Shown here: positions 1-64,000 of the stretch, piece after piece
How positions within the stretch are numbered: the first letter of the stretch is position 1
Layout: each line of letters starts with the position of its first letter
Source of the DNA: a virus
Taxonomy: Duplodnaviria; Caudoviricetes
Virus record (IMG/VR): IMGVR_UViG_3300034062_005355
DNA length: 64,000 nucleotides
Direction: 5' to 3' (one strand)
Made by a program: the position numbers and the translations under genes
The notes under the pieces: generated by a model
Databases searched by the model: none
What the model saw: only the letters and a program-made list of their open reading frames with translations
Told to the model about the DNA's origin: nothing

Positions 1-500
1 TGTACTCCAATTTGTTTACCTTCTAACGATTTAATAATATATTCTTTTAGGCGTAATAAGTTTTCTTTAGTTAGTTCTTCAATTACGTCACGATAAAGAT
101 TGTCAGTTAAATCATAAGAACCCCAACCATAGGAATGACTATCATACTCACCACTTAATAGTGACTCAACCGTATCTTTTGAAAGGTCGTTTCTATTTCC
201 ACTACAAAATAATTCGGCAAGGTCTCCCTGATTGTCAATAACCAAATATACTTCACCATTAACTAATTCAACATCACCTAAATACTTTAAGACATATTTC
301 AAAAACTTCTCATTATTGGTTTCATAATAAAATAATAATAACTCATTTTGGTATTCTTCCGCAAATCTTCCTTCAGGGTCTAATTCATCTAATAACCCTC
401 TCTTATTGACAATCTTAAGGAATGTTTCAATGTCGTTGATATACTTGATAAAATCAGTATCACCTTCATTAAACATTTCAATTAACTCATTAATATTCAT
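1..500 (-). CDS. hypothetical acidic protein, runs off left edge (partial)
   Basis: Translated by hand: MNINELIEMFNEGDTDFIKY... stays open to base 1; GTATTTAT motif upstream on the minus strand. Confidence 0.8.
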   Translation of the reverse strand, partial: MNINELIEMFNEGDTDFIKYINDIETFLKIVNKRGLLDELDPEGRFAEEYQNELLLFYYETNNEKFLKYVLKYLGDVELVNGEVYLVIDNQGDLAELFCSGNRNDLSKDTVESLLSGEYDSHSYGWGSYDLTDNLYRDVIEELTKENLLRLKEYIIKSLEGKQIGV

Positions 501-566
501 AATATATAAATACAAAAAAAGGGGTAAAATTTTACCCCTTTCATAATTTTGTTAAATGTAAGACAA

Positions 567-731
567 TTAGTTACTTGTCTTGTTCACATTGTAGTACTTT
601 TCAATAGTCTTTTTGATTGCACTTTTAACACTTTCTGTTGTTTGTTGTTTCTGTGCTTGTGCTGCTTGTACTTGTTGAACAGTAGGCTGTTGTGATTCGT
701 TTCCTTTATTTTTGCATCCGCATCCTGACAT
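567..731 (-). CDS. 54-aa small protein with N-terminal GCGC motif (MSGCGCKNK...)
   Basis: Translated by hand; below the ORF-track cutoff; fits between neighbouring minus-strand genes. Confidence 0.7.
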   Translation of the reverse strand: MSGCGCKNKGNESQQPTVQQVQAAQAQKQQTTESVKSAIKKTIEKYYNVNKTSN

Positions 732-749
732 AATTTTTATTTTTTAATT

Positions 750-1337
750 TTAGTTTATTAGTTTAAAGTTATGTTTATAAATAGTTTTTCTTATGGAACC
801 ATTATAACCATTGTTTACTTTTACCCCTCTTAATGCCGATGATAATTTAACTCTAACATAAGATGGATTACCTTTTGCAAATCCAGTTTCTATTAAATAA
901 TTTGCACCATCAACCAAAGTTTCAAATATAAATTCTTCATTAGTTTCAAGATTTGTTAATGAAAATTTATTTATATTCCCATTCTTATTTAAATTATATT
1001 TTGATAATTTAATTTTCACTTCATCATTAAATGTGTTTCGTCTAAATTCGTTTACCGATGCTAAATTATAACCATTTTTAAGATTATTAGATTCATATAG
1101 TGTAATAAATTTATTTTCAGTTTCAATTAACTCACTAGGGTCACAATATTCAACAATTTCAAATATAAAAACACCTTTACCATATTTGTTATATGATTTT
1201 TGTAAATATTCATTATCGTGAATACCTTTATCCAACATCCAAAAATGTTTATATTCTCGGTTTGAAATATTAACACTACTACCAATGTAAACCTTGTTAT
1301 TAATGGTGTTAGTTATTTTGTAGATACCAGAATTCAT
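750..1337 (-). CDS. GIY-YIG (Seg-like) homing endonuclease
   Basis: SGIYKITNTINNKVYIGSS at the N-terminus, then R..H, E and GYN motifs. Confidence 0.9.
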   Translation of the reverse strand: MNSGIYKITNTINNKVYIGSSVNISNREYKHFWMLDKGIHDNEYLQKSYNKYGKGVFIFEIVEYCDPSELIETENKFITLYESNNLKNGYNLASVNEFRRNTFNDEVKIKLSKYNLNKNGNINKFSLTNLETNEEFIFETLVDGANYLIETGFAKGNPSYVRVKLSSALRGVKVNNGYNGSIRKTIYKHNFKLIN

Positions 1338-1420
1338 AAAAATTGAAATTGTTCTTTCTTAATAATAAATACTATCTTTGATGAAATATAGATACAAAAG
1401 AATATTTATCAAATAAAAGT

Positions 1421-3181
1421 GTGATGGATTTTTTAAAATTAATACAAGAAGGAAGAGTTGATGACTTTAAAGTCAAGTATTCTCAGAAATTTGGTGGGGA
1501 CAATGTAAATAAGATTATTGCGTCAGTTCCACAAAAATATTTGGATTGGGTTGGTAAGAACTTAGATGTTGTAAACTTTGACGAAACGTTCGGTAAAACT
1601 ACCGAGGCATTAAATAAGTTTGAAAAGATTTCAAGTAATTTACCTATAACTGATTTAAGTCAATACAAAAGTGTTGGTCAGTTATTGGGGGCGTTAAGTG
1701 AATATGATGGTAGACAAAGAAGAAATGTTAAGAAGGTTGAGGGTGGTAATGTTGTTTATGATGATGATAGGTTTTTTGTTGTTAATCCACTAACTCACGA
1801 GTCATCTTGTTATTATGGTCGGGGAACCAAATGGTGTACTACCGCTGAAACGGATACACATTTTAAAAGATATAATGAAGACGGTAAATTATTTTACATA
1901 ATAGATAAAACCCTCCCAACCAATGATCCTTTTTATAAGGTAGCACTTCTTAAAAAGTTCGATGGGGATAAAACCTATTATGATAGTAAAAATGAAACCA
2001 TTAAAAATGGGTGGATATTAAATACAAATAAATTAAATGAAATTTTAACATCAATTGACGAGTATCTTAATGCTGAATATGCCCAACAAATAAAAATATT
2101 CTCAGACAAAGAAGCCGCTAAAAAAGAAAGAGAAAGACTTGATAGATTGAGAATACAAAGAGTTCTTCAAGATAGAAGAGAAGAAGCGCAAGAAAGAAGA
2201 TTGGAAGGTGAGTGGGAGTTAGGTCCTGACTGCCCTGACGTAGGTTTGAGGGCACATGCATTACTCAATTCGTTAGCTTCAAATGACGATGTTGAGATTA
2301 TCACCAATGAAGATCGTGGTGAAATTGCCAGAATTGAAAATGAAATTCAAAGACTACAGACAGAATATGATAATGATGAAAATGTTAGACAAGATCTATT
2401 GGATGAGATAAGTGAATTGGAAGATACTTTGGAAGAACTAAAGACAAAAATTGATGTTTATAATATTGTCCCAACTGATGATTATTATGATACAACTGTT
2501 TTTGAAGTAATTGACGAACCAAATCTTGAAAATAATAGATACGCGGTGGGTGATGAAGATGAAATGCAATCAAGTGCATATGAATCTGTTGAGGAATTAA
2601 TTGACGATATTGGTTATAAAGGATTCAACGAAAATTTTGCAAAATATTATATTGATGAAGCTGAGGTTATTCGTTATGCTGAGGATTTGTTTGAGGACGA
2701 TGTTAGAGAAAACCCTGATTCATATATTAATGAAGATATGAGGATGTTATCGGATGACCAAGAAGATAGTATTAAACAATTGAGATTTAGAATATCTAAA
2801 GCTGAATCTATGATTAACCGATTTGAATCTGAAATGGATGGTGAGAATGATGATGATTTACAGGAAAGAATTGATGAGATGAATGAGGTAATTGAAGAAA
2901 TGAATGATGAGATTACAGATATTGAATCAGACCCTGAAGGAGACTTTCCTGAAGACGAAATTGAAAATGCAATTAAAAACAGACTTTATGATATCAAACG
3001 TGATGTAACAGGGTTTATGGAAGAATATGGATTGAATTGGGAAGATTATATTAATAGGAGGGAATTTATTGATGGTGTAATTGATGAGGATGGTTATGGT
3101 GTTACTTTAAATCGTTATGATGGAAGTGTTGATGATGTGAGAGTTCAAGACCAATTGTTTTATGTTATGAGAATTGATTGA
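1421..3181 (+). CDS. acidic phage hypothetical protein with SCYYGRGTKWCT motif and coiled coils
   Basis: 586-aa ORF; very D/E-rich C-terminal half. Confidence 0.75.
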   Translation: MMDFLKLIQEGRVDDFKVKYSQKFGGDNVNKIIASVPQKYLDWVGKNLDVVNFDETFGKTTEALNKFEKISSNLPITDLSQYKSVGQLLGALSEYDGRQRRNVKKVEGGNVVYDDDRFFVVNPLTHESSCYYGRGTKWCTTAETDTHFKRYNEDGKLFYIIDKTLPTNDPFYKVALLKKFDGDKTYYDSKNETIKNGWILNTNKLNEILTSIDEYLNAEYAQQIKIFSDKEAAKKERERLDRLRIQRVLQDRREEAQERRLEGEWELGPDCPDVGLRAHALLNSLASNDDVEIITNEDRGEIARIENEIQRLQTEYDNDENVRQDLLDEISELEDTLEELKTKIDVYNIVPTDDYYDTTVFEVIDEPNLENNRYAVGDEDEMQSSAYESVEELIDDIGYKGFNENFAKYYIDEAEVIRYAEDLFEDDVRENPDSYINEDMRMLSDDQEDSIKQLRFRISKAESMINRFESEMDGENDDDLQERIDEMNEVIEEMNDEITDIESDPEGDFPEDEIENAIKNRLYDIKRDVTGFMEEYGLNWEDYINRREFIDGVIDEDGYGVTLNRYDGSVDDVRVQDQLFYVMRID

Positions 3182-3211
3182 TTAGTATAAAATTTCAATT
3201 ATTATTCCTGT

Positions 3212-3988
3212 ATGGCGAGAAAAAAGAAAATGTCATTTAAATTGAATCCTGAGTGGATGTTAAAAGAACCATTGGATTTTGAATACAACAAGTACACCTT
3301 GTTGGACTATATACAGAAATGCGAAAAAAGCCTTGATAGGTTTGAAATATATCCTGATTTTATTGAATTGTCATTACACTTGGCAAACATGCAATCGTTA
3401 ACAAAAGAACATACCTTATTATTAACGAACAAGAAGTTCGAGTCATGTGATGATGAAATCATGTTGAAAGACTTATACCCAAAAAAACCTCGCCAACTTT
3501 CCGAAGAAGAAGAAAATGAGTTAACCAAAACAATTCAATATTCAAATAACAAATTATACGACACCTTTAATTTTGCCAAATCAATATGGAACTTAGCGTT
3601 TGATAGTGTTGAAATTTCTTTAAAAAAGAACAAAGGTTTTTTATCCTCAGGAATTGGTTATGTGTTCTATTACAGAAAAAAAGAAAACAAAGTATTTGTT
3701 TGGGAGTATCAAATAAAAAGAGACCGAAAACAACCAAATAGTAATAAAACAACTCTTAATTTAATATATGGGAATTCACCTGAAGACATAACATTATCTT
3801 CAATAATTGAAACCAATTCATCATTTGTTAAATCTAAAAATTATAAGACATTCCCTGTATTTGAAATGCAGTGTAATCAAGACTTTCCAATGGAACAGAC
3901 AATAGTTCCAATAATGAAAAGAAAAGTTATAGCATACATTTTTCAAATTCTTAATATTAGTAAAATAAAAAATTTTGACTCTGAGTAA
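3212..3988 (+). CDS. hypothetical protein
   Basis: 258-aa ORF, co-directional with neighbours. Confidence 0.7.
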   Translation: MARKKKMSFKLNPEWMLKEPLDFEYNKYTLLDYIQKCEKSLDRFEIYPDFIELSLHLANMQSLTKEHTLLLTNKKFESCDDEIMLKDLYPKKPRQLSEEEENELTKTIQYSNNKLYDTFNFAKSIWNLAFDSVEISLKKNKGFLSSGIGYVFYYRKKENKVFVWEYQIKRDRKQPNSNKTTLNLIYGNSPEDITLSSIIETNSSFVKSKNYKTFPVFEMQCNQDFPMEQTIVPIMKRKVIAYIFQILNISKIKNFDSE

Positions 3989-4198
3989 TATTTTTTTTAT
4001 AATTGGTTATCATGGGATTTAATAAGAGATATATAAACCACCAAAATACCTTAATTGCTCTTCAATCCAACAGATTAAAGGAGTATTATGGAAAAACTGA
4101 TGCATTTATTTTCCAAGATTATGAAAGCGAAAAGATTTATGACTTATTTGTTGAAGGTAAAACAGAGAAAGAAATATTAAAAATTATTCAAAAATAAT

Positions 4199-4387
4199 AT
4201 GGAACAAAAAATTATCAAAAACTTATTGGGTAAACTCAGGCAACCCATACATATCGATTACATATCGAAATACATCCTTAATCAATCAATGGATGATACC
4301 ATAAATTTAATTAATAAATTGGTTGAAGAAAATATTATAGAAGAATCAAAATACGCGAAGAATTATTATGTGGTTAAAAGTATATAA
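4199..4387 (+). CDS. small winged-helix-like protein
   Basis: 62 aa; IHIDYISKY...INKLVEENIIEES pattern. Confidence 0.45.
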   Translation: MEQKIIKNLLGKLRQPIHIDYISKYILNQSMDDTINLINKLVEENIIEESKYAKNYYVVKSI

Positions 4388-4395
4388 AAAATAAT

Positions 4396-4626
4396 ATGGA
4401 AGAAAAAGAAATGGTTAATCACCCAAGTCATTATGGGGGAGAAAGTAACCCATATGAGGTAATTAAAGTTATTGAGGTTTGGAACCTTGACTTTCACCTT
4501 GGTAATACTGTAAAGTATATTTCAAGAGCGGGAAAGAAAGGTACAGATAAAGAACTTCAAGATCTAAAAAAAGCATTATGGTACCTTGAAAGAAAAATAC
4601 AAAATTTAGAAAAAAATAAAATATGA
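4396..4626 (+). CDS. DUF3310 (SaV-like) phage protein
   Basis: VNHPSHY...FHLGNTVKYISRAGKK...DLKKALWYL signature. Confidence 0.9.
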   Translation: MEEKEMVNHPSHYGGESNPYEVIKVIEVWNLDFHLGNTVKYISRAGKKGTDKELQDLKKALWYLERKIQNLEKNKI

Positions 4627-5486
4627 GAGAATTAGAAAATATTATTAACACCATAATCAATGGGGATTCCGTACAAGTTATGAAAGAAATTCCCGAATCG
4701 ACAATTGATTTGATAGTTACAAGCCCAAAATATAATGTGGGTATTGATTATGATAGTTGTGATGATAGGATGCCAATGTCTGATTATTGGGAATGGACAA
4801 AAGAATGGTTAACTGAATCTTTCCGACTTTTAAAGGATGATGGTAGGGTTGCTATAAACATTCCCTACGAAGTTAATGTTCAAGATAGAGGAGGTAGGGT
4901 TTTATTTATGGCTGAGTTTTGGTCAGTGATGAAATCTGTCGGGTTCCAATTCTATGGGTTAGTTGACCTTGATGAGAACTCACCACACAGAAGTAAGACT
5001 ACAGCTTGGGGTTCATGGATGTCACCAAGTAGCCCATACATTTATAACCCAAAAGAATGTGTAATATTAGCCTATAAGAAAGACCGTATTAAAAAAGTTA
5101 AAGGTGAACCACAATGGAAAGCTGAAATGGTTGATATGGAACAAGAAGATGGTACTGTAAAAACTAAAGCGGTTTATCAAGAAGAAGACAAGAAAGAATT
5201 TATGTCTTTGGTTTATGGTCAGTGGGAATATTTTGCGGACACAAAACAACAAACCAAAGCCACATTTTCAATGGATGTTCCAATAAAGGCCATTAAGATT
5301 CTTACTTATAAAAATGATATTGTTCTCGACCCATTCGCTGGCAGCGGAACTAGTTTGGTTGCTGCGGAAACCTTGGGTCGTAGATGGATTGGAATCGAAC
5401 TGAGTGAAAACTATACCAAAGTTGGACAAGAAAGGGTACAACATTTTATTGATTTAAATAAACAAACTAAAATAGAGTTTAAGTAA
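4623..5486 (+). CDS. beta-class N4/N6 DNA methyltransferase
   Basis: IVTSPKYN (motif IV) precedes VLDPFAGSGT (motif I). Confidence 0.9.
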   Translation: MRELENIINTIINGDSVQVMKEIPESTIDLIVTSPKYNVGIDYDSCDDRMPMSDYWEWTKEWLTESFRLLKDDGRVAINIPYEVNVQDRGGRVLFMAEFWSVMKSVGFQFYGLVDLDENSPHRSKTTAWGSWMSPSSPYIYNPKECVILAYKKDRIKKVKGEPQWKAEMVDMEQEDGTVKTKAVYQEEDKKEFMSLVYGQWEYFADTKQQTKATFSMDVPIKAIKILTYKNDIVLDPFAGSGTSLVAAETLGRRWIGIELSENYTKVGQERVQHFIDLNKQTKIEFK

Positions 5487-5510
5487 AAGGGTTTAACGAC
5501 CCTTTTTTTT
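5485..5510 (+). terminator. intrinsic terminator
   Basis: aaaagggtt-taacg-acccttttttt hairpin plus U tract. Confidence 0.8.
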
Positions 5511-5542
5511 GTTTTATGGATATTTATAATTAAAACAAAAAA

Positions 5543-6574
5543 ATGAGTCAAATTATAATAACTGAAAAACAATTGGGACTTATCACCAATAAAGTTTTAA
5601 GTGAACAAAAATCCAAAAAAGGAACCATTAATGAATCTTTATTTAGTTTTGAAAATATTTTAATGGCTGCAGGGTTTGTTCCTGTTGTTGGAGAAATTGC
5701 TGATATTGCTTTAATATGTTACTACCTCTATAAAGGTGAAAAATTATACGCAGCGTTAATGTTAATAGCGTTAATCCCAACCGTTGGTGATTTTATTGCT
5801 AAACCGATTATTAAATTATTCAAAGGGAGTGGAGGAGGAGCTGCGGCCATGAAAGCAGGAGGTAAAACATTAACAGAATATTTGGCAAAAAACCCTCAAA
5901 TAGCTAAAAAGTTTAGTAGTTTAGGTAAATACGTTAAAGAACCTGCAGTTCAAAATACAGTTAAAGGAATTGAAAAAGTTAGTCCGGGGTTAGCGTCAAA
6001 ATTAAGAAGTGGTTTAGATATGATTACTGGTAATAAAGCTTTAAGTGGAATTAAGGCAGGTGGTAAAGAGGTTATCGCAGGCGGAAGTTTCAAAACAGGA
6101 TTAAAAGATTATTTCCAAGGACAAAGATTATCTAAGTATTTTGAAAAACGTGGTGTTCTACCTGAAACAGGCATTAAAAGATGGTGGTTGAATGTTGGAG
6201 CAAGACAAGATAGAAGAAATGCTTTTAGACAATTTATTGTGGCAAATAATTTATTAGCTTACTTTGGAATACCATCATTATCTACTTTTGAAAGAAAATT
6301 ATCAGATGATGCCGAATTTAGAAAAAAAGTTGCAGAAGACCCAAAAACAAGTGATTATATCGCACAAAACTTTGAAAAAGGAGATATGGTGACAAAACAA
6401 CAAACCCCTGAAACTACACCATCTAAAGAAGAAATTGACCAATACATTAAAAATAGGAACTCAGGTAACTCTGCAAGTTCATTGTTTAATATGGGAAGTA
6501 TTAATTTAAATAATAAAGACGGATTCTCAAATATTTTTACTACAATGTTTGGGGGTTCTCCACAAGTATCATAA
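5543..6574 (+). CDS. IITE-leader protein with pre-toxin-TG-like segment
   Basis: MSQIIITEKQ leader; GFVPVVGEIAD...LIPTVG resembles PT-TG; TATTTATA at 5521. Confidence 0.6.
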   Translation: MSQIIITEKQLGLITNKVLSEQKSKKGTINESLFSFENILMAAGFVPVVGEIADIALICYYLYKGEKLYAALMLIALIPTVGDFIAKPIIKLFKGSGGGAAAMKAGGKTLTEYLAKNPQIAKKFSSLGKYVKEPAVQNTVKGIEKVSPGLASKLRSGLDMITGNKALSGIKAGGKEVIAGGSFKTGLKDYFQGQRLSKYFEKRGVLPETGIKRWWLNVGARQDRRNAFRQFIVANNLLAYFGIPSLSTFERKLSDDAEFRKKVAEDPKTSDYIAQNFEKGDMVTKQQTPETTPSKEEIDQYIKNRNSGNSASSLFNMGSINLNNKDGFSNIFTTMFGGSPQVS

Positions 6575-6596
6575 AACTAAGTATAATAGTAAAAAT

Positions 6597-6962
6597 ATGG
6601 CAAAGAAAATTATAAAATTAACTGAAGGTGATTTAATGAATATCGTTAAAAGAGTCATCCAAGAACAGGATGAAAATTACAAAATTAATATCGCAATCCA
6701 ATGTTTCTTAAATAAAAAAGGAATTAAAGATGATGCAGGACAATCATTAAAATTAGATGGTAGTATCGGTAATTTACCTAACTCTAAAAGTGCTCAAGCA
6801 ATTGCAAAATATCAATCAAGTATTGGTGTTGATAATGATGGAGTATGGGGTTACGAGACTAATACTAAGATGACACCAAAAGATAAAATGATATACAAAC
6901 AGTGTATTTCTGACCACGGAGACATAATTGATAAAGGAATGCATTTACTTGGAATTGACTAA
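6597..6962 (+). CDS. LTE-leader protein with peptidoglycan-binding-like domain
   Basis: Likely start MAKKIIKLTE at 6597; LKLDGSIG...YQSSIGVDNDGVWGYET resembles PG_binding_1. Confidence 0.65.
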   Translation: MAKKIIKLTEGDLMNIVKRVIQEQDENYKINIAIQCFLNKKGIKDDAGQSLKLDGSIGNLPNSKSAQAIAKYQSSIGVDNDGVWGYETNTKMTPKDKMIYKQCISDHGDIIDKGMHLLGID

Positions 6963-6965
6963 TTA

Positions 6966-8363
6966 ATGAAAGGAAGAATAACGGAATCAGGAATACGTGA
7001 TATTTCAGCCTTAAGAAAAAGATATCCTAAAGCAGAAATATATTTTCACCAAGATTTAGATGGTGTAACCACTGCGATTGCAATGAAGAAATACCTTGAA
7101 GATAATGGTATTGACGTTATCAATTCACATGTTATCCAATACGGTGATAAAGAATTTGCGGTTAAAAAACTTGACGCAACTGGTGATGTTATGCCAGTAT
7201 TGGTTGACTTTGCTCACGGTAAACCAATGTTCGTTATTCATACTGACCACCACGACAGACAAGCAGGTGCGGAAGGTACCAAGTCCACATCATTTAGACA
7301 ATCTCGTTCAAATGTTGAAACAATATCTCAAGTAGTTTCACCAAAAGAATTATTCCCATCTTCAGATATATTATTAATCAGTACTGTTGACTCGGCAGAT
7401 TATGCAAAATATGATATATCACCTGATGAAGTTGTGAATTATATTTTTAAATTAGATAAAGATAAGTCATTACAAAAAAATAAAATGTTAATGGGTCTTG
7501 TTATTAACAAGTTATTATTGGCATTTAAAAACAAAAAAGGTTTCTTAGAAGGTTTAGTACAAAATTCAGAACCATCTTTATTGTCTATATTAACAAACAT
7601 TAAAGATTGGATGAAAAAAACTAATGCCGCAAACCCCAAAGAACTACAAAAGAATGCCGAGGCATATAAAGAAACTATGAAAGGTTATCCTAAAGTTGAG
7701 GATAATATTATATTTCAATATGGTGGAGGTTCTATGATTAAGCCAGGTTCTTATGATAGGTATACACCATTTAGGAACAATCCTGAAGCTGACTTTTTAA
7801 TTATGGCTTGGCCAATGGGGTTAGTACAAGCATCTTGTAATCCTTTCAAAAAAGAAAGAGAACTTAAAGGTGTTAATTTAGGTGAAATCGCTCAAGAAGT
7901 TTTATCTAAATGGGAAGACCAATTAAAACAAAGAACAATTCCATTATCTACAATCAAATGGGTTAGTGAAACATCTGCAGTTCCTGAGAGTGTTGGTTTT
8001 ACATTTAAAGATTTTGAAGCTTTATATGGTGATAAGTTTACAACCATGGAAGGGGGAGAAGGGGTTTTAGATCATATTAATGATATGATGGAAACTCCAT
8101 TCACCGAATTAACTGAAGAGCATAGGGAAATGTTAGACAAGATTGGTATTAATACTTGGGATTTAATTCAGGCCAACTCAGGTGGACACAAATGTATTAC
8201 AAATATATCTGGATTAAATTACTTAGGTAGAAGTAAAAGACCACCACAAGGGCAATATAGATATGACTCTGAAAAAGACGATTCGCCTTCAGTTAAGTTC
8301 ACAAAGATGATTGCTCACGAGTTTGAGAGAAAATTAAAAGAAAAGATTAAAGAGTCTAAGTAA
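6966..8363 (+). CDS. DHH/DHHA1-family phosphoesterase
   Basis: HQDLDG, VDF, TDHHD and C-terminal GGH motifs; MKGRITE leader. Confidence 0.75.
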   Translation: MKGRITESGIRDISALRKRYPKAEIYFHQDLDGVTTAIAMKKYLEDNGIDVINSHVIQYGDKEFAVKKLDATGDVMPVLVDFAHGKPMFVIHTDHHDRQAGAEGTKSTSFRQSRSNVETISQVVSPKELFPSSDILLISTVDSADYAKYDISPDEVVNYIFKLDKDKSLQKNKMLMGLVINKLLLAFKNKKGFLEGLVQNSEPSLLSILTNIKDWMKKTNAANPKELQKNAEAYKETMKGYPKVEDNIIFQYGGGSMIKPGSYDRYTPFRNNPEADFLIMAWPMGLVQASCNPFKKERELKGVNLGEIAQEVLSKWEDQLKQRTIPLSTIKWVSETSAVPESVGFTFKDFEALYGDKFTTMEGGEGVLDHINDMMETPFTELTEEHREMLDKIGINTWDLIQANSGGHKCITNISGLNYLGRSKRPPQGQYRYDSEKDDSPSVKFTKMIAHEFERKLKEKIKESK

Positions 8364-8468
8364 TAAAAAACTTTATTTTTTATTAAAAATAATTATTACA
8401 CTATTTTTTTATTAATAAACTAATATTTTATTAAAGTATTAGTTTATATTTGAACAAAAAAATAGCGT

Positions 8469-11400
8469 ATGGAAAAAATAGTTTTAGGTAAGATTATAAA
8501 AAAGATTTTTTTATTATCTGTATTAATATTATCATTAATCGGCGTAACCCAAAAAGAAGTAAATGCTTCTCACGTTGTTGGTTCCGACATATCTTATGTC
8601 TGTACAACCACACCAGGTGTTTATCGTGTTCAGTTTAAGATATATAGAGATTGTCAGGGTGTTCAACTCTGTGCCAATTGTCCCACAAGTTTAAGTCCTT
8701 CTTGTAATATTCCAATTATATTGACAGGTGGATCTGCACCTACAGGTTCAGGTTTACCAACAAGCCCTTGTGCTGGAATTAATTTTGGAACCCAAAATAT
8801 AAATGTGGTTACAGGTGTTAGTGGTTTTGATGTTGTACAACTATGTTCAGGAGAAAAATCCATTTGTACTAATTGTGGGACTAGAACACCTGGTACTTTT
8901 GTTCCTGGTATTGAGGTGTATACATTTGAAGGGAATATTAGTTTAGCATCTATTCCGGCTAGTTGTTGTTTAATCAATATAGGTTATAGTATCTGTTGTA
9001 GAAATGATGCTATAACTACTTTAGTAAATCCTGGCGCTTTAAATTTTTATACTCAAGGTACAATTAATAGGTGTGTAACACCTTGTAATTCTTCTCCAAC
9101 ATTTACAAATGACCCTGTTGCGGTTACTTGTGCGGGACAAGATTTTACTTACAATTTAGGAGCTATTGACCCTGATGGTGATTCTTTAAGTTATTCTTTT
9201 GGGCAATCACTTACAGGACCTGGTGTTACGGCGCCATATCTTTCACCATACAGTGCCAATGTACCACTACCTTATTTAGGTGCGCCAATTCAAACACCAC
9301 CTGCGGTTCCTCCTATTGGTATCAGCATAGATCCTGTAACTGGAGATCTACGGTTTAGACCGATGGGAACCTTTGTTGCTAATTTAATTATAGAGGTTCG
9401 ACAATGGAAAATGGTAGGAGGAGTACCTACCTTAATGGGTGTAACTCGAAGGGACATTCAGTTTTATAGTAGGATTTGTCCTGAAAATAACCCACCTGTT
9501 TTACGAACATGGACCAATGATGGAGTTTTAACCTCACCACAACCAAACTTTAGTTATTCTGTTTGTGCTGGACAACAATTATGTTTTATGATTTCTGCTT
9601 GGGATAATACCGCAGTTACCGATACTACAGACATTACTTGGAACGCGCCAACATTATTAGTTAGTAAAGGTGCTACATTTGTTAAAGCATATAATCCTAT
9701 TCAAAGAACTATGATTGGACCAAAATATGATAGTGTTCGTTTTTGTTGGACACCTGGTCCTGAAATGGCGAGTAATTTACCTTATTATTTTGTTGTTACC
9801 GCCAAAGATAGGGCGTGTCCTATTCCGGCTCGTACTACAAGATCATTTAGTATTTTAGTTAGAAGGATTCCTATAGCAAATATCATTAAAACCAACAAAA
9901 ATTGTGGCTTCTATGATTTTTCATATACTCAAACAAATGTCGTTCCTATTAACCCTTCGTATACTAAATTCTTAATTGAAACAAGCCCTAATTCTAATAC
10001 TTACCAAACTTTTGTTGGACCTAATGTGATCAATCATAGATTTTTACAAGGTGGTTGGCATAAAATTAGGTTACAGTTAACAACAACTGCACCACCATCA
10101 CCCAATGGTTGTCCTAACGATAATATTTGGGACTCTGTTTTGGTGGTACCTCCTGTTGATGTAAATATTAGGGATACTTTTAATTGTTTTGGAACTTCAG
10201 TTATAGTTAGGGCAAATGGACGAGATGGTACGCCTTTTGGTAGTACTTATCGGTATACTCTATATGGTGGTGGTATGGGTTCAAACAACATTATTAGAAC
10301 TTTTGGTATTGATTCCAATTTTGTAATAAACCCAACAAACCCTGGTGTTAGTAGCTCTTACAAAGTTGTTATTCAGGATTTGAATGGTTGTAAAGACTCA
10401 ACTTTATTAAATGTGTTTACTCGTAATTTACCGATTAAAGAGTTACCAAATTCTGTTCGTTATTGTTTTGGTGCAACTGACACCATAGATGGTGGTAATA
10501 GTAATGGTAGTGTTAATATTTGGCGTTGGAATAAAATTCCTGTATCACCAGTATTGACTGATACTGTATCACAAAAAATTACACCAAGAGATAGTGGTCA
10601 ATATATTGTAAGAAAAACGGATTTAAATGGGTGTTCTCAGTTGGATACTATTATGGTTTATATTAATGAAAGAGTACCTGTTAGTGCTGGTCCTAATCGA
10701 ACTATTTGTGAGAAAGACGCACCAATAAATATAGTTGGTGTTGGTACGACCGCAGCCATAGATAGTTTTCAATGGAGATCGATTCCAATATCAAACCCTG
10801 ATGTTGTTTTAAGTAGAACATCAATTCTAAATGTATCACCATTGATTACAACCAGTTATCAAGTGAGAGGATTTTTAACTTATGGTGGTGTTGGATGTTC
10901 TTATGTTGATACTATGGATGTAATAGTTAAACCATTACCAATAATTAATAGACCTGATAATATGTCTTTGTGTAGAAATACTAACATAGTATTACTACCA
11001 AATATTACTTCTACAAACAAACCTGGATTGATAACATCGGTATGGAATTATCCATCAAACCCAAATGCGATTAATGGTAATCAAGTTATAATATCTAATT
11101 TAATTAATTTACCACCAGTACCACCAACACCTGTAAGAGGAAATATTATTCGTCTTAACGTAAACGATGTTGATGGATGTAGAATAAGTGATTCAATCGT
11201 AATCTCTGTCTTTCCTGTACCATTAATTAACGCAGGATCAAGTAGAAACTTTTGTGATTTTGCTAGTGTGTTTAACATTAACCCAGGTTCCCAACTATAT
11301 TCTCCAAATGGAGGTGCGTTAGCAACTAATGAAGAGTGGTTTGGTCGTGGTATTAATAAACCAAATCCCGCGATTAATTATTATGCATTTAATCCACAAG

Positions 11401-13316
11401 GTGTTGACGTATTAACTTTACCTGACACAAATATTATAACTTATAAATTTACTGCTACATTCCCATTAAATAATAGTGTGTTATTTACACCTGCGGTTAG
11501 TGGTTTTTTCGCACCATCACCAATAGGAGGTTGTTTAGCTACCGATACTTTGGTATTTTCAGTAATAAAAACTCCGAAGTTAGAAACAGGTATTGCACCA
11601 TCTTTATGTAGGTCAGGTACTATTGTCGATATAGATCAACATATGTTAGGTAGAAGTACAACATCTATTAACCCACTAAGTAGTTATTGGTATATTGGAT
11701 CACCTGATCAGATGTATAGGACTTCAATAACTAATGGTAGAAATTTCAACCCATCAAGTCCTATATTAGAAAATTTCACCAGACAGTACAGATTAGTATA
11801 TGCTGACACATCAACAACTTGTAGGGTTGCGGATACAACTACAATTCAAGTTAATGAGAATCCTGTTGTGGATATCGATTATAATATTGTTAGTGATAGT
11901 TCAATTTGTAAAACTCGTGGTAGTGTATTCTTCTTTATGAATCCAAATAACATTTCAAGTGTTGATGGTGAGATGAAAAGTTTTCCAACTTTACCGACCA
12001 CAGCATTTGATGTAACTAATGGTAAATTTACAATCAATAATGTTCCTGATGGGGTTTATAATATTAAATATTATTATAAGGATCCTGGAACGGGATGTGA
12101 TAACAAAGATTCAATAAATATTAGAATACAAAGTCCACCTCAGGTAGATATTGTAGATGATGGATCGGTTTGTTCTTATGATGCCATTTTTAATGTGGGG
12201 TTTAAAACAATACCAAGTTCGCCATATACTTGGAATTGGGTAACACCTGATGGTAACGGGAATATTATTGATAATGGTATAAATGGAATTAACTATACCG
12301 CAACACCATTCGACATTATTCGTGGAAAAGTTACTTTTAAAGTTACAACTATAGATTTAACTACCGATCCCGATATTTGTGGTTCTGTAAGTGATTCTAT
12401 AACTTATACGATTAAACCAAAACCAGTTGCTGATTTTACTATATCACCTGATAGAGGTTGTGTTGATGAGAGATATGGGTTGGTGTTAAATTCAACTTAT
12501 ACTGCGGTTCCAAGTATTGTGGGTAGTACTTATAAGTGGTATATGGATGTTACTGATTTTAATAGTACACCACTTAACTCAAATCCATTTAATCAAACTG
12601 TTTTATCACAAACATTTACTAAATCAGGAAATCACAGGATATATTTGTTTGTTGAGGCTGATGGTTGTAAAGATACTACTGACGCTACATTAACTGCTTG
12701 GCCAACACCAGTTGCGTCATTTACCACGGATCCAAAAAGTACAACAATTGCTAAACCAAATTTTGATTTCTTTAATCAATCAAATATATCCGACAATTCA
12801 AACTTAAAATATATTTGGTATTTTCCACCACTAACTCCTGGTATACCAAGAGTAGATTATACTTTTGAACCAACCCAAGTTCAGTTTATGGCAGATACTG
12901 GTTTACAGTGTATAAAACTAACTGCGATTAGTCCTAACGGTTGTTATGATTCTACACTAGAATGTGTTCGTATTGAGCCAGATATCACGGTGTTTATTCC
13001 AAATGTATTCCGTCCGATTAACGTTGATGGAAAAGGGGGAAGTACGATAGAATGTGGATTTGGATGTAATAGGACTTTCAAAGTAAGTGCTACAGGATTT
13101 GAAACATTAGAAATATTTGTATTTAATCGTTGGGGTCAAAAGGTTTATGAATCATACATGACAGATAAAACGTACAATCCTGAGGAAGGGTGGAATGGAA
13201 GAGACTTTAATAAAGGACAGGATTGTCAACAAGATGCATATATTTACCAAGTAAATGCAACCAGTTTTAACGGTAAAAAATACACATACAGCGGTTCGGT
13301 TACATTATTAAGATAA
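8469..13316 (+). CDS. large secreted adhesin-like protein with PKD/Ig repeats and T9SS type B (gliding-motility-associated) C-terminal domain
   Basis: Signal peptide ending ..NA/SHVVGSDISY; PVADFT/PVASFT PKD motifs; C-terminal FIPNVF...FNRWGQKVY...WNG...YIY...GSVTLLR. Confidence 0.85.
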   Translation: MEKIVLGKIIKKIFLLSVLILSLIGVTQKEVNASHVVGSDISYVCTTTPGVYRVQFKIYRDCQGVQLCANCPTSLSPSCNIPIILTGGSAPTGSGLPTSPCAGINFGTQNINVVTGVSGFDVVQLCSGEKSICTNCGTRTPGTFVPGIEVYTFEGNISLASIPASCCLINIGYSICCRNDAITTLVNPGALNFYTQGTINRCVTPCNSSPTFTNDPVAVTCAGQDFTYNLGAIDPDGDSLSYSFGQSLTGPGVTAPYLSPYSANVPLPYLGAPIQTPPAVPPIGISIDPVTGDLRFRPMGTFVANLIIEVRQWKMVGGVPTLMGVTRRDIQFYSRICPENNPPVLRTWTNDGVLTSPQPNFSYSVCAGQQLCFMISAWDNTAVTDTTDITWNAPTLLVSKGATFVKAYNPIQRTMIGPKYDSVRFCWTPGPEMASNLPYYFVVTAKDRACPIPARTTRSFSILVRRIPIANIIKTNKNCGFYDFSYTQTNVVPINPSYTKFLIETSPNSNTYQTFVGPNVINHRFLQGGWHKIRLQLTTTAPPSPNGCPNDNIWDSVLVVPPVDVNIRDTFNCFGTSVIVRANGRDGTPFGSTYRYTLYGGGMGSNNIIRTFGIDSNFVINPTNPGVSSSYKVVIQDLNGCKDSTLLNVFTRNLPIKELPNSVRYCFGATDTIDGGNSNGSVNIWRWNKIPVSPVLTDTVSQKITPRDSGQYIVRKTDLNGCSQLDTIMVYINERVPVSAGPNRTICEKDAPINIVGVGTTAAIDSFQWRSIPISNPDVVLSRTSILNVSPLITTSYQVRGFLTYGGVGCSYVDTMDVIVKPLPIINRPDNMSLCRNTNIVLLPNITSTNKPGLITSVWNYPSNPNAINGNQVIISNLINLPPVPPTPVRGNIIRLNVNDVDGCRISDSIVISVFPVPLINAGSSRNFCDFASVFNINPGSQLYSPNGGALATNEEWFGRGINKPNPAINYYAFNPQGVDVLTLPDTNIITYKFTATFPLNNSVLFTPAVSGFFAPSPIGGCLATDTLVFSVIKTPKLETGIAPSLCRSGTIVDIDQHMLGRSTTSINPLSSYWYIGSPDQMYRTSITNGRNFNPSSPILENFTRQYRLVYADTSTTCRVADTTTIQVNENPVVDIDYNIVSDSSICKTRGSVFFFMNPNNISSVDGEMKSFPTLPTTAFDVTNGKFTINNVPDGVYNIKYYYKDPGTGCDNKDSINIRIQSPPQVDIVDDGSVCSYDAIFNVGFKTIPSSPYTWNWVTPDGNGNIIDNGINGINYTATPFDIIRGKVTFKVTTIDLTTDPDICGSVSDSITYTIKPKPVADFTISPDRGCVDERYGLVLNSTYTAVPSIVGSTYKWYMDVTDFNSTPLNSNPFNQTVLSQTFTKSGNHRIYLFVEADGCKDTTDATLTAWPTPVASFTTDPKSTTIAKPNFDFFNQSNISDNSNLKYIWYFPPLTPGIPRVDYTFEPTQVQFMADTGLQCIKLTAISPNGCYDSTLECVRIEPDITVFIPNVFRPINVDGKGGSTIECGFGCNRTFKVSATGFETLEIFVFNRWGQKVYESYMTDKTYNPEEGWNGRDFNKGQDCQQDAYIYQVNATSFNGKKYTYSGSVTLLR

Positions 13317-13326
13317 TAATTTATTT

Positions 13327-14028
13327 ATGACTAAAACAAAACAAGTTGAGGCTATTTTCATATCTGATGTTCATTTGGGTAGTAAAGGATCAAACGCAGA
13401 ACAATTACTGAATATGTTAAAACAGTACGAACCAAAATATTTATTTATTGTTGGCGATTTTATTGATGGTTGGTTATTAAAAAAACGTCATCATTGGACT
13501 CAAAACTTTACTAATGTTATTCGTAAGGTTTTATCTTATTCTAAAAAAGGAACCAAGGTAATTTATATTATAGGTAATCACGATGAATTTTTAAGACACT
13601 ATTCACCAAGTGAGTTCGGTGAAAACATAACAATATGTGATGAGTATATTTGGAAAAAATATTACATTACTCATGGAGATCTATATGATGGTGTTGTTAA
13701 GTTGAAATGGTTGGCTCATTTAGGGTCAATTGGTTATGAGTTGGCAATACAAATAGATCGTACTATGAAACGATTTGGATATAAGCGTTCTTTAAGTAAA
13801 TGGGCTAAAGACAAAGTCAAGAACGCTGTTAAGTTTATTACTGATTTTGAAAATCAATTGGCAGATCAAGCGGATAAAAGAAATTGTAAGGGAGTAATAT
13901 GTGGACACATTCACAAACCTGAAAACAAATATATTGAAAAAATACATTATCTTAATTGCGGTGATTGGATTGAAAATAATAGTTATATTATTTTTGACAA
14001 TAACGAATTTAAATTATATTATTATTAA
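13327..14028 (+). CDS. LpxH-like UDP-2,3-diacylglucosamine diphosphatase / calcineurin-like metallophosphoesterase
   Basis: SDVHLG, GDFIDGW, GNHDE, HGD, GHIH and NCGDW motifs. Confidence 0.8.
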   Translation: MTKTKQVEAIFISDVHLGSKGSNAEQLLNMLKQYEPKYLFIVGDFIDGWLLKKRHHWTQNFTNVIRKVLSYSKKGTKVIYIIGNHDEFLRHYSPSEFGENITICDEYIWKKYYITHGDLYDGVVKLKWLAHLGSIGYELAIQIDRTMKRFGYKRSLSKWAKDKVKNAVKFITDFENQLADQADKRNCKGVICGHIHKPENKYIEKIHYLNCGDWIENNSYIIFDNNEFKLYYY

Positions 14029-14031
14029 AAT

Positions 14032-14286
14032 ATGTTAAAAGTAATACAAAAAGATAGCCTATACGAAGTTAAAGTAGAATCAAATAATAATGTGATAGGA
14101 CATTTTATATTGGATGTTGATGGATATTATTATTTCGCACCTAATGGACTTAATGAAGGTGGTGTTTGGTCAGATTATATTCTACTTGAGATTGGTACTA
14201 AACTTAAAGCAATCAATAAACCTTGGGATGACCAAATAAATGAGTATTTTAAAAAAGATCAAAATCAAAATCTTCATGATTTTTAA
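14032..14286 (+). CDS. hypothetical protein
   Basis: 84-aa ORF. Confidence 0.6.
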   Translation: MLKVIQKDSLYEVKVESNNNVIGHFILDVDGYYYFAPNGLNEGGVWSDYILLEIGTKLKAINKPWDDQINEYFKKDQNQNLHDF

Positions 14287-14292
14287 ATACAT

Positions 14293-14640
14293 TTATAACA
14301 GATACTCAACAGTATTACCTGGCTCAATACTTAATCTTTCACAAGAACCACCGTCAATTTCTAACACAATATTACCATTACCACAGTAACTTGGGCAATC
14401 ATCACCTTCACATGGAGGACAGTTGTGGTGTATATTAACTATTACGTTATTTTTGATTATAATAATATCTAAAGGAATAATACAATTTTTCATCCAAAAA
14501 CACTGTTTATCACCACCCATCAAAAATAGTAGACCATCAAAAGTTTCGTCAAACTTTTTACCCATCATGCCGATATATTTTGATTTTTCATCAATTAAGG
14601 TTTTGATATTAAAAATATTTTGATTAACTTTAACTCTCAT
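14293..14640 (-). CDS. DUF192 family protein
   Basis: GMM...GLLF...FWMKNCIIPLDII; start likely MRVKV at 14640 with TATTTATA just upstream. Confidence 0.85.
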   Translation of the reverse strand: MRVKVNQNIFNIKTLIDEKSKYIGMMGKKFDETFDGLLFLMGGDKQCFWMKNCIIPLDIIIIKNNVIVNIHHNCPPCEGDDCPSYCGNGNIVLEIDGGSCERLSIEPGNTVEYLL

Positions 14641-14653
14641 AACTATAAATACA

Positions 14654-15073
14654 ATGAATGCTAAAAGATACGTTGGGGTTATCGTTAAATGCGGTGACAA
14701 ATTTTTAATCTGTAAAAGGAATGATGAATCATTAGGACAAGGTGAATGGTCAATACCTGCAGGTAAAATTGAAGGGAGTGAAAAAATTGAGGAATCCGCA
14801 AAAAGGGAGTTTTTTGAAGAGACCGCCATAAACATAAATAACTTTGAATTAGAATTTGCGGGGATAATACCAAGATATACTAGAGATGGTGGCAAAATGA
14901 AGGGATTGATGTACACTTATATTATTAATGTGGAGAAACAATTAACCCCTGATTTGGAAAGGGCTATTGATGGTCATGAACACACGGCTTGGGGTTATTT
15001 TACCCTAAACGACATGAAAAATATGAAAATTAATACTTTTTTATATAAATTGTTCGAATTTATTTCAAAATAG
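14654..15073 (+). CDS. NUDIX hydrolase
   Basis: Nudix box PAGKIEGSEKIEESAKREFFEETAI. Confidence 0.9.
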   Translation: MNAKRYVGVIVKCGDKFLICKRNDESLGQGEWSIPAGKIEGSEKIEESAKREFFEETAININNFELEFAGIIPRYTRDGGKMKGLMYTYIINVEKQLTPDLERAIDGHEHTAWGYFTLNDMKNMKINTFLYKLFEFISK

Positions 15074-15159
15074 TTGACTTTTGGATATTGTAGACTATAT
15101 TTATAATCTCAAGTCCGAAAGGACAAACATCCCCACAAATATAGTTTCGTAAAATAAAA

Positions 15160-15547
<388 letters not shown>

Positions 15548-15613
15548 TGAAACAATCACGAAAAGGTTGACGTTGTTGTAAAACTATGGTTTCCTTTTCT
15601 AAAATTGAAATTC

Positions 15614-15623
15614 GTTCTTTGAA
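15614..15623 (+). promoter_or_regulatory. boxA-like antitermination element
   Basis: GTTCTTTGAA immediately before the large ncRNA; resembles rrn boxA. Confidence 0.5.
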
Positions 15624-15629
15624 TATAAA

Positions 15630-16510
15630 ATATTTATCCGTTCAGTAGTTTATTATGAGACCTTCGGGTTGATTATGAGACATTTAATCTGATAAAGGTA
15701 ATCGGCCGTATATGGTCGTTAAATAAACCATGAAAGTGGGATAAAGTGAACCTGTTGTGTTAACAGGATTGCGGCTTCGGTAACGGAGCTCGAGTATACA
15801 GGCGAGATATCATCTTTGCTTTAGTAATCGAGGGTAACACTGTAGATGAAGAGTTGAGATGACCAAGCGATGTGGGTCGTTTGGTTGAGATGGGAACATC
15901 AATAAGAATAACTCGTAGGGATATTGTAAAAAGTGAGACCTCCAATCTCATCATTGCGAATTCCAATACGAAAGTGGACTTAAAACCGAAAGGTATGATA
16001 GAGTACAGGTGGTGCTGTTACTATCCCTACTTTGAATCTACCAAGGTTCTTAGTTTGAAGTAAACTTGACATATGGAGGTGGGGACATCTCAGGGAGTAG
16101 TTTAGTATTCTGTTGTTCAAAAGATAACGGAGCTTACGGTGGACCACTACTTCTATCATCCACGACACAAACCTTAATATACATATGTTAATGTAATAAT
16201 TAATTAAAATATCAAGCACAAGTGTCCATCAGGTTTTGATGAAAGTCGCCTACATAGTCATGGGTTGTCCATGGCACACTGAGACTGCAAGTTGATGTGT
16301 ATTTTTACCAAAAACCTCTAAGGGGTCGAACCCTGAGTTAGCTCGCAAGGTTAAAGAGAGTTGAGTAATGAAAGAGTAGTTAAAACCTTTAGGAGTGATT
16401 GGTCTAACCAATCGGCGATGAGGATTACATCCCAAAAGGATGTGGATATAAAGGGAACTAATAATCCTTTTAAAGATTCTCAATAATAGGTGTAATCTCA
16501 ACCTTTTTAG
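15630..16510 (+). ncRNA. large structured ncRNA, probably GOLLD-like (boundaries approximate)
   Basis: ~880 nt with no credible ORF, GC above background, many UUCG/GNRA-capped stems; lies after a tRNA and ends at a terminator. Confidence 0.65.
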
Positions 16511-16515
16511 CCACT

Positions 16516-16549
16516 AAACCTCATCTGTTAATTCAGGTGGGGTTTTTTT
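16516..16549 (+). terminator. intrinsic terminator
   Basis: aaacctcatctg...caggtggggttttttt. Confidence 0.75.
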
Positions 16550-16613
16550 ATTTAAAAATAATTTGGTTTGTTATAATAATTTCAATATCTTTGTATTGTT
16601 AATAAGAAAGAAT

Positions 16614-16895
16614 ATGAACACAATATCACATAACATTAAAATTCAGCATGAAACATTTGGTGTATTATTAGATGAAACATTTGTAAATGCCACCCAATTT
16701 AAGTTGTTCTTAAAAATGATACAAGGTTGTATTGAGTTAAAGAATGATTTAACTTTCTTTAATGGTTATGATTTTCTTATTCACATTCCTTACAAACATT
16801 TGGTTAGTTCAATTATCACAACAAAAATAGATATATATACGTTAGCAGAGCATTTGGTTGCCAAATCTAAAATGGAGGCATTAGAAACAAAATGA
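16614..16895 (+). CDS. hypothetical protein
   Basis: Start likely MNTISH, after a TTTGG...TATCTTTG promoter. Confidence 0.65.
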   Translation: MNTISHNIKIQHETFGVLLDETFVNATQFKLFLKMIQGCIELKNDLTFFNGYDFLIHIPYKHLVSSIITTKIDIYTLAEHLVAKSKMEALETK

Positions 16896-17215
16896 TAACG
16901 ATTGAAGATGTAAAGAAATGGTCTAAACCACACCCAATGTCAGAGTATTTAGGTATTGGTGGTGGTAAAGGTAGAATGTCTCGTTTTGGAAACAAAGAAA
17001 TTGAATTTTCTATTGTTGGTGGAGACCGAGGTTTGTATGGTGATTTTGAAAAAACTTTTGAAGTTGCAATATTTGATAGAAAGTCAAATGATTTTGTCAC
17101 AAGATTTTTTTATCCTGAAGCAACCGACGATGTAATTCCATACATGGATGCAAACAAAGTTGAAGAGTTAGTAAATTCTGTAATTAAAAGAGAGAGATTG
17201 AGTGTTGAAAGATAG
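16892..17215 (+). CDS. hypothetical protein
   Basis: 107-aa ORF overlapping the previous stop codon. Confidence 0.7.
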   Translation: MITIEDVKKWSKPHPMSEYLGIGGGKGRMSRFGNKEIEFSIVGGDRGLYGDFEKTFEVAIFDRKSNDFVTRFFYPEATDDVIPYMDANKVEELVNSVIKRERLSVER

Positions 17216-17271
17216 TTTACAAGTTTATTAAAACTTGGTGGTGGACGCCTGACAATTCCAGTCAGTCCCTG

Positions 17272-17299
17272 AAAGAGAGGCTTCGGTCTCTCTTTTTTT
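17272..17299 (+). terminator. intrinsic (possibly bidirectional) terminator
   Basis: aaagagaggcttcggtctctctttttt between convergent genes. Confidence 0.85.
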
Positions 17300-17801
17300 A
17301 TATCTGAGAATCAAAGTGGATTATTAATCCTGTTTTTTTGAATATTTGAGATATACATTCGTATTGAATATCGTCCATAAATTCACCATATTCACCCATT
17401 GTACCTAAGTCAACTTCATCATATATGTCGTCTAAAGTTTTTTCTTCACCATCATGAATTAACATGGAATCACCCCAAGTATAATGTATCCATACTTCTT
17501 TATATTCTTCATCACCCTCAACAAAATCAAATCCGTTGATGATTAGATAGATATATGAACCAGTCTCACCAACCCTGTCACTTAAATCTATTTTAATTCC
17601 AGGTGAATAAGTGGCACCTAACGATGAAAAAGTCTTGTTAACAAATTCATTTGCTCTTTCTTGACCTACTTCTAATATTAAATCTTCTATAAAATTATTA
17701 AGGTTATAGTTAATTGAGTTGGCAATTACCAATGAATTGGGTGATGGATTAGGATAACCCAACTTTTGTGCTACTTTAAGAAATGTTTTTAAATCTGACA
17801 T
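17298..17801 (-). CDS. hypothetical acidic protein
   Basis: 167-aa ORF. Confidence 0.7.
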   Translation of the reverse strand: MSDLKTFLKVAQKLGYPNPSPNSLVIANSINYNLNNFIEDLILEVGQERANEFVNKTFSSLGATYSPGIKIDLSDRVGETGSYIYLIINGFDFVEGDEEYKEVWIHYTWGDSMLIHDGEEKTLDDIYDEVDLGTMGEYGEFMDDIQYECISQIFKKTGLIIHFDSQI

Positions 17802-18658
17802 TATAGTGTGTATTTTTCTAATCCATCGTTATCCATCCAAATACGATAATAACTTTTATATAGTTTTGGCTCATCTTCATAGTTTGCGCAATAAACGTCA
17901 TTAGGTAGGACTGCAGAACGAAACTCAGAATGTTTTTCATCATAACCTAATACAATATATTCATCACTTAGACGGTCAAAATCGTATTCTGAAAGTGCTG
18001 GTGTCATTGTACCTGATTCAAGTTCGCATTTGTCCTTAATAAAACTATTCCAAGTAATTATAAAATAATATTTGTATTCATGTTCATTTGTTTCTACCTG
18101 TCCGTCACCGTCACAAGTTGAACAGTCTTCAGTCCCACGTCCATCACAGTTTTCACAATATTCATTACCGCTACCACCACATTCGTCACAACCAATTTCA
18201 CCACTACCATAACAATAATCACAGTCTACGTATTCATTATCCTCACCATCCACTTCAATTCTCCCATCTCCATTACAGGTTTCACAATTAACCGTTCCAT
18301 TACCAATACATTTATTGCATTCAATACTTCCTTCTCCGCCACAATAACCACAACGAAGTGAACTATCGCCGCCGCACTCATCGCATTTTGCTTGATAATA
18401 ATCTGGCTCCATAATAAATAAGGAAGCAAAACCTGATTTATTTAATATATTTTCAGCCAATTTAAAGTTACCTGTGTTTTTAAGTGAATATATGTATAAA
18501 ACTAATTTAAGTATGTTTGAAGGGTCAAAGTTTTGGAAATACTCAAATTGTTGTTTATATACATTATTAAAACGGATATAACAATCTTGAGCGTTTTTAA
18601 AGTCCTCAGAAAATAGTCCAACCATTTTGGTTGATAGCCTTTGTAATTTCTCGTTCAT
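17801..18658 (-). CDS. protein with DnaJ-type zinc-finger repeats, no J domain
   Basis: Eight CxxCxGxG-like units. Confidence 0.8.
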   Translation of the reverse strand: MNEKLQRLSTKMVGLFSEDFKNAQDCYIRFNNVYKQQFEYFQNFDPSNILKLVLYIYSLKNTGNFKLAENILNKSGFASLFIMEPDYYQAKCDECGGDSSLRCGYCGGEGSIECNKCIGNGTVNCETCNGDGRIEVDGEDNEYVDCDYCYGSGEIGCDECGGSGNEYCENCDGRGTEDCSTCDGDGQVETNEHEYKYYFIITWNSFIKDKCELESGTMTPALSEYDFDRLSDEYIVLGYDEKHSEFRSAVLPNDVYCANYEDEPKLYKSYYRIWMDNDGLEKYTL

Positions 18659-18659
18659 A

Positions 18660-19067
18660 TTAACTAGGGTATGTTATGCTAAGAGATACTGAGAATGTGT
18701 GAACATTTTCAAGTTCGTAATTTATTTTAAATATCATTACATCTGATACATAAACATTATCATCACCTGATTTTAACTTTCCTTCTTGAGTTGGGGTATA
18801 TTGTGTAATAACACCTCTAACAGTTTCAAACAATCTATTAAGGTCTGAGGTAAAAATATGTGGTTCATATCCATCAAGTGCACCTTCATATTCAAAATCC
18901 ATGTCAATATTCACTCGTTCTATTATTCTAACGCCATCAGTATTTTCCATGGTTTCAAATTCTACATCCATTTCTTTTACAATGCATTTCTTTTGTTGTA
19001 GTTCCGCTTTATAAAGGTACTTCAATTTTTCAGCAAGGACTGATTCTTTTTTAAAATCTAAACTCAT
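18660..19067 (-). CDS. hypothetical protein
   Basis: 135-aa ORF; TATTTAT upstream. Confidence 0.65.
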   Translation of the reverse strand: MSLDFKKESVLAEKLKYLYKAELQQKKCIVKEMDVEFETMENTDGVRIIERVNIDMDFEYEGALDGYEPHIFTSDLNRLFETVRGVITQYTPTQEGKLKSGDDNVYVSDVMIFKINYELENVHTFSVSLSITYPS

Positions 19068-19366
19068 ATGTAATAAATAGATTTGATTTGTAAAAATGAT
19101 TATATATATTTATTATGTAAGTTAAAACAATTATGGACTTTAAAATAACAATAACTGAAGAAGATATCAAGAATCATCCGAATAATTATGAGTTGGGTAA
19201 TTACATTAGAAAAAAATATCATGAATATTCTAACTTAAAGTATGATAAATGTATTCAGTGCGGTCTTGAATCACCCTACACAGAGGACACACATATTGAT
19301 ATGAGGTATGGATATATTGAAGGTGTTGGACAATTTTGTTTCCAAGAAAATATTTGTAAAAAATAA

Positions 19367-19425
19367 TTTGGTAGTTCCGATTTAAATTGTATCTTTGTAT
19401 TCACAAAACGATAAAGATATGACAA
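19367..19425 (+). repeat. promoter/5'UTR cassette, copy 1
   Basis: Near-identical to 20819-20877; contains TTTG-N19-TATCTTTG. Confidence 0.9.
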
Positions 19426-19898
19426 CTACAAACACAGCAACAGAAAAAAACATCATCAAATTAACTGAAGGTATTTTGGCGGGAGACGTATTTTATGGAT
19501 CTTTTGAAACGAATATCGATGATAAGAAAATATCTGTAATGGTCTCTAATAATATTAAAGACTTAAATCAGGAATATGAATTCCGTATTGCTGGAAAATG
19601 TAATGCTGGTTTTATAAATATTCATGACATCAAAGGAACTCCTCGTAGTGTAATCACAGCATATAAGAAAAACTCTTTGGTGAATATTCAGGTTAAATGT
19701 GTTTATAAAAATGGTGTTGAACTTTGGCACAATGTTTTAACAACCAAAGGAAACAAATGGTATTCAATCGATAAATCATTCTTGGATGTTTTGACGGTTG
19801 GAAACATGAGAAAGTCATTCCCTGATATGTGCGATTCAAAGATATGGGAAAAAATGGGAGCCAAAACATGGGCGGACAAAGCCTTCACTCAAAACTAA
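19419..19898 (+). CDS. hypothetical early protein
   Basis: Start MTTTNT after a sigmaA promoter; terminator at 19903-19933. Confidence 0.7.
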   Translation: MTTTNTATEKNIIKLTEGILAGDVFYGSFETNIDDKKISVMVSNNIKDLNQEYEFRIAGKCNAGFINIHDIKGTPRSVITAYKKNSLVNIQVKCVYKNGVELWHNVLTTKGNKWYSIDKSFLDVLTVGNMRKSFPDMCDSKIWEKMGAKTWADKAFTQN

Positions 19899-19946
19899 AA
19901 TAAAATCCCCCTTGATTGGTCAAGGGGGATTTCTTATAATTAACAT

Positions 19947-20270
19947 ATGGAAAATATTAAAGAAAAATTAAAAACCGCACTAAAACAATTATCGTTTTAT
20001 ACCGTAATCTCTCTTAGTTTTGTGGCGGGAGGGTCAATCGGATACTACTACAATTACATTAAAGTAAACTACACAAAACAAACACCAGTTGTTTCTGTTA
20101 AAAAAGATGAGGTTAAACTTGCAATTGATGAAAACAATAATCTATTGGTTATCAGAAAGAAAGATGGTTCATATACCATTTATCAAGATTCTGTTGGGTA
20201 CATGATTTTTAATTTGTACGCAAAAAACATTTGGGGTCAAGCATCATCACCTAAAACACCTTCTAATTGA
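19947..20270 (+). CDS. single-pass membrane protein
   Basis: Hydrophobic LSFYTVISLSFVAGGSIGYYY; overlaps the transglycosylase gene. Confidence 0.6.
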   Translation: MENIKEKLKTALKQLSFYTVISLSFVAGGSIGYYYNYIKVNYTKQTPVVSVKKDEVKLAIDENNNLLVIRKKDGSYTIYQDSVGYMIFNLYAKNIWGQASSPKTPSN

Positions 20271-20812
20271 TGGTAAAGAATGGACTAAAATATTTCTATT
20301 TGTTGTTTGCCGTTATGGTAATCCTTGCAGCTTTTAATTTGGTGGGATTAACAAGACCAAACGAAGGTTATAAACTTGAAAACATTGGAGGTAACCCAAA
20401 CTCACCATACAGTCTTCAGGTTTATACTTCAATTGAGAAATATTCTAATGAATATAAAATCCCAAAATATATTGCATACAATATTGCCTTCCTTGAAACA
20501 AGGTATCAAGGACCATTTGATTGGGATTACCATGGGAAGTTAACATCATTTGCTGGAGCTAAAGGGCCAATGCAGATTATGCCAAAAACAGCAAATTACA
20601 TCAGTGGTAGGAACATTACTCAAAAGGAACTATTACATAACATTGACCTGAATGTTCAACTATCAATGAAACTGTTACATAAACTACGTAAACAATATAA
20701 TGATTGGGGGTTAATATGTGGATATTATAATACTGGATACCCTCAGATTAATGAATATGCTAGATTTTGTGTAACCAACAAAGATTATAAAAAAAATTGG
20801 GTGGAATATTAA
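20267..20812 (+). CDS. membrane-anchored lytic transglycosylase (SLT family)
   Basis: N-terminal TM; FLETRY (catalytic E), GAKGPMQIMPKTA, YYNTG. Confidence 0.85.
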   Translation: MMVKNGLKYFYLLFAVMVILAAFNLVGLTRPNEGYKLENIGGNPNSPYSLQVYTSIEKYSNEYKIPKYIAYNIAFLETRYQGPFDWDYHGKLTSFAGAKGPMQIMPKTANYISGRNITQKELLHNIDLNVQLSMKLLHKLRKQYNDWGLICGYYNTGYPQINEYARFCVTNKDYKKNWVEY

Positions 20813-20818
20813 AAATTG

Positions 20819-20877
20819 TTTGGTAGTTCCGATTTAAGTTGTATCTTTGTATTCACAAAACGATAAAGATATGACAA
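20819..20877 (+). repeat. promoter/5'UTR cassette, copy 2
   Basis: Near-identical to 19367-19425. Confidence 0.9.
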
Positions 20878-21452
20878 ATACAGATACCACCACAATCGAA
20901 AAAGTTCAAAACTACACAGGAAAAAATTCTTTCATTGCGAAAATGAAAGATACCATCAATAAGTATGGTAAATTAACTCCAAGACAAGAAGAAGCGGTTG
21001 TTAACATCTTCCAAAGAGAAGAGAACGAAAGAACCGTTCAGATGAATTGGCCAACTCCAGGTGAGACTTTGATTATCGGTCGTAATGTTGGTCAAGACTT
21101 GAAAGAAACCTACGGATTGGAATTTAATCCTGTATTGATTGACATCACCCGTTTATTGTCTGTTAGTCCAAAGGCAATCAAGTTCTCAGGTAAGATGACC
21201 GTTAAACGTGGTAACCTTTGTGTGTGTTGTGGACGTGAATTGACCGATGAGTTCTCAATGTTAACCAAAATGGGTAAGACATGTGCAAGACACATGAAGA
21301 TGGAATACATCAAAGACAGGTCTGAGGTTGAACGTTTCCGTCAAGATTACTTGAATCGTGTTGATGAGATTGGTGAATTTGAATTTACAATCCCAAAACG
21401 CCAAATCAGAAAGTGGGAAGGAATGACAGAATCTATCGTGAAAACAATTTAA
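20871..21452 (+). CDS. hypothetical early protein with CxCC...C (possible Zn-binding) motif
   Basis: LCVCCGRELTD...GKTCARH. Confidence 0.65.
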   Translation: MTNTDTTTIEKVQNYTGKNSFIAKMKDTINKYGKLTPRQEEAVVNIFQREENERTVQMNWPTPGETLIIGRNVGQDLKETYGLEFNPVLIDITRLLSVSPKAIKFSGKMTVKRGNLCVCCGRELTDEFSMLTKMGKTCARHMKMEYIKDRSEVERFRQDYLNRVDEIGEFEFTIPKRQIRKWEGMTESIVKTI

Positions 21453-21505
21453 AAAAAAGAATCCTCAACCTTGAAAAGCTGGGGATTTTTTCTTATTATT
21501 GTACC

Positions 21506-21712
21506 ATGAGTTATATAATTATAAAAATGGTCAAAAATTTGGTTAGGTCAACCGAATTACCAGTAATCATCTTAGATGGTGAAGGAGAAGTATTAGAATT
21601 TGATACAATAGAACAAGCGGAAGATATGAGAAGCCGTTTTGAGATTAATTCAGATTCAGGTTACAAGTATAGAATTAAAAAAATAGGTGAACACCATGAT
21701 ACAATTACATAA
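21506..21712 (+). CDS. hypothetical protein
   Basis: Likely start MSYII or MVKN downstream of a terminator. Confidence 0.5.
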   Translation: MSYIIIKMVKNLVRSTELPVIILDGEGEVLEFDTIEQAEDMRSRFEINSDSGYKYRIKKIGEHHDTIT

Positions 21713-22022
21713 AACTGAACAAGAACTTATTGACGAAATCTTAAAAGAATTCAACTTTGAAAAGTGCAAAGTGGTAATGGACCATTTGAATTGGACTTGG
21801 GGATATATTAACCAAGTCCCAAGTATTCAACAATTGAAAGAATCTGCAAGAGATAGAATTGAAAGTGCTATTGAAGGTTTGAAAGGTAGTAAAAAATGGT
21901 CTTATCACCAACCATATATGTCTTCAAGTGGTGGTTTGTGTGTATATGTTTGGAAGAATAGATATGGTCAAATATGCGACATTAAACTTGAGTTTGTCTT
22001 AACAGAATGGGATACTTTTTAA
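21687..22022 (+). CDS. hypothetical protein
   Basis: 111-aa ORF. Confidence 0.65.
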   Translation: MNTMIQLHKTEQELIDEILKEFNFEKCKVVMDHLNWTWGYINQVPSIQQLKESARDRIESAIEGLKGSKKWSYHQPYMSSSGGLCVYVWKNRYGQICDIKLEFVLTEWDTF

Positions 22023-22137
22023 ATATGTGAAAATGATTAATTTAGATTTATCAAAACAATTATCAACTCAATATTAGGGAAATCAACCCTTTCCGCACAT
22101 TGGTGAAGATATCTGAACTTTAATATATTTATTAACA

Positions 22138-22545
22138 ATGAAGGTATGTTTCAAAAATATTGATAATTCAATAACATCAAAACAAATCAATGTTATTAAA
22201 GAGTTTGTTAAATTTGTTCAGACTCATTTACCATTGAAGAAGGATGTTTACATTAATTTTTTACCTGATAGGAGTGTAAAAATGACCACAGGTGTTAGAT
22301 TTCCTAAAGGTGAAATATTTGTGTTAAGTGGCAATAGATTATTGATTGATATTCTTAGAACATTAAGTCATGAATGGGTTCACGAATTCCAACACCAAAA
22401 AATGGGATTAAAAGACAATGCTAAAATTCAAAACATCGGAGGACCTGAAGAAAATATGTGTAATATTTTATCAGGTATTTTTATAAAAAAATTCGACAAA
22501 GAATTTCCAAAATATTCAAATGTATTGTATGGGGAGAATAAATAA
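22138..22545 (+). CDS. small zincin-like (HExxH) protein
   Basis: RTLSHEWVHEFQH...E; TATTTAT upstream. Confidence 0.6.
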   Translation: MKVCFKNIDNSITSKQINVIKEFVKFVQTHLPLKKDVYINFLPDRSVKMTTGVRFPKGEIFVLSGNRLLIDILRTLSHEWVHEFQHQKMGLKDNAKIQNIGGPEENMCNILSGIFIKKFDKEFPKYSNVLYGENK

Positions 22546-22608
22546 AATTACTATAAGATAAATTAATTATCTTATAGTAATTGATTATCTTATAGTAATT
22601 GATTATCT
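22546..22608. repeat. 16-bp perfect inverted repeat plus 18-bp tandem duplication
   Basis: aattactataagataa-N5-ttatcttatagtaatt, then ttatcttatagtaattga repeated. Confidence 0.85.
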
Positions 22609-23103
22609 GAATTTCTCCATTCTTTTTCTAATTAATTCTGCGGTTTCATAATCTTGATCATCGATTGCAGCTTTAAGATATACTTCGCACTCAATTTCAT
22701 TTAATAATTCAATCGGTTTTCCATCAATCTTTCCACCTGATTTTGATTCACCAAGTTCTGATTTGAATCCTGGTTCTACTCCCATAGATTTTTTACACTC
22801 ATCATAGTTACGTCTCCATAACGCAGACTTGTTTGTGTTAAAACAAGACCACTCGCATTTGTATGTGGTATCACCAATTTCAAGATAAATGTTGTATTCA
22901 TTCCAACCAACAACCTTTACCAAACTTTGATTCAACTTTTGTATTGCGTAATATTCTTCACTATCTGTTTTTAGAATTATTTTATCACCAACAATCCAAT
23001 CTTTAAATTCTGATTTTCGTGATTTCAATTGTATGGTGTGATATAAAAATCCAATTAAAACTGCTCCGAATAAACCACCTGTTAAAATTAATAATGTTAT
23101 CAT
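22603..23103 (-). CDS. membrane-anchored protein with C-terminal UvrB/UvrC (UVR) motif
   Basis: N-terminal TM; LKAAIDDQDYETAELIRKRMEK. Confidence 0.65.
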   Translation of the reverse strand: MITLLILTGGLFGAVLIGFLYHTIQLKSRKSEFKDWIVGDKIILKTDSEEYYAIQKLNQSLVKVVGWNEYNIYLEIGDTTYKCEWSCFNTNKSALWRRNYDECKKSMGVEPGFKSELGESKSGGKIDGKPIELLNEIECEVYLKAAIDDQDYETAELIRKRMEKFR

Positions 23104-23145
23104 ATTTTTATTATTTAGATTACAAAGATAATTGTTTTTTTAATA

Positions 23146-23451
23146 TTATTCTTCTTTTTTATTTAAACGTTTGTAAACCTCATCCTCAACTCTAACTAAA
23201 AAATCAATTTCTTTTTCAATCTTACTATCAATTAATCTACCAAATCTTGGCATAATTTCATAAAGATTAGTATAAAATCTTGCTGAGTTAAACTTCAGTT
23301 TTATTTGACTGTATTTAAAACCAGGAATTTTGATTAAGTCCTGAAATACTTCATCCAAATATTCAATAACAGATGGATAACCAATATCCAAACCGTAATG
23401 ACCATCTTCAAGATAATCTTTGTACTTTTCGTTAAATTCGTCTATTTTCAT
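23146..23451 (-). CDS. hypothetical protein
   Basis: Start likely MKIDEF; QIKLKFNSARFY motif. Confidence 0.65.
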   Translation of the reverse strand: MKIDEFNEKYKDYLEDGHYGLDIGYPSVIEYLDEVFQDLIKIPGFKYSQIKLKFNSARFYTNLYEIMPRFGRLIDSKIEKEIDFLVRVEDEVYKRLNKKEE

Positions 23452-23455
23452 AATT

Positions 23456-23713
23456 TTAATCTTCTTCAGGGTTAAATAATTCAAAATGCGTGTTTTCATC
23501 CATTTCTTTCCATCCACCTTCACCATCTTGGTAAGTGAATGCTAAAGTCACGATACAATCACGAAGACCATCCATTTCTTTTTGGATTGAATCTACGTCA
23601 ATTGAGACATGAGAATCCCAAGATTTGTCCTTGATATTCTTATTTAATTTTTCTGCGAGGGAGTTGTAGTTCCTTAACAACTGTCTCCTCAATCCGTCCA
23701 TTGATACTTCCAT
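23456..23713 (-). CDS. hypothetical protein
   Basis: 85-aa ORF. Confidence 0.65.
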   Translation of the reverse strand: MEVSMDGLRRQLLRNYNSLAEKLNKNIKDKSWDSHVSIDVDSIQKEMDGLRDCIVTLAFTYQDGEGGWKEMDENTHFELFNPEED

Positions 23714-23720
23714 TGTTGTA

Positions 23721-24332
23721 TTAGTTTAATGAGTCAGGTAAATAAAGTAAAGTTGGGTTCTTCTTTTGGATATCAGGTACATCACCTTGTAAAGCCATAA
23801 TCTTGTTGAACTCCATGACATCAAATCTACCAGTGATTAGGTGGTAACCACTTTTGGTTGGGATGGCGGCATAGATTTTATTTCCTTCAGGTCTGCATGA
23901 ATTAACAAGTTTCATAATCTTCAACAAGGCTTCTTCACTCTTCATATCAACATCAACAATCCATCTTTTTTCTTGGGTTTTAATTTGACCCACAACTGAA
24001 TCAAATAAACCTTTTTGATTGTGTTGTCCGTTTTGGATACGTTGCGCCAAGTTAACCATCATATTTAATGAAACATCAAAGTGATTTTGTTTTTGAACAT
24101 GAATATATGCACGAGCCTTAAACATCTCACAAAGTTGTTTAATCTCGTCATATCTACGTTCAAGGTGATCAATACTTTCAATACAATAGGTCTTAATGGT
24201 CCTTACCGATTGATGGTTGTCCTTTTCACCTTCAGGTTGGTCTTTCTTTCTTTTGAACACATAAAGCATGTAGAAGTCACCTTCCTTATCAAAGTTCAAA
24301 AGCGGTTTAATTATTTCTAAATTGTTAATCAT
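23721..24332 (-). CDS. possible AEP/primase-polymerase-fold protein
   Basis: WIVDVD plus PTKSGYHLI resemble the AEP DxD and GxH motifs. Confidence 0.45.
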   Translation of the reverse strand: MINNLEIIKPLLNFDKEGDFYMLYVFKRKKDQPEGEKDNHQSVRTIKTYCIESIDHLERRYDEIKQLCEMFKARAYIHVQKQNHFDVSLNMMVNLAQRIQNGQHNQKGLFDSVVGQIKTQEKRWIVDVDMKSEEALLKIMKLVNSCRPEGNKIYAAIPTKSGYHLITGRFDVMEFNKIMALQGDVPDIQKKNPTLLYLPDSLN

Positions 24333-24553
24333 AATTCTGTTGTTGGTTTAAGCCATAATCCTTTTCCAAACATTATTTCTAATATCTTTGGATTAGTATA
24401 TTTAATTTTTTCAAATAAGTCCAATGTTTTTAGTGTATCATGCTTCATCATTTTATAGACTTCATACATTTTAAACATGGGACAAATTTATTAAATTATT
24501 TTTTATTTTCCAATTTAATTTTGGTTTTTTATTTATAATTGTATTTATTATTA

Positions 24554-25150
24554 ATGAAAATCATAATCACAGAAGAACAATTCAGCAGATTCAATAGAAG
24601 TAGTCCTGCATTACAGAATGGGATTAATAAGTATTTGAATCAATACATAGAAGGTGGTACTAGAAAGATTGGTAAAAAATCTCGTAATTATGGTAATCTT
24701 AGTGAAGATTGGTGTATTGATGGAAAAAATACAATAAGTGTTTATTATAATTTTGATGTTGACGGTAATTTTAAAGATGGTTATTTATACCTTGATAGAG
24801 AACTTGTAAAAACTATATCTAAATTATTTAGTGTTAAACCAACATATGTTTTCCATGTTATTGAAGAATGGTACCAAGATGTAATGATTCCAAAGTTTGA
24901 ACAAATGGTTGGAGAATCTGGATTATATGTTGATAAAATAGATACATCTGAAAGTGTAGATGATTGTGTTCCTGAACCTGAAAAACCTGAAGGTATTACA
25001 GATGATGAAATGATTGACTTTATTGTTAAAAATACTTTATATTCTAAACCTGAGGTATTACAAAAAATAGAATCTGGTGAAAGAGATCTTGAAGATTTTT
25101 ATTTAGATGTTGTTGATGTTATTAATCGTAAAAAAATAACGGGATTTTAA
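24554..25150 (+). CDS. IITE-leader hypothetical protein
   Basis: MKIIITEEQF; GTATTTAT upstream. Confidence 0.75.
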   Translation: MKIIITEEQFSRFNRSSPALQNGINKYLNQYIEGGTRKIGKKSRNYGNLSEDWCIDGKNTISVYYNFDVDGNFKDGYLYLDRELVKTISKLFSVKPTYVFHVIEEWYQDVMIPKFEQMVGESGLYVDKIDTSESVDDCVPEPEKPEGITDDEMIDFIVKNTLYSKPEVLQKIESGERDLEDFYLDVVDVINRKKITGF

Positions 25151-25151
25151 T

Positions 25152-25460
25152 ATGAAATACATTATTAGTGAAGAACAATTAACTAATGTTGTTAAAAAAT
25201 TCAAAAAAGATGATGTTGATAGAGGTAAATTAGGTCATATTATTGAAAAACTTGTTTTAAGTTATTTTCAAAGGACTATTTGTGATGTGGTTGCTATATT
25301 CATACCTGATTTAGATGATTATATTGTTTTAATCTTAACACCCGATTATTATGGTGAGGAGACCACTACTAAAATCGCACGTAATATTGAAAATTATATT
25401 GGGATTAGTACAAATGTTATAATTACCCAATCACGAGATTGTGATAAGATGGATAAATAA
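25152..25460 (+). CDS. IISE-leader hypothetical protein
   Basis: MKYIISEEQL. Confidence 0.75.
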   Translation: MKYIISEEQLTNVVKKFKKDDVDRGKLGHIIEKLVLSYFQRTICDVVAIFIPDLDDYIVLILTPDYYGEETTTKIARNIENYIGISTNVIITQSRDCDKMDK

Positions 25461-25708
25461 TTTATTCAAATTATTTTTTTATTTAAAGATTTCTACTATC
25501 CTTACAGTCTAAACCATTTTTATAAATTGTTATCTACATATGTCATCTGTAGATGAGACCAAAAAAACAACAGTCAAAAGTATTGGTAAAAAATGAATAC
25601 GGAATGCCAACTGTTAATGGTAAAAGACTCCCTGCGTTCAGAGTTATTTCCAAAGGTAAAAAATAATTATGTATTGTTTGTTAAATCCTTAATTATTATA
25701 TTTGCAAT

Positions 25709-26933
25709 ATGAATAAAGTAATTAACCGATTAATTAATGATGCAACCCAAGGAGTCGATACATATAAAACCAAAGACTCGACATGGCTTATATTTACGGA
25801 AAGTAAAAGATGGGTAATCGAACTCACAAAGGGAGGTACTCTATGGTATAATTATAATTTTTTTCAAGGAATATTGGTATACCTTTCAATGGATGTTATT
25901 GAAAATCAACACTATATTACCAAATGGGTTGAAGATAATGTTATAACTGGGGTGAAACGTATTAATGAGGACTACTCCGAAAATATTGAATTTGTTGAAC
26001 ACACCATTCAAAATGGGGTGAAAGACACCTATTCCAATTATGGTATTGGTATTTTTAGCGCTGATAAAGAAATAGTTGAACACACAATTCAAAATGGGGT
26101 GAAAGACATCCGAGTTTCAACTTATCAAAATACGTTTGCAGTTGAACACATCATTCAAAATGGGGTGAAAGACACCGAAGTCGAAAATTTCGACTTCATT
26201 AAAAGCGTTGAAGATACCATTCAAAATGGGGTAAAACATACCGAATATGGTGATTGGTTAGATGGTGATGAGAGATTTGATGATATCATTCAAAATGGGG
26301 TTAAAAAAACCCTAAGTGTGGAAGAAGGAACATTTACTTCTATTGGTTTTGGTGCTCACGTTGAAGACACATTACAAAATGGGGTAAAATATGTTGGCGG
26401 AATAGGTAATCCAAAGTGGGTTGGGAAAAAAGTTGAAGACACCATTCAAAATGGGGTTAAAGAAACAAAAATTGGTGCGCCTGATAATCGTGATTATTTT
26501 ATTGAAGACGCCATTCAAAATGGTGTTAAACACACTGAAGCTGGTGGTTACTTAGGTTCTATAGAAATGAAAGGTAAAATAGTTCACCAACTTGAATCTC
26601 CAAAACAAAATGAGGAAGTTGAATATGTTATAGAAAATGGGGGTTAAACACACTATTTGTTCAAGTGCACCGTTTGTTTATGGTGTTAAAGATACTTTAC
26701 AACACGGCGTGAAAGAAACTTTTGATAAAACTCATCATAGAAGACGAGAAGTTGTCCGAACTATAAGAGATGGAATTAAAGAAACTTATGACGATACTTA
26801 TCACCATAAAAGTAGGGTTGATGGTGTAATTAAAAATGGGATTAAACAAACCTGTGCTCAGATACCATCAATTCAACCTGTGGTAGAAAGAATACTTGAA
26901 GAAGGTATAATTCAGGACTCACAAGATTGTTAG
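25709..26933 (+). CDS. repeat-array protein, one gene split by a +1 G near 26640 (ORFs 25709-26647 and 26637-26933)
   Basis: VEDTIQNGVKHT-type units continue across the break; the 9th repeat has 5 G instead of 4. Confidence 0.75.
25928..26918 (+). CRISPR. CRISPR-like array of 14 degenerate 36-nt repeats, in frame inside a coding sequence
   Basis: Best copy GTTGAACACACCATTCAAAATGGGGTGAAAGACACC; spacers 30,45,30,30,33,48,36,33,81,30,30,30,30 nt. Confidence 0.55.
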
Positions 26934-27014
26934 AAAGGTAATTCCCAAAATTTTATTTTTTATTATTGATAATTTTTAATATATTTGTAAGACAAATAAT
27001 TAAATAACATCTTT

Positions 27015-27419
27015 ATGGAAAAATTAATGAAAAGTTTTATTAATGAATCTCTTATAGGGACTAGTTTATATTACTATAAAGGTTCAATTTGGGTAATGTT
27101 TTCTGACAGAAACGAATGGGTTATTGAATTAAATCAACATAGAATGTTATTTTTTAATTATGAATTTTTTGTAGAACTATTTAAATATGTGTCTATGGAT
27201 CCCGTTGTAAGTAAAAAATATATTGTTAAATGGGTTGAATCCATGATTAAAAATAAAATTAAAGATTCTTACGAGATTAATGATTGTAATGATCTTGGTA
27301 AAGTTGTATTATTAGCTGAAGAAATAAATTTAGAAGGGATCAGAGGGGTATTAGAAATCAATAATTTTTTTAAAAGAGGATTTGACGATGCTATTCAAGA
27401 TGGTGTTAAACTTACATAA
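27015..27419 (+). CDS. paralog of the 25709 array protein with vestigial repeats
   Basis: Shared W.xF....WVIEL...NY.FF...LSMD...YI.KWVE; ends FDDAIQDGVKLT. Confidence 0.75.
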   Translation: MEKLMKSFINESLIGTSLYYYKGSIWVMFSDRNEWVIELNQHRMLFFNYEFFVELFKYVSMDPVVSKKYIVKWVESMIKNKIKDSYEINDCNDLGKVVLLAEEINLEGIRGVLEINNFFKRGFDDAIQDGVKLT

Positions 27420-27424
27420 ACATA

Positions 27425-27742
27425 TTATGTGTGTTTAATAGTTTTACCTCTATCAACTAGTGATTTAATGTTTGAACTTTTTTTAATTAACTTTAATATG
27501 CTGTTGAATAATGCGGTACTTTCTGGTAATGTGAATTTTGACGGTGATTTTCCATCTCTTTTATTTTCGCAAAATTTCATAACTTCTTTTTTTGCTGAAA
27601 GCATTTTCAGTTTGTCTTTTGCGGTATTCATAATTTCACTACCATATAAATCCAAATAACCTAACACGGCTGAATATAAATCAGACGATGTTTGTTCTGT
27701 TATTATTCTATTAAATTGAGATTCGGTTATAATGTATTTCAT
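27425..27742 (-). CDS. IITE-leader hypothetical protein
   Basis: MKYIITESQFNRIITEQ; TATTTATA upstream. Confidence 0.8.
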   Translation of the reverse strand: MKYIITESQFNRIITEQTSSDLYSAVLGYLDLYGSEIMNTAKDKLKMLSAKKEVMKFCENKRDGKSPSKFTLPESTALFNSILKLIKKSSNIKSLVDRGKTIKHT

Positions 27743-27745
27743 AGT

Positions 27746-28231
27746 TTATAAATATACCTCAGCTCCAATATTAACCATCGATCTAATTTCTTCTTCGGTG
27801 TATTTTTTGGAGATTGGAGTTTCTCTCAACCACAAATCAAGACCAACTGATTTAAGGTTTCCAAGAGATTTAATCGGAGTTCCCTCTAAATACAACTTAC
27901 TTCCAACCGACTCAAGATCTCCAAGAGATTCAATTGAAGAATTATCCAAATCAAGATAACCTCCAACCGATTTAAGGTTTCCAAGAGATTTAATTTGTGA
28001 TGCGACCAAAGTCAAATTACCTTCGACCGATTCAAGGTTTCCGAGAGATTCAATCGAAGATTTTGCCAAATACAAATCACCGCTTATTCTATAAGGAGGA
28101 TTATTTCTTTTTTTCAAAAATGATTGTAACATCTTCCATTCATTAAAATGAGCATAAGGAATTGTTAGGATTTCTTCTTCTTCCTGTTCGGATATTAACT
28201 TATATTGTCTCTCGGTTATGATGTATTTCAT
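27746..28231 (-). CDS. IITE-leader leucine-rich-repeat-like protein
   Basis: 20-aa SLGNLESVGGxLxL repeats; paralog of 40201-40659. Confidence 0.8.
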   Translation of the reverse strand: MKYIITERQYKLISEQEEEEILTIPYAHFNEWKMLQSFLKKRNNPPYRISGDLYLAKSSIESLGNLESVEGNLTLVASQIKSLGNLKSVGGYLDLDNSSIESLGDLESVGSKLYLEGTPIKSLGNLKSVGLDLWLRETPISKKYTEEEIRSMVNIGAEVYL

Positions 28232-28279
28232 ATTTTATATATCCTTAACAAAAGTTAAATAAGCTGCAATTTCATTTTC

Positions 28280-28315
28280 GGTGTTTATAACCTTCAAATT
28301 GAATCTATCTTCAAC
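28280..28315 (-). repeat. solitary 36-nt CRISPR-like repeat
   Basis: Minus strand GTTGAAGATAGATTCAATTTGAAGGTTATAAACACC; 2 mismatches to the 44072 repeat; flanks unrelated. Confidence 0.85.
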
Positions 28316-28334
28316 TTAATATTTTTTTTTGACA

Positions 28335-28670
28335 TTAACAATCTTGAGTGTTCTTATTATAGAAGTTTTCAATCTTCTCACCATACATATCCATTAGCTG
28401 ATTAACAAAGGTTTCATAACCAATATGATCGATGATAAAATTTTCTTTATCATCAATCTCAAAATTATCAGGTTCATATTGTTGGATAATATCCATAACC
28501 AAGCTGTCTATATATTTTTCTAATGTGGGGTAATAATCACAAAAATCAATATCTCCATAAAAGTCATCCGCAGCATCAATTATTTGTGATGCTTCACTCA
28601 TAATATCTATTAACCTTCTTTTTAAACTAAGAATTTTATTATACTGAGATTCTGTGATAATATATTTCAT
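28335..28670 (-). CDS. IITE-leader hypothetical protein
   Basis: MKYIITESQY. Confidence 0.8.
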   Translation of the reverse strand: MKYIITESQYNKILSLKRRLIDIMSEASQIIDAADDFYGDIDFCDYYPTLEKYIDSLVMDIIQQYEPDNFEIDDKENFIIDHIGYETFVNQLMDMYGEKIENFYNKNTQDC

Positions 28671-28713
28671 ATTTTATAAATATATATAATCATTTAAATA
28701 TATATATATTATT

Positions 28714-28920
28714 ATGAGAGATGCATTTAAAGTTATAGGTAAACAAATTGACTATATGGATAAGACATGGGTAATAAATGATTTTTATTATGTCCCAACA
28801 AATCCTGACATATATGTTGAATTATTTAATGGGGGTTATAAAATGAACGTAAAGTTAGACGTAATTAAAGATTTAATCACTACGCCATATTCTTTAGAAC
28901 AGATTCAAGAACACCAATAG
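28714..28920 (+). CDS. hypothetical protein
   Basis: 68-aa ORF. Confidence 0.5.
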   Translation: MRDAFKVIGKQIDYMDKTWVINDFYYVPTNPDIYVELFNGGYKMNVKLDVIKDLITTPYSLEQIQEHQ

Positions 28921-29152
28921 AATCTTTATCTTGTTTGGTTTTAACCTTTTTACTTTTTAAGTAAGTTAGAGATTCCAATAGTTCATCTCGTTTGGATGGT
29001 TTTTTAACCTCAACTATTGGTTTATTTGTGGTGCCTGTGATAGATGGTTTGACAGGTTTTTGATCAGAAAACAATGCATTATAAATTTTAATTGATTCGT
29101 CTGTATTACGAACAAATGCGCGAATAGTTAAGAGTAGAAGTAATTTTTCCAT
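28880..29152 (-). CDS. hypothetical protein
   Basis: 90-aa ORF. Confidence 0.6.
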   Translation of the reverse strand: MEKLLLLLTIRAFVRNTDESIKIYNALFSDQKPVKPSITGTTNKPIVEVKKPSKRDELLESLTYLKSKKVKTKQDKDSIGVLESVLKNMA

Positions 29153-29175
29153 ACCACAAATATACGAAAAAGATT

Positions 29176-29493
29176 TTAAATCTCGGTATCTGAAATAAAT
29201 GTTACTATTAACAATTCTGATGAGATATTAACTTCGGGACAAATACTTTTTACTATTTGTGCACATTCTTTGGTGAATGAAGTTAGTATAGTATTACTAA
29301 GAGGCCCGTTATTTTCAAGTTGAGAAAAGAAACTATCTTTAATAAAAATCTTCATATCAAAATTTGGCGCGACATTATGAGTTGTACCTGAAAACGATAC
29401 TACAGGAGAAGACTCAACCAAACTTTTTATTTTAACAACATATGGAAATTCCTTCTTAAGGTATTTCTCAACTAAATCTAAATTACAATTCAT
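29176..29493 (-). CDS. hypothetical protein
   Basis: 105-aa ORF. Confidence 0.6.
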   Translation of the reverse strand: MNCNLDLVEKYLKKEFPYVVKIKSLVESSPVVSFSGTTHNVAPNFDMKIFIKDSFFSQLENNGPLSNTILTSFTKECAQIVKSICPEVNISSELLIVTFISDTEI

Positions 29494-29552
29494 ATTTCTA
29501 TTTTAATAAGTATAATCAAATTATTTAATAAAGACAAAGGTATTTATAAATA

Positions 29553-30383
29553 ATGAACTTACAAGAGAATATAAATAGAATCAAAGAAATGATGGGGGTT
29601 ATTACTGAAGGTAAAGACCCGAAAACAGGAACAGGTAAAAAACCTGAAGGTTCTGACAGAAGATTATATACAGATGAAAATCCAAGTGATACTGTATCAG
29701 TAAAGTTCAGAACAAAAGAAGACATTATTGACACATTAAATAAAGATAGTTTTAAATCAAAACCACATAATAGACAATCTCAAATAATAAATCTTATTCA
29801 TCAAAGAGTAAGAGCGGCTTATCAGAACGCCAAAGACCCTGAAACAAAACAAAGGTTAAAAAGGGCTTATGATTATATTGAAAATGTAAAAGAAAAGTCA
29901 AAGGAAAAGACAATTAGATTACAGAAAGAAGGTTTGGATGATAAATGGACACACGGAGAAGATACGGTTACATTAAAACAATTGTTGAAGATTACCAAAG
30001 ATATTCCTGTAACCAAAATGTCAACTAAAAAACTTATGAAACATGCTCTTCACGGGGATAATCCTGAGGAGATGAAAAAGGTTGACAAGACAAGTTTAAA
30101 ATATCCTGTCCTTGTTTTGGTTAGTGATAAGGGTTTAATCAAATATATTCTTGATGGTCACCATAGAATACAGAAGGCGAACAAGTATGATATCAAAATG
30201 GTCAATGTAAAGTTAATTAAATTCAGTGAACTACCTAAAAACTTTAAAAAAGTTTTGGGTGGAGAGAAAGAAGAACAAACCGAGGGCGAACTAACCGAGA
30301 GGTGTTGGAAAGGATATACTCAAAAGGGTATGAAGACAATGTTTGGTAAGAGATACCCAAACTGTGTAAAGATAAAGAAATGA
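29553..30383 (+). CDS. LQE-leader multi-module protein with ParB-like domain and CWKGY...PNCV tail
   Basis: MNLQENINRIKE; ILDGHHR (ParB/Srx-like); C-terminal RCWKGYTQKG...YPNCVK. Confidence 0.65.
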   Translation: MNLQENINRIKEMMGVITEGKDPKTGTGKKPEGSDRRLYTDENPSDTVSVKFRTKEDIIDTLNKDSFKSKPHNRQSQIINLIHQRVRAAYQNAKDPETKQRLKRAYDYIENVKEKSKEKTIRLQKEGLDDKWTHGEDTVTLKQLLKITKDIPVTKMSTKKLMKHALHGDNPEEMKKVDKTSLKYPVLVLVSDKGLIKYILDGHHRIQKANKYDIKMVNVKLIKFSELPKNFKKVLGGEKEEQTEGELTERCWKGYTQKGMKTMFGKRYPNCVKIKK

Positions 30384-30904
30384 AACTACAAGAGAATATA
30401 AATAGGATTAAGGAAGTGATGGGGTTAAACGAAGTGTTTGATGACATCAAAGGGGTTCCGTTATATCATAAGACTTCAACAAACAGAGGATTAGATATAA
30501 TCAATAGTGACGCATTAAGAGCGGGTTCATTACCATCAGGAGATTACTTATCATACGACAAACGATTAGCCAGAACAAAACATCAAAACGCAATATCCTT
30601 TACAAGAGATAAAAATTGGGTACCAGGTTATACGATAGGAATAGGATTGGAATCACCTTTGGAAGATTCAAATATGACCTTTGTTGTCGATAGAAATAAA
30701 TTAAAAACAAAGTATAGGGTCGAACCATTCAATTACCAAGGAATTGAACCTGATTACGAACATCACAAGAAGAACGATGAATTGGAAGAACGTGTGATGA
30801 CAAATGAAATATACCCATTACATCGTTATCTTATTGATATTATTTACACGGGGAATGACCCTGAAGTACAACAGCAAATAGACAATTATCTAAAAAATAA
30901 TTAA
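30380..30904 (+). CDS. LQE-leader possible ADP-ribosyltransferase-fold protein
   Basis: PLYHKT, AISFTRD and ELEERV in ART-like order. Confidence 0.45.
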   Translation: MKLQENINRIKEVMGLNEVFDDIKGVPLYHKTSTNRGLDIINSDALRAGSLPSGDYLSYDKRLARTKHQNAISFTRDKNWVPGYTIGIGLESPLEDSNMTFVVDRNKLKTKYRVEPFNYQGIEPDYEHHKKNDELEERVMTNEIYPLHRYLIDIIYTGNDPEVQQQIDNYLKNN

Positions 30905-30927
30905 CGCCAGCCACACAACGACAGAAA

Positions 30928-31314
30928 TTAATAATAACTTGGTTCGGGGTTGTAGAAACTAATACTTTGTAATGTATCGTGGGGATAAACGTATTTAAAT
31001 AATTCTTTAACCTTTTGTTTTATTTCTGTTGTATCCAAATCAATGAGAACATCAGGTTTAATTCCCAAGAATATAGTATAATAGTATTTCCCTTCATTAT
31101 CATAAGACACAACCTTAATATCGTTAATCATGGGGTATTCACCATCAATCATTCTGAGAATAATTCTTTTAAGGGTTTCGTTGTTTGTCATAATAATAAA
31201 TATGTGGGGATAATAGATATTCAGTTCATTCACTTCTGTGGGTGAGGTTCGGGATAAACCCTCACACACCGCACATACGTTCATTCTCTGATTATCCATT
31301 ATCGTAACGGACAT
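30928..31314 (-). CDS. hypothetical protein (start probably at MTNNET)
   Basis: TATTTAT sits just upstream of the internal Met. Confidence 0.55.
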   Translation of the reverse strand: MSVTIMDNQRMNVCAVCEGLSRTSPTEVNELNIYYPHIFIIMTNNETLKRIILRMIDGEYPMINDIKVVSYDNEGKYYYTIFLGIKPDVLIDLDTTEIKQKVKELFKYVYPHDTLQSISFYNPEPSYY

Positions 31315-31393
31315 TACGGTAATCTACATTACGATAATTAAATCGTGAAGATATATTTGACTAACACAATCTTTATTCTATTTTTGAAAATGT

Positions 31394-32347
31394 ATGAAAG
31401 ATTTAATTTTTATTACAGCTTTTTGTCCAACAGAAGAACAAGAAAGAGTTTTGGAAAAATGTGTTGATTCGGTTTTACAATGTGGTAAAGATATTGCATT
31501 AATATCTCATTCACATATACCAATACATATTCAAAAAAAATGTCAATATTATCTTTATGACCATCTAAATGATACGTCCGATGATTATAATTTATTAGGG
31601 CATAATCATTTCAGTTTTAATAATCAAAAAATACAATCAAGATTTTTTAGTAAAACATTTTATGGATTTGCAATTTATAGAATGTTTTCAATGGTAAGTC
31701 AAATTGCCATAAATTTTGGATACGACAATATTCATCATATTGAATATGATTGTGAGTTATTAGATAAAACTTTGATTGATAAAAATAGTGATTATCTTAA
31801 AGAATACGATTCTGTTATATGTACAGATAATGGTAAAAAAGATGGATTTCTTTTTGGTTCCTTTAAGTCTTTTAAAGTAAGTTCATTACCTGAACATTTT
31901 AAAAACTATAATAGAGATTTCATTGAAAATGAAATGAAAGTACTTGAGCCAAAACAATTAGAATTCTTTACAAAAAATCTTTTCATGAATAACGGAAAGG
32001 TATTATTTCAAAATGAACCATCTGAGGATAAATTCAAAAGAGGTAAGGCATTTTACAATAGAAATTTACATTACACATTATATTACAACCCAATTGATTT
32101 AACCTTAAACATTTTTTATAATTCAATAAATGACAATGAAGAAAATATAGTTGTTATTGTTAATAAAGAAAAAGTAATTAATATTTCGGTTAAACCAAAT
32201 CATTGGCATATAAGAAGTTTGGGAGTTTTTGACAATATAAATCATGTAAGAATAGACAATTTAAAAAAAGTTATATATGAAAAAACATTTGATGATAAGT
32301 TTAGAGAGGTTTTTAAAATAAAGGCATACATAATGGATATTGAATGA
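31394..32347 (+). CDS. possible glycosyltransferase-like protein
   Basis: IFITAF...ISHS...HIEYD; first gene of a sugar-modification cluster. Confidence 0.4.
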   Translation: MKDLIFITAFCPTEEQERVLEKCVDSVLQCGKDIALISHSHIPIHIQKKCQYYLYDHLNDTSDDYNLLGHNHFSFNNQKIQSRFFSKTFYGFAIYRMFSMVSQIAINFGYDNIHHIEYDCELLDKTLIDKNSDYLKEYDSVICTDNGKKDGFLFGSFKSFKVSSLPEHFKNYNRDFIENEMKVLEPKQLEFFTKNLFMNNGKVLFQNEPSEDKFKRGKAFYNRNLHYTLYYNPIDLTLNIFYNSINDNEENIVVIVNKEKVINISVKPNHWHIRSLGVFDNINHVRIDNLKKVIYEKTFDDKFREVFKIKAYIMDIE

Positions 32348-33171
32348 AAAAAATAATAAATTTCACACCAACAGGAACTCAAACCACAAGGAGTAATTCA
32401 TTTGCACCATTAACACCAAATGAAATAATTGATTCAGTTTATGAGGCAAACGAGATTGGAATATCTATTGTTCATTTACATGCAAGAGATGAGGTTACAT
32501 TAGAGAATACCTACAAGAAAGAAGTATATCAAAGGATAATAGAGGGGATAAAAATATATTGTCCTGAACTATTAATTTGTGTATCATTAACGGGAAGAAA
32601 CTTTCCTGAGTTAGAAAAAAGGTCGGAGGTATTACAATTATATCCTGACATGGGTTCACTAACAATGTCATCATTAAACTTTCCATCAGGGACATCAATC
32701 AATCAACCTGAGATGATATTATCTTTAATCAATGAGATGGATAAGTATGGGGTTCAACCTGAGATAGAATGTTTTGATACAGGGATGTTAAACTATACAA
32801 ATTACATTATTTCAAAGAACATATTACAGCCACCATATCACATCAATATCATATTAGGAAACATGTACAATGGTCAATGTGATTTGGGTACCTTATCAAC
32901 AATCAAAAACAATCTACCATCAAACTCATTTACCTGTTTGGGTGGAATAGGTTCACAACAACTAAAGAGTACAACATACGGGTTATTAGATTTTGATGGA
33001 ATTAGAATCGGGTTGGAAGATAATCTATATTACAAAGATAAGGTAAAGACAACAAATATGGAGTTATTAAAACGTGCCCATAGGATAATGAATGAGTTGG
33101 ACATGAAACACTATACATCAAAAGAATTAAGAGAAAAAGGATATGGCAACAAAATTATTAATATTAGGTAA
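32344..33171 (+). CDS. beta-keto acid cleavage enzyme (Kce/BKACE, DUF849)
   Basis: PTG...PLTPNEI...GISIVHLHARD...IRIGLEDN. Confidence 0.85.
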   Translation: MKKIINFTPTGTQTTRSNSFAPLTPNEIIDSVYEANEIGISIVHLHARDEVTLENTYKKEVYQRIIEGIKIYCPELLICVSLTGRNFPELEKRSEVLQLYPDMGSLTMSSLNFPSGTSINQPEMILSLINEMDKYGVQPEIECFDTGMLNYTNYIISKNILQPPYHINIILGNMYNGQCDLGTLSTIKNNLPSNSFTCLGGIGSQQLKSTTYGLLDFDGIRIGLEDNLYYKDKVKTTNMELLKRAHRIMNELDMKHYTSKELREKGYGNKIINIR

Positions 33172-33796
33172 GGGGGATAATAACATTACGATGATATTGG
33201 ATAACTTGTATTCACATAATACAAGACAACCTGATATTCACGTATACAATAATTTGAATCTACCAATCCTAAACACATTTGAACATGATAGATTTAATAT
33301 TGAAATGTTTAACACGGTCAATATGGATGACTACGACTTGATGGCTCTTGGTGTATATCAACCATCACATAAGATAAAAATCGTGGAGACATTAAATCCT
33401 GATAAGAACAAATTCATGAATATAATTCATGATGGTTTGGATATCTCTTACACGAGTAAACTTGGTCGTGGACTTCTAATCAATTCAAAGGTATCAATTG
33501 CCGCACACACGACCATAGGAGACTTTGTATCAATCAACAGACATGTTTCCATAGGTCATCATACAAACGTCGGTGACTATTGTTCTATCAACCCAGGAGT
33601 TAACATTGCGGGAAACGTAACCATAGGAGAAGGAACAACAATAGGAATAGGTGCAAATATAATTGACGGGATAAAGATAGGAAAGAATTCCATAATAGGT
33701 GCAGGTTCAGTTGTAACAAAAGACATTCCCGATAATGTAATTGCTTACGGTAATCCATGTAAAATAATTAGAGACAATGAAACACAATCCATATAA
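33143..33796 (+). CDS. NeuD/PglD-family sugar acetyltransferase
   Basis: Hexapeptide repeats; IGAGSVVTKDIPDNVIAYGNP. Confidence 0.9.
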   Translation: MATKLLILGKGDNNITMILDNLYSHNTRQPDIHVYNNLNLPILNTFEHDRFNIEMFNTVNMDDYDLMALGVYQPSHKIKIVETLNPDKNKFMNIIHDGLDISYTSKLGRGLLINSKVSIAAHTTIGDFVSINRHVSIGHHTNVGDYCSINPGVNIAGNVTIGEGTTIGIGANIIDGIKIGKNSIIGAGSVVTKDIPDNVIAYGNPCKIIRDNETQSI

Positions 33797-34370
33797 GATA
33801 GTACAAATGTTTGAGGAGGAGATTGCCGAATATACGGGAGCTCCATACGCAGTGGCATTAGATAATTGCACTGATGCATTATTTTTATGTTGTACATACT
33901 TGAATGTGGAACATGTTACAATACCTAAGAAGACTTACTTATCGGTTCCACAGGCTGTAATGGCATCAGGGGGAAAACTATCTTTTGATGATGTGGAGTG
34001 GAAAGGGTTGTATCAATTAAAACCATACCCAATTTATGATTCAGCAAGAAGATTCACTTCAAATATGTATATACCAAATACATTCATGTGTTTATCGTTT
34101 CATCCCAAGAAGACACTAAAAATGAGAAAGGGTGGAATGATTCTAACTGATAATGAAGAGGCATACAAATGGTTTAAGAAAGCAAGACACGAAGGTAGAG
34201 ATGAAATACCATATACCCAAGATAATATAAAGTTTATGGGATGGAATATGTATATGACACCACCTGATGCCGCAGAAGGATTGTGGTTAATGTCGTCAAT
34301 GCCAAAGGATAATGAAGATACAATAGAGGATTATCCTGACCTAACAAGAAATGATTTATTCAAATTGTAG
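33777..34370 (+). CDS. short DegT/DnrJ/EryC1/StrS aminotransferase
   Basis: FEEEIAEY.GAPYAVA..NCTDAL; SFHPKK (PLP lysine) followed by GGM. Confidence 0.85.
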   Translation: MKHNPYKIVQMFEEEIAEYTGAPYAVALDNCTDALFLCCTYLNVEHVTIPKKTYLSVPQAVMASGGKLSFDDVEWKGLYQLKPYPIYDSARRFTSNMYIPNTFMCLSFHPKKTLKMRKGGMILTDNEEAYKWFKKARHEGRDEIPYTQDNIKFMGWNMYMTPPDAAEGLWLMSSMPKDNEDTIEDYPDLTRNDLFKL

Positions 34371-34445
34371 TCTATTATAAAAAAGTTTGGGGTTATTAAT
34401 AATTGTGGTATCTTTGTATCTCACAAATAAAGACAACTTAAAACT

Positions 34446-34667
34446 ATGACAGCTTTAGAACTAATCGAAAACGTGGAGATTTTAACTCAAGAACAGTATG
34501 AAATTGTAGATGCATACGACAAAGAGAATTCTACTAATTTAGTTTGGACTTATTTGAATAACATTGGTCCTGACTTTTATACAGGGATTACTCGTTGGTT
34601 AAACACTAACATATATTCAGAAGCGGATAAAGAAGAGTTTGATTTACAAAAGGAGATGGGTTATTAA
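34446..34667 (+). CDS. hypothetical early protein
   Basis: Follows TTTGG-N-TATCTTTG. Confidence 0.65.
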   Translation: MTALELIENVEILTQEQYEIVDAYDKENSTNLVWTYLNNIGPDFYTGITRWLNTNIYSEADKEEFDLQKEMGY

Positions 34668-35108
34668 TTATCTAAAACTATGTGTATAAGACAATGCGTT
34701 CGTATTGAATACTCCATTTATAATAGTCAATAAAGGTACACTCCAAACATCCACACTTCCAAACAAACTCTCAAGCCTTTCATACATCTCATCAGATAAT
34801 ATAATGGTATCAAACTCTTTGTTATTTATATTAGGGGGATTATAACAAGGTTCAGGTAAATCACCTTTAAGTTCGGAAGGGTAATCACCATCATCATCGT
34901 AGTACTTACTATTAACCAATTTAAATAGATAATCGTTATATTCACTATCAGGTAGAACAAACCCTACAGCATAAGGGTCACAACAAACACCCATACCACA
35001 GTTAAATTCAGCCCAATCATAATAAGAATCATCAAATCCTTCAAATGACATATTAATGTAGTTGTGAATGACTTTAGTAAGTTTAGATTCTGTGATGGTT
35101 ACTTTCAT
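34668..35108 (-). CDS. TITE-leader hypothetical protein
   Basis: MKVTITESKL; C-rich CGMGVCC. Confidence 0.75.
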   Translation of the reverse strand: MKVTITESKLTKVIHNYINMSFEGFDDSYYDWAEFNCGMGVCCDPYAVGFVLPDSEYNDYLFKLVNSKYYDDDGDYPSELKGDLPEPCYNPPNINNKEFDTIILSDEMYERLESLFGSVDVWSVPLLTIINGVFNTNALSYTHSFR

Positions 35109-36698
35109 ATGAAATAAATATAAGAGTATGTGGTTAATGTGAAACTAATTCACTCACTCCATGGGTGTCTACTTCGTGACACCATTCCCTTCGTTCATTC
35201 CTTTCACATTCCCCCACCTTATAACTTGTCCCCACCAAACGACAAGACATATGACATGTGATGTAGTGGTTAGATAATATATAGTATAAAAAGACAATAT
35301 CCTACGGATAATAGATAACATACTATCTACGACCTAACCATATAGTGTGGGGAATGAGATGGACTCGTAAGATAAGACCTACGGTCTATGTTTATGTGAG
35401 TCCATTAGTCTCCCACTTATCACCACATGACTTGTCTCCACTATGAAGGGACATATAATATCCACCACGTATGGGGTTAAATAACCTATCGGTTCACTCC
35501 TATAGTCGGTCTTCGACACTCGTTGAAGGGGGATAAAATCCCTCTGTAACACTCACTACGTTCGTTTCACCGCCCATTACACTAGACACTCCTTTTTTAT
35601 CTGGAAAACGTATATAGTAAAAATATGGTCCTCACACTATCGTCAGGGGGAAAAAAGTGGTCATTATACTATCCACATAACCATATCGGTGGTAAAAAGT
35701 GGGGGATAGTGTAGTGACAGGAATACCACAAAAGGGGGTCAGGGGATTATCCCCATGCTAACGCGTCCCCTGACATTTTGACAAATCCAAATTTTTACCC
35801 CTAAAGTTACCCACATCCCCAAACTTTTTATCCCCCTGTCATAGTGTCATGTGGAAAAGTATATTTGTGGATAAGTTTATTTTATGTGTTCCGTAACCCT
35901 AATCTGTTCACTTTGTTCACAATGTGAATATATTTATCCACATGGAAATAACTGTGGACACATTGTCATATGCAATGGACGTAATAGAGGTGGGGAGAAT
36001 AAGAATGGTAATCTCTCTCAACGAGGAAGTGGAACTCGGAACATTATATTTTGAGAAGGCGAAGAGAACCTTCCAACGAAAACCAATAGGGATGGATGCG
36101 TGGGCATGTGTGGATGCAAAGATAGAGGGGTTATATGTCCATGGTGGTGAACACATAACCCCCAAGGATATGGTAAGGAAATGTCAGGACCTCATCAAAG
36201 AGAACGGTTACTAACCCCTTCTCCGACGTGGCGGGGTATTAATCTTTCTTGGTTAACATACGGTATATCCACATGATGATATACCCCAAGAATAAAGCTT
36301 GTAAAAATTTTCTCATGGTACAAAGATATAAAAAGTATTTAGATTTACAACATATTAATTATATTTATTAGTATAATGTTAATATTCCCCCTCAGTAGGG
36401 GATTCACCACTCAGTATCTTAATGAACGTAAAGTTTGGGGTTAATGTTTAATGAATAATCTTATTAAAAATATTACCCTGTGGGTAAGAGAAAGTTAATA
36501 ACCTACACGGAATTTTTTTATTCCATATGTGTGGGGTTTTTAGTTTATGGTCCCCATATTTTTTTTATAGGGCGAGCCGCCTCTGATTCAGCTCCAAGGG
36601 TTTCCCCCAGCCCGTCTTAACAATCTCCCGATATGTGACAATACAAAGGTATGGATAATAATTCAAACCCCCAAATATATTTTCATATATTTATTATT

Positions 36699-37127
36699 AT
36701 GACAAGAGAAGAATTAGAAAACAACTATGAGTATAAGGTAACCAAGAAAGCTCTCATGAGAGAGTTCCCCTTCATTAAGGATGTCTTTGTTAAAGAGGAT
36801 GAAGATATAACAAGATGGTCACACACCATATATCTCGACGTTATAATTGACCCCTTCGCCTTTGGACACCAATATGGTTTCCGTGTTTGGGGACCAATCA
36901 TTAATTACCTTAAACGTGGGGAACCTTATATGTCCCCATACCTATCCCTATTCATCGGGGACCCTGATAGGGTTGAACTTGCATCACCTATTAACAAAGC
37001 CATGGAGGAACTGATGGATGGTATTCATAAGTCCCCCGCCATTCCACAGGAACTTAAGCTTAATAAGAAGTTAATGTTGGGGTCCTTCACCGCAACCCCA
37101 TCATCCTTACCGTCAAACCTGTCATAG
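36699..37127 (+). CDS. hypothetical protein
   Basis: Start MTREELE after TATTTAT. Confidence 0.7.
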   Translation: MTREELENNYEYKVTKKALMREFPFIKDVFVKEDEDITRWSHTIYLDVIIDPFAFGHQYGFRVWGPIINYLKRGEPYMSPYLSLFIGDPDRVELASPINKAMEELMDGIHKSPAIPQELKLNKKLMLGSFTATPSSLPSNLS

Positions 37128-37496
37128 TGACATAACCAAACTAACTTGTCCACATCCCACTGTTGATAACTATAGGAGGGGTGTTTTTTATCCACACCGA
37201 CATAGGAGGGGTGGGGATAACTAACTTATCCACATACCCCTGTCATCCCCCCCTTTGGCATGGGGGTACACCCCCCTCCCCTCCCGTATCCCCCCTTACA
37301 TACTGTCAGAATGTCAGGTTAGGGGGGATAATCCCCTATATAACGACTTTAAAAATTTTGGGAAAAAATGTTCCCTTTTTTGACTATTTATCTTATAGTA
37401 AAACTTATGTATATGAAAAAGAATTTTTGTTTATTTGTTAAGAAAATTACTTTCGGGAAAGTTTGTCTCGGATGGTGTACAATTTAATTAACTTAA

Positions 37497-37576
37497 CCCC
37501 TCCCAACAGAGGGGTTTTTTATTTAAGTGAACCACCTAAGGATTTAAGTACACCACCTATGGGGAATAAGAGCACC
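37497..37576 (+). repeat. direct repeat A (terminator plus accacctatggggaataagagcacca)
   Basis: Second copy at about 37956-38015. Confidence 0.8.
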
Positions 37577-37611
37577 AACCCTTTTTTTAAACCCCATAGT
37601 ATTTATTGAAT

Positions 37612-37950
37612 ATGAATCTACAAGATACCATAAGAAAAGTTCTTAAAGAAGAAATTAAATCATCTCTCAAACTTAGACGAGTGTTAAGTATGTTGGATTA
37701 TGAGGTTGAATATAGATTAAGTTCAATTTATAGACCAGATAACATATGTAGATATGAGAGTGGTGAAGAATTATTGGATGTGGTAGGTGAGGCCGCAATT
37801 GACTCAATGTATTATAAATATTTTGGTAATATGGATGATACTTCAAAAGAATGGGAAAGAACATATTATGATATGGTCCATTATATTGATATGAAATATG
37901 GTGAAAGAATAAAAGATTATTATAATAACAATTGCGAAAATAAAGTTTAA
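37612..37950 (+). CDS. LQD/LKE-leader hypothetical protein
   Basis: MNLQDTIRKVLKEE; flanked by direct repeat A. Confidence 0.75.
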   Translation: MNLQDTIRKVLKEEIKSSLKLRRVLSMLDYEVEYRLSSIYRPDNICRYESGEELLDVVGEAAIDSMYYKYFGNMDDTSKEWERTYYDMVHYIDMKYGERIKDYYNNNCENKV

Positions 37951-38112
37951 TATCCCCCCTCCCAACAGAGGGGTTTTTTATTTAAGATCACCACCTATGG
38001 GGAATAAGAGCACCACCCCTTGATTTAAGAACACGACCCCCTATTTCAATTTGGTCCTAAATCCTGAAAAAAAATTTTTGGAAAATTTTGGGGAAATGTC
38101 TATCTTTGTGGA

Positions 38113-38370
38113 ATGGAAAATTTATGGTCAAAGGCTCATCATTTTATTTTGGATTCCAAGGTGGGTGATTTTTATATGTCGGGGGATAAGAAGGTTTCGG
38201 TTGTTAGGAGAAGTCCAAAGAGGATATATTTTTCCAATGGGAACATCATCTCTATAAAAACCGTTAAGGATGATGTTCATGATTTTTTTTATTTGTCGGG
38301 AAAGAATATTGATAATATGTTAAGGGATATTGAAGGTTATTTTATCTATAAGATTCATAGTAAATTATAG
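38113..38370 (+). CDS. hypothetical early protein
   Basis: Follows TATCTTTG at 38101. Confidence 0.6.
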   Translation: MENLWSKAHHFILDSKVGDFYMSGDKKVSVVRRSPKRIYFSNGNIISIKTVKDDVHDFFYLSGKNIDNMLRDIEGYFIYKIHSKL

Positions 38371-38400
38371 GTTGGGGTTTTTTATTGTATTTGGTTTGGG

Positions 38401-38466
38401 GATATTCGTAAACCTCCGACCACCCGAACTCCCTTCGGTCGGTTCAATCCCCCCGCCCCCTTTTTT
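38401..38466 (+). repeat. GC-rich hairpin repeat B, copy 1
   Basis: ccgaccacccgaactcccttcggtcggttcaa...ccccgccccc-T run; second copy at 39611-39677. Confidence 0.85.
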
Positions 38467-38583
38467 CTGGGTTATTTGTCTTTATGTTATAACCAATTAA
38501 ACAACCTTCCCCATCTTATTATGTTTATGCCACACCCATTGGTTGCATATACGATATGAATATCGGGTATGCGATAGTTAGGT

Positions 38584-38898
38584 TCAATCATTAATTTGTT
38601 TTGAGTTTTCAATATATTTTAAAACCAACAAACGAAAGATAAAAGTTTTGAACGGTATTATTTTATCTGATGGTATTTTATCACCAATCCAGCGAGTAAA
38701 CCATTTTTCATGCGGATATGTTAATAATGATTCTAAAAATCTATCATAACTCATTGCTCCCATACAAGAATCACAAGCTAAATCCATTGGCAACCACCAA
38801 TCAACGTATTCTTGATGTGCTATTTTTAAAATCTCTTCTTTTTCTATTTTATTCATATTTTTACAAAGGTAAAACAAATTAATGACAAAACCTAACAA
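38584..38898 (-). CDS. hypothetical protein
   Basis: ORF; start likely MNKIEK. Confidence 0.55.
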   Translation of the reverse strand: MLGFVINLFYLCKNMNKIEKEEILKIAHQEYVDWWLPMDLACDSCMGAMSYDRFLESLLTYPHEKWFTRWIGDKIPSDKIIPFKTFIFRLLVLKYIENSKQIND

Positions 38899-38949
38899 AT
38901 GATAAACAACATTAAAACGATTGTTTATTATCGGACGTTATAAGTAATA

Positions 38950-39243
38950 TTATTTTTTGATACGTTCTGCGCAAAATTTACAATTCCCTTTGTGTGTTAA
39001 AACATCGCTATGAAATGCGTTTATGTATCCGATATATTCGCAACTATCAATAACGTATAATCTCATATTTCTTATGCCGTTTCCATCAGCAGCATCAATT
39101 TTATCAATAATTGGATAAATTTTGTCAATAGGTGTTAGATCCTGTTTTGGTGTTTCGCTTCCACAACCGAAAAAAATAACAGATACTAACAGCACATAAG
39201 TAAAGACAAAGTGTCTGTGGTAAATTGATGTTATCGTTTTCAT
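38950..39243 (-). CDS. probable lipoprotein
   Basis: Hydrophobic signal ending IFFGC. Confidence 0.6.
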   Translation of the reverse strand: MKTITSIYHRHFVFTYVLLVSVIFFGCGSETPKQDLTPIDKIYPIIDKIDAADGNGIRNMRLYVIDSCEYIGYINAFHSDVLTHKGNCKFCAERIKK

Positions 39244-39339
39244 ATTATATTTGTTTTTAAATTAAATTTTTATCACAACAAATATAAGAAATAAATTTTG
39301 ATTTATCTATTTTTATAAAAAAATAACTACCTTTGTGTT

Positions 39340-39606
39340 ATGGAACATGAGGAAAATAAAATACAGGAATTGGAAGGAGAAATTTTTGAGATGGGATCTA
39401 TTCTTAAGGACCATAGAGATAAGGAGAGAATTTATCAGGAGATATTATCTGACATTAATGGTTCCATAATTAATTTATTTAAAAGAGAAGAAGAGAATAT
39501 CCGATTTAATTTTGGTGAAGAAATTGATTATCGTCAATGTATGATTGGAATGAAAGAATACTTGGATAACATTAAATCTGTGTATAAGGGAAAGATTAAT
39601 TTTTAA
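39340..39606 (+). CDS. hypothetical coiled-coil protein
   Basis: Follows TACCTTTG. Confidence 0.6.
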   Translation: MEHEENKIQELEGEIFEMGSILKDHRDKERIYQEILSDINGSIINLFKREEENIRFNFGEEIDYRQCMIGMKEYLDNIKSVYKGKINF

Positions 39607-39610
39607 TGGT

Positions 39611-39677
39611 GATATTCATATACCGCCGACCACCCGAACTCCCTTCGGTCGGTTCAAACCCCCCGCCCCCCTTTTTT
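39611..39677 (+). repeat. GC-rich hairpin repeat B, copy 2
   Basis: Near-identical to 38401-38466. Confidence 0.85.
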
Positions 39678-40200
39678 TGTCATGCGGACAACTCGTTTCC
39701 ATCAGGTTTAAGTCTATAATCATCAATATTCCTTGTTGCTGACAAAAGCAAATCCATTGCTTGGGCATAGTAGTTTGCTTTAATTCTTATCTCAATATTT
39801 GAGTTTAAGATGTTTTCAAAAATATATTCTTTCATTTTGTATTTTCCGAAGTTTTGTTTAACCAATCATTTATTTCTTTGATGTTCTATTTTTGTTTCAA
39901 TTCAAGTAAATCTTTTTCAAGTTGTTTTATGATTCTCTCCACCAAATAACTAATTTGTTCCATTCTGCTTCCTTCACCTTCATAGTAAGTAAATCCATGG
40001 TTTGTTAATGGATGGTATAACTTCCTAATCTCATTTAGTGCGGTTGCCTTTTTTTGTAATATAACTTGCTCTCGTGTCATAATCAGTAAATTTTATTTTT
40101 AACAAAGGTATATATAAATTCGACATATCCAAATAAAAACCAACCTTTTTTTATTTAAAATAATTCATTATCTTTGTTGGGTTATCCTAAAAATAATGTT

Positions 40201-40659
40201 ATGGAAAAAATTTTAATTGATATTGAAGAAGAAATTTTAACAATTCCTTATGCCCATTTTGAAGACTGGGATATGTTGCAAGTATTCTTGAAAAGAAGAA
40301 AAAATCCTCCTTATAGAATAAGTGATAATTTGGATTTGGCAGGATCTTCGGTTGAATCTCTTGGAAACCTTGAATCGGTTGGTGGGTGGTTGAGTTTGGA
40401 GAAAACTAATATTAAATCTCTTGGAAATCTTGAATCGGTTGGAGGTAGTTTGTTTTTGTGTGATTCTTCAATTAAATCTCTTGGAAACCTTGAATCGGTT
40501 GGAGGTAACTTGGATTTGAGAGGAACTTCAATTAAATCTCTTGGAAACCTTGAATCTGTTGGAGGTAGTTTGTATTTGTATAGAACTCCAATCTCCAAAA
40601 AATATACCAGAGAAGAAATTAGATCGATGGTTAATCTTGGAGGTGATGTATATTTGTAG
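40201..40659 (+). CDS. LRR-like protein without the IITE leader
   Basis: Four SLGNLESVGG repeats; body closely matches 27746-28231. Confidence 0.8.
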   Translation: MEKILIDIEEEILTIPYAHFEDWDMLQVFLKRRKNPPYRISDNLDLAGSSVESLGNLESVGGWLSLEKTNIKSLGNLESVGGSLFLCDSSIKSLGNLESVGGNLDLRGTSIKSLGNLESVGGSLYLYRTPISKKYTREEIRSMVNLGGDVYL

Positions 40660-40935
40660 TTATGAAATACATTGAAACATATATTGATGGAGTTTTTGTG
40701 TGGCACGTATTTGAAATAATAAAATAATTTTTGTGGATGTTGTAATATATTTGGGGAATTGATTATCTTTGTATCATGAATAAAGAATTATTTACAGCAG
40801 AACAAATGATCGAATTCGCTAATTGGTTTAGTGAGGTCTCAGAAAAAGAATTAAACTCATATAGAGATATGTTGAAGCAGAAAGAAGAACAACAATATCA
40901 ATTATACTTAACCTTAAAAGCCAAATACGAATAAT

Positions 40936-41598
40936 ATGAAAAACATACATTTATTACCAACAGATAAATCAAGATTGTATATACATCAAGGAAAGTTGTA
41001 TGACAATAAAAAAACAATGCATATACCAGATGGTGTACAAATACCTCACCACATCTACATCACTGAAGATTCAGAGATTAAAGAAGGAGATTGGATTATT
41101 TGGAATAAGAAAATTGTAAAAGCTATTGATACTGCTTACTACTCTGCTAAAAAAATAATCCTAACAACAGACCGAGACCTAATTGCAGACGGTGTACAAT
41201 CTATTGATGATACTTTTTTAGAATGGTTTGTAAAGAATCCAAGTTGTGAGAAGGTTGAGACTGAAAGGTTAGAAAATGGAAAATATGTTGATTGGCTTGC
41301 AGATGGTAGCGTAATTGAGGGGATTTACGAAAATTACAAAATCATTATCCCACAAGAAACAATTGAAGAGGCTGCTGATTTATGGGCAACAGACACCAAA
41401 AATGTACATCCTGCCGATAGTTATATTGCCAAACAAAGTTTTATTCAAGGCGCTAAATCGCAACAAGAACAAGACAAGAATAAGTATAGTGAAGAAGAAG
41501 TAATTGAATTATTACATAGTAGAATGAGATATACATTGGGTGAGGATTACAAAGAAATGACCACAATAGATTGGTTTGAACAATATAAAAAGAAATAA
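40936..41598 (+). CDS. hypothetical protein
   Basis: 220-aa ORF. Confidence 0.7.
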   Translation: MKNIHLLPTDKSRLYIHQGKLYDNKKTMHIPDGVQIPHHIYITEDSEIKEGDWIIWNKKIVKAIDTAYYSAKKIILTTDRDLIADGVQSIDDTFLEWFVKNPSCEKVETERLENGKYVDWLADGSVIEGIYENYKIIIPQETIEEAADLWATDTKNVHPADSYIAKQSFIQGAKSQQEQDKNKYSEEEVIELLHSRMRYTLGEDYKEMTTIDWFEQYKKK

Positions 41599-41599
41599 T

Positions 41600-41947
41600 A
41601 TGGAAAAATTGTTTTTCAATATGGTTGATTCAATGTGTGAGGGTTGTACTCTTTATAGAGACAAGAAGGGAGACTTATGGTTAATTGATACCAAAACAAA
41701 ACAATGGATTATACATTATTATCTTCCCACCAATTATGCCTGGTGGAACTATAGGTTCTTTGAAACAGTATATAAATTTCTATCTATGCATATTGATGAT
41801 AGGGGGCCAATTAAAAATTGGATTCAAACCAAAATGAATGTTGAGGTTGGATTATGTGAACCCAATATGTTACCAGGAAATTATGATTGGTCTGATGACT
41901 TTAAATTTGAAAAGGTTATTTCTGATGGGGAGGTTTTAAATTTTTAA
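41600..41947 (+). CDS. distant paralog of the 25709/27015 family
   Basis: LWLID....QWII....WWNY.FF...LSM...IKNW. Confidence 0.6.
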   Translation: MEKLFFNMVDSMCEGCTLYRDKKGDLWLIDTKTKQWIIHYYLPTNYAWWNYRFFETVYKFLSMHIDDRGPIKNWIQTKMNVEVGLCEPNMLPGNYDWSDDFKFEKVISDGEVLNF

Positions 41948-42493
41948 GTTATGGATGCAGAATCACAATTAATAGAAATGTTGGATAACGAGTTTCAACT
42001 TGAAATTGCAAAACATATATATGAGGATTTTGGATATCATCCAAACATTGTTCAGGACTTGGTTACAGGTCTTAAACATAAGCTTGATACTGAATTTCAT
42101 CGTAAGGTAAGTGGACTTACTCATATGGATATTCATAACCCAAAAATATAACTTATGTGGACAGCTGACGCAATATTAAAACGTAGATTACATTTATCTA
42201 AAGATTATGAACACCCCGACCATATTCTTACTCTTGAAAAGGGGACCACGGTGACCATTACAAAAGGACGTGAACAGAAGTATTGTGTGTGGGGTCATTT
42301 TGGTCTATGGGACATTGATGAGACGTATATTGACGAAACAACAATTAAGATAATATCTAAGTAGGGGGAATAAATTCTTCTTTTTAACCAGTATGTTCCG
42401 CCGTTTCCGACCTTCGGTCGGTCCGAACTCCTTTGTTATATTGTCTCTTCATTTAGTGTCATCTTAAACAATGGTCGGGATATTTATTTGTAT

Positions 42494-42733
42494 ATGAAAT
42501 ATATCATCACAGAACAACAACAAGAAAATTTAATTTATGACTACTTGAATAAGTACATTGAGTCAGGTTGTGTCAAAATTAAAAAAGCTGGTAGATATAT
42601 GTCCGTTGATGTTGAAAGTCCAAGTTATTTTGAATGGAATGGATTTGATAGGTCTGATGCCTCTAAGATAAAAATATTTCTAAAAAAGAACTCATTCCAA
42701 TATGCGTTCGGAGATTACATCAAAGAATTTTAA
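42494..42733 (+). CDS. IITE-leader hypothetical protein
   Basis: MKYIITEQQQ. Confidence 0.75.
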   Translation: MKYIITEQQQENLIYDYLNKYIESGCVKIKKAGRYMSVDVESPSYFEWNGFDRSDASKIKIFLKKNSFQYAFGDYIKEF

Positions 42734-42737
42734 TAAC

Positions 42738-43154
42738 ATGAAAATCATCATAACCGAATCCAAAATGAATTCCACCATCTATAATTTTATAGATGAACTA
42801 TTTGCGTCAAAAGATGGGAATCCCGAAATTTTTAAACTTGACTCTTTTGATTCAGATGGAGCACCATTGATTGATGCATTTGATTTTGTGAATTCCGATT
42901 ATTATGGTGATGAGGGTTCAGATTACCTTTTTAGTTGGACAGGAAAAGAATATTATAAAACAATTTATGCTCAAGGTAATATAACCAAATTTGAATATGA
43001 AAGGATGATATTGGTATCACCTTTTGTTGAAATTATAGATAAAGATGCTATTGATTCTCTCAATGGTTATTTTGGTGATTTGTGGAAACCTGTATTCAAA
43101 CAATGGTTCAAAGATAAAACAGGATTGGATTATAAAACTTTAACTTTATATTGA
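42738..43154 (+). CDS. IITE-leader hypothetical protein
   Basis: MKIIITESKM; C-terminal FKQWFKDKTGL. Confidence 0.75.
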   Translation: MKIIITESKMNSTIYNFIDELFASKDGNPEIFKLDSFDSDGAPLIDAFDFVNSDYYGDEGSDYLFSWTGKEYYKTIYAQGNITKFEYERMILVSPFVEIIDKDAIDSLNGYFGDLWKPVFKQWFKDKTGLDYKTLTLY

Positions 43155-43155
43155 T

Positions 43156-43482
43156 ATGAAATACATTATAACTGAGAGTAAAATGGAAAACATGATTAAG
43201 GAATATATTCTTAATGATGATAATGATGTTGTTGATGTTGAGTTTGGGACTCAGCGTATAATGTTAGGTTCAGGTCCAAATGAAAAGGGTGAAAGAATTG
43301 TGACACAAAAAATAATCATGGTAACCTTTGATAATGTTAAAAATAAAAAGACCTCAGGTGAATTAAGAGAAAGTACAAGAAAAATTGCAAAAACTCTTGA
43401 AGGTTTATTCGGGATTGATTTTAGAAGTTATGGTAGTGAGTGGGCTTTGAAATTCTATCAAATAAAAAAAGAAGAACTATAA
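43156..43482 (+). CDS. IITE-leader hypothetical protein
   Basis: MKYIITESKM. Confidence 0.8.
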   Translation: MKYIITESKMENMIKEYILNDDNDVVDVEFGTQRIMLGSGPNEKGERIVTQKIIMVTFDNVKNKKTSGELRESTRKIAKTLEGLFGIDFRSYGSEWALKFYQIKKEEL

Positions 43483-43490
43483 CATGAAAT

Positions 43491-43826
43491 ATGCCGCCAA
43501 GAAGACGAAGATTATTAAAATATATTATGGATAAAGAAGAAGTAGAAAACGCAATTAATAAATTAATGTCATTAATTAAACCTGATGAGGTTACGGAAGT
43601 TGCGTTTGAATTACCACACTCATCACCAGATTCATTTACAATGAATGTGGTTTTTGTTGTACCTGATGAGTGGATTAAATCTATGGATGAATATGAACGT
43701 CCTTTGGCTCTTATCCATTTTGTTCAACATATAAGAAAACAAATTAAAAATTATTTGGGAATTAATATTGTTATTCCAAAAGGTGACAGTAGAATTGTTA
43801 AAGAAAGTGATTGGTATAAAATATGA
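43491..43826 (+). CDS. hypothetical protein
   Basis: 111-aa ORF within the cassette run. Confidence 0.65.
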   Translation: MPPRRRRLLKYIMDKEEVENAINKLMSLIKPDEVTEVAFELPHSSPDSFTMNVVFVVPDEWIKSMDEYERPLALIHFVQHIRKQIKNYLGINIVIPKGDSRIVKESDWYKI

Positions 43827-44143
43827 AATACATTATAACAGAAAATAGATTAAACAATATTGTATTCAAATATTTGGATATGAAATATGGCGCTCTTGAA
43901 CAAAAAAAAGGAAAGTATAGTGATATTATTTTTGATTTTCCTGATGAAGAATATGGTATATTAGGATGGGAAAAATCAGGAAATTTATATGTTTTTCACA
44001 AATTAAGGGACGAAATTTCCAAATATTTTGGACTGGATAACAACGATTCCCTAAGGGTTATAGGTAAGTGGGTTGAAGATAGATACAATTTGAAGGTCAT
44101 AAACACCAATGGGCAAAGTATGTATTACCTCGCCCGTGGTTGA
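43823..44143 (+). CDS. IITE-leader protein whose 3' end runs into the CRISPR-like mini-array
   Basis: MKYIITENRL...GKW-VEDRYNLKVINT-NGQSMYYLARG*. Confidence 0.8.
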   Translation: MKYIITENRLNNIVFKYLDMKYGALEQKKGKYSDIIFDFPDEEYGILGWEKSGNLYVFHKLRDEISKYFGLDNNDSLRVIGKWVEDRYNLKVINTNGQSMYYLARG

Positions 44144-44240
44144 AGATAGATACAATTTGAAGGTCATAAACACCGTCCGGCTAGGGTTCCATCTTTGGTA
44201 ATATGTTGAAGATAGACACAATTTAAAGTTAATAATAACA
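44072..44240 (+). CRISPR. orphan CRISPR-like mini-array: three 36-nt repeats, 31- and 30-nt spacers
   Basis: GTTGAAGATAGATACAATTTGAAGGTCATAAACACC identical at 44072 and 44139, degenerate at 44205; spacers unique and GC-richer than flanks. Confidence 0.7.
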
Positions 44241-44596
44241 TGAAATACATAATAACAGAAAGTAAAATTAACAAATTTGTATCCAATTATTTGGATGGAC
44301 AAAAATGGTATACATGGGATATTGGAGATGGTGAATTTAATGTTGCCGATGAAGAATATGGAAAAGACATTATTCATTATAGAATCCAAGAATCAATTAC
44401 GGTTCCTGACCGTATGTTTGATTTAATTTATGTTGATGGTATGTTTGTTACAAGGTTATCCAAATTATTTGGTTTGGAGGCTGTTAGGGATGTTAATCCG
44501 TTAGTTGTTAATTGGTTTAATAAAAAATATAATAAAAACTTAAACAAAGACGATTGGGAGTGGATGGATGAAGAAGATGAAGAAGAAGATTTTTAA
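44240..44596 (+). CDS. IITE-leader hypothetical protein
   Basis: MKYIITESKI; ATG overlaps the last base of the third repeat. Confidence 0.8.
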   Translation: MKYIITESKINKFVSNYLDGQKWYTWDIGDGEFNVADEEYGKDIIHYRIQESITVPDRMFDLIYVDGMFVTRLSKLFGLEAVRDVNPLVVNWFNKKYNKNLNKDDWEWMDEEDEEEDF

Positions 44597-44599
44597 ACA

Positions 44600-44674
44600 A
44601 TGAAATACATTATAACAGAATCACAATATAAATTAAAAGGATGGGGGTTTTTTATTTATGGGGTATTTATGTAA
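44600..44674 (+). pseudogene. leader-only cassette remnant
   Basis: MKYIITESQYKLK runs directly into a half-terminator (tgggggttttttatt). Confidence 0.6.
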
Positions 44675-44675
44675 T

Positions 44676-45920
44676 ATGAAAGTAACGATTAGCGAAAGCC
44701 AATTTATTAGAATGGTTAATAACTCAAAAGGGTGGGGGTTAATCGGTATTAACGAGGGCGGTAAACCAAAAAATACTTTAGAATATATTAAAGACCATAG
44801 TAATGAATTAGAATTAAAATATTTAGGAACGCAAGACGAAAAACTTAGTTATGGGATGACAGACTATAATTGGTTAGATAGAAATAATAAAGAATTGCGC
44901 GACAAAATTATGTTACACCAAAAAAATAAAAAGAAGAAAAAAGAACGGGACATAATAGAAAAAAAATATTTAGGAACTATAGATGGAAACCCTATTCCAG
45001 GATATAATGTTGTTGATACACTTAAGCAGGGTTCCGAGGATTATTATTGGCTTAAATATAATGACATACCTTTACGTGATAAAATTAAAAGTACAGAATA
45101 TTCTTTACTTGGAAAAGTACCTACATCAACAAGATACGTTTCAAGTGATATTAAAGACCATAGTAATGAATTAGAATTAAAATATTTAGGAACGCAAGAC
45201 GAAAAACTTGTTCCAAACTATAAAGTTGTTGATAAACTCACATATAACACTACAGATTATAGTTGGTTATCTAATTATAACATACCATTACGTGACAAAA
45301 TTATGTTATACCAAAAAAATAAAGATATTGAAATACGTAGTAATGATTTCCTCCAAAACTATAAAAAAAATAAGGAGTTTAATTATCTTATGACGGATTA
45401 TAAGTGGTTATGGTATAATAATCCAAACTTGTTTAAAAAAATTAGATTAGATTTTATAAAAAACCACCCTGAAAAACGTAAAGAAAGTATAGGGGAAAAA
45501 AATCTTAAAGACGTATTAAATAGTATGGGATTTACAGGTTTAATTCCTCAGTATAAATATGATGATTGTAGAGGGTCAAAATCTTGTCGTCAGTATATGT
45601 TTGATATATATTTACCATATACAGGTAAAAATATAGAAATTAATGGTAATATACCAAAAAATGGAGTTTTATTTGAATTTGACGGAGAAGGACATTTTAA
45701 ATCTATTAAAAGTTGGGGGGGTGATGATGGTTTATCAGAACGTATTTATAATGATGTATCAAAAAATGAATATACCAAAACTAAAGAAATTAAATTAATT
45801 AGAATTCCATATACCTCTAATAATAAAGAGTTTATTAAGAGCCAAATTATTGATGCACTTAATAACCCTAATCAATTAGTTTTAACTGGAAATTATCCCA
45901 AACTTGGGTGGAATAAATAA
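44676..45920 (+). CDS. TISE-leader PD-(D/E)xK (DUF559/Vsr-like) endonuclease with N-terminal repeats
   Basis: ESIGEK...FDIYLP...FEFDGEGHF...D..KN...LIRIPY; 60-nt exact duplication at 44787 and 45150. Confidence 0.75.
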   Translation: MKVTISESQFIRMVNNSKGWGLIGINEGGKPKNTLEYIKDHSNELELKYLGTQDEKLSYGMTDYNWLDRNNKELRDKIMLHQKNKKKKKERDIIEKKYLGTIDGNPIPGYNVVDTLKQGSEDYYWLKYNDIPLRDKIKSTEYSLLGKVPTSTRYVSSDIKDHSNELELKYLGTQDEKLVPNYKVVDKLTYNTTDYSWLSNYNIPLRDKIMLYQKNKDIEIRSNDFLQNYKKNKEFNYLMTDYKWLWYNNPNLFKKIRLDFIKNHPEKRKESIGEKNLKDVLNSMGFTGLIPQYKYDDCRGSKSCRQYMFDIYLPYTGKNIEINGNIPKNGVLFEFDGEGHFKSIKSWGGDDGLSERIYNDVSKNEYTKTKEIKLIRIPYTSNNKEFIKSQIIDALNNPNQLVLTGNYPKLGWNK

Positions 45921-45942
45921 ACGACACCTTCAGTATAATATT

Positions 45943-45972
45943 AACCCCACCTCAAAAGGATGGGGTTTTTTG
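45943..45972 (+). terminator. intrinsic terminator of the recurrent CCCCA..AA.G.TGGGG type
   Basis: Hairpin plus U tract; similar at 49957, 50199 and 61121. Confidence 0.75.
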
Positions 45973-46015
45973 TTTTAAAATAATTTGTGTATCTTTGTGA
46001 CCTAAGAATACTAAT

Positions 46016-46321
46016 ATGAACATAGAAGAAAAAATGAAAATGGTTAGAGACTTGGTTTCTGACTTTATGGTTGAAAATGACAACCTAATTCCAATCCAAC
46101 ATAGACTTAACCCTGAAGACATTTCTCACATTAAAAATATTGCCACAAGTATTCTATGTACCAAATGGAATGTTGGATATCCTGGTGGTTCCTTTGTTCA
46201 AGCCGTTGTTGATAATAAATTAACTGAAGCATTTGGTAGGGCAGACTCGGTTAATCGTGATTGTATGTTATTCTATACCTCTTTAATGTCCAATGTCGGA
46301 AAACCATTATGTCTTTCATAG
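46016..46321 (+). CDS. hypothetical early protein
   Basis: PGGSFVQAV...L.EAFGRAD motif; sigmaA promoter upstream. Confidence 0.7.
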   Translation: MNIEEKMKMVRDLVSDFMVENDNLIPIQHRLNPEDISHIKNIATSILCTKWNVGYPGGSFVQAVVDNKLTEAFGRADSVNRDCMLFYTSLMSNVGKPLCLS

Positions 46322-46358
46322 ATGTATGGTTTTTTATTTAGTTAGGTATTTATAACTA

Positions 46359-47315
46359 ATGGATAAAACAATTAAACTTCTTGAAGAATTTCTTAAAGAT
46401 TACACAATGGAAGGAGCCTGTGGTTTTTGGGTGCAACCTGATGAAGAAGGTGGAGTGCCGTCAGTTTATATTGTATTGGATTTAGATTGGTTGAAGGAAA
46501 CCCAAACAAAACCTGGATTTATTGAACGAAGAATGAGACAAGGACTTAAAGAAGATATTAAAAATTGGACAGGTATTGAAGTTCCTTATGTTGGTTCCAC
46601 CGCAAAAAAATGTGGTAGTCTAAATGAAAATGTGTCAACGTATCTTCGTAGAAGATTGTCTTTAGAGGGTATGAAACAAGATATTGATAATCTTGTTGAT
46701 TATGAATTAAATCCATGTGAATTTTCGGATATTGGTGATTTTGTTGCTGAAGCCTGTGATATGTTGGCGCATAACTATCTTGAAGACCTACAAGTATCAT
46801 CTAAAGATAAAGATAAGTTCTATTTTGCACTTGTTGATTTATTTGGGAAACATCTTGTGAATGTATACAAACAAAGATGTGTAGAAGGACTAATGGAATC
46901 CAAAAAGAGAATTATTGTTACAGAATCTCAATATAAGAGGATATTTGAACAGAAAAAATCAAAAGTTGAGATGTTTCAAGACTTAATAAATGATAAGTTA
47001 GAAGATATTAGAAAAGAGTGTGATGATTTGGGATTTAATTTTGAGACTTGTAATGATGTTGATATGATTGAATCTATTAAAGTTGAAGGGGTGAATATGT
47101 TAACAGGTGACAGAACGGACATGAGTGGTAATAAGTATGTTTCAGAACCATCAATATACGTTAAACTCACAATTAATTATTCAAGTATTATCCCATCAAA
47201 GGATTTTGACGAAATTATTTATGATTTAAAATGGATGTTAAAAAAATCAACAGGTGGATTACCAATTGTATTGGATTATCAAATAAATAATTTGAACACA
47301 AATAAAGAGTGGTAG
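46359..47315 (+). CDS. three-module protein with internal LNE and IIVTESQ leader-like junctions
   Basis: GSLNENV and LMESKKRIIVTESQYKRIFEQ occur internally. Confidence 0.7.
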   Translation: MDKTIKLLEEFLKDYTMEGACGFWVQPDEEGGVPSVYIVLDLDWLKETQTKPGFIERRMRQGLKEDIKNWTGIEVPYVGSTAKKCGSLNENVSTYLRRRLSLEGMKQDIDNLVDYELNPCEFSDIGDFVAEACDMLAHNYLEDLQVSSKDKDKFYFALVDLFGKHLVNVYKQRCVEGLMESKKRIIVTESQYKRIFEQKKSKVEMFQDLINDKLEDIRKECDDLGFNFETCNDVDMIESIKVEGVNMLTGDRTDMSGNKYVSEPSIYVKLTINYSSIIPSKDFDEIIYDLKWMLKKSTGGLPIVLDYQINNLNTNKEW

Positions 47316-47367
47316 TTAATTTGAATTATTAAAATTTATTTCTTATTATTTTAGAAATAAACAACAC

Positions 47368-47634
47368 ATGGAAGACCAATTATCATTAACTGTAACAATC
47401 AAACCAAATGACGGTAATGTTTCCGTTTTTATTACATACCCCCAAGAACAACAAAAAATATCTTTGTTGGAAATGTCTCAGATTCTAACAGGTGGAATTT
47501 CATTAATAATTAAGTTAGCCAGCAATGATAAAGAGGACGTTAAAGATTATGAAATTATGAATAGAGTAATTAAACAACTTAACGAAGATTTTATATCAAC
47601 TCAATCATTCGAAGATGCGAAAAGAATAGATTAG
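47368..47634 (+). CDS. hypothetical protein
   Basis: 88-aa ORF. Confidence 0.6.
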   Translation: MEDQLSLTVTIKPNDGNVSVFITYPQEQQKISLLEMSQILTGGISLIIKLASNDKEDVKDYEIMNRVIKQLNEDFISTQSFEDAKRID

Positions 47635-47926
47635 TTAATATAAACTAACTATTTATATTCCATAATCCTAAATTACATTAAGACACATGGAAAAAATAAT
47701 AACTAGAACGATTCGTTTCTTGGATAGAAAAATCGTAATGAAGCCAATTGAAGGTAAAGGGTTAGTAGAAACATGGACAACATCACCTCCAATTGATGGA
47801 TTAATAACACAATTTATAAAATACAAAGGTGTTTTTTACTATCTTGTTTTGAGTGTAGATAAATCACTGCCAAGCCCATCTTTATAAGGTGGGTTTTTTA
47901 TTTTAACGTATTTTTATTATACTTGT

Positions 47927-48184
47927 TTGATGAAGAAAGAGATTATAAAATTTATTGAAAACAAATTTAGTTTTCCTTATCTGTATTACGATAAAGCTGA
48001 ACAGACTTGGTATAACGAATTTTTTTTGTATGATATTAAAAGTGAAACTATATTTGTTTCAGATATTGTTAAATCAGAATTATGGAAACGATTTGGTAAA
48101 GATTTTATTGGAAACATTTTTTTTGAGGTAGTATCGGAGTGGTTTAAAATTTCACACAAATATCCTGTAAAAGAAGTTATATAG
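47927..48184 (+). CDS. hypothetical protein sharing the C-terminal EWF domain of the cassette family
   Basis: SEWFKISHKYPVKEV. Confidence 0.6.
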   Translation: MMKKEIIKFIENKFSFPYLYYDKAEQTWYNEFFLYDIKSETIFVSDIVKSELWKRFGKDFIGNIFFEVVSEWFKISHKYPVKEVI

Positions 48185-48229
48185 TTTTTTTATCAGTAAT
48201 TTTTCCTATACTTTATAAAAAGTATTGTT

Positions 48230-48673
48230 ATGGAAAATATAGTTACATGGGACTTCATGGGTTGGAAAGAAAATAACGAACCTGAAGTTGGTTTACAATT
48301 AAAATGGAATAAAACATTATTAGAAAAATTCACTCAGGTTTCAGCACAAATAAATAGAAATTCTTTAAGAGGTGGTGCAGATACTATTACAATGTATCCA
48401 TCACTTGAAGGATTACTTCACCCTGATTATTATGATAATCATAAAAAAATTTTGATGGGTGGTTATAATGTGGTTCTTGATGAAACAATGGACAAATATG
48501 CTATTGAACTTAAGAACCTTAGACTCCTTGAGGATTTAAAAGTTATTCCTGATTTATTAACACCAGGTGAGGTTAACCTAAAACGAATTGAAGACTGTAC
48601 TGAAGAACAAGTGGTTAACTATATTGAAGGGTTAATGGGATTTGTATTAATTGAAAACCTAATTGTAAACTAA
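48230..48673 (+). CDS. hypothetical protein
   Basis: 147-aa ORF. Confidence 0.65.
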   Translation: MENIVTWDFMGWKENNEPEVGLQLKWNKTLLEKFTQVSAQINRNSLRGGADTITMYPSLEGLLHPDYYDNHKKILMGGYNVVLDETMDKYAIELKNLRLLEDLKVIPDLLTPGEVNLKRIEDCTEEQVVNYIEGLMGFVLIENLIVN

Positions 48674-48895
48674 CATGATAACAACTATTAATATTGAAGG
48701 AAAAGATTATAAGGTTACTGATGAGCAACCAATTGAATCTACAGAAGAATTGGTTTTTGAGTTAAGAAACTATAGTGATAAAGAAAATACATTTGTTATT
48801 GGATGTTTTGATGACTTACTAGGGTCTCCAATTAAAAAAGTGTGGAAGATTATAGAATAGACTTATATTTATAATTGATAGAAAATATTAAAAAA

Positions 48896-49147
48896 ATGTC
48901 AAAAATAATAAGATTAACTGAGTCCGAAATGGTTACTTTAATTGAGAAAGTAATTAAAGAACAATATGATTCAAAAAAACTTTACAATAGAGAACACATA
49001 GTTAATCGAGTTAAAAATGGCCCAAAAGAGTTAAAGAAATATATTAGGGAATTACCGTATATAGATTGTTCTGATGGTCAAGGTAATTCACATGTTTGTA
49101 CTACAATACCTGAAGTAATTCATGTCTTTTTATCAGGTAGATATTGA
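48896..49147 (+). CDS. LTE-leader hypothetical protein
   Basis: MSKIIRLTESEM. Confidence 0.7.
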   Translation: MSKIIRLTESEMVTLIEKVIKEQYDSKKLYNREHIVNRVKNGPKELKKYIRELPYIDCSDGQGNSHVCTTIPEVIHVFLSGRY

Positions 49148-49150
49148 AAT

Positions 49151-49471
49151 ATGGGCGAAGAAAAATTAATTAAGGCTTATTCAAAACTAATTAATTCGGA
49201 TATACTAAAAAGTGTATACCCAATGTTAGACCATATTGATATTGCTAAAGTTAAAGACAACCCTAACTTTATAGGATATGATATGTCTGTCAATATTTTT
49301 CTAAATGACCCTAATATTGATAAAAATAATATGTATGCCAAAAAATTTGACCCACATTATCTTGTGGAAAAACATTTAAAAGACCTTTCAAAATATCTTG
49401 GAATTGATTTTCACAAAATCACATTCAAACTTTATTCTCCTGATGGAGAATTAATCTTAAATTGGGATTAA
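49151..49471 (+). CDS. hypothetical protein
   Basis: Related to 36699 (DPH/DPF motif). Confidence 0.6.
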   Translation: MGEEKLIKAYSKLINSDILKSVYPMLDHIDIAKVKDNPNFIGYDMSVNIFLNDPNIDKNNMYAKKFDPHYLVEKHLKDLSKYLGIDFHKITFKLYSPDGELILNWD

Positions 49472-49520
49472 CTATTTTTCTTTTTCAAAAAATTTTATTA
49501 TACTTGTAAAAAATACATTT

Positions 49521-49952
49521 ATGAGTAAAGTTAAAATTTCTACAAGCAAAGGTGATATGATTTGTGAGTTGTACGACAACGAAACACCAATCACCACCAA
49601 CAATTTCAAAAGTTTAATTGAAAAAAAATTCTATGACGGTTTGAACTTCCATAGAGTTATTCCAAACTTTGTGATTCAAGGAGGATGTCCAAATGGTATG
49701 GGTAACGGTGGTCCTGGATATCAAATTGAATGTGAAGTAACGGCACCAAACCAGTTCCACGATAAAGGTGTGTTATCAATGGCTCACGCTGGACGTAACA
49801 CAGGTGGTTCTCAGTTCTTCATCTGTCACAACAGACAAGGAACCCAACACTTGGATGGTAACCATACTTGTTTCGGAAAAGTTGTTGAAGGTCTTGATGT
49901 TATAGACCAAATCCAACAAGGAGACAAAATCAATTCTATTGAAATGATGTAA
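49521..49952 (+). CDS. cyclophilin-type peptidyl-prolyl isomerase
   Basis: FYDGLNFHRVIPNFVIQGG...SMAHAGRNTGGSQFFI...HLDGNHTCFG. Confidence 0.95.
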   Translation: MSKVKISTSKGDMICELYDNETPITTNNFKSLIEKKFYDGLNFHRVIPNFVIQGGCPNGMGNGGPGYQIECEVTAPNQFHDKGVLSMAHAGRNTGGSQFFICHNRQGTQHLDGNHTCFGKVVEGLDVIDQIQQGDKINSIEMM

Positions 49953-50017
49953 TTCTAAACCCCATCTCACAAGGTGGGGTTTTTTGTTTCTCATGATATT
50001 TATGTTAAAGAAAAAAT

Positions 50018-50194
50018 ATGAAACACATTTTAAATAATTTGTCAGAACAGGAGAAGAATAGTATCCGTGAACAACATACAGGTGGAATGAAGGTTATGAC
50101 CGAGAACTTTAGTAAGTTGTTAAACTCAAAACTTGGTGATTCAAAACCATTGGTTGAACAAAAAGAAGATACATTAGATACTGAAGAAAATTAA
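50018..50194 (+). CDS. 58-aa LSE-leader small protein
   Basis: Translated by hand: MKHILNNLSEQEKNSIREQH...; TATTTAT upstream, terminator downstream. Confidence 0.7.
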   Translation: MKHILNNLSEQEKNSIREQHTGGMKVMTENFSKLLNSKLGDSKPLVEQKEDTLDTEEN

Positions 50195-50248
50195 AACTAA
50201 CCCCACTCACAAGGTGGGGTTTTTTCATTTCTAAAGTATTTATATATT

Positions 50249-50905
50249 ATGGCAAAAAAAGTTATACGACTTACTGAACAAGAATTATCTAAAGTATTAA
50301 GCGATATTTTAAACATGACTGGAGCGTTTGGTGGAAAAGGAAAAAAAGATAATAAAAGTTCTGAACCAAAAAAATCTATAGGTAAAGTATCCGCAAAAGG
50401 TCAAGAACTTTTGAATAACCCAACCTTTAAAGAAAAATTAAAACAAATCTCAAGTGAGATTGGAATTAGTGAAAATTCAATTATTAAGTTAATGAAACAC
50501 GAATCAGGATTAGATTCTTCTGTCAAGAACAGTATTGGTTGTGTTGGTTTAATCCAATTTTGTCCTGACAACAAAGGGGGGTCGTCAAAAACCATCAACG
50601 GAAAAACATATAATTTAAGTGAGTTACAAGATGATTTAGAATTACAATTAGATGCAATTAAAGAGTTTTGGTCTAAAGGTAAACGTGATGGTAAAATTAA
50701 AAATGCCAAAGATTTATATGTTTATAATTTCTTCCCAATCGCAGCGGGAAAATCTGATGAGTATGTTCTACAAACTAAAGGATTATCTGCGGAAAAAATT
50801 GCAAGAGCAAATCCTATTTTTAATAAAACATTAGGTAGACCAATTAATACGCCTTTAACGGTTGGTGATTTAGGAGACTATTATCAAATGACGGGAATGG
50901 TTTAA
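50249..50905 (+). CDS. LTE-leader lysozyme/transglycosylase-like protein
   Basis: LMKHESGLD...NSIGCVGLIQF. Confidence 0.75.
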   Translation: MAKKVIRLTEQELSKVLSDILNMTGAFGGKGKKDNKSSEPKKSIGKVSAKGQELLNNPTFKEKLKQISSEIGISENSIIKLMKHESGLDSSVKNSIGCVGLIQFCPDNKGGSSKTINGKTYNLSELQDDLELQLDAIKEFWSKGKRDGKIKNAKDLYVYNFFPIAAGKSDEYVLQTKGLSAEKIARANPIFNKTLGRPINTPLTVGDLGDYYQMTGMV

Positions 50906-50970
50906 TTCCTATTTAAAATAAAAAATAAAACCCTTAACATTGTTGAGGGTTTTTTTATTATATTTGCTTA

Positions 50971-51405
50971 ATGAAAAATCAAGTTAACATAGTAAATAAA
51001 AAGGCCAAGTTTGAATATGAGTTTATCCGAACTGAGGTTGCTGGTGTTGTATTGATGGGTTCTGAGGTAAAATCAATCAAAGAAGGTAAAATATCATTGG
51101 TTGAGTCGTATTGTTCATTTAATAATGGTGAATTATACCTAAAAAACGCTAACATAACCGAGTTTTTATCTGATTATACTCATAAATCATCCCAAGATAG
51201 GAAACTTCTATTAAAAAAGGTAGAATTGAACCGTTTAAAGAAGGAATTGATAAAGGGGTTAACCATTGTCCCATATAGAGTATTTGTTAACGAGAAGGGG
51301 TTAATTAAGGTTGAAATCGTATTGGCACGAGGTAAAAACCATCAAGATAAGAGAGATACAATCAAAAAACGAGATTTTGATAGGGAAATTAAGAGAAACT
51401 CTTAA
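50971..51405 (+). CDS. smpB: SsrA-binding protein SmpB
   Basis: NKKAKFEYEF...AGVVLMGSEVKSI...RKLLL...GKNHQDKRDTIKKRD. Confidence 0.95.
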   Translation: MKNQVNIVNKKAKFEYEFIRTEVAGVVLMGSEVKSIKEGKISLVESYCSFNNGELYLKNANITEFLSDYTHKSSQDRKLLLKKVELNRLKKELIKGLTIVPYRVFVNEKGLIKVEIVLARGKNHQDKRDTIKKRDFDREIKRNS

Positions 51406-51416
51406 TATTTAACAAT

Positions 51417-51806
51417 ATGAAATATATTATTACAGAATCAAAATTAGAACGGGTAATTACTGGTTATATTAATGAATTATTCCCAATTGATGAGATTAAT
51501 TATACACATCCTGATGCTTATGATGATGAGTACGGAGAAGTATATGAGGACAAAAATATGGTTCAGTTTTATCTTGGCAATTATGATGAAGGTGAAAACA
51601 ATATTTTTTTGTGGTTAGGTTCAGAATATTTTGAAAAAAATAGTTCAGCAAGAGATCGTAGCCCAACTATAGTCGTTGAACACCCTTACGATGACACACT
51701 AATCGCATATTTTAATGACCAATGGGAGGAACCATTTAAAAAATGGTTTACAGAAAATTTTGACTTACCTGTTAAAACCGTTGAGTGGAAAAGAATGATT
51801 GATTAA
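51417..51806 (+). CDS. IITE-leader hypothetical protein
   Basis: MKYIITESKL; FKKWFTENFDLPV; related to 42738. Confidence 0.8.
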   Translation: MKYIITESKLERVITGYINELFPIDEINYTHPDAYDDEYGEVYEDKNMVQFYLGNYDEGENNIFLWLGSEYFEKNSSARDRSPTIVVEHPYDDTLIAYFNDQWEEPFKKWFTENFDLPVKTVEWKRMID

Positions 51807-52085
51807 ATGAAAAAATCACCAAAACAAGTTAAAAAAATTGTTGAGACGTATTTGAATACCGAATATGTTCATAAATTCCCAATAGTTGAGATAACTCAAG
51901 AAGTTGTATCAACATATGATGGGGACTACCCATCATTTGTTATTGATTATAATGGCTCAAATCCTGCCGATGACGATGAACTTTGGAATGATTTGGTTGA
52001 AGGAATAAAAAAATATACCAATTTAAAACAAGGTGAAGATTATTGGTTAGGATTAAGATGGTCATGGAATTCTTACGGTACGTAA
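51807..52085 (+). CDS. hypothetical protein
   Basis: 92-aa ORF. Confidence 0.6.
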   Translation: MKKSPKQVKKIVETYLNTEYVHKFPIVEITQEVVSTYDGDYPSFVIDYNGSNPADDDELWNDLVEGIKKYTNLKQGEDYWLGLRWSWNSYGT

Positions 52086-52252
52086 TAAAATGGATTGCAT
52101 CTAATTTGGCAATACCATTTTGGGTTGTTGGTCACGTGCACCTAACCATGAATATTTATAAAGACATTTATGAGATATTATCATCATTTGGAATGAATTT
52201 AATTGTTATTTATGGGTTTTGGTTGGAATGGAAAGACCGAAAGAAAATCTAA
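52043..52252 (+). CDS. small two-TM membrane protein
   Basis: Two hydrophobic segments. Confidence 0.55.
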   Translation: MVRIKMVMEFLRYVIKWIASNLAIPFWVVGHVHLTMNIYKDIYEILSSFGMNLIVIYGFWLEWKDRKKI

Positions 52253-52301
52253 AATCTATTTATAATCATAAAACATATATTATTTTTAAAAAAAACATAA
52301 G

Positions 52302-52499
52302 ATGGGAGCACAACATTTAACACAACAAGAAAAGGCAAAATTGTATGACGATATGCTTTTGAGATATCAAAGACTTCAAGAACAAGTTAGATTGATTAAG
52401 GCAAAAAGTTTTGAGGTTTCAGATGAAGACCAAAGACAAATCAATATAATTGAGTCGAGTATGAAAAGATTATATAACGACACTCAAAAGTTATTTTAA
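52302..52499 (+). CDS. small coiled-coil protein
   Basis: 65-aa ORF followed by a terminator. Confidence 0.6.
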   Translation: MGAQHLTQQEKAKLYDDMLLRYQRLQEQVRLIKAKSFEVSDEDQRQINIIESSMKRLYNDTQKLF

Positions 52500-52532
52500 A
52501 AAATAAAACCCACTTATTAGTGGGTTTTTTAT

Positions 52533-53207
52533 TTATTTAAATTTTAATCCTGTTAGTCTCTCGATAACTGACACATCAACTTGGTTATTCAAATAACCAT
52601 CAGGTTTTGATGTATCATTAACAAATAAGAATGCGTTCCATTCATTTGTTTTTTTAACATAAAAAACTTTCCAACACTTTTCAGGAACGGCAACTCTACC
52701 GATTCTTTTAACCTCACCGATATTACCACACCAAACATGTATACTATCTTTTTCACTTGCTAATTTTCTTGTTAACACTTCAACTGATTTCCAATCACCA
52801 GCATTTAAACTTCTATATTGTGGTGACATATTTGAGAAATAAAAACATTCATCTTGAATTTGTTGTGTTTGACATAAATTATCTGCAGCTGGCATCATGT
52901 GACCTCTATCAGTTCCACTTCCAACGTAATCTTTAGCGATATCGGTTTCTTTTGGTAAAAGTGGGTCAGGTTTAAAATTGTCTTTTCTCTTTAGTGGTGT
53001 AGTACAAGTAACCATTGATTTTGTTACCCACCATTCAACCATTACGGGATACATTTTTGATTTACTAAAAACAGAAATGTAATTAATATGGTTTAATCTT
53101 ACAGTATCACTGTAATCTTGAGAGACTTTTTGAATGTTCGTATTCAATTGTCCGTTTGCAATTATACTAAATAGTATAATACTTGTGAGTATAAAAATTT
53201 TCTTCAT
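52533..53207 (-). CDS. secreted DNA/RNA non-specific endonuclease (NucA/EndA type)
   Basis: Signal peptide; DRGHM...FYFSNMSPQ...LNAGDW. Confidence 0.9.
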   Translation of the reverse strand: MKKIFILTSIILFSIIANGQLNTNIQKVSQDYSDTVRLNHINYISVFSKSKMYPVMVEWWVTKSMVTCTTPLKRKDNFKPDPLLPKETDIAKDYVGSGTDRGHMMPAADNLCQTQQIQDECFYFSNMSPQYRSLNAGDWKSVEVLTRKLASEKDSIHVWCGNIGEVKRIGRVAVPEKCWKVFYVKKTNEWNAFLFVNDTSKPDGYLNNQVDVSVIERLTGLKFK

Positions 53208-53254
53208 ACTATTAAATATTTATACATATAATATTTATTATTATATTTATTAGT

Positions 53255-53761
53255 ATGGGAACAAAATTTACGCTTACAGAACAAGAAAGAGAAGATATTA
53301 AAAAACAATATCAATATCTAATCAAAGAATCTGATGATAAAAAAGATGATAGAAAATTCTGTCATGGAGGAAATGTAAAGACATTAGAAGAGATCGTTGG
53401 TGATGACACCATGGAAGATTATATTGAGGGAGTTCAAATTAGACCTAACGGAGTTAATGGTTTGGTTGATAAAATTGAACTATTAAAGACACTTAGAATT
53501 CATCCAAAAGTATCCGATGGTGGAGAACACTTGGCTAGTGAGATTATGAACCATTTGAAAACATATAAGCCATATAATTATTTCGATGAGACTAAAAATG
53601 AGTGTAACTCGGCAATGGATAAAATTATTGAATTGTATAAAGAACATGAAAGTGGTGAAGAATTGGTTAAAGATATTGAAAAGGTTTATGCAATGCAACA
53701 CATCTCACCAAGGGCAAAAGAATTCTTAAAACACGGTCTTGGAATGCTTAGAGGTAAATAA
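53255..53761 (+). CDS. LTE-leader hypothetical protein
   Basis: MGTKFTLTEQER. Confidence 0.7.
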   Translation: MGTKFTLTEQEREDIKKQYQYLIKESDDKKDDRKFCHGGNVKTLEEIVGDDTMEDYIEGVQIRPNGVNGLVDKIELLKTLRIHPKVSDGGEHLASEIMNHLKTYKPYNYFDETKNECNSAMDKIIELYKEHESGEELVKDIEKVYAMQHISPRAKEFLKHGLGMLRGK

Positions 53762-53823
53762 CTTTGATTTTTATTTTTAAATTATTATAATTAATGTCTC
53801 ACACTTGTGGGACATTTTTTTTT

Positions 53824-54204
53824 ATGACAAATGAAAAACCAGACAATATAGCAGATAATCCAAGTTTACTTCCTTATGCGAGTAATGTTGGCGCACCACC
53901 AATAATTGCGACAGATTTAACCACGTTTAAACAAAACGGTCTCTCGAAAGTGGAGAAAGTTTTTGACCGAAGATATAAAGAACTTGTAGAACAAGCAGAA
54001 ACCCTCCAAAAATCGTTTATGATAACTCAAGAGGTGTATGACTCAAAATATAAATTTGAACCTCTTATAGGTGAGATATACCACCTATATGAAGATTCAG
54101 ATGGTGGTCGTACATTGTCTTTGATTGAGCCAACCCATTGGAATAGGAAACATATTTATTCGGTTATTCTTAATTCAGACATGACATGGACCAAGATAGA
54201 TTAA
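53824..54204 (+). CDS. DUF2452-like protein
   Basis: LLPYASNVGAPPI...KFEPLIGEIYHLY. Confidence 0.7.
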   Translation: MTNEKPDNIADNPSLLPYASNVGAPPIIATDLTTFKQNGLSKVEKVFDRRYKELVEQAETLQKSFMITQEVYDSKYKFEPLIGEIYHLYEDSDGGRTLSLIEPTHWNRKHIYSVILNSDMTWTKID

Positions 54205-54434
54205 AGAAACTTATACAATCTGCGTTGGACACTTCATACGATGAATCATTACTGATAACCGAATTTAGAGCATTACCAACACACTCATATGATAATGAAA
54301 AAGGTGAATGGGTTCCTGATTCACATTCATTATTTTTAGTCGTTAAAAAAACAAAAGATTGTGAGAATTGTAAAAACGTATCAAGACTTATAGAGTCAGT
54401 ATTTGGATTTGAATGTGTGGTCGATTTTTCCTAG
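54186..54434 (+). CDS. hypothetical protein
   Basis: 82-aa ORF. Confidence 0.6.
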   Translation: MDQDRLKKLIQSALDTSYDESLLITEFRALPTHSYDNEKGEWVPDSHSLFLVVKKTKDCENCKNVSRLIESVFGFECVVDFS

Positions 54435-54494
54435 AACTAGTAATAGACTAGTTTTTTTATTTGGTTGGTATATTTATCATAAAAACATATTTTA

Positions 54495-54803
54495 ATGGAA
54501 AATCAATCATTTTGGGCTGTATTGGCAACACTTATTACAGTATTAGGGAGTTCAGCGGCTTGGAGGTATTACGAAAAAAGGTCAATGCAAAGAGATAGAG
54601 ACGAAGATTTTATTCGCCATGACTGTAGAGATAGAATATCAAAATTAGAAGCGTTATTGGTTGCAAGTAGTCAAGAAAAAGACAACATGAGACAAACCAT
54701 TTTAGAATTAACCGAAAAAGTTGCTCAACTTACAGTCAAAGTTGAGTTCATGCAGAAAGAAAACGCCGAGTTGATGAGTACAATGGCTAAAAGAAATCAT
54801 TAA
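54495..54803 (+). CDS. TM plus coiled-coil protein (holin-like architecture)
   Basis: N-terminal hydrophobic helix followed by heptad repeats. Confidence 0.55.
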   Translation: MENQSFWAVLATLITVLGSSAAWRYYEKRSMQRDRDEDFIRHDCRDRISKLEALLVASSQEKDNMRQTILELTEKVAQLTVKVEFMQKENAELMSTMAKRNH

Positions 54804-55084
54804 ACATCCCATCTAACCATCAATTTTAATTTTTGATCTGGAAAAAAATAAACCAAACAATCAGAAACTAAAACTTCAGCCATAGAGGTATCCAAAATAT
54901 CCTCATTAATTACACCACCCAACAACACAATAACCTCAATCATTACGCTGTTGTCGGATATTCCAAAATTAATATTATGAATTTTAATGTAAGACCCCTC
55001 ACCATAAAATAATTTTACGGAATCACCTTTTAAATCATTAATATAGTTCTCAATTAAGCTATACAATCTCCTTTTATTATCCAT
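54800..55084 (-). CDS. hypothetical protein
   Basis: 94-aa ORF. Confidence 0.6.
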   Translation of the reverse strand: MDNKRRLYSLIENYINDLKGDSVKLFYGEGSYIKIHNINFGISDNSVMIEVIVLLGGVINEDILDTSMAEVLVSDCLVYFFPDQKLKLMVRWDV

Positions 55085-55125
55085 TACAATAATAATAAGA
55101 AAAACATAAATAAAATATAGACAAA

Positions 55126-55269
55126 TTACCCCTGACCTCTATTTGGTTTTACATAATTCTTGGAGTTTTTATTATTAGATGTCTTCGTCTTGGCATGAAC
55201 ACCAGGTCTTGTAATTTTATTTTTTACTCTTTTTATTGAGGTTGTTGTTGAATTTTTTGCTTTTGCCAT
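55126..55269 (-). CDS. 47-aa basic protein ending RGQG
   Basis: Translated by hand: MAKAKNST...KNYVKPNRGQG*. Confidence 0.7.
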   Translation of the reverse strand: MAKAKNSTTTSIKRVKNKITRPGVHAKTKTSNNKNSKNYVKPNRGQG

Positions 55270-55315
55270 TATATTTGTTGTTATTTTTTACATAAATACA
55301 CTTATATTTATTAAT

Positions 55316-55609
55316 ATGAACCTTACAGAATCAGAAAAAAAAGAAATATTATCAAAATATGATGGAACCACTTCTGATGAGTTATTAAACCATCTTAAAA
55401 GAAACTTTCCTGTAAATGAAATTAAATTTGATTGGATGAAAAAACCAATTAAGCAAATCTCTATTGATTACAAAACTTATAACATTGAATACAATAAAAA
55501 ATATTTGGTTGGTAAACTAGCGAACTATCTTGAAAATGAATGGACACATTTAGATAACGCGGTCTTAAGAAGAACAATCAAAAAATTTCTTGACGGGCAC
55601 TTGTTGTGA
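55316..55609 (+). CDS. LTE-leader hypothetical protein
   Basis: MNLTESEKK. Confidence 0.7.
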   Translation: MNLTESEKKEILSKYDGTTSDELLNHLKRNFPVNEIKFDWMKKPIKQISIDYKTYNIEYNKKYLVGKLANYLENEWTHLDNAVLRRTIKKFLDGHLL

Positions 55610-55635
55610 TAAAAAAATATTCGTATCTTTGTGGT

Positions 55636-55755
55636 ATGAAAAAAGGGGATAGTAGCGAACTTCCCCTTTTAAGTGTTATCATAACGATAACGGTCCTAAT
55701 AGTCCCCATCGTTGTGGGGAGGCTGATTTACAATAAATATCAAATAGAATGTTAA
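55636..55755 (+). CDS. 39-aa single-TM peptide
   Basis: MKKGDSSELPLLSVIITITVLIVPIVVGRLIYNKYQIEC; ATG a few nt after TATCTTTG. Confidence 0.55.
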   Translation: MKKGDSSELPLLSVIITITVLIVPIVVGRLIYNKYQIEC

Positions 55756-55991
55756 TACATATAGGTGTTGAAGAATTAGAAGAAAATTTTAGGTCTCATT
55801 GGAGAAATAACTTGATTTCTCATCCACACATTGATTATGCGACAAACGCAATTCACGGTTGGTTTGAAAATAAAGACTGTGTCATTTTTAGATTTAAAGA
55901 TTATGGGTATATTCATGACAATAGGTCAAACACTTATAACGTATCATCAGGGTCGGCAGGAATTATAATTCAAATAATTAAAAATAAGTAA
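55749..55991 (+). CDS. hypothetical protein
   Basis: 80-aa ORF. Confidence 0.6.
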   Translation: MLIHIGVEELEENFRSHWRNNLISHPHIDYATNAIHGWFENKDCVIFRFKDYGYIHDNRSNTYNVSSGSAGIIIQIIKNK

Positions 55992-56053
55992 AAAAATATT
56001 TGGTAGTTTAAAAAAAATGTCTTACATTTGTAACACAATAAACAACTACAAAT

Positions 56054-56308
56054 ATGTCAACAGAAAAATTAATCAGAGACAAAGACGGACGATACAATTA
56101 TTTGTTTAATTGGATTGGTGGTGGATTTAATGATGTTTGGGCATTTAATATAAAAGATGCTCGTGATATTGTTAAGAAACAACGTAAAGAATCTGAGGAA
56201 AAATATCCAACACATGTAAAGTTGGTTGCTGACCCAAAATCGTTCAGAAAGGCAACAAGAAAAATGTCTGAAGAACAGAATAGAATGGGTTGGATGATGA
56301 CAATGTAG
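56054..56308 (+). CDS. hypothetical early protein
   Basis: TTTGG-N-TACATTTG upstream. Confidence 0.65.
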   Translation: MSTEKLIRDKDGRYNYLFNWIGGGFNDVWAFNIKDARDIVKKQRKESEEKYPTHVKLVADPKSFRKATRKMSEEQNRMGWMMTM

Positions 56309-56418
56309 TTGTTAAATTTGGAGATTTATACTCATGACGACAGAATAATTAAATAAAGATAGGGGATATTTAATCCCCTTTTTTATTTCCGTATATTTAT
56401 AGGGGAATAAGAAACTTT

Positions 56419-59400
56419 ATGTCATTCTCAAGACCATTTACATATAATCCATCACCTAATCCACTAATTAATGGTACTGAACAAGTTGGTAGTTTAGCAG
56501 TTGGAACACCAACATCAGGATTTACAAATAATCCACAATTTTGGAACGGACCTGACGAAGCGTTGGGGTATGTTATTGCTTATCCTGTTTCAGGAGGAAC
56601 TCATCCAACACCAATTTCGGGTGTAACAGCATATCTTGGTTTTAAAGGAACCAAAAACATGACTAATCCATTAAGTGAATCAACATTTGTGGAATTGGTT
56701 AACAGTTCATTTAATCAAAGTTTCACAAATGGGGACGAGGCTTCATATTATTTATTGAGTGAAGGATATTGGACATCTTACCCCTACACACCACTTTTCT
56801 CAGTTCAATTTTTTGAGTCAGGTTCTGATGTAATATTATCTTATGAGGGTCGACTTAACTTAGATGGTTTAGATTTTGTTGAAAGTGGTTCTTTAGGATT
56901 CGGTGGTGGAGTAGTACCAAATGTTGGTGTATTTCTAAATCAAGACGTAAATGGTTTTTCAGCATACGGTGGAGCCACGTTTAATGTCCCAACCTCTTTT
57001 GGTTCAGGAGAGGGGGGTGTTTCAGATTTGGGTAGTGGTAATAGTTTTGGTGTGTTTAACCCGTACGGCAGTTATTTTCTTTTAGTTCCTACGGGATATA
57101 CATCGTTTGAAGATTATATCCAAGGGTCATTATTATTTACAGGACAAACACTTACAAGTTTGGGAATGAATACTGGCACATACAACTATAGTTGGGGGGG
57201 ATACTTGGGACAATCATTTGTTCTTACAATTGGAGGACCAGCTCCAACACCAACACCAACAGGGACAATTGCGGTTACACCAACTAATACACCAACACCA
57301 ACTAATACACCTACAGGAACTGCGGCTGAAACGCCAACTCCTACACCTACAGGTACACCTGCTGAAACACCAACAGGAACTGCGGCGGCAACTCAAACAC
57401 CATCAGTTACACCAACATTAACACAAACACCAACTCCAACTGATTTAAGTGCGATTACCACTTACACCATCTCAGGATGTAGTAGTTCAAATGTTATTGT
57501 CGCTGATTTAGGACCAGGAGCATTTTTCCCTGGTGATACATTCTATTTGGACTTTACAGGAGCGACTGCAACTGAATGTTACACAATTATCAATAAAATC
57601 AACGCAACACCTACAGATGGTGGTAACCCAATATCTTCCTATCCTAATTGTGCCGATTGTATTGACGGAACAACCACAACTTACACAATTTCAGGATGTA
57701 CTACTTTGAATGTATTAGTCGCTGATTTAGGACCAGGAGCATTCGGTGCTGGTGATATATTCAACATGACATTTACAGGAGCAACTCCAAGTGGATGTTA
57801 CAGAATTGTCAATAAGATTGTTGCTACCCCAACAGATACAGGAGCACCACTAACTTTCTATTTTAATTGTGATGATTGTGAGGCTTCATTGGTAACACCA
57901 ACACCTACGGCAACACCAACAAATACTGAAACTCCAACTGAGACTCCTACACCTACGGTAACAGAAACTCCAACAGGAACACCATCTGTAACAGAAACAC
58001 CAACTGAGACTCCTACACCGACAGTGACGGAAACTCCGACAGGAACACCAGCGGTAACACCAACAAATACGGAAACACCAACTGAGACTCCTACACCGAC
58101 AGTAACTGAAACACCAACTAATACTCCAACAGAGACGGAAACACCAACACCAACTCCGACAGGAACAATTGGAGCGACACCTACTGAAACGGAAACTCCT
58201 ACTCCAACACCAACTGAGACTCCAACAGGAACTCCATCGGTGACAGAAACACCAACTGAGACTCCAACAGGAACTCCTGAGGTAACACAAACAAATACTC
58301 CAACAAATACGGAAACACCAACTGAAACTCCTACACCAACTCCGACTGAAACTCCAACAGGAACACCATCGGTAACACCAACAAATACAACTACACCTAC
58401 TACAACACCTTCAGTATGTACTCCTACCGCAACGCAAAACGTGGCGGGTGTTGATGGATTAACAGGATTTTTCTTTGGTGGATTCCCAACACCACTTGGA
58501 ATAGTTCAAGTTGGATGGTATGCTAATGGACCTGGTGTTTTAGACGCATTGGTCACTAATATTGATAGTGTGAATCAAAATATTACTATAGCTCCAGGAA
58601 ACGGAGTATTTGTTTCTGGTAGTTTCTATACTTTCTGTAACGCACCTCAATTCCCTAATGTTACACCAACATCGACTCCAACTGAGACGGAAACTCCTAC
58701 TCCTACACCAACAAATACTGAGACTCCGACTAATACTCCAACTGAAACACCTACAAATACACCAACCAATACGCCTACTGAAACTCCAACACCTACTCCA
58801 ACTGAAACACCTACCGAGACTCCTACTGAAACTCCTACTGAAACTCCTACTGAAACTCCAACAAATACTCCAACTGAAACACCAACTGTAACCGAAACTC
58901 CAACAGGAACACCAACAGGAACACCAGAAGCAGAAACTCCTACTCCTACACCAACAAATACTGAGACTCCGACTAATACTCCAACTGAAACACCTACAAA
59001 TACACCAACCAATACGCCTACAGAAACTGAAACACCTACTCCAACTCCTACGAATACAGAAACTCCAACCAATACTCCAACTGAAACAGAAACTCCAACT
59101 GAAACACCAACTAATACTCCAACAGGAACACCAGAAGCAGAAACTCCTACTCCTACACCGACAGTAACTGAAACTCCAACTAATACTCCTACACCAACTG
59201 TAACAGAAACTCCAACAAATACGCCTACTAATACTACAACCACCACACCTTCAGTTACACCAACAAACAGTATTAATGGTAGTGCGTTGTTCAATGATAC
59301 TAATTTCCTTACTATAAGTGGAAACACAGGTACTGCTATGGGAATAGGTGATTTTACTTGGGAGTGTTGGGTTTATCCGACTAGTAGTTTAGGATTTCAA

Positions 59401-60828
59401 ACATTTATAGACACTAGAACAAATCCACTTAGTGGTGGTGATACTACAGGTTATTATTTTGGTACAAATAATAACACATTAACTCCTATGGTTTATACAA
59501 ATGGCATTCTTTTACAATCAACAAACAACATAACATTAAATGGATGGAATCACGTTGCGTTGACTAAAGTAAGCGGAACCTTAAATATTTGGATAAATGG
59601 TGTTAATAGTGGTAGTGTCTCAGATGCGTTTACAAATTTGACAAACCAAAGAATACTCATCGGAGGTGCCGCTGCCAACTCGGCAGCATTAACTTTAACA
59701 GGAAACCTTAGTAATATTCGTATTACAAAAGGAGTTGCGGTCTACACGGCAAACTTTACTAAACCAACAACTAACTTTACCGTAACTCAATCAGCAAATG
59801 TTAATGGTAATCCATCGGCAGCAATTACGTCAGGACAAACCCAAGTATTATTAAACACTAATTTTGGTGGTGGATTCTTAACAGATACTTCTACCAATAA
59901 CTTTACTGTAGTAAATAATAACGGAGTGACGAGTTCGACTTTTGAGCCATTTACTCCTATTCCATTCCCAACACCAACTCCAACTAATACTCCTACTAAC
60001 ACCGCAACTCCAACACCAACAACAACCGAGACTCCTACAGAAACTCCAACAAATACTCCTACACCGACAGTAACAGAAACTCCAACAAATACTCCTACAC
60101 CTACTAATACTGAAACACCAACTAATACTCCTACACCAACAAATACTGAAACTCCTACACCAACTATAACTGAAACACCAACTAATACTCCTACACCAAC
60201 TATAACTGAAACACCAACTAATACTCCTACACCAACTATAACTGAAACACCAACTAATACTCCTACACCAACTATAACTGAAACTCCAACAAATACTCCT
60301 ACACCAACTATAACTGAAACTCCTACTGAAACACCAACAAATACTCCAACACCAACAGTAACTCCTACATCGGGAGTAACAGGTGATTTTAATATAACCA
60401 TTTCACAAGTAACAGGCCCTAACGTTGTATGGTCAGGTTCGGGTTCATTTAATTTAAGTGGTTTAACATCTGGTGGAAGTCCAAGTGGTCTTGCAGTGTC
60501 TGAAGTATCAAACGGACTTTGGATAGTAGGACCAACAGGATCTATTAATTTTAATGCATACAATGGTGTGACAACATTCCCATCTAACTTTGGAACAGGA
60601 GGTACATTTTTCCCTGACTCAGGTTCAGGAAGTTTTGGTATAGTATCAAATGAAACAAACAGAACTTTATTAGTACCTACAGGATATGTCTCAGGTGACT
60701 TTATAATTGGTACTTCAACATATGAAGGTGAAACACTTATATCTATGGGATTAAGTGCAGGAGATATATTCACTTGGAGTTGGGGTTCAGGAGAAAATAC
60801 AAGTACAATAGTGATGAGTATCATATAA
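56419..60828 (+). CDS. large fibre/surface protein with Thr-Pro-rich (mucin-like) linkers and a LamG/ConA-like domain
   Basis: Long TPTETPTN tracts; [10 protein letters not shown]...WNHVALTK...LNIWING...[11 protein letters not shown]. Confidence 0.75.
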
Positions 60829-60859
60829 TAGATATTTATTAATATAAAACCAAGATACT

Positions 60860-61114
60860 ATGAAAAAATTTTTTAGCAACTTATTTAACGACAATAACTC
60901 AATTAATGAAAAGGCGGTTATCGGATTTATGGCATTTACAATGATGTGCATGTTCGCAGTAGTTGACATCATAACAGGCGCAATGAATAAACCACTATTG
61001 ATTAATGAGTTTATTTTTGATTCATTTAAATTTATCACAATTGCTTGTTTTGGTATTGCATCCGTTGATAAGTTCATCAACCTGACAAAAGGTAAAAACG
61101 AAGACGAAGAGTAA
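60860..61114 (+). CDS. small two-TM protein (holin-like)
   Basis: Two hydrophobic helices; acidic C-terminus. Confidence 0.55.
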   Translation: MKKFFSNLFNDNNSINEKAVIGFMAFTMMCMFAVVDIITGAMNKPLLINEFIFDSFKFITIACFGIASVDKFINLTKGKNEDEE

Positions 61115-61173
61115 CTTACTAATCCCCACTCACAAGGTGGGGATTTTTGTTATTATCAAGTATTTATTGAGAT

Positions 61174-62220
61174 ATGAGAGATTTAATTAAAAAAATTTTA
61201 AATGAACAATTGTATGAAAAGTCGGTAATTGCTGAAATGGCAAAGGCGAAAGGTTATTGTGGAAAACATTTTAGTTCAATATCTCCAGAATTACCATTCT
61301 GTAACGCGGCAGAAAATTACATTAAAACTGAAATCGAACAAATTGGTAAAAGAAAATCAAAAGTAATTTTTGACAAATTTAGAAAAGGTCTTGCCAGTTT
61401 TTATGAGAAAATTGAAGACGATGTTTTAGAAATAAAAATTGAAGAACTTACCAATATTCATAATGTTGTGATTGAAGGAAAAAAAGAACTTCAAGACGCC
61501 GAAAATATGTTAAGAGGTAATTGTACAAATATTAATTACGTTGCCAAAAGACAAGTTAACTTATTGAAAGATAAGGCTCAATTATATTTTACAGGTAAAA
61601 ATGGTGAATATAGTTTAACAAACAGATTGGACACCAACTATTCAGCGATTGCTATTTTATTTACAAAATTTTTCTCAAAAAAAGGTGCGTTTGATGGTGT
61701 TGGATATGATAGTAATAATGATTGGGTAAAAATTACAAAAAATTGGATTGAACATTCATTTAATCCATCAATTAACTTTATAGACATTAGACCTGAACAC
61801 GAAAAAAATGATAAATCTGCAGAATTAAGTAGTTTAGAATTTCAAGAATTAGCAAAAATATATTTTAGTAATAGTATTACGTTTGGTTCAAGTGAAATTA
61901 GAAGTATGGTTGATGATGTTCTAACTGATGTTAGAAAGAGAGGTTTTGAAAGTGAAAAACAATTTGAAAAATCTTATTTGGATGACGGAAAAAAAGAATT
62001 TAAACGATACGCTAAAGACTATGGATTTGTTGATAGATTTTTAGGTATTGATTTTATTTATAAAGGAAAAAACTTTTGGATTCCAGTACAAGTTAAATCT
62101 AGCCCGCAAGAAGCGACATATCTGATTAGTAGTTTAGGTTGTAAAACTTATGTAATTGCCGAAAAAACAGGTAAAACTTTTAAAATTAACACATTACATT
62201 CTGATAAATTAAGTGATTAA
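61174..62220 (+). CDS. LNE-leader protein with C-terminal PD-(D/E)xK-like nuclease motif
   Basis: MRDLIKKILNEQ; VDRFLGIDF...PVQVKS. Confidence 0.55.
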   Translation: MRDLIKKILNEQLYEKSVIAEMAKAKGYCGKHFSSISPELPFCNAAENYIKTEIEQIGKRKSKVIFDKFRKGLASFYEKIEDDVLEIKIEELTNIHNVVIEGKKELQDAENMLRGNCTNINYVAKRQVNLLKDKAQLYFTGKNGEYSLTNRLDTNYSAIAILFTKFFSKKGAFDGVGYDSNNDWVKITKNWIEHSFNPSINFIDIRPEHEKNDKSAELSSLEFQELAKIYFSNSITFGSSEIRSMVDDVLTDVRKRGFESEKQFEKSYLDDGKKEFKRYAKDYGFVDRFLGIDFIYKGKNFWIPVQVKSSPQEATYLISSLGCKTYVIAEKTGKTFKINTLHSDKLSD

Positions 62221-62249
62221 TTTAAAGAATAATTGCGTATATTTGCGTA

Positions 62250-62483
62250 ATGACAAAACAAGTAAATTCCGATAAACCTACAAGATGGGAGGTTGTATAT
62301 GAAAATGAACAATGTATTTCTATTTGGAAGTATGATTCAAAAATAACAACAAATGGTCCTATATCCGTTGAACATAAATGGAAGAAGGGATTTGATACTC
62401 CTGTATCAACTAAGAAAAAAACTTTAGGTGATTTAGCTAACGACGCTAAAAAAGTGGTAAAATCAAAGAGACCTAAGTCTTGA
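62250..62483 (+). CDS. hypothetical protein
   Basis: 77-aa ORF after TATATTTG. Confidence 0.6.
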   Translation: MTKQVNSDKPTRWEVVYENEQCISIWKYDSKITTNGPISVEHKWKKGFDTPVSTKKKTLGDLANDAKKVVKSKRPKS

Positions 62484-63104
62484 TTCAATAATCTGTTTTA
62501 ATTTTAATAAGGTTTGTTTGTCTAATGATGAAACAACCTCTGAAGTGTTTTCAAGAACAAGTCGGTCTAATAATGATTCTTTGATTTTGTTATCGTTAAC
62601 TTCATATACCCTATCAAAAGTATGCTCACTTTCCTCAAAATTATCGTAAGAGGTTTCACGACGATTACGACCATCGTATAAATCCCAATTACCCTCTTCT
62701 CTCTGTTGGTTTGCAGAATCAATAACCCAGTCCTCATCGTAAGAATCAAAAGATTGTGTAAGATATTCTTCATATGAACAAGTACCCCAAACACTGTAGT
62801 CTAAATTATAAGTTTTTGCAACAGGTATTATAAGGTCTTCATATGATAATATATCACTTTTTTCCATAATTTTGGCAAGAATACCGTCGTTAATGTAAAG
62901 GAATTTTGCAAAGAATTGAACGTCTTCATCAACAACATTCATATTAAAATATTTTCCAATATTTTCTAATTCACTAAAATGTTCGCCGTAATCGTTATCA
63001 TTATATGGGTTATCTGTTGGGAATCCAGCATCAATTAACTTTTCCGCAATGAAGAATAATTGTTTTTTTGATACTTTTGAAAATTGACTTTGTTCTGTTG
63101 CCAT
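62463..63104 (-). CDS. hypothetical acidic protein
   Basis: Start likely MATEQ at 63104 with TATTTAT upstream. Confidence 0.7.
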   Translation of the reverse strand: MATEQSQFSKVSKKQLFFIAEKLIDAGFPTDNPYNDNDYGEHFSELENIGKYFNMNVVDEDVQFFAKFLYINDGILAKIMEKSDILSYEDLIIPVAKTYNLDYSVWGTCSYEEYLTQSFDSYDEDWVIDSANQQREEGNWDLYDGRNRRETSYDNFEESEHTFDRVYEVNDNKIKESLLDRLVLENTSEVVSSLDKQTLLKLKQIIESRLRSL

Positions 63105-63150
63105 GTTAATAAATATAAAAAAAAGGTGATAATCTCTTATCACCTTTAAT

Positions 63151-63498
63151 TTATTTTTCTTCAGTTTCCCAACCTTCTTCATCATACCAATATTCAACGC
63201 AAGGATATTCTCTACCTTTATCGTCAATATGACACCAATGAGTTTTTTCTTCGTCTAACCATTTCCAATCTTTCCCTTCCTCACCTTCAGGTAAATCAGG
63301 ATTATCTAATGGTGGATGATATGAATTGACATCAACATATCTGTAATTACAAGAACATCCACGATGAACACAATCATCACAATAATTAGGATTACCCCCA
63401 CCTGAATAACCAGGACCATAAGTCCAAACAGCTACTTTTCCGCAATCACATAATTCTTTAAACATATTCAATCTCTTTTGTTTCAGGGTTATACTCAA
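63151..63498 (-). CDS. small Cys-rich protein
   Basis: CDCG...CDDCVHRGCSC...PCVEY. Confidence 0.6.
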   Translation of the reverse strand: MSITLKQKRLNMFKELCDCGKVAVWTYGPGYSGGGNPNYCDDCVHRGCSCNYRYVDVNSYHPPLDNPDLPEGEEGKDWKWLDEEKTHWCHIDDKGREYPCVEYWYDEEGWETEEK

Positions 63499-64000
63499 TT
63501 ACGATTGGTTTGTTCTCATATTGGTATCTCTCATTCAAAACACTTGCATTTAAGTATTCTGTACCATGAAACGATTTTTGACCATAAGCCCAATGGATGT
63601 GACCACAAACATGGATTTTTGGTTTAACTTGTAAGATTCTATTAAACAAATCTTGACACCCCACATTTAATCCTTGAATTGTGTGGTCAACCATTCCGTA
63701 AGCAGGACCATGAGTAACCAAGATATCAAGACCTTCAGGTATTTTTTCCCACTTCTCAGCGAGTTTCTCCCCTCTAGGTAGGTTGAATGCCCAATTATAA
63801 AATTCAGGTTGCCATGGACTTCCGTAGATTTTTACACCGTCAATTTCAACCATCTTGTCAAAAAGATAATGAACACCTTTTTCTTTATACTCAGGAGCAA
63901 TGTCGTGGTTGGTTTCAAATCCCCAATCGTGATTACCGGCAATGAATACTTTATGTTTGAATGGTGTGTTAGAGAACCAATCCAAGAATTGTTTGATTTC
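63458..64000 (-). CDS. calcineurin-like metallophosphoesterase, N-terminus beyond right edge
   Basis: IAGNHD, YGSPWQP, DILVTHGP and CGHIH motifs. Confidence 0.85.
   Translation of the reverse strand, partial: EIKQFLDWFSNTPFKHKVFIAGNHDWGFETNHDIAPEYKEKGVHYLFDKMVEIDGVKIYGSPWQPEFYNWAFNLPRGEKLAEKWEKIPEGLDILVTHGPAYGMVDHTIQGLNVGCQDLFNRILQVKPKIHVCGHIHWAYGQKSFHGTEYLNASVLNERYQYENKPIVIEYNPETKEIEYV

Follow-up and report, generated by a model that had tools for sequence, protein, structure and literature searches.

Interchangeable N-terminal leaders ending in a prohead-protease-type motif are candidate capsid-targeting propeptides in an uncultured giant phage of Bacteroidota

The window analysed here, 64,000 nucleotides of the viral record IMGVR_UViG_3300034062_005355, comes from an uncultured giant lake phage of Bacteroidota and carries a series of genes whose products begin with short shared leaders (Table 1; genes are named by the position of their start codon). 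The first-pass annotation had listed 26 coordinates as a family of about 25 genes with one common I/L-x-E leader. All 26 are in-frame ATG starts with the N-termini it reported, and the shared leaders are real; they fall into five classes instead of one, however, and 5 of the 26 genes are marginal, among them 6966, 50018, 53255 and 55316. Profile HMMs built exclusively from sequences of other phages, outside the window, recovered 20 of the 26. The class A profile matched 24554, 25152, 27742, 28231, 28670, 42494, 42738, 43156, 43823, 44240 and 51417 with E values of 1e-9 to 3e-6, its matches to 5543, 35108 and 44676 being weaker (4e-3 to 1e-2); class B matched 6597, 48896 and 50249, class C1 matched 29553 and 30380, class C2 matched 37612, and 61174 was validated as class E by a motif count. 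One leader copy had been missed in the first pass, an internal one at 46893 in the open reading frame 46359-47315. When all six frames were translated, 12 of 13 class A core matches were found no more than 8 residues downstream of an initiating Met, the expected proportion being 11%. The class B profile matched 8,820 protein clusters worldwide (clustered at 50% identity), and in nearly all of the best 150 of these 8,820 it falls on residues 1-30.

Table 1. Leader-bearing genes and associated features of the window (a slash marks the end of the leader)
Position	Strand	Length (aa)	Features
5543..6574	+	343	A/B-hybrid leader MSQIIITE...VLSE/Q; basic cargo; class A HMM E 7e-3
6597..6962	+	121	class B leader ...IIKLTEGDLMNIVKRVIQE/Q; HMM E 3e-12; weak PG_binding_1 match
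6966..8363	+	465	DHH-like; start MKGRITE/S; marginal leader; core gene
24554..25460	+		two class A genes: 24554-25150, 25152-25460
27425..28670	-		three class A genes: 27425-27742, 27746-28231, 28335-28670; second [IL]xE at residues 15-16 in 2 of the 3
29553..30904	+		two class C1 genes: 29553-30383 (multi-module), 30380-30904 (single cargo)
34668..35108	-	146	weak class A leader MKVTITE/S; HMM E 4e-3
37612..37950	+	112	class C2 leader MNLQDTIRKVLKE/E; 'RRR-helix' cargo family
40201..40659	+		paralog of 28231 cargo, 72% identical; without MKYIITE leader
42494..44596	+		five class A genes in a row: 42494, 42738, 43156, 43823, 44240; broken by non-leader gene 43491-43826
44600..44674	+		leader-only stub of 24 codons (MKYIITESQYKL...); it continues into terminator-like and promoter sequence
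44676..45920	+	414	weak class A leader MKVTISE/S; HNH/homing-endonuclease-like C-terminal part
46359..47315	+		three-module chain; internal leader copy (KRIIVTESQYKRIFEQ, from 46893)
48896..49147	+	83	class B gene
50018..50194	+	58	marginal; conserved small protein, MKHILNNLSEQEK...
50249..50905	+	218	class B leader joined to SLT lytic transglycosylase by a hypervariable linker; conserved core gene in the clade
51417..51806	+	129	class A gene; HMM E 7e-8
53255..53761	+	168	marginal; ...FTLTEQE...
55316..55609	+	97	marginal; MNLTESEKKEI...
61174..62220	+	348	class E leader MRDLIKKILNE/Q

The five leader classes are 7 to 24 residues long. The consensus of class A is MKYIITE-SQ, that of class B MKKVIRLTESDLxRIVKRVIxE, that of class C1 MNLQENIxRIKEMMGxIxE and that of class C2 MNLQExIRKVLREE; class E reads MRDLIKKILxE, and its pattern, M[RK][DE]LI[KR]K[IV][LI]xE, was counted at 13 N-termini with unrelated cargos. 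Conservation in class B amounts to 2-4.3 bits per position over 21 positions and drops below 1.5 bits directly past [IVL]-x-E, the terminal Glu being present in 66 of 72 sequences. The C1, C2 and E leaders likewise terminate in [ILV]-x-E, and V is seen at P3 of the leader-end motif in addition to I and L. Amphipathic helices are predicted for classes B, C and E. At conserved leader positions Thr is encoded by four codons, Ser by both TCN and AGY, Leu by both TTR and CTN, and Arg by both AGR and CGN, and this synonymous variation indicates that selection acts on the peptide.

The cargos behind the leaders are unrelated. An all-against-all BLAST comparison omitting the first 25 residues gave only three weak pairs, and almost no cargo has a known domain. 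The functions proposed in the first pass fared unevenly: 50249 was confirmed as SLT/muramidase-like, the predicted nuclease was borne out by the HNH/homing-endonuclease-like C-terminus of 44676, and the repeats of an LRR-like protein are visible in 28231. The DHH phosphoesterase match of 6966, a gene whose ortholog in the syntenic relative G002 begins MKNLITE/T, lies under the Pfam cut-off, no ART-like domain was found, and the supposed acidity of many cargos did not hold (median pI 6.1 versus 6.0 across all ORFs). The sole enzymatic core cargo is this predicted SLT lysin, which is of the virion-borne type.

Homologous cargos were found behind different leader classes. One family follows either a class A or a class C1 leader (...NFLLE/GLHDTSW versus ...MGVINE/GLHDTSW), the family of the 24554 cargo also occurs behind class C2, the 48896 cargo carries class A leaders in other phages, and the 'RRR-helix' family of 37612 stands behind A, B and C2. 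In the clearest cases homology begins at the terminal Glu or a few residues from it. Similarly, homology between the 40201 product and the 28231 cargo begins directly after ...LISEQ, and only the leader is missing. Several cargos may also be joined in one protein. The 29553-30383 product consists of a leader, module X, module Y and a basic C-terminal tail after ELTE, and each of the three modules of 46359-47315, which meet at GSLNE/ and at the internal leader copy, is known elsewhere as a stand-alone leader-cargo gene. Tandem leader-cargo-leader-cargo proteins recur across many contigs, and a homolog of 6597 forms the second half of one tandem protein, P0008. The 44600 stub is likely a recombination or deletion scar.

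The first pass had read the leaders as T4-style capsid-targeting signals, which implies a T4-type prohead protease. Peptidase_S77 (PF03420) was indeed encoded by each of the 12 relatives that bear leaders and whose completeness reaches 65% or more (5 of 5 complete records and 7 of 7 at 65-100%); because every record with leaders comes from a single clade, this co-occurrence of leader and protease is not phylogenetically independent. For the window's own genome, we infer the protease from syntenic relatives. In the relatives the protease gene adjoins those for a T4-type portal, MCP and terminase, and a T4-type head module was confirmed in G002. The catalytic His and Ser blocks of the protease are kept, and its GILIE site resembles LLIE9 of T4 gp21. 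The MCP has an invariant ...LINE followed by A or S and then by a variable S/T/G stretch, and the LINE site lies 12 residues upstream of the first block alignable with mature T4 gp23*. For comparison, T4 gp23 is cut at FLTE65/A, and gp24 reads MAKINELLRE/STTT (T4 record; PMC9026906). Two conserved structural-module genes, the 'YMFFSNL' and p297 families, bear leaders whose class varies among relatives (class B versus ...IIKKVLKE/) and whose end is always [ILV]-x-E; a p297 leader end reads ...ILRE/ATS. The class E leader type of 61174 is also found on structural-module genes of relatives. A scaffold-like protein of 525 aa is very acidic. The closest cultured T4-type Flavobacterium phage (immuto) is without these leaders.

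The sequence TATTTAT occurs upstream of both head genes and leader genes and was not found before the DNA polymerase, RNR and DnaB (helicase) genes. Its spacing, TATTTAT-N4-6-ATG, is fixed, which implies leaderless mRNAs. An AF2 model of the class A family of 43823 (pLDDT 87) has coil at residues 1-6, with helix 1 from E7 onwards, so that MKYIIT is predicted, with confidence, to be outside the cargo fold; in the class A 'YLD' subfamily the modelled helix after E7 belongs to that fold.

The best interpretation, to which we give a probability of roughly 0.6 on the basis of these comparisons, is that the leaders are T4-like capsid-targeting (prohead-targeting) propeptides in greatly expanded form. 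They end in the cut motif of a T4-type head protease, and the proteins are therefore probably head-loaded. In T4, gp21 cuts after L/I-x-E, CTS propeptides of 10-20 residues load unrelated proteins, and a propeptide usually has several cut sites (PMC9026906, PMC3012670, PMC5694885). In the mechanism we propose, each cargo gene would be transcribed from its own late-type promoter, TATTTAT positioned 4-6 nt upstream of the ATG, into a leaderless mRNA, and the product would begin with one of the five interchangeable leaders, either short (class A) or a basic amphipathic helix of 11-24 residues (B, C and E). The leader would dock the protein onto the assembling prohead core. After shell assembly the gp21-like Peptidase_S77 would cut past the [ILV]-x-E at the leader end, and often also at a second site inside the leader, to free the mature cargo within the head, from which it might exit with the DNA. 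The multi-module proteins 46359-47315 and 29553-30383 would be split into separate cargos likewise. The idea of T4-style propeptides survived every test run, its support coming from the protease in relatives, the [ILV]-x-E ends, the leader swaps, the structural-module leaders and the promoter; a single leader type did not survive, and we regard the interpretation overall as partly supported. Also in its favour are the MCP site, the AF2 model, the tandem proteins and the SLT lysin. Several observations count against it. The leaders are missing from the cultured phage immuto, and the records that have them form a single clade. The [ILV]-x-E motif is short, and it occurs often in this AT-rich proteome. 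Class A conservation extends two residues (S-Q) beyond the Glu at which the cut is proposed, and the helix that follows in the 'YLD' subfamily is part of the cargo fold. The leader of the SLT family is without the terminal x-E and retains only RLTE/Q, the X-Y junction of 29553 (RLQKE/G) has no I or L at P3, and thirty to fifty different cargos in each genome far exceed what T4 packs (about 25-50 leader genes per genome here, about 4 in T4).

Alternatively, the leaders might be tags for a machine unrelated to the capsid, such as a RiPP-like modifying enzyme, a chaperone or unfoldase (a Clp-type ATPase of the phage, for example) or a pathway for export or sorting, with the Glu motif being incidental. 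Conservation over 21-24 residues does exceed what a cut site needs and would suit any docking peptide. We think that this is unlikely, however, given that conserved structural-module genes bear leaders, that leader ends agree with the predicted maturation site of the MCP and that leader genes and head genes have a promoter element in common. A RiPP-like radical-SAM/SPASM maturase was rejected as the machine since PF04055 is absent from the five complete relatives, the control genomes all having matched, and Sec, Tat and lipoprotein signals were rejected because the leaders, charged or amphipathic as read from their sequences, contain no h-region (a hydrophobic run of at least 7 residues), no lipobox Cys and no twin-Arg motif.

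It seems quite improbable that the leader is instead a permanent structural element, that is, an oligomerisation or nucleic-acid-binding helix that was spread by domain shuffling and is neither removed nor used for sorting. The helices predicted for B, C and E, the internal leader copies within multi-module proteins and the 'YLD' segment past E7, which is helix 1 of the class A fold, could all be explained in this way, but residues 1-6 of class A lie outside the modelled fold, classes of differing sequence and length interchange on one cargo, the paralog at 40201 is leaderless, a hypervariable linker lies between leader and SLT domain, and conservation stops exactly at a protease-type motif. 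The remaining hypothesis is that conservation is imposed at the nucleic-acid level, by the initiation region of leaderless mRNAs, an RNA-regulator site or a cassette recombination site. The fixed promoter-ATG geometry would be consistent with the first of these, and recombination at or near leaders is evident from the leader swaps and from the stub at 44600. We nevertheless consider it very improbable. The wide synonymous variation at conserved residues largely refutes it, nucleotide sequences differ among the five classes, non-leader genes have the identical promoter-ATG geometry, and internal leader copies are distant from any start codon. Recombination may be a by-product of the shared leader sequence.

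If the leaders are capsid-targeting propeptides, the nearest parallel is the T4 CTS, which is carried by IPI, IPII, IPIII and Alt and is cleaved off by the prohead protease gp21 (PMC9026906, PMC3012670). Both would be short N-terminal propeptides on unrelated, fast-evolving accessory proteins encoded at hypervariable loci, both end in hydrophobic-x-Glu, and both systems have a T4-type module of portal, protease, scaffold and MCP, with an MCP propeptide whose end is a site of this kind too. The present leaders differ from the CTS in forming five classes rather than one, in the size of the B, C and E leaders, which run to 11-24 residues and contain a further site inside, in the occurrence of class B alone on thousands of cargo families, in being swapped also on conserved structural-module genes, and in being part of multi-cargo chains. 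The host phylum here is Bacteroidota, and the system is known from sequence alone. The CTS of T4 IPIII, MKTYQEFIAE, resembles these leaders only in its M-K start and its hydrophobic-x-E end; sequence similarity is not evident, and we treat the relation as analogy or a very distant one. In phiKZ, 201phi2-1 and SPN3US, gp21-related proteases process the propeptides of head and ejection proteins, cutting after S/A/G-x-E (PMC5694885, PMC10052503). The shared traits are giant size, dozens of packed proteins (proposed here), a distantly gp21-like protease and multi-site propeptides, together with diverged paralogs that have identical N-termini, as in gp53/gp54 of SPN3US. However, those phages are a different, phiKZ-like lineage, the MCP here being T4-type; most of their propeptides exceed 100 residues and are specific to one protein, with no shared portable tag, and P3 is small (S/A/G) rather than I/L/V. 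Anti-restriction proteins of phage P1 are brought into the head by the Dar system (DarA, DarB, Hdf and others; PMC9024508, PMC12810830), and we propose here a similar loading of accessory proteins during assembly and their delivery with the DNA, but P1 loading is an ordered protein-protein hierarchy without a common cleavable N-terminal tag.

A bolder hypothesis, and an unlikely one, is that the five classes constitute an address code specifying different partners, positions, copy numbers or release times, with the multi-module chains as 'cargo trains' cut in the head, or else that the tags mark a novel non-capsid route of phage protein sorting. If the address-code reading is true, the repertoire of injected proteins in this clade of freshwater giant Bacteroidota phages, with thousands of families of which almost all lack a known domain, would be the largest known. 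Cargo functions, including an anti-defence role, are putative. Returning to the capsid-targeting reading, proteins that enter together with the DNA act ahead of any phage gene expression, and they are thus a prime place for new anti-defence or host-takeover functions. If that reading holds, a short tag would identify capsid-loaded proteins from sequence alone in abundant uncultured giant lake phages, class B by itself accounting for the 8,820 clusters, and such tags would be portable means of loading foreign proteins into the heads of Bacteroidota phages. It would also extend the principle of the T4 CTS to another host phylum, with several interchangeable classes and polyprotein-like cargo chains.

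All 26 gene starts listed by the first-pass annotation as bearing an N-terminal leader are ATG codons followed by the peptides it described, which confirms the leader observation. Profile HMMs, built from the sequences of other phages only and then run on the window, detected 14 class-A genes (leader MKYIITE-SQ), genes of classes B, C1 and C2 and an internal leader copy (Table). The gene at 61174 represents a fifth class, E, whose motif was found at 13 N-termini of unrelated proteins, and the gene at 44600 is a leader-only stub that continues directly into terminator-like and promoter sequence. A "class D" motif in 50018, 53255 and 55316 was not taken as a class because most of its occurrences belong to a single set of small orthologous proteins; these three genes were therefore kept as marginal, as was 6966. 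When the stretch was translated in six frames, 12 of 13 class-A core matches lay directly after an initiating Met, compared with 11% expected. The cargos, stripped of their first 25 residues, gave just three weak BLAST pairs, and Pfam and PHROGs returned nearly nothing for them; a single meaningful Pfam domain, GNAT, was found among 81 representative cargos. The ART-like cargo of the earlier reading was not borne out, as these searches found no such domain in the cargos, and the charge bias implied by its acidic cargos was not found.

The leaders were examined in 353 class-A, 72 class-B and 47 class-C proteins harvested from 112 IMG/VR stretches, the window and G002, a complete syntenic relative. 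Class B has the consensus MKK[IV][IV][RK]LTESDLx[RK][IL]V[KR]R[VI][IV]xE, in which 21 positions carry 2-4.3 bits each, and conservation drops below 1.5 bits directly past the terminal Glu. That Glu is present in 66 of the 72 proteins, and the residue two before it (P3) is I, V or L. The other leaders end similarly, as MG[VIL][IV]xE in C1, VLREE in C2 and [IV][LI]xE in E, and class-A conservation spans MKYIITE-SQ. In some class-A leaders an [ILVM]xE recurs at residue 15 or 16, and classes B and C contain an early site (RLTE and LQE, respectively), so that most leaders hold two candidate sites. A class-B profile searched against 1.84 billion representatives (clusters at 50% identity) matched 8,820 clusters at E <= 1e-3 and 1,001 at E <= 1e-10; almost all of the best 150 of the 8,820 matches lay at residues 1-30. 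The ten clusters looked up were all unnamed metagenomic proteins. Each complete relative carries 6-17 class-B copies.

Homologous cargos were found behind different leaders. One family occurs as NFLLE/GLHDTSW (class A) and as MGVINE/GLHDTSW (C1), where the slash follows the terminal Glu; the 48896 cargo is joined to leader B or A, the 24554 cargo to A or C2, and the "RRR-helix" cargo (28670, 37612) to A, B or C2. In the clearest cases the terminal Glu is precisely where homology sets in; if the leaders can also be aligned with each other, it sets in a few residues before the Glu. A paralog with 72% identity to the LRR-like cargo of 28231 is present in the window and lacks only the leader. Leaders and cargos are also chained: leader-cargo-leader-cargo tandem proteins are common among the database matches and recur on many contigs, and the window has two multi-module chains. 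Every module of the three-module chain is known elsewhere as a stand-alone leader-cargo gene, and its junctions are GSLNE/ and the internal leader copy. The two-module chain finishes in a basic C-terminal tail after ELTE. This tail, ELTE/[RK]CW[KP]GYTQKGMKTMFGKRYPNCVK.KK, is found on otherwise different proteins, also in L006 and L024, and in every case follows L-T-E. It might act as a propeptide or as a module that can be moved between C-termini.

Table. Coordinates of leader genes and associated features (window unless G002 is named; leader genes by start).
Feature	Coordinates	Strand	Remarks
Class B	6597, 48896, 50249		
Class C1	29553, 30380		
Class C2	37612		
Class E	61174		M[RK][DE]LI[KR]K[IV][LI]xE
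Marginal leader genes	6966, 50018, 53255, 55316		
Leader-only stub	44600		24 codons
Internal leader copy	46893		
Three-module chain	46359-47315		
Two-module chain	29553-30383		
Basic C-terminal tail	30270-30383		
LRR-like paralog	40201		
TATTTAT examples	27743-27760	-	
	29535-29552		
	50231-50248		
Terminator-promoter units	50200-50248; 61125-61173; upstream of 50018		
1615-aa phage protein	8469-13316	+	C-terminal CHU_C type IX secretion sorting domain (Pfam E 1e-7)
1469-aa Laminin_G_3 protein	56419-60828	+	surrounding segment of higher G+C (0.40); internal repeats match G002 at 6, 70-75, 118 and 312 kb
Conserved 143-aa gene	49521-49952	+	78% nucleotide identity to G002; N-terminus resembles cyclophilin-type peptidyl-prolyl isomerase (putative, by reading the sequence)
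195-aa ORF	750-1337	-	N-terminus GIYKITN...YIGSS; putative GIY-YIG homing endonuclease (by reading the sequence)
G002 S77 protease	107417-108133		
G002 scaffold-like protein	105182-106759	-	orthologs in L135-L143

The window is low in G+C (29-34%), and its tightly packed genes, which lack Shine-Dalgarno sequences, include one tRNA-Met, a DNA methylase and the 1469-aa lectin-like protein. Synteny links it to complete genomes of uncultured viruses, 304-321 kb in size; in G002, 265-181 kb (reversed) is the counterpart of window 1.4-56.6 kb, with 65-75% identity in conserved genes and hypervariability in the leader-rich parts. Among deposited phages, no match was found to the DNA of the 1615-aa gene or, by tblastn, to the 48896 protein, and an exact 38-mer had no counterpart in IMG/VR. 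For the 1615-aa protein, the phage seems to use the type IX secretion system of its Bacteroidota host.

The first-pass annotation had proposed looking for a gp21-like protease elsewhere in the genome. Presence was assessed in the relatives' records, where a Peptidase_S77 (T4 gp21-type) prohead protease was found in all five complete relatives first tested, in 7 of 7 further records of 65-100% completeness and in about half of the half-length fragments. The G002 module runs terminase, portal, two small genes, protease, an acidic 525-aa scaffold-like protein and a T4 gp23-type major capsid protein (MCP), which is adjoined by one class-B leader gene with a second close by. The catalytic His and Ser blocks are conserved among the orthologous proteases, which also share an invariant GILIE and, at the C-terminus, NLxEE. 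The N-terminus of the MCP does not vary among ten relatives as far as ENQASxLINE; a variable S/T/G stretch follows, and alignment to mature T4 gp23* starts with a block 12 residues further on. The T4 record has FLTE65/AEIGG in gp23, MAKINELLRE10/STTT in gp24, MEGLIE in gp67 and LLIE9 in gp21. For two conserved structural-module genes, the N-terminal leader class differs among relatives (class B or IIKKVLKE/, the 61174 type), and the leader always ends in [ILV]-x-E a few residues ahead of the conserved domain. The cultured Flavobacterium phage immuto has a T4-type head module, and class A or B leaders were not found in it. The scaffold-like protein consists of a conserved N-terminal helix and a very long hypervariable Asp/Glu-rich stretch, to which the basic leaders could plausibly dock electrostatically.

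The sequence TATTTAT lies 4-6 nt ahead of the ATG in 16 window genes, 11 of which are leader genes, and this spacing implies leaderless mRNAs. In G002 it stands 13-28 nt upstream of structural genes, among them those for the portal, the protease and the scaffold-like protein. It also precedes many large structural-type genes of G002 and is most dense in the leader region, but it was not found before the DNA polymerase, RNR and DnaB (helicase) genes of that genome. In this phage clade TATTTAT probably serves as the late promoter, and its distribution would point, indirectly, to co-expression of leader genes with head genes. Near-identical hairpin terminators (CCCCACTCACAAGGTGGGG plus a T-run) immediately precede TATTTAT promoters at three places in the window, so that each leader gene resembles a terminator-promoter cassette for a single gene. 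One unit of this kind contributes its 3' half to the end of the 44600 stub.

One could envision several other functions for the leaders. An RNA- or DNA-level element was ruled out by codon variation at conserved residues (four codons for Thr, TCN and AGY for Ser, TTR and CTN for Leu, AGR and CGN for Arg), and selection is therefore on the peptide. Leader composition ruled out a secretion signal, and a tag for a radical-SAM maturase was rejected because none of five complete relatives has a radical-SAM enzyme. Alternatively, the leader may be a permanent structural helix or serve another docking function. An AlphaFold model of a class-A family that includes 43823 (48 sequences, pLDDT 87) has coil at residues 1-6 and helix 1 starting at E7; its cargo gave no hit at E <= 0.001 in a PDB fold search. 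In the SLT protein (50249), a core gene with 706 homologs, a hypervariable linker of low complexity separates the leader from an invariant SLT domain. The AF2 model of this protein reached a pLDDT of only 58, and little weight can be placed on the floppiness that it shows for leader and linker. Complex prediction for the protease and a class-B leader returned a score of 0.00, which counts as evidence in neither direction. We consider protease-cut capsid-targeting leaders the best-supported mechanism, with a probability of roughly 0.6. The cargos would then be cleaved, packaged and ejected, and may act against host defences.

In T4, 10-20 N-terminal residues, the capsid targeting sequence (CTS), are enough to bring unrelated proteins into the prohead core, gp21 cleaves after L/I-x-E, often at several sites per propeptide, and outside the CTS the internal proteins are hypervariable (PMC9026906, PMC3012670, PMC5694885). 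The literature yielded no description of the present leaders and no match to the string MKYIITE; a paper on the "moraphage" jumbo phages of freshwater Bacteroidota places a prohead core protease among the core genes and does not mention N-terminal leaders. Judged by sequence, the architecture is matched by the published T4 system. Unlike the T4 CTS, however, the leaders described here belong to phages of a different host phylum, are longer and helical, fall into five exchangeable classes, are found also on conserved structural-module genes, and head cargo chains and a larger repertoire.

What the first reader, a model, noticed from the sequence alone, without database searches (positions are those of the whole stretch)
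15600..16550. ~880-nt structured RNA expressed like an rRNA operon
Seen: an ORF-free, stem-rich region (ccttcggg, ccgaaagg, ctcgcaag, catcccaaaaggatg) preceded by four tandem sigmaA promoters, tRNA-fMet and GTTCTTTGAA, and closed by a terminator. Established: GOLLD RNAs are ~800-nt phage-associated RNAs often next to tRNA genes, with unknown function. A boxA-like site would imply use of host Nus antitermination. The family call was not verified.
Basis: partly seen in the sequence, partly recalled or inferred. Interest (0 to 1): 0.62.

Follow-up and report, generated by a model that had tools for sequence, protein, structure and literature searches.

The report
Phage GOLLD RNA with rRNA-style leader
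This gene-free stretch is a full-length copy of GOLLD, a known giant phage RNA that self-assembles into hollow cages of unknown purpose; here a lake phage of Bacteroidota places it behind a copy of the promoter-and-boxA signal that its hosts use to make ribosomal RNA.

Summary
Confirmed and identified. Window 16093-16504 matches the whole Rfam GOLLD model (321 bits, cut-off 150; no ROOL or OLE hit). The 5' half is colinear with the cryo-EM-solved env-38 GOLLD and covaries strongly in 29 relatives, and three cage-forming kissing contacts are kept. So this is a new member of a known family, not a new class. Corrections: the four promoters are Bacteroidota-type (TTTG...TAnnTTTG), two before and two after tRNA-fMet, and short unconserved ORFs do overlap the RNA. 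The boxA idea holds up by comparison: all 37 non-redundant GOLLD loci carry GTTCTTTGA (30) or a near variant (7) just upstream; the motif also heads phage tmRNA genes; 15 of 18 host-phylum 16S leaders carry it or a variant. Nus recruitment is inferred (about 0.65), not shown. Related RNAs occur in four lake metatranscriptomes (contigs only: no strand or level). I found no paper linking GOLLD to boxA, but this scan already reported the same arrangement on several other genomes. What the cage does remains open.

The parts
15160..15191 (+). Promoter P1, Bacteroidota primary-sigma type (-33 TTTG, -7 TAnnTTTG); predicted start about 15196
   Evidence: -7 box at -12..-5 per PMC9723704
15236..15267 (+). 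Promoter P2, same type; predicted start about 15272; flanked by a 10-bp inverted repeat
15285..15293 (+). boxA-like variant GTTCTTTTA ahead of the tRNA (weaker case; one mismatch)
   Evidence: same word ahead of tRNA-Met in L070/L099 region alignments
15306..15379 (+). tRNA-fMet(CAT), no encoded CCA, one extra base in the D arm
   Evidence: initiator marks read from the sequence
15401..15432 (+). Promoter P3; followed by an imperfect 58-nt hairpin (15440-15497)
15516..15547 (+). Promoter P4, near-duplicate of P3; predicted start about 15552
15553..15607 (+). Leader hairpin in the boxB position (relatives mostly have a short hairpin here)
15614..15623 (+). boxA-like GTTCTTTGAA, the Bacteroidota rrn-leader motif
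15631..15700 (+). Variable 5' accessory hairpin, outside the env-38 construct; absent in 5 of 30 aligned loci
15701..16092 (+). GOLLD 5' domain, env-38 type (includes the GAAA loop at 15986 and three pseudoknots)
16093..16504 (+). GOLLD 3' domain (Rfam RF02032 model 1-416), including the variable AU-rich linker about 16165-16212 and the cage-bridge loops L20, L21a, L21b
16516..16549 (+). Intrinsic terminator

Best explanation
The stretch is the stable-RNA operon of a large freshwater phage of Bacteroidota. Host RNA polymerase with the primary sigma factor starts at four tandem promoters; P1/P2 give tRNA-fMet plus read-through and P3/P4 feed the GOLLD directly (inferred). Just before the RNA the transcript shows a hairpin and a boxA copied from the host's rRNA leaders; this most likely loads host NusB-S10 with NusA/NusG/SuhB so that a 1-kb untranslated RNA escapes Rho and folds while it is made (inferred, about 0.65). 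The product is an env-38-type GOLLD (shown by sequence) that keeps the loops which join monomers into a hollow cage, so it most likely forms a 12- to 14-mer cage (inferred, about 0.8). My best guess for purpose (about 0.3) is support of phage translation: an abundant, nuclease-resistant RNA body that shelters or decoys for tRNAs or ribosomes against host RNA-targeting defences.
For: Rfam GOLLD 321 bits, full model. 5' domain: 83 pairs, 97.6% of cells paired, 55 pairs with compensatory change, vs 36-43% paired when slid by 1-3 columns. Bridge L20-J13/15: 30 of 30 Watson-Crick, 15:15 C-G/G-C swap. L21a dinucleotide always self-complementary (GC 25, CG 4, AU 1); L21b GC in 30 of 30, as described for bridges B7-B9 (PMC12286853). 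boxA: 30 of 37 non-redundant loci exact, 7 with one or two changes; promoter followed by boxA in 17 of 45 cases before GOLLD vs 6 of 146 elsewhere, three of those six being tmRNA genes. Host phylum: 30 of 120 promoter+boxA sites lie within 700 nt of a 16S start and 8 directly head tRNA genes; 15 of 18 leaders chosen by 16S alone carry the motif or a variant, 6 exact, 0 exact on the reverse strand. The B. subtilis counterpart (core UCUUUGAAA) binds NusB directly (PMC13753749). Four distant huge-phage relatives encode a housekeeping-type NusG. Host type: CHU_C T9SS protein, 1 of 51 long ORFs with a Shine-Dalgarno-like word.
Against: No experiment shows NusB binding or antitermination for any GOLLD, and I found no test of boxA function in Bacteroidota. 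The 83-pair set was picked from the same alignment, which favours it over the slid controls. No leader-trailer helix like that of rRNA is seen, so the likeness to rrn stops at promoter-hairpin-boxA. In E. coli, loss of boxA lowers 30S output only 2- to 3-fold (PMC10250234), so the effect may be modest. Six closer relatives show no NusG. Nothing here bears directly on what the cage does; the tRNA neighbour varies (upstream, downstream or absent).
Confidence: 0.65

Rival explanations
1. It is a GOLLD, but the GTTCTTTGA word is not a Nus-loading site: it is a 5' processing or maturation signal (nuclease site, or one strand of a processing helix) shared by host and phage stable RNAs.
For: The word sits 8-80 nt before the first helix of GOLLD, tRNA and tmRNA genes, where a 5' end must be cut. 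In some phage tmRNA loci it lies only 6 nt behind the -7 box, tight for loading a complex. RNAalifold paired it weakly with an invariant AAAG near the 3' end.
Against: No complementary trailer: leader-trailer duplex energies equal shuffles in most loci, -5.0 vs -5.2 kcal/mol here. The RNAalifold pairing has no compensatory change. The promoter-hairpin-motif order and the core match the boxA that binds NusB in B. subtilis.
Confidence: 0.2
2. boxA is real but its job is folding (co-transcriptional chaperoning by the Nus ring) or simple Rho shielding of any untranslated phage transcript; it says nothing specific about GOLLD, and the RNA itself is a near-dispensable abundant passenger.
For: The same leader heads tmRNA, tRNA and other small RNAs of these phages. 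ROOL, the sister class, is abundant yet non-essential in one strain (PMC12286853).
Against: The depth of covariation, including intermolecular contacts, shows lasting selection on the cage.
Confidence: 0.3
3. A new class of giant RNA unrelated to GOLLD.
For: The Rfam model covers only the 3' 412 nt; the 5' 460 nt has no Rfam hit.
Against: The Rfam model is the 3' domain only (env-38 residues 421-833); the 5' part is colinear with env-38 by eye and is joined to the 3' domain by a covarying pseudoknot, 15872-77 with 16158-63.
Confidence: 0.01
4. The stretch encodes small proteins.
For: Four ORFs of 63-83 aa overlap it.
Against: They are open in at most 1 of 29 relatives, with frequent frameshifts.
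Confidence: 0.01

Closest known systems
GOLLD RNA (Rfam RF02032), env-38 type (cryo-EM D7 14-mer, PDB 9MEE; Kretsch et al. 2025, PMC12286853)
   Same: Full 3' domain match; colinear 5' domain with the GAAA loop; both P21a and P21b hairpins; bridges B7-B9 kept; about 800-nt core; next to a Met-tRNA; lake phage.
   Different: An extra variable hairpin of about 70 nt precedes the env-38 start; L21a reads CG instead of GC; no tRNA inside the linker; own promoters, boxA leader and terminator, which the GOLLD papers I could read do not describe.
Streptococcus agalactiae GOLLD (700 nt, 12-mer; review PMC12990946)
   Same: Shared 3' domain and cage principle.
   Different: Sag GOLLD lacks P9, P11a-c and P21b; this RNA has P21b and an env-38-length 5' domain.
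Bacterial rrn leader (tandem promoters, boxB hairpin, boxA, boxC) and rrn antitermination complex (NusA/B/E/G, SuhB, S4)
   Same: Tandem strong promoters, hairpin, then the phylum's boxA word, ahead of a long untranslated RNA; tRNA in the same unit.
   Different: No leader-trailer helix or boxC found; cargo is not rRNA; four promoters; function of the motif untested in Bacteroidota.
Lambda nut sites (boxA-boxB with N)
   Same: A phage uses a boxA-type RNA word to recruit host Nus factors (if the inference holds).
   Different: Order is hairpin-then-boxA as in rrn; no N-like protein identified; target is a non-coding RNA, not early protein genes.
Freshwater Bacteroidetes jumbo phages (bS21 phages, PMC9723584; huge phages LR745206, LR756502)
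   Same: 31.8% GC, Bacteroidota signals, shared proteins; relatives of 260-640 kb carry GOLLD, three of five tested encode bS21.
   Different: The window's own genome is not held, so clade, size and bS21/NusG content of this phage are not determined.

Membership tests
GOLLD (RF02032) | 3' domain matches the covariance model above the gathering score | tested here: met
   321.2 bits vs 150, E 3.5e-91, model 1-416
GOLLD (RF02032) | Large ornate 5' domain with covarying helices, total about 800 nt | tested here: met
   55 of 83 pairs with compensatory change; colinear with env-38 by eye
GOLLD (RF02032) | Pseudoknots and intermolecular bridge loops (L20-J13/15, L21a, L21b, L22-J17/22) | tested here: met
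   helix numbers assigned by me from the text of PMC12286853, figures not seen
GOLLD (RF02032) | No conserved reading frame | tested here: met
GOLLD (RF02032) | Phage context, near tRNA genes | tested here: met
   tRNA-fMet 250 nt upstream; 30 window proteins hit GOLLD-bearing IMG/VR loci
GOLLD (RF02032) | Expressed as an abundant RNA | tested here: inconclusive
   Contigs of relatives in four lake metatranscriptomes cover the RNA body; contigs give no strand, ends or level, and runs were chosen by this stretch
GOLLD (RF02032) | Forms a homo-oligomeric cage | not testable with these tools
   Bridge sequences kept; assembly needs mass photometry or cryo-EM
ROOL / OLE | Match to their Rfam models | tested here: not met
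   Only GOLLD and tRNA reach gathering score in the window
rrn-type boxA leader | Same word as the host phylum's rrn leader boxA | tested here: met
rrn-type boxA leader | Order promoter - hairpin - boxA, single-stranded, before an untranslated RNA | tested here: met
rrn-type boxA leader | Leader-trailer helix / boxC | tested here: not met
   No complementarity above shuffles
rrn-type boxA leader | Binds NusB-S10 and confers antitermination | not testable with these tools
   Inferred from E. coli and B. subtilis work

The most novel reading that the evidence does not exclude
A whole group of freshwater Bacteroidota jumbo phages makes its stable RNAs (GOLLD, tmRNA, tRNAs and at least two uncatalogued small RNAs) with the host's ribosomal antitermination machinery, and GOLLD needs that complex to be made in full and folded into cages; the promoter-hairpin-boxA module then also serves as a signpost for undescribed phage RNAs.
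Probability: 0.55. Interest if true: 0.55.

Novelty: new member of a known kind. Interest (0 to 1): 0.35.

Why it matters
The RNA itself adds one more member to a family with hundreds of known sequences and solved structures. What adds something is the expression signal: if the boxA is functional, GOLLD is produced like an rRNA by the host Nus complex, which gives a simple handle (a 9-nt mutation, or NusB depletion) on its biogenesis and places it in the phage's translation-related stable-RNA programme. It also extends rrn-type antitermination to Bacteroidota and their phages, where I found no test of it. It does not by itself answer what GOLLD does.

Tried and rejected
No whole genome is held for the window, so this phage's own Nus genes, size and clade could not be checked. 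Weinberg 2009 and Morgado 2020 were not available, so an earlier mention of boxA there cannot be excluded; a full-text search for GOLLD with boxA or antitermination showed no paper with GOLLD among the 15 rows listed of 77. Classical sigma-70 promoter scan: no excess over shuffles and none of the four promoters listed. My first idea that boxA is missing where a tRNA abuts GOLLD was wrong: those loci carry one- or two-letter variants. Leader-trailer processing helix: not found. Phage NusB (5 genomes) and NusA (10 genomes): not found in those searched. Metatranscriptome depth was in the hundreds to tens of thousands over 15608-16545 and mostly 0-10 on the protein-coding flanks, but I do not use this as a level: runs were picked by this stretch, contigs of many relatives are summed, and flanks are less conserved. 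Rfam searches of two boxA-headed small RNAs in relatives gave only chance-level hits. My column pairing for the 5' accessory helix failed because that part aligns poorly, so it is read from single sequences only. env-38 was compared by eye with a machine-read table; no identity figure is given because the sequence has no reference here.

Full report
OBSERVATION. A cmscan of the whole window gives two hits: GOLLD at 16093-16504 (+), 321.2 bits against a cut-off of 150, covering model positions 1-416, and a tRNA at 15309-15374; ROOL and OLE do not score. ARAGORN calls tRNA-Met(CAT) at 15306-15379; the C1:A72 mismatch and three G-C pairs in the anticodon stem mark it as the initiator. A terminator lies at 16516-16545. 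The region folds better than all 20 shuffles (z -5.9). Four ORFs of 63-83 aa overlap it but are open in 0, 0, 1 and 0 of 29 relatives.

THE RNA. The Rfam model is only the 3' domain: in the solved env-38 GOLLD it is residues 421-833 (PMC12286853). A scan of IMG/VR for a 3' motif returned 117 loci; 77 were full-length relatives, 37 non-redundant at 90% counting the window. In an alignment of 30 (59-75% identity to the window) RNAalifold finds 201 pairs, 142 with at least one compensatory change. For 83 pairs of the 5' domain, 97.6% of cells pair and 55 pairs show compensatory change, against 36-43% when one strand is slid (the pair set was chosen on this alignment, so the control is lenient). 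Crossing helices covary too: 15708-13/15794-99, 15842-46/16037-41, 15872-77/16158-63 (which joins the two domains), 16138-44/16224-30, 16245-50/16414-19 and 16391-93/16403-05. By eye the published env-38 sequence is colinear with the window from about 15701, so the core is about 804 nt, with a variable 70-nt hairpin in front that five of the 30 loci lack. The contacts that build the env-38 cage are kept: L20 with the linker (16287-88 with 16216-17) is Watson-Crick in 30 of 30, half C-G and half G-C; the L21a dinucleotide is always self-complementary (GC 25, CG 4, AU 1); L21b has GC in all 30 (compare). I assigned the helix numbers from the paper's text. Cage formation here is therefore inferred, not shown.

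THE ORGANISM. No prokaryote genome is held for the window. Thirty window proteins hit GOLLD-bearing viral contigs, up to 91% identity; the DHH protein matches the huge phages LR745206 and LR756502 at 40-46%, which also carry GOLLD. The window is 31.8% GC, 1 of 51 long ORFs has a Shine-Dalgarno-like word, and one protein ends in a CHU_C type IX secretion signal. These point to a large freshwater phage of Bacteroidota, like those in PMC9723584; relatives are 260-640 kb.

PROMOTERS. The four promoters match TTTG-N20-TAnnTTTG, the Bacteroidota primary-sigma consensus (-7 box: PMC9723704; the -33 box is from my own knowledge). The window has 19 such sites against 2.7 expected, four of them within 390 nt here. 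P1 and P2 precede the tRNA, P3 and P4 follow it; predicted starts are 15196, 15272, 15437 and 15552. The longest transcript would be about 1350 nt, the shortest about 995 nt.

THE BOXA. Alone, the 9-mer is not striking in the window (6 sites vs 2.7 expected). Comparison makes the case. (a) All 37 non-redundant loci have it just ahead of the RNA: 30 exact, 7 with one or two changes; most show promoter, short hairpin, then the word. (b) In the viral loci a Bacteroidota promoter is followed within 110 nt by the word in 17 of 45 cases before GOLLD, usually at 26-28 nt (66 nt in this window, with a longer hairpin), but in 6 of 146 elsewhere; three of those six head tmRNA genes. Of 100 distinct sites, 47 precede GOLLD, 19 a called tRNA or tmRNA, and several of the other 34 further tmRNA-like or uncatalogued RNAs. 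(c) In GTDB, of 120 promoter-plus-word sites, 30 have a 16S start within 700 nt, 27 more end near the edge of the fetched DNA and 8 directly head tRNA genes. (d) Chosen by 16S alone, 15 of 18 leaders from 17 genomes of the phylum carry the word or a variant (6 exact; 0 exact on the opposite strand). The B. subtilis equivalent binds NusB (PMC13753749), and boxA is necessary and sufficient for the E. coli rrn complex, though its loss costs only 2- to 3-fold in 30S output (PMC10250234). No leader-trailer helix is found. A housekeeping-type NusG is encoded by four distant huge-phage relatives but was not found in six closer, partly incomplete ones; NusB and NusA were not found in those searched. 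The phage would thus rely on host factors.

EXPRESSION. Twenty-four lake metatranscriptome runs hold part of the stretch. In the four laid, contigs of relatives cover the RNA body, the longest 360-380 nt at about 93% identity, and one spans P4, boxA and the 5' end. This shows presence in RNA libraries; it gives no strand, ends or level, and the runs may be one campaign.

HOW IT WORKS. Shown by sequence: an env-38-type GOLLD in a promoter-hairpin-boxA-RNA-terminator unit with tRNA-fMet. Inferred: host polymerase transcribes it strongly; host Nus factors load at boxA and carry polymerase through 1 kb of untranslated RNA while it folds (about 0.65); the RNA assembles into a cage (about 0.8). Guessed: the cage supports phage translation by sheltering or decoying for tRNAs or ribosomes (about 0.3), in line with hypotheses in PMC12286853; nothing here tests that.

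NOVELTY AND SCORE. The RNA is a new member of a known kind. The rrn-type leader was not found in the papers I could search, but two key GOLLD papers were unavailable, and this scan has already reported the same leader on several other genomes; those notes agree with what I tested and are not independent evidence. Interest 0.35: an ordinary family call, raised by a well-supported and cheaply testable clue to how GOLLD is made.

Noticed in passing
L029:3463-3610 (-), also L019, L030, L045, L090, L114: A conserved RNA-like element of about 140 nt with its own promoter and boxA, directly upstream of GOLLD in some relatives; covarying closing helix, optional 31-nt insert, no Rfam hit. Not in this window.
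   Followed up: partly
L068:4191-4390 (+) and L027:2299-2498 (-): A second boxA-headed element of about 170 nt, closed by a GC-rich helix, with no Rfam hit.
   Followed up: partly
L051:3940-4517 (-): A group I intron match (94.9 bits) overlaps the 3' end of a phage tmRNA match, suggesting an intron-containing tmRNA.
   Followed up: no
L276-L279 (huge phages LR756502, LR745206 and contigs behind L059, L022): Phage-encoded full-length NusG of housekeeping type (TIGR00922 best, 123-137 bits), behind a conserved 130-aa gene.
   Followed up: partly
window 35140-36330: About 1.2 kb without long ORFs and of unusual composition, flanked by promoters; possibly an origin, terminus or packaging region.
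   Followed up: no
window about 38418, 39626 (+) and 42400 (-): A GC-rich hairpin element of about 35 nt repeated three times between genes; a terminator-like hairpin and an adjacent 25-mer are also duplicated at about 37497/37957 and 37555/37993.
   Followed up: no
window 8469-13316: 1615-aa protein ending in a CHU_C type IX secretion signal, a Bacteroidota host-type surface protein in a phage.
   Followed up: partly
window 15306-15379: The tRNA-fMet has one extra base in the D arm and scores only 38.6 bits; it may be slightly degenerate.
   Followed up: no
window 16562-16593: Another Bacteroidota promoter restarts transcription just after the GOLLD terminator, ahead of a small gene that follows GOLLD-bearing loci in 27 relatives.
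   Followed up: no
L012, L029, L030, L072 and others, +70 to +155 from the 3' motif: In many relatives tRNA-Met lies directly downstream of GOLLD instead of upstream, so the tRNA order is not fixed.
   Followed up: partly

Follow-up and report, generated by a model that had tools for sequence, protein, structure and literature searches.

Viral mini-arrays carry one or two spacers and no cas genes; their repeats are identical to those of host arrays, and their spacers are mostly directed against related viruses (PMC11656645). RNA anti-CRISPRs (Racrs) are single repeats, host-like in both sequence and fold, which are produced as small RNAs, in most cases with a promoter of their own close upstream (PMC10651486). 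Cracrs are defined by their likeness to host CreA/CreR RNAs together with partial pairing with cas or toxin promoters (bioRxiv 10.1101/2024.10.29.618823). Neo-CRISPR arrays have been seen in E. coli chromosomes in which Cas1-Cas2 was artificially up-regulated, according to the citation of Nivala et al. (2018) in bioRxiv 10.1101/148544.

The DNA analysed here, a 64,000-nt stretch of a tailed phage genome (IMG/VR record IMGVR_UViG_3300034062_005355; "the window" below), carries at 28280–28315 a CRISPR-type repeat that the original prediction took to be a solitary unit, and either a candidate Racr or a recombination junction between gene cassettes. The block to which this unit belongs can be classed as a variant form of viral mini-array. 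It is probably a copy, displaced and without a leader, of a gene-fused array with a repeat derived from coding sequence. It resembles the described mini-arrays in being a phage-borne repeat-spacer-degenerate repeat without adjacent cas genes, and in having sister arrays with different spacers in related phages. It differs from them in that no host array with the repeat and no spacer target were found in the searches reported here, in that the repeat is phage coding sequence, and in that the copy at 28280–28315 has no leader.

A repeat unit followed by a spacer and half a repeat

Our analysis of the minus strand at 28280–28315 shows one 36-nt repeat copy, 34/36 identical to the exact copies at 44072 and 44139, which are the only two exact copies in the window and both lie on the plus strand (Table 1). 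The mismatches to the 44072 repeat are A14T and C27T (repeat coordinates), and no chance match to the repeat was found in 100 dinucleotide-preserving shuffles of the window. Identity among the three copies ends sharply at the 36-nt borders and their flanks share nothing, so the borders are defined independently of the array. These results agree with the original prediction, which had described a minus-strand copy with two mismatches and a 36-nt unit definable without the array; the ORF list and the sequence likewise bear out its placement of the unit between two IITE cassettes, 48 nt before the next ATG. The unit begins 19 nt past the stop codon of the 111-aa gene and ends where those 48 nt ahead of the ATG of the 161-aa gene begin; both genes are on the minus strand and both start with MKYIITE. 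It is non-coding, since an in-frame TAA directly precedes the repeat. A terminator scan found no terminator-like site between the two genes, which are presumably co-transcribed.

Table 1. Features of the repeat block at 28280–28315 and of the main array in the same window
Feature	Coordinates	Strand	Remarks
Upstream MKYIITE cassette gene, 111 aa	28335–28670	−	From the ORF list; 25 homologues, 62–100% identity
A-rich linker of 19 nt, stop codon to repeat	28316–28334	−	Conserved in full-block and half-repeat-only relatives alike
Full 36-nt repeat unit	28280–28315	−	34/36 to array repeat
Spacer-like segment of 30 nt	28250–28279	−	Identical in L007, L020 and L027; 28/30 in L008 and L037
Truncated degenerate terminal repeat, 18 nt	28232–28249	−	14/18 to repeat 5′ half; abuts next ATG
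Downstream MKYIITE cassette gene, 161 aa	27746–28231	−	Weak, sub-threshold leucine-rich-repeat domain match
Leader gene of main array	43823–44143	+	ORF spans first repeat; the final conserved residues, behind Lys-Trp, are encoded there
Reference mini-array: repeat, 31-nt spacer, repeat, 30-nt spacer, degenerate terminal repeat ending at ATG of gene 44240	44072–44240	+	

The claim that the unit is solitary did not hold. The 48 nt that follow it are made up of a 30-nt spacer and an 18-nt partial repeat. The latter corresponds at 14/18 to the 5′ half of the repeat (its first 18 nt), and the 161-aa gene begins immediately behind it. Matches of at least 14/18 to this 5′ half occur at 7 of 127,966 window positions, four of them the repeats themselves, and the probability of a 14/18 half repeat at an offset of 29–31 nt from the unit is about 1.6e-4. 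The ends of the arrays in the related lake-phage contigs L002, L003, L005/L006, L009, L012 and L038 run in the same order, with a full repeat, a 29–31-nt spacer, an 18-nt half repeat and the ATG of an MKYIITE gene; the array of L004 ends in the first 15 nt of the repeat, 8 other nt and then an ATG. Because its layout is that of the array ends of relatives, the block is a one-spacer mini-array with a truncated terminal repeat, and its 36 + 30 + 18 nt give it one trait of viral mini-arrays, at least two repeats at CRISPR spacing around one or two spacers, with no Cas family found among the 24 window ORFs searched. Screens for Racrs should take into account that repeat finders may miss a second repeat as short and degenerate as this one, so that a displaced mini-array can pass for a "solitary" repeat.

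Gene-fused arrays and the coding origin of the repeat

A scan of JGI metagenome contigs found the repeat in six contigs, all with the context of the 44072 array; its holders there are solely phage contigs with the same gene-fused array. In these six the orthologue of gene 43823 has a Lys-Trp codon pair at its 3′ end, and the first repeat follows this pair in frame. The spacers of the Lys-Trp arrays are 28–31 nt long and vary between contigs. The spacer at the trailer end is common to L002, L003, L005/L006, L012–L017 and L038, and the leader-side spacers are private (no extra spacer in L012, one each in L002, L005 and L038, and three in L003). Spacer turnover in these arrays thus has the polarity of CRISPR-type acquisition. 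Their repeat copies are mostly exact, with a few that carry one or two changes; the copy at 28280–28315 has two.

When orthologues and paralogues of gene 43823 are aligned, one residue is invariant, the Trp just before the repeat. The paralogues carry related residues after this Trp, and in the diverged orthologues of L012 (1820–1855) and L018 (1877–1912) the repeat segment is kept as protein, with synonymous and conservative changes. Judged from these alignments, the repeat is phage coding sequence, the segment that follows the invariant Trp of a gene family. In this the arrays are like neo-CRISPR arrays, since the repeat is a pre-existing local sequence of non-CRISPR nature: copies of the ordinary 3′ coding end of a phage gene flank inserts the size of spacers. 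They are unlike neo-CRISPR arrays in that they belong to a phage lineage, in which they persist and are still growing, and the block at 28280–28315 is a secondary, displaced copy.

Several minor features of the repeat family may be mentioned here. The repeat holds an internal direct repeat, TTGAAG, at positions 2–7 and 19–24. On the minus strand of L001 the last full repeat is followed by a form with a 19-nt deletion that joins the two TTGAAG copies, and the coding version at L018 1877–1912 has an 18-nt duplication, with ERYNLK present twice; the deletion and the duplication suggest slippage inside the repeat. A second family of 36-nt repeats is present on the plus strand of the window at 25994–26536, in frame (VE[DH]TIQNGVK.T) and with in-frame inserts of 30–48 nt. 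Its first 8 and last 5 bases are those of the 28280–28315 repeat, and its array region starts after a homologous Lys-Trp. Two 36-nt units like those of this second family are also found in L032 (RFNS01000051.1), an AT-rich 1848-bp contig of an alphaproteobacterial metagenome-assembled genome from Lake Lanier, which is probably a phage contig that was mis-binned.

The junction behind the 111-aa gene in relatives and the origin of the block

The junction behind the 111-aa gene was read in 25 contigs, in which homologues of the protein are 62–100% identical. The full block with the same spacer is present and identical in L007, L020 and L027; L008 and L037, whose proteins are 91–95% identical, also have the full block, with one mismatch in the repeat and two adjacent changes in the spacer. 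All seven block-bearing contigs (the window, L007, L020, L027, L008 and L037, plus 17 similar places counted with L007) share a single spacer that varies at 2 nt, and no second or alternative spacer was found at the leaderless block in any of the seven. In L009–L019 and L038 (84–87% identity) a 19–25-nt linker is followed by the 18-nt half repeat only, which matches the 5′ half of the repeat at 15–18/18, and then by an ATG; L039/L040 and L033–L035 (74% identity or less) have neither block nor half repeat. This junction is the sole one in the sample where a half repeat occurs without a full repeat 29–30 nt upstream. Behind the half repeat L009 has a 98-aa ORF (called as a 72-aa gene), and L012–L019 and L038 have a 43823-type gene, the latter with its own repeat at its 3′ end about 267 nt downstream. 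In L038, 267 nt separate the half repeat (1359–1376) from the 5′ half of the gene's own repeat (1626–1643), and the two are direct repeats with 17/18 identity.

A tree of the 111-aa proteins groups the contigs with the full block in one subclade (85/92), which is nested in a half-repeat clade (100/98), and the outgroups have neither; the 100/98 clade is otherwise a polytomy. The same repeat-spacer-half repeat module precedes at least four different genes in different contigs, so it appears that crossovers frequently fall at the junction. The block does not travel with the downstream 161-aa gene, whose homologues occur elsewhere without it. Of the two options in the original prediction, a recombination junction between cassettes is the better supported, as relatives carry at this position either the complete block or the half repeat by itself, with different genes after it.

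The reading toward which we lean is that the block is a leaderless, frozen one-spacer remnant which arose by recombination between repeat copies at an MKYIITE cassette junction and has no function of its own. It would descend from the gene-fused arrays of this phage lineage, which begin after the Lys-Trp of 43823-type genes and gain spacers at this end. The partners in the recombination were most likely a full repeat and the 18-nt half repeat found ahead of cassette ATGs; with the half repeat and the shared MKYIITE gene start together, ordinary homologous recombination would have about 39 nearly identical nt to act on. The simplest event would be the loss or relocation of the 43823-type leader gene that still stands at this spot in relatives, since removal of the gene from an L038-like arrangement would bring the linker up to the full repeat, with spacer, half repeat and next gene behind it, as in the window. 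The product would be a repeat-spacer-half repeat 19 nt behind the stop codon of the 111-aa gene that, having no leader, would take up no more spacers, and that is probably transcribed passively as intergenic RNA of the minus-strand operon. On a tree with the above polytomy the reverse event, insertion of a cassette into an older block, is equally possible.

The 5′ flank of the unit is unrelated to the Lys-Trp leader, and the two marks of an active array, a leader beside the first repeat and polarised spacer gain, are both absent from the block. In the systems that have been studied, integration is guided by the junction of leader and repeat, and repeat length is set by a ruler inside the repeat (PMC6895254); the absence of a leader therefore fits the constancy of the single spacer here as against the varying spacers of the Lys-Trp arrays. 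The block can be regarded as a natural leaderless control, with the same repeat, spacing and half repeat as the leader-bearing arrays and no spacer gain, and the contrast between them supports leader-dependent, CRISPR-type integration into a repeat of phage coding sequence. It also points to repeat copies as mediators of the rearrangement of small phage gene cassettes.

Could the block have arisen in situ, when a CRISPR-type integration placed one spacer into an isolated half repeat and the gene start beside it, a "zero-spacer array" at which acquisition still goes on? There are relatives with only the half repeat at the site, the half repeat plus the first 18 nt of the downstream gene is 25/36 identical to the repeat, and off-target integration can found new arrays, at least as Nivala et al. 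(2018) is cited in bioRxiv 10.1101/148544. Such an event would make a second copy of the local repeat. In its 3′ half, however, the unit is 17/18 identical to the canonical repeat and only 10/18 to the downstream gene start (manual count), so it descends from a canonical repeat and not from a duplicated local half repeat and gene start. This and the uniformity of the spacer in the seven contigs make local integration quite unlikely.

A further possibility, which we think unlikely, is that the 36-nt repeat and its 18-nt half copy serve as the crossover sites of a cassette-exchange system for MKYIITE genes, built on a repeat that a CRISPR-type integrase loads with spacers. A gene would be excised or inserted by recombination of the half repeat ahead of it with the full repeat at its 3′ end; 28280–28315 would then be the empty site left after a 43823-type cassette moved. 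Integron gene cassettes and CALINs are similar in that single-gene units are swapped at short conserved intergenic sites. They differ in that there is no hairpin-forming, attC-like site and no integrase here, and homologous recombination of the plain kind can make use of the shared 18 nt and the MKYIITE start that the genes have in common.

Host repeats, Cas proteins, targets and neighbouring features

No array with the repeat was found in the 185,579 species genomes of GTDB, and a scan of IMG/VR with the repeat pattern gave no match. A genome scan for two copies matching the termini only returned genuine CRISPR repeats in Alphaproteobacteria, Hydrogenedentota and Poriferihabitaceae; these are unrelated, non-Bacteroidota families, and such matches are uninformative because they share just the forced ends. 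Among cultured phages a near search with the window region gave no match, and a distant search gave chance-level matches only. No Cas family was found with Pfam, NCBIfam and PHROGs among 24 window ORFs that include both flanking genes (a Csn2 match of 46359–47315 scored 19.7 bits, below the 23.7-bit cut-off, and was taken as noise), and the related giant-phage records G001–G003, two of them near-complete distant relatives, contain neither Cas1 nor the repeat. Protospacers of the local 30-nt spacer were not found in the window, the 40 loci, IMG/VR (exact scan) or INPHARED, nor were those of either main-array spacer in the IMG/VR scan.

These searches bear on the reading in which the block is a working one-spacer mini-array or a Cracr-type RNA, where a Cas protein of the host or the phage would cut the operon transcript at the repeat and half repeat. 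The product would be one unchanging guide, aimed at a gene of the host or at a competing phage. The arrangement of repeat, spacer and degenerate repeat does match viral mini-arrays and Cracr units (PMC11656645; bioRxiv 10.1101/2024.10.29.618823), and the block shares with Cracrs a degenerate repeat beside a fixed spacer-like segment in a phage; both traits that define Cracrs refer to the host. In addition, the sister arrays gain spacers in a polarised manner, which implies that this repeat is encountered by machinery of the CRISPR type, and the block is nearly unchanged between relatives at 91–100% identity. Weak purifying selection, and hence a function, may act on the 103-nt block: it differs from that of L008 at 3 of 103 positions against a dS of 0.085 in the neighbouring gene (P 0.02; underpowered), and from that of L037 by the same 3 differences against a dS of 0.037 (P 0.46; underpowered and inconsistent with the L008 result). 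On the other hand, neither a protospacer, a host array nor a Cas gene turned up in the above searches, the repeat is unstructured (below), and the block is confined to a very shallow clade. On balance we consider a working guide rather unlikely.

The repeat has a minimum free energy of −0.6 kcal/mol (z +1.1), worse than 180 of 200 shuffles, and forms no hairpin; Rfam has neither CRISPR-DR nor any other family at the unit. Sigma-70-like promoter sites near the unit are not above the level of shuffles, and the one Bacteroidota-type −7 motif (TAnnTTTG) within 250 nt lies 145 nt upstream of the unit, in keeping with chance density. A Racr, that is, a repeat-bearing RNA that soaks up host Cas protein in dead-end complexes, is for these and other reasons very unlikely. 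Like Racrs, the locus has a repeat of CRISPR type that lies in a viral genome at a distance from any cas genes, and if the effector were one that uses spacer-then-repeat guides (type II, VI-B), the RNA upstream of the repeat would be in the sense of phage mRNA and so a non-targeting guide. Unlike the single repeats of Racrs, the unit at 28280–28315 is accompanied by a spacer and a partial repeat, has no detectable promoter of its own or fold that mimics a repeat hairpin, and sits 19 nt past a stop codon inside an operon. Moreover, its repeat is derived from phage coding sequence and is in no known host array (185,579 genomes and the JGI contigs), and it carries two substitutions where most array copies in relatives are exact. 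The original prediction's candidate Racr is thus left with no cognate host repeat, Cas gene, promoter, fold or protospacer among those sought.

The orientation of the unit, opposite to that of the 44072 array, raises the thought that a plus-strand RNA could act as a tracrRNA-like anti-repeat, 34/36 complementary to the transcript of the main array and followed by T9, a run that starts 7 nt after the plus-strand copy. However, such an RNA has no hairpins beyond those of shuffles (z +0.05 to +0.56), no terminator was called at the T9 run, and no Cas9 was found. The orientation is fully accounted for by the inversion of the gene block, and it is on the minus strand that the order repeat, 30 nt, half repeat, ATG is read. 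We regard this explanation as extremely improbable.

Two features of the window fit a Bacteroidota host. TAnnTTTG occurs 148 times in the whole window, compared with 107 ± 11 times in shuffles, and the ORF at 8469–13316 has a CHU_C type IX secretion domain.

The start that the flanking genes have in common is more widespread. Twelve otherwise unrelated small proteins of the window share the N-terminus MK(Y/I)II(T/S)E (their genes include those at 24554, 25152, 27742, 28231, 28670, 42494–44600 and 51417), and synonymous variation in the codons of this motif indicates constraint on the protein. It bears a possible resemblance to the N-terminal capsid-targeting sequence of phage T4 internal proteins, which is cut after a Leu/Ile-x-Glu motif. 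Just past the array gene cluster, at 44600–45920 on the plus strand, a truncated MKYIITE ORF of 24 codons leads into an ORF of 420 aa with N-terminal modules that are repeated internally and with PHROG matches to homing endonucleases and HNH proteins (E 2.7e-14 and 8.7e-13); it is possible that this homing-endonuclease/HNH-like ORF drives local rearrangement. Farther away, a full-length GOLLD RNA (Rfam RF02032, 321 bits, E 3.5e-91) is present on the plus strand at 16093–16504, about 700 nt downstream of a tRNA-Met gene (15306–15379).

Follow-up and report, generated by a model that had tools for sequence, protein, structure and literature searches.

When copies of a 36-nucleotide repeat, separated by short unique inserts, follow directly upon the last conserved codons of a phage gene, it has to be asked whether they form a genuine CRISPR-type array, a stretch of repetitive protein-coding sequence, or a by-product of integration that guides nothing, and, in the first case, which proteins write and read the array. 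This question is raised by a locus in a 64,000-nucleotide stretch of DNA from a caudoviricete virus (IMG/VR record IMGVR_UViG_3300034062_005355; hereafter, the window), in which a sequence-only reading had pointed out an orphan, "Cas13b-like" mini-array attached to a phage gene at its 3' end. Overall, the locus is best explained, and very probably so, as a genuine CRISPR-type array fused to a phage gene and served in trans. It is an orphan in the window, and it belongs to a pattern that extends to other huge lake phages and had so far escaped notice.

Architecture of the array

The array occupies positions 44072-44240, and the elements of the locus are the following:

43823..44143, plus strand: small phage gene in the position of a "leader" to the array; 106 aa as read, or 95 aa if counted as far as repeat 1 extends
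44072-44107, plus strand: repeat 1, 36 nt (GTTGAAGATAGATACAATTTGAAGGTCATAAACACC), coding for VEDRYNLKVINT
44108-44138, plus strand: spacer 1, 31 nt, translated as an 11-residue tail
44139-44174, plus strand: repeat 2, an exact 36-nt copy of repeat 1, with a GTTGA that gives the stop codon of the ORF
44175-44204, plus strand: spacer 2, 30 nt
44205-44240, plus strand: decayed terminal repeat, 28/36 identical (78%) to the repeat
44240..44596, plus strand: second member of the protein family, a paralogue that lies downstream and has no array (...NWFNKKYN...)

The two identical repeats, the degenerate third copy and the spacer lengths are thus confirmed as they had been read, and the arrangement is that of CRISPR arrays in general, with at least two near-identical direct repeats of 23-50 nt and unique spacers of similar length. 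In 100 dinucleotide shuffles of the window, the 36-nt repeat is never matched at three or fewer mismatches; at the array locus, Rfam reveals neither a CRISPR-DR nor any other family. Repeat 1 is in frame with the ORF 43823-44143 (...GKW|VEDRYNLKVINT), which crosses spacer 1 and ends at the TGA at 44141-44143, formed from G+GTTGA at the start of repeat 2, and a stop is likewise present in spacer 2 in this frame. The decayed repeat translates as VEDRHNLKLIIT*, with a stop codon that shares sequence with the start codon (ATG) of the following gene (44240). The spacers had also been described as close to half GC and unlike their flanks, and they indeed have 47-48% GC compared with about 30% for the phage. 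On the minus strand, spacer 1 contains a 10-pair terminator-like hairpin (44111-44135), and its source may be a terminator.

Missing from the earlier description was a fourth copy of the repeat, on the minus strand at 28315-28280, which is accompanied by two further elements:

28280-28315, minus strand: solitary repeat copy with 2 mismatches, intergenic
28279-28250, minus strand: unique AT-rich stretch of 30 nt that follows the solitary copy
28249-28214, minus strand: decayed repeat, 69% identical, overlapping the ATG of ORF 27746-28231 (minus strand)

Together, these elements (28214-28315) are a one-spacer mini-array, whose unique stretch is present as a single copy, no second one having been found. 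Since the solitary copy is intergenic, the repeat unit exists outside a coding context too. The ORF 27746-28231 and another one at 40174-40656 (plus strand) contain leucine-rich-repeat-like units (SLGNLESVGG...) and begin with a MKYIITE motif, as do many genes of the window.

The array-linked gene and its protein family

The family to which the array-linked gene belongs is represented by 44 loci in IMG/VR. Its residue Trp83 is invariant, both in 11 orthologues and in a 20-member family alignment, and the segment behind this residue is conserved in array-less members as well; in the gene of the window, repeat 1 constitutes the last 12 conserved codons. AlphaFold2 predicts a confident alpha/beta fold for the array-linked protein (pLDDT 89.4), with a last helix (residues 73-88) that extends into the repeat-encoded residues. 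Judging by the conservation behind the Trp and by this confidently predicted helix, repeat 1 is real coding sequence. The fold has no match in the PDB and, in the AFDB, matches to uncharacterised proteins only; a Cas2-like nature of the protein was considered and rejected by fold comparison. Between the window and the related genome G001, the DNA of gene and array is 81% identical, although the two otherwise share only five proteins, with 27-74% identity.

A true in-frame coding repeat of 12 residues occurs in a paralogue, ORF 25709-26647. This coding repeat (25928-26918, plus strand) is made up of VEDTIQNGVKHT-type units, joined by stop-free linkers whose lengths are divisible by three, and its copies differ at the nucleotide level, unlike the repeats of the array. 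The first 21 nt of one unit match the reverse-complemented VI-B repeat of Flavobacterium columnare at 19/21 positions in a hand alignment, and its minus-strand copies are the best matches of the window to that repeat (score 24 of 36).

Orthologous arrays and spacer turnover

In repeat scans, which returned three contigs in IMG/VR (L003/L004 and L005) and seven in metagenomes (L047-L053), the orthologous gene and an array starting at the same Trp codon were found on 10 other lake-metagenome contigs, on all of which the array begins directly after ...GGTAAGTGG of the gene. A comparison of repeat number in relatives had been proposed, and it shows that the arrays contain one to five spacers of 28-32 nt each and differ in content. 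All gene-proximal spacers are unique. The only spacer common to L003, L005 and L051 is the last, distal one, and another last spacer is the only one in common among both arrays of L048 and those of L049, L052 and L053. In two lineages, comprising three and five arrays, the spacers therefore differ at the leader end, with a decayed repeat at the other end, as is characteristic of CRISPR arrays, and since only the distal spacer is shared within a lineage, spacers are evidently added at the gene-proximal end. The leader-trailer polarity previously deduced from the distal position of the degenerate copy is in keeping with this pattern. So is the view that the inserts were captured rather than selected as peptides, relatives holding different spacers at the same site and none of these being conserved among them as alternative C-termini. 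The accompanying suggestion that the capture was recent holds at the evolutionary scale but not over the years covered by sampling, given that the array did not change from 2016 to 2024: the junction of repeat 1, spacer 1 and repeat 2 is unchanged in lake metagenomes of 2016, 2020, 2023 and 2024, as followed on Logan contigs, which cannot reveal rare spacer gains.

Some of these contigs also document other kinds of rearrangement. In L048 (1-1080, minus strand), the whole unit of gene and array is duplicated in tandem, and the copies have the same distal spacer and have gained one and four different proximal spacers; one of them carries an A-to-C exchange in all five repeats, which turns Asn into His in the protein. 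At the array end of L047 (1590-1620, minus-strand view), a truncated repeat has lost the segment between two internal TTGAAG words, which suggests slippage or recombination inside the repeat. A constant length of 31 nt for the first spacer, by which the ORF would stop at the TGA of repeat 2, was considered; it fits three arrays and was abandoned, as it failed on L047, L048, L051 and L052; when first spacers were compared with older ones, stop-free frames were not enriched.

Diverged repeats at the same junction

In about one third of the family loci, an array starts at the homologous Trp codon with other repeat sequences. The loci concerned and their array regions are as follows:

L032-34, L037, L041, L043: array at the homologous Trp codon, diverged repeats
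L007, L011: array at the homologous Trp codon, diverged repeats
L026, L046: array at the homologous Trp codon, diverged repeats
G408, arrays A, C and D: array at the homologous Trp codon, diverged repeats
L032: array regions 3261-3460 and 4655-4760
L037: array regions 3261-3400 and 5103-5270
L043:3255-3430, L041:3261-3400 and L007:3253-3350: fused array regions
G408: fused-array regions 274.83-275.0, 305.5-305.8 and 308.09-308.4 kb

The second arrays of L032 and L037 have a different repeat type and are likewise fused after a Trp codon, and G408 harbours at least five arrays, of which four follow the Trp codons of family genes as fusions and the fifth is free-standing. Family arrays are found at the same codon down to about 30% protein identity, with repeats that are intact and homogeneous. 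Gene and repeat have diverged jointly, into at least four repeat families, while the junction behind the Trp has been retained. At least two repeat types coexist per phage in L032, L037 and G408, which is awkward for a single repeat-specific effector.

The phage and its host

The window has a GC content of about 30% and encodes homing endonucleases, a methylase, SmpB and a 1615-aa protein with a type IX secretion CHU_C domain; genes for gp23, gp20, gp32, gp25, a tail sheath, PolB and SprB repeats are found in relatives. As estimated by CheckV, G001 (102 kb) is 33% and G408 (309 kb) 100% complete. The window phage is a T4-like huge lake phage, and its host probably belongs to the Bacteroidota, to which the predicted T9SS CHU_C and SprB domains are the clue. 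About 420 nt downstream of the array, with one gene between, the ORF 44658-45920 (plus strand) encodes a 420-aa HNH/homing-endonuclease-like protein and contains internal DNA repeats of 62-93 nt.

Affinities of the repeat

The arrays of Flavobacterium type VI-B systems, of which two published repeats served as references, offer a comparison by which the label "Cas13b-like" can be judged. Like them (PMC5395568, Table 4), the array of the window combines 36-nt repeats with spacers of about 30 nt (29-31 nt in Flavobacterium), and its repeat shares the GTTG start, the ATTTGAAGG core and the ACA[AC]C end; moreover, the variable end lies upstream with respect to transcription and adaptation genes are absent in cis (PMC8092290). 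In F. columnare, the VI-B array, which lacks cas1/2, is transcribed from its variable end and is fed in trans by the Cas1-Cas2 of a II-C system (PMC8092290). On the other hand, VI-B repeats typically have GTTG...CAAC termini and an internal hairpin of the CCCTT/AAGGG type, and the repeat of the window ends in CACC rather than CAAC and lacks the two-stem hairpin, folding at -0.6 kcal/mol (z +1.1) compared with -10.9 and -12.2 for the two Flavobacterium repeats; the sequence-only reading had itself called the internal stem weak. A covariance model built from the two VI-B repeats only (R1) yields no match in the window at E <= 10, its best phage match being L032 at E = 0.3. The "leader" of the window array is, in addition, a coding gene, and cas13b was found neither in the phages nor in the sampled genomes.

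Sister repeats are closer to type VI-B. Those of L043 and L032 retain a weak distal stem (-6.8 and -4.4), and L043-type repeats score 15-17 against VI-B repeats, above all of about 330,000 background positions, compared with at most 2.5 against II-C and V-A repeats; the VI-B score of the window repeat equals the background maximum. When reverse-complemented, the window repeat is similar to the initial 30 nt of the II-C repeats of two MAGs from Bacteroidota (scores 11-13, p ~3e-4), about as well as it resembles VI-B. The label "Cas13b-like" is therefore reduced to a resemblance. The window repeat belongs to a loose superfamily with the consensus G[TG]TG..ATT(T)GAA[AG]G..ACA[AC]C, which includes the Flavobacterium VI-B repeats and also the TnpB-associated repeats described below. 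In one-spacer arrays, the sole intact repeat is the one upstream of the spacer. This arrangement suits a type V-like guide, in which the repeat precedes the spacer, or an antisense II-C guide better than it suits a VI-B guide.

Searches for cas genes, host arrays and targets

That the locus is an orphan mini-array, fused to a phage gene at its 3' terminus, was borne out, cas genes not having been found nearby. Pfam detects no Cas domain in the 95 ORFs of the window, and no Cas among the 25 families listed for the 76 ORFs of G001; among the 25 of 70 families listed by PADLOC for the window, no cas family appears. Models of Cas1, Cas9, Cas13b and Cas13d have no counterpart in five phage records, which include the complete G408, the sole match of this search being an HNH domain (27 bits). 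A Cas_Csn2 assignment for the ORF 46359-47315 (Pfam E 7e-4, below the cut-off) was discarded as noise, as neither PADLOC nor PDB sequences support it. With respect to Cas13b, the model NF038190 matched none of the five phage records and none of 401 sampled genomes (the order of a Crocinitomicaceae MAG), in a search in which no positive control gave a signal; NF038188 and NF038189, also tried as Cas13b models, proved to represent Cas13a and Cas13d.

On the host side, no array with the window repeat is present in 185,579 species genomes, searched with the full pattern and with its 3' half, and a loose VI-B-like pattern gave background counts only in the 401 genomes. A metagenome scan with the repeat returned phage-gene-linked copies only, and the true host may be missing from the searched genome collections.

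A search for the protospacers of both window spacers had also been recommended, and none was found in the collections searched: neither spacer 1 nor spacer 2 has another copy in the window, in related loci, in IMG/VR (scanned with spacer cores, 23 nt for spacer 1) or in INPHARED. The same is true more widely, as about 50 spacers have no protospacer beyond chance in local loci, IMG/VR core scans (22-23-nt cores of four spacers) and INPHARED (blastn with two array regions). Partial spacer matches of 19-22 nt remain at the level of shuffled controls, and cross-matches among the window, G001, G002, G408 and 180 loci do not exceed chance. In the complete genome of G408, its 15 spacers match only themselves. 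The spacers are foreign to the phage, a statement whose whole-genome basis is the spacers of this complete relative only. They average 36% GC and are not skewed towards one strand, so that nothing indicates selection for RNA targeting.

A TnpB/Cas12f-like module in relatives

The free-standing array of G408 belongs to a module with a nuclease-like gene:

L167:11974-13783, equal to G408 291.97-293.78 kb, minus strand: TnpB/Cas12f-like gene and free-standing array

The array, with a 36-nt repeat of the form GTTG...CAAC, lies about 200 nt downstream of the ORF, which matches Pfam Cas12f1-like_TNB at 2.5e-20 and has seemingly intact RuvC and zinc-finger motifs. Homologues of about 400 aa (L169-L183; 50-98% identity) are always followed by an array 215-310 nt downstream and by a conserved trailer, composed of an A-run and a terminator. 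A GC-rich, structured-looking non-coding stretch separates gene and array, the spacers are variable and 29-30 nt long, and their content varies between near-identical loci. TnpB is an RNA-guided nuclease (PMC8612924), from which Cas12 is thought to be derived (PMC10097598), and the module has the look of a small type V-like system that is carried by phages and has no adaptation genes.

The repeats of this module reach 75% identity with a VI-B repeat. Thus, VI-B-like repeats adjoin a TnpB-like gene of about 400 codons, repeat style does not imply Cas13b, and repeat likeness alone does not identify the effector. As arrays of the same superfamily adjoin the TnpB/Cas12f-like gene in relatives, a phage effector is at least as plausible as a host Cas13b or Cas9. 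A homologue of this nuclease is absent from the window (Pfam, tblastn), G001 and G002, and a profile of the TnpB-associated repeat (model R2) does not list the window copies at E <= 1, whereas L003-type copies reach 8.7-9.6 bits (E 0.4-0.8). For these two reasons, we can only infer a tie between the fused arrays and the TnpB-like nuclease, namely from their co-occurrence in one complete genome. An R2 match at 40498-40523 of the window was rejected as a repeat unit, being leucine-rich-repeat coding sequence.

Proposed mechanism and alternative explanations

If the locus is a genuine array served in trans, new spacers would integrate at the gene-repeat junction through a Cas1-Cas2 integrase acting in trans, the likeliest source of which would be a type II-C module of the host. 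The phage arrays share the polarity of the F. columnare VI-B array relative to the gene, which makes a trans-acting II-C-type integrase the best candidate, and since spacers turn over while no adaptation genes were found in the complete 309-kb genome, trans-acting integrases seem to write into phage DNA during infection. Each integration would duplicate the 36-nt repeat, so that the protein would retain its 95 residues and the short tail alone would change. The array would be transcribed together with the gene, as its 3' UTR, and the guides would go to an effector encoded elsewhere, likely for use in competition with other phages or in interference with host defence. As to this effector, a phage TnpB/Cas12f-like nuclease of the kind that adjoins the arrays of relatives is possible and is proposed tentatively; host Cas13b is rather unlikely, and host Cas9 (II-C, with an antisense transcript) quite unlikely. 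That no guide function exists, and that the array instead diverts Cas proteins or the integrase as a decoy or is simply a by-product that the phage tolerates, seems somewhat unlikely.

This last idea can be extended to an explanation of the locus as a whole, in which the 3' end of this gene family resembles the leader-repeat junction of a host array, a host integrase occasionally inserts spacers there, and no useful guides result. At most, the arrays would sequester Cas proteins or integrase loaded with prespacers, in the manner of an RNA anti-CRISPR or of a sink for integration. It would account for the failure to find cas genes in cis or protospacers, for the unbiased strands of the spacers, for a window repeat that is unstructured and fails the models of both VI-B and TnpB-associated repeats, and for the several repeat types per genome; insertion after repeat 1, moreover, spares the protein and would therefore be nearly neutral, and solitary repeat units are known to act as RNA anti-CRISPRs (PMC10651486). 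However, mere tolerance sits poorly with the retention of arrays at one and the same codon in family members whose proteins are only about 30% identical, the repeats being intact and homogeneous and the spacers numbering up to five. It sits no better with a module of gene and array that is far better conserved than the genomes around it, with an array that has been stable for eight years, and with free-standing arrays of the same superfamily that are tied, in relatives, to an apparently intact RNA-guided nuclease gene. On balance, we consider this explanation unlikely. A little less probable in our view is a mini-array for a host Cas13b, as the sequence-only reading had suggested; this Cas13b would process the spacer-repeat units in the transcript of the gene and use them against the RNAs of competitors. 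Repeat and spacer lengths match published Flavobacterium VI-B arrays, the L043-type sister repeats have the VI-B scores given above, the strand of similarity, the variable end and the direction of the gene agree with VI-B leader-to-array transcription, and VI-B loci without cas1/2 do adapt in trans (PMC8092290). Yet the window repeat has neither the hairpin nor the expected end and is missed by the VI-B covariance model, which finds even its best phage match at E = 0.3 only; cas13b was found in none of the 401 sampled genomes and none of the five phage records (again, with no positive control giving a signal); the intact repeat of one-spacer arrays is on the wrong side for a spacer-then-repeat crRNA; VI-B-like repeats adjoin a TnpB-like gene; and the collateral RNase activity would be expected to hurt the phage too.

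Two further explanations take the coding nature of repeat 1 as their starting point. An ordinary protein-coding tandem repeat (or, alternatively, a chimeric assembly) is suggested by this coding repeat and by the paralogue ORF 25709-26647 with its true in-frame repeat, but spacers of 28-32 nt that are not multiples of three, frames that break and stop, and array repeats that are nucleotide-identical, unlike those of the coding paralogue, rule out a protein repeat, and the same junctions recur in independent assemblies from several studies and years; this explanation is scarcely conceivable. It is very unlikely, though less so, that spacer insertion is specific to the 3' ends of one family, each event rewriting the C-terminal tail, with in-frame, stop-free inserts kept as peptide cassettes (for instance, in ORF 25709-26647). 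If true, CRISPR-type adaptation would build or diversify protein sequence, or the CRISPR repeats of this superfamily would have arisen from coding sequence. The phage would then possess an autonomous system, made up of its arrays, the TnpB-like effector and an integrase that has escaped recognition.

Relation to known systems

Returning to the array served in trans, one parallel to it is the ectopic, or "neo-CRISPR", integration of spacers at repeat-like sites reportedly described by Nivala et al. in 2018. In both, spacers enter a sequence that resembles a repeat but does not belong to a canonical CRISPR-cas locus, and the repeat is duplicated; neo-CRISPR formation is, however, a rare laboratory event, whereas here the site is conserved, reused in many phage lineages and kept for years. 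Among natural systems, CasPhi and Cas-lambda are compact type V systems of huge phages, to which the relatives correspond in their nuclease gene of about 400 aa, their array of 36-nt repeats and their lack of adaptation genes. The window differs from these in that the nuclease gene is absent and its repeat is unrecognised by the profile. Taken together, the evidence suggests that the CRISPR system of huge Bacteroidota phages is distributed and, in part, borrowed.

Viral mini-CRISPR arrays without cas genes are already known (PMC11656645). They are short, have few spacers, are presumed to depend on Cas proteins in trans and may be accompanied by a solitary repeat elsewhere, in all of which the window agrees with them (its solitary repeat being that at 28280-28315). 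These known arrays have exactly the repeat of an array in the host, and the majority of their spacers match related viruses (PMC11656645), whereas for the window neither a host array nor a target was found. Further differences are that the first repeat lies inside a protein-coding gene, that the junction is conserved family-wide, with repeats diverging along with the gene, and that up to five spacers, a polarised turnover and at least five arrays in one genome are observed. What is unusual here is the overlap of an array with real coding sequence that is predicted to be folded, the attachment of the same repeat superfamily to a TnpB/Cas12f-like nuclease in relatives, and a record of spacer turnover in phage genomes that is clear across several lakes and years.
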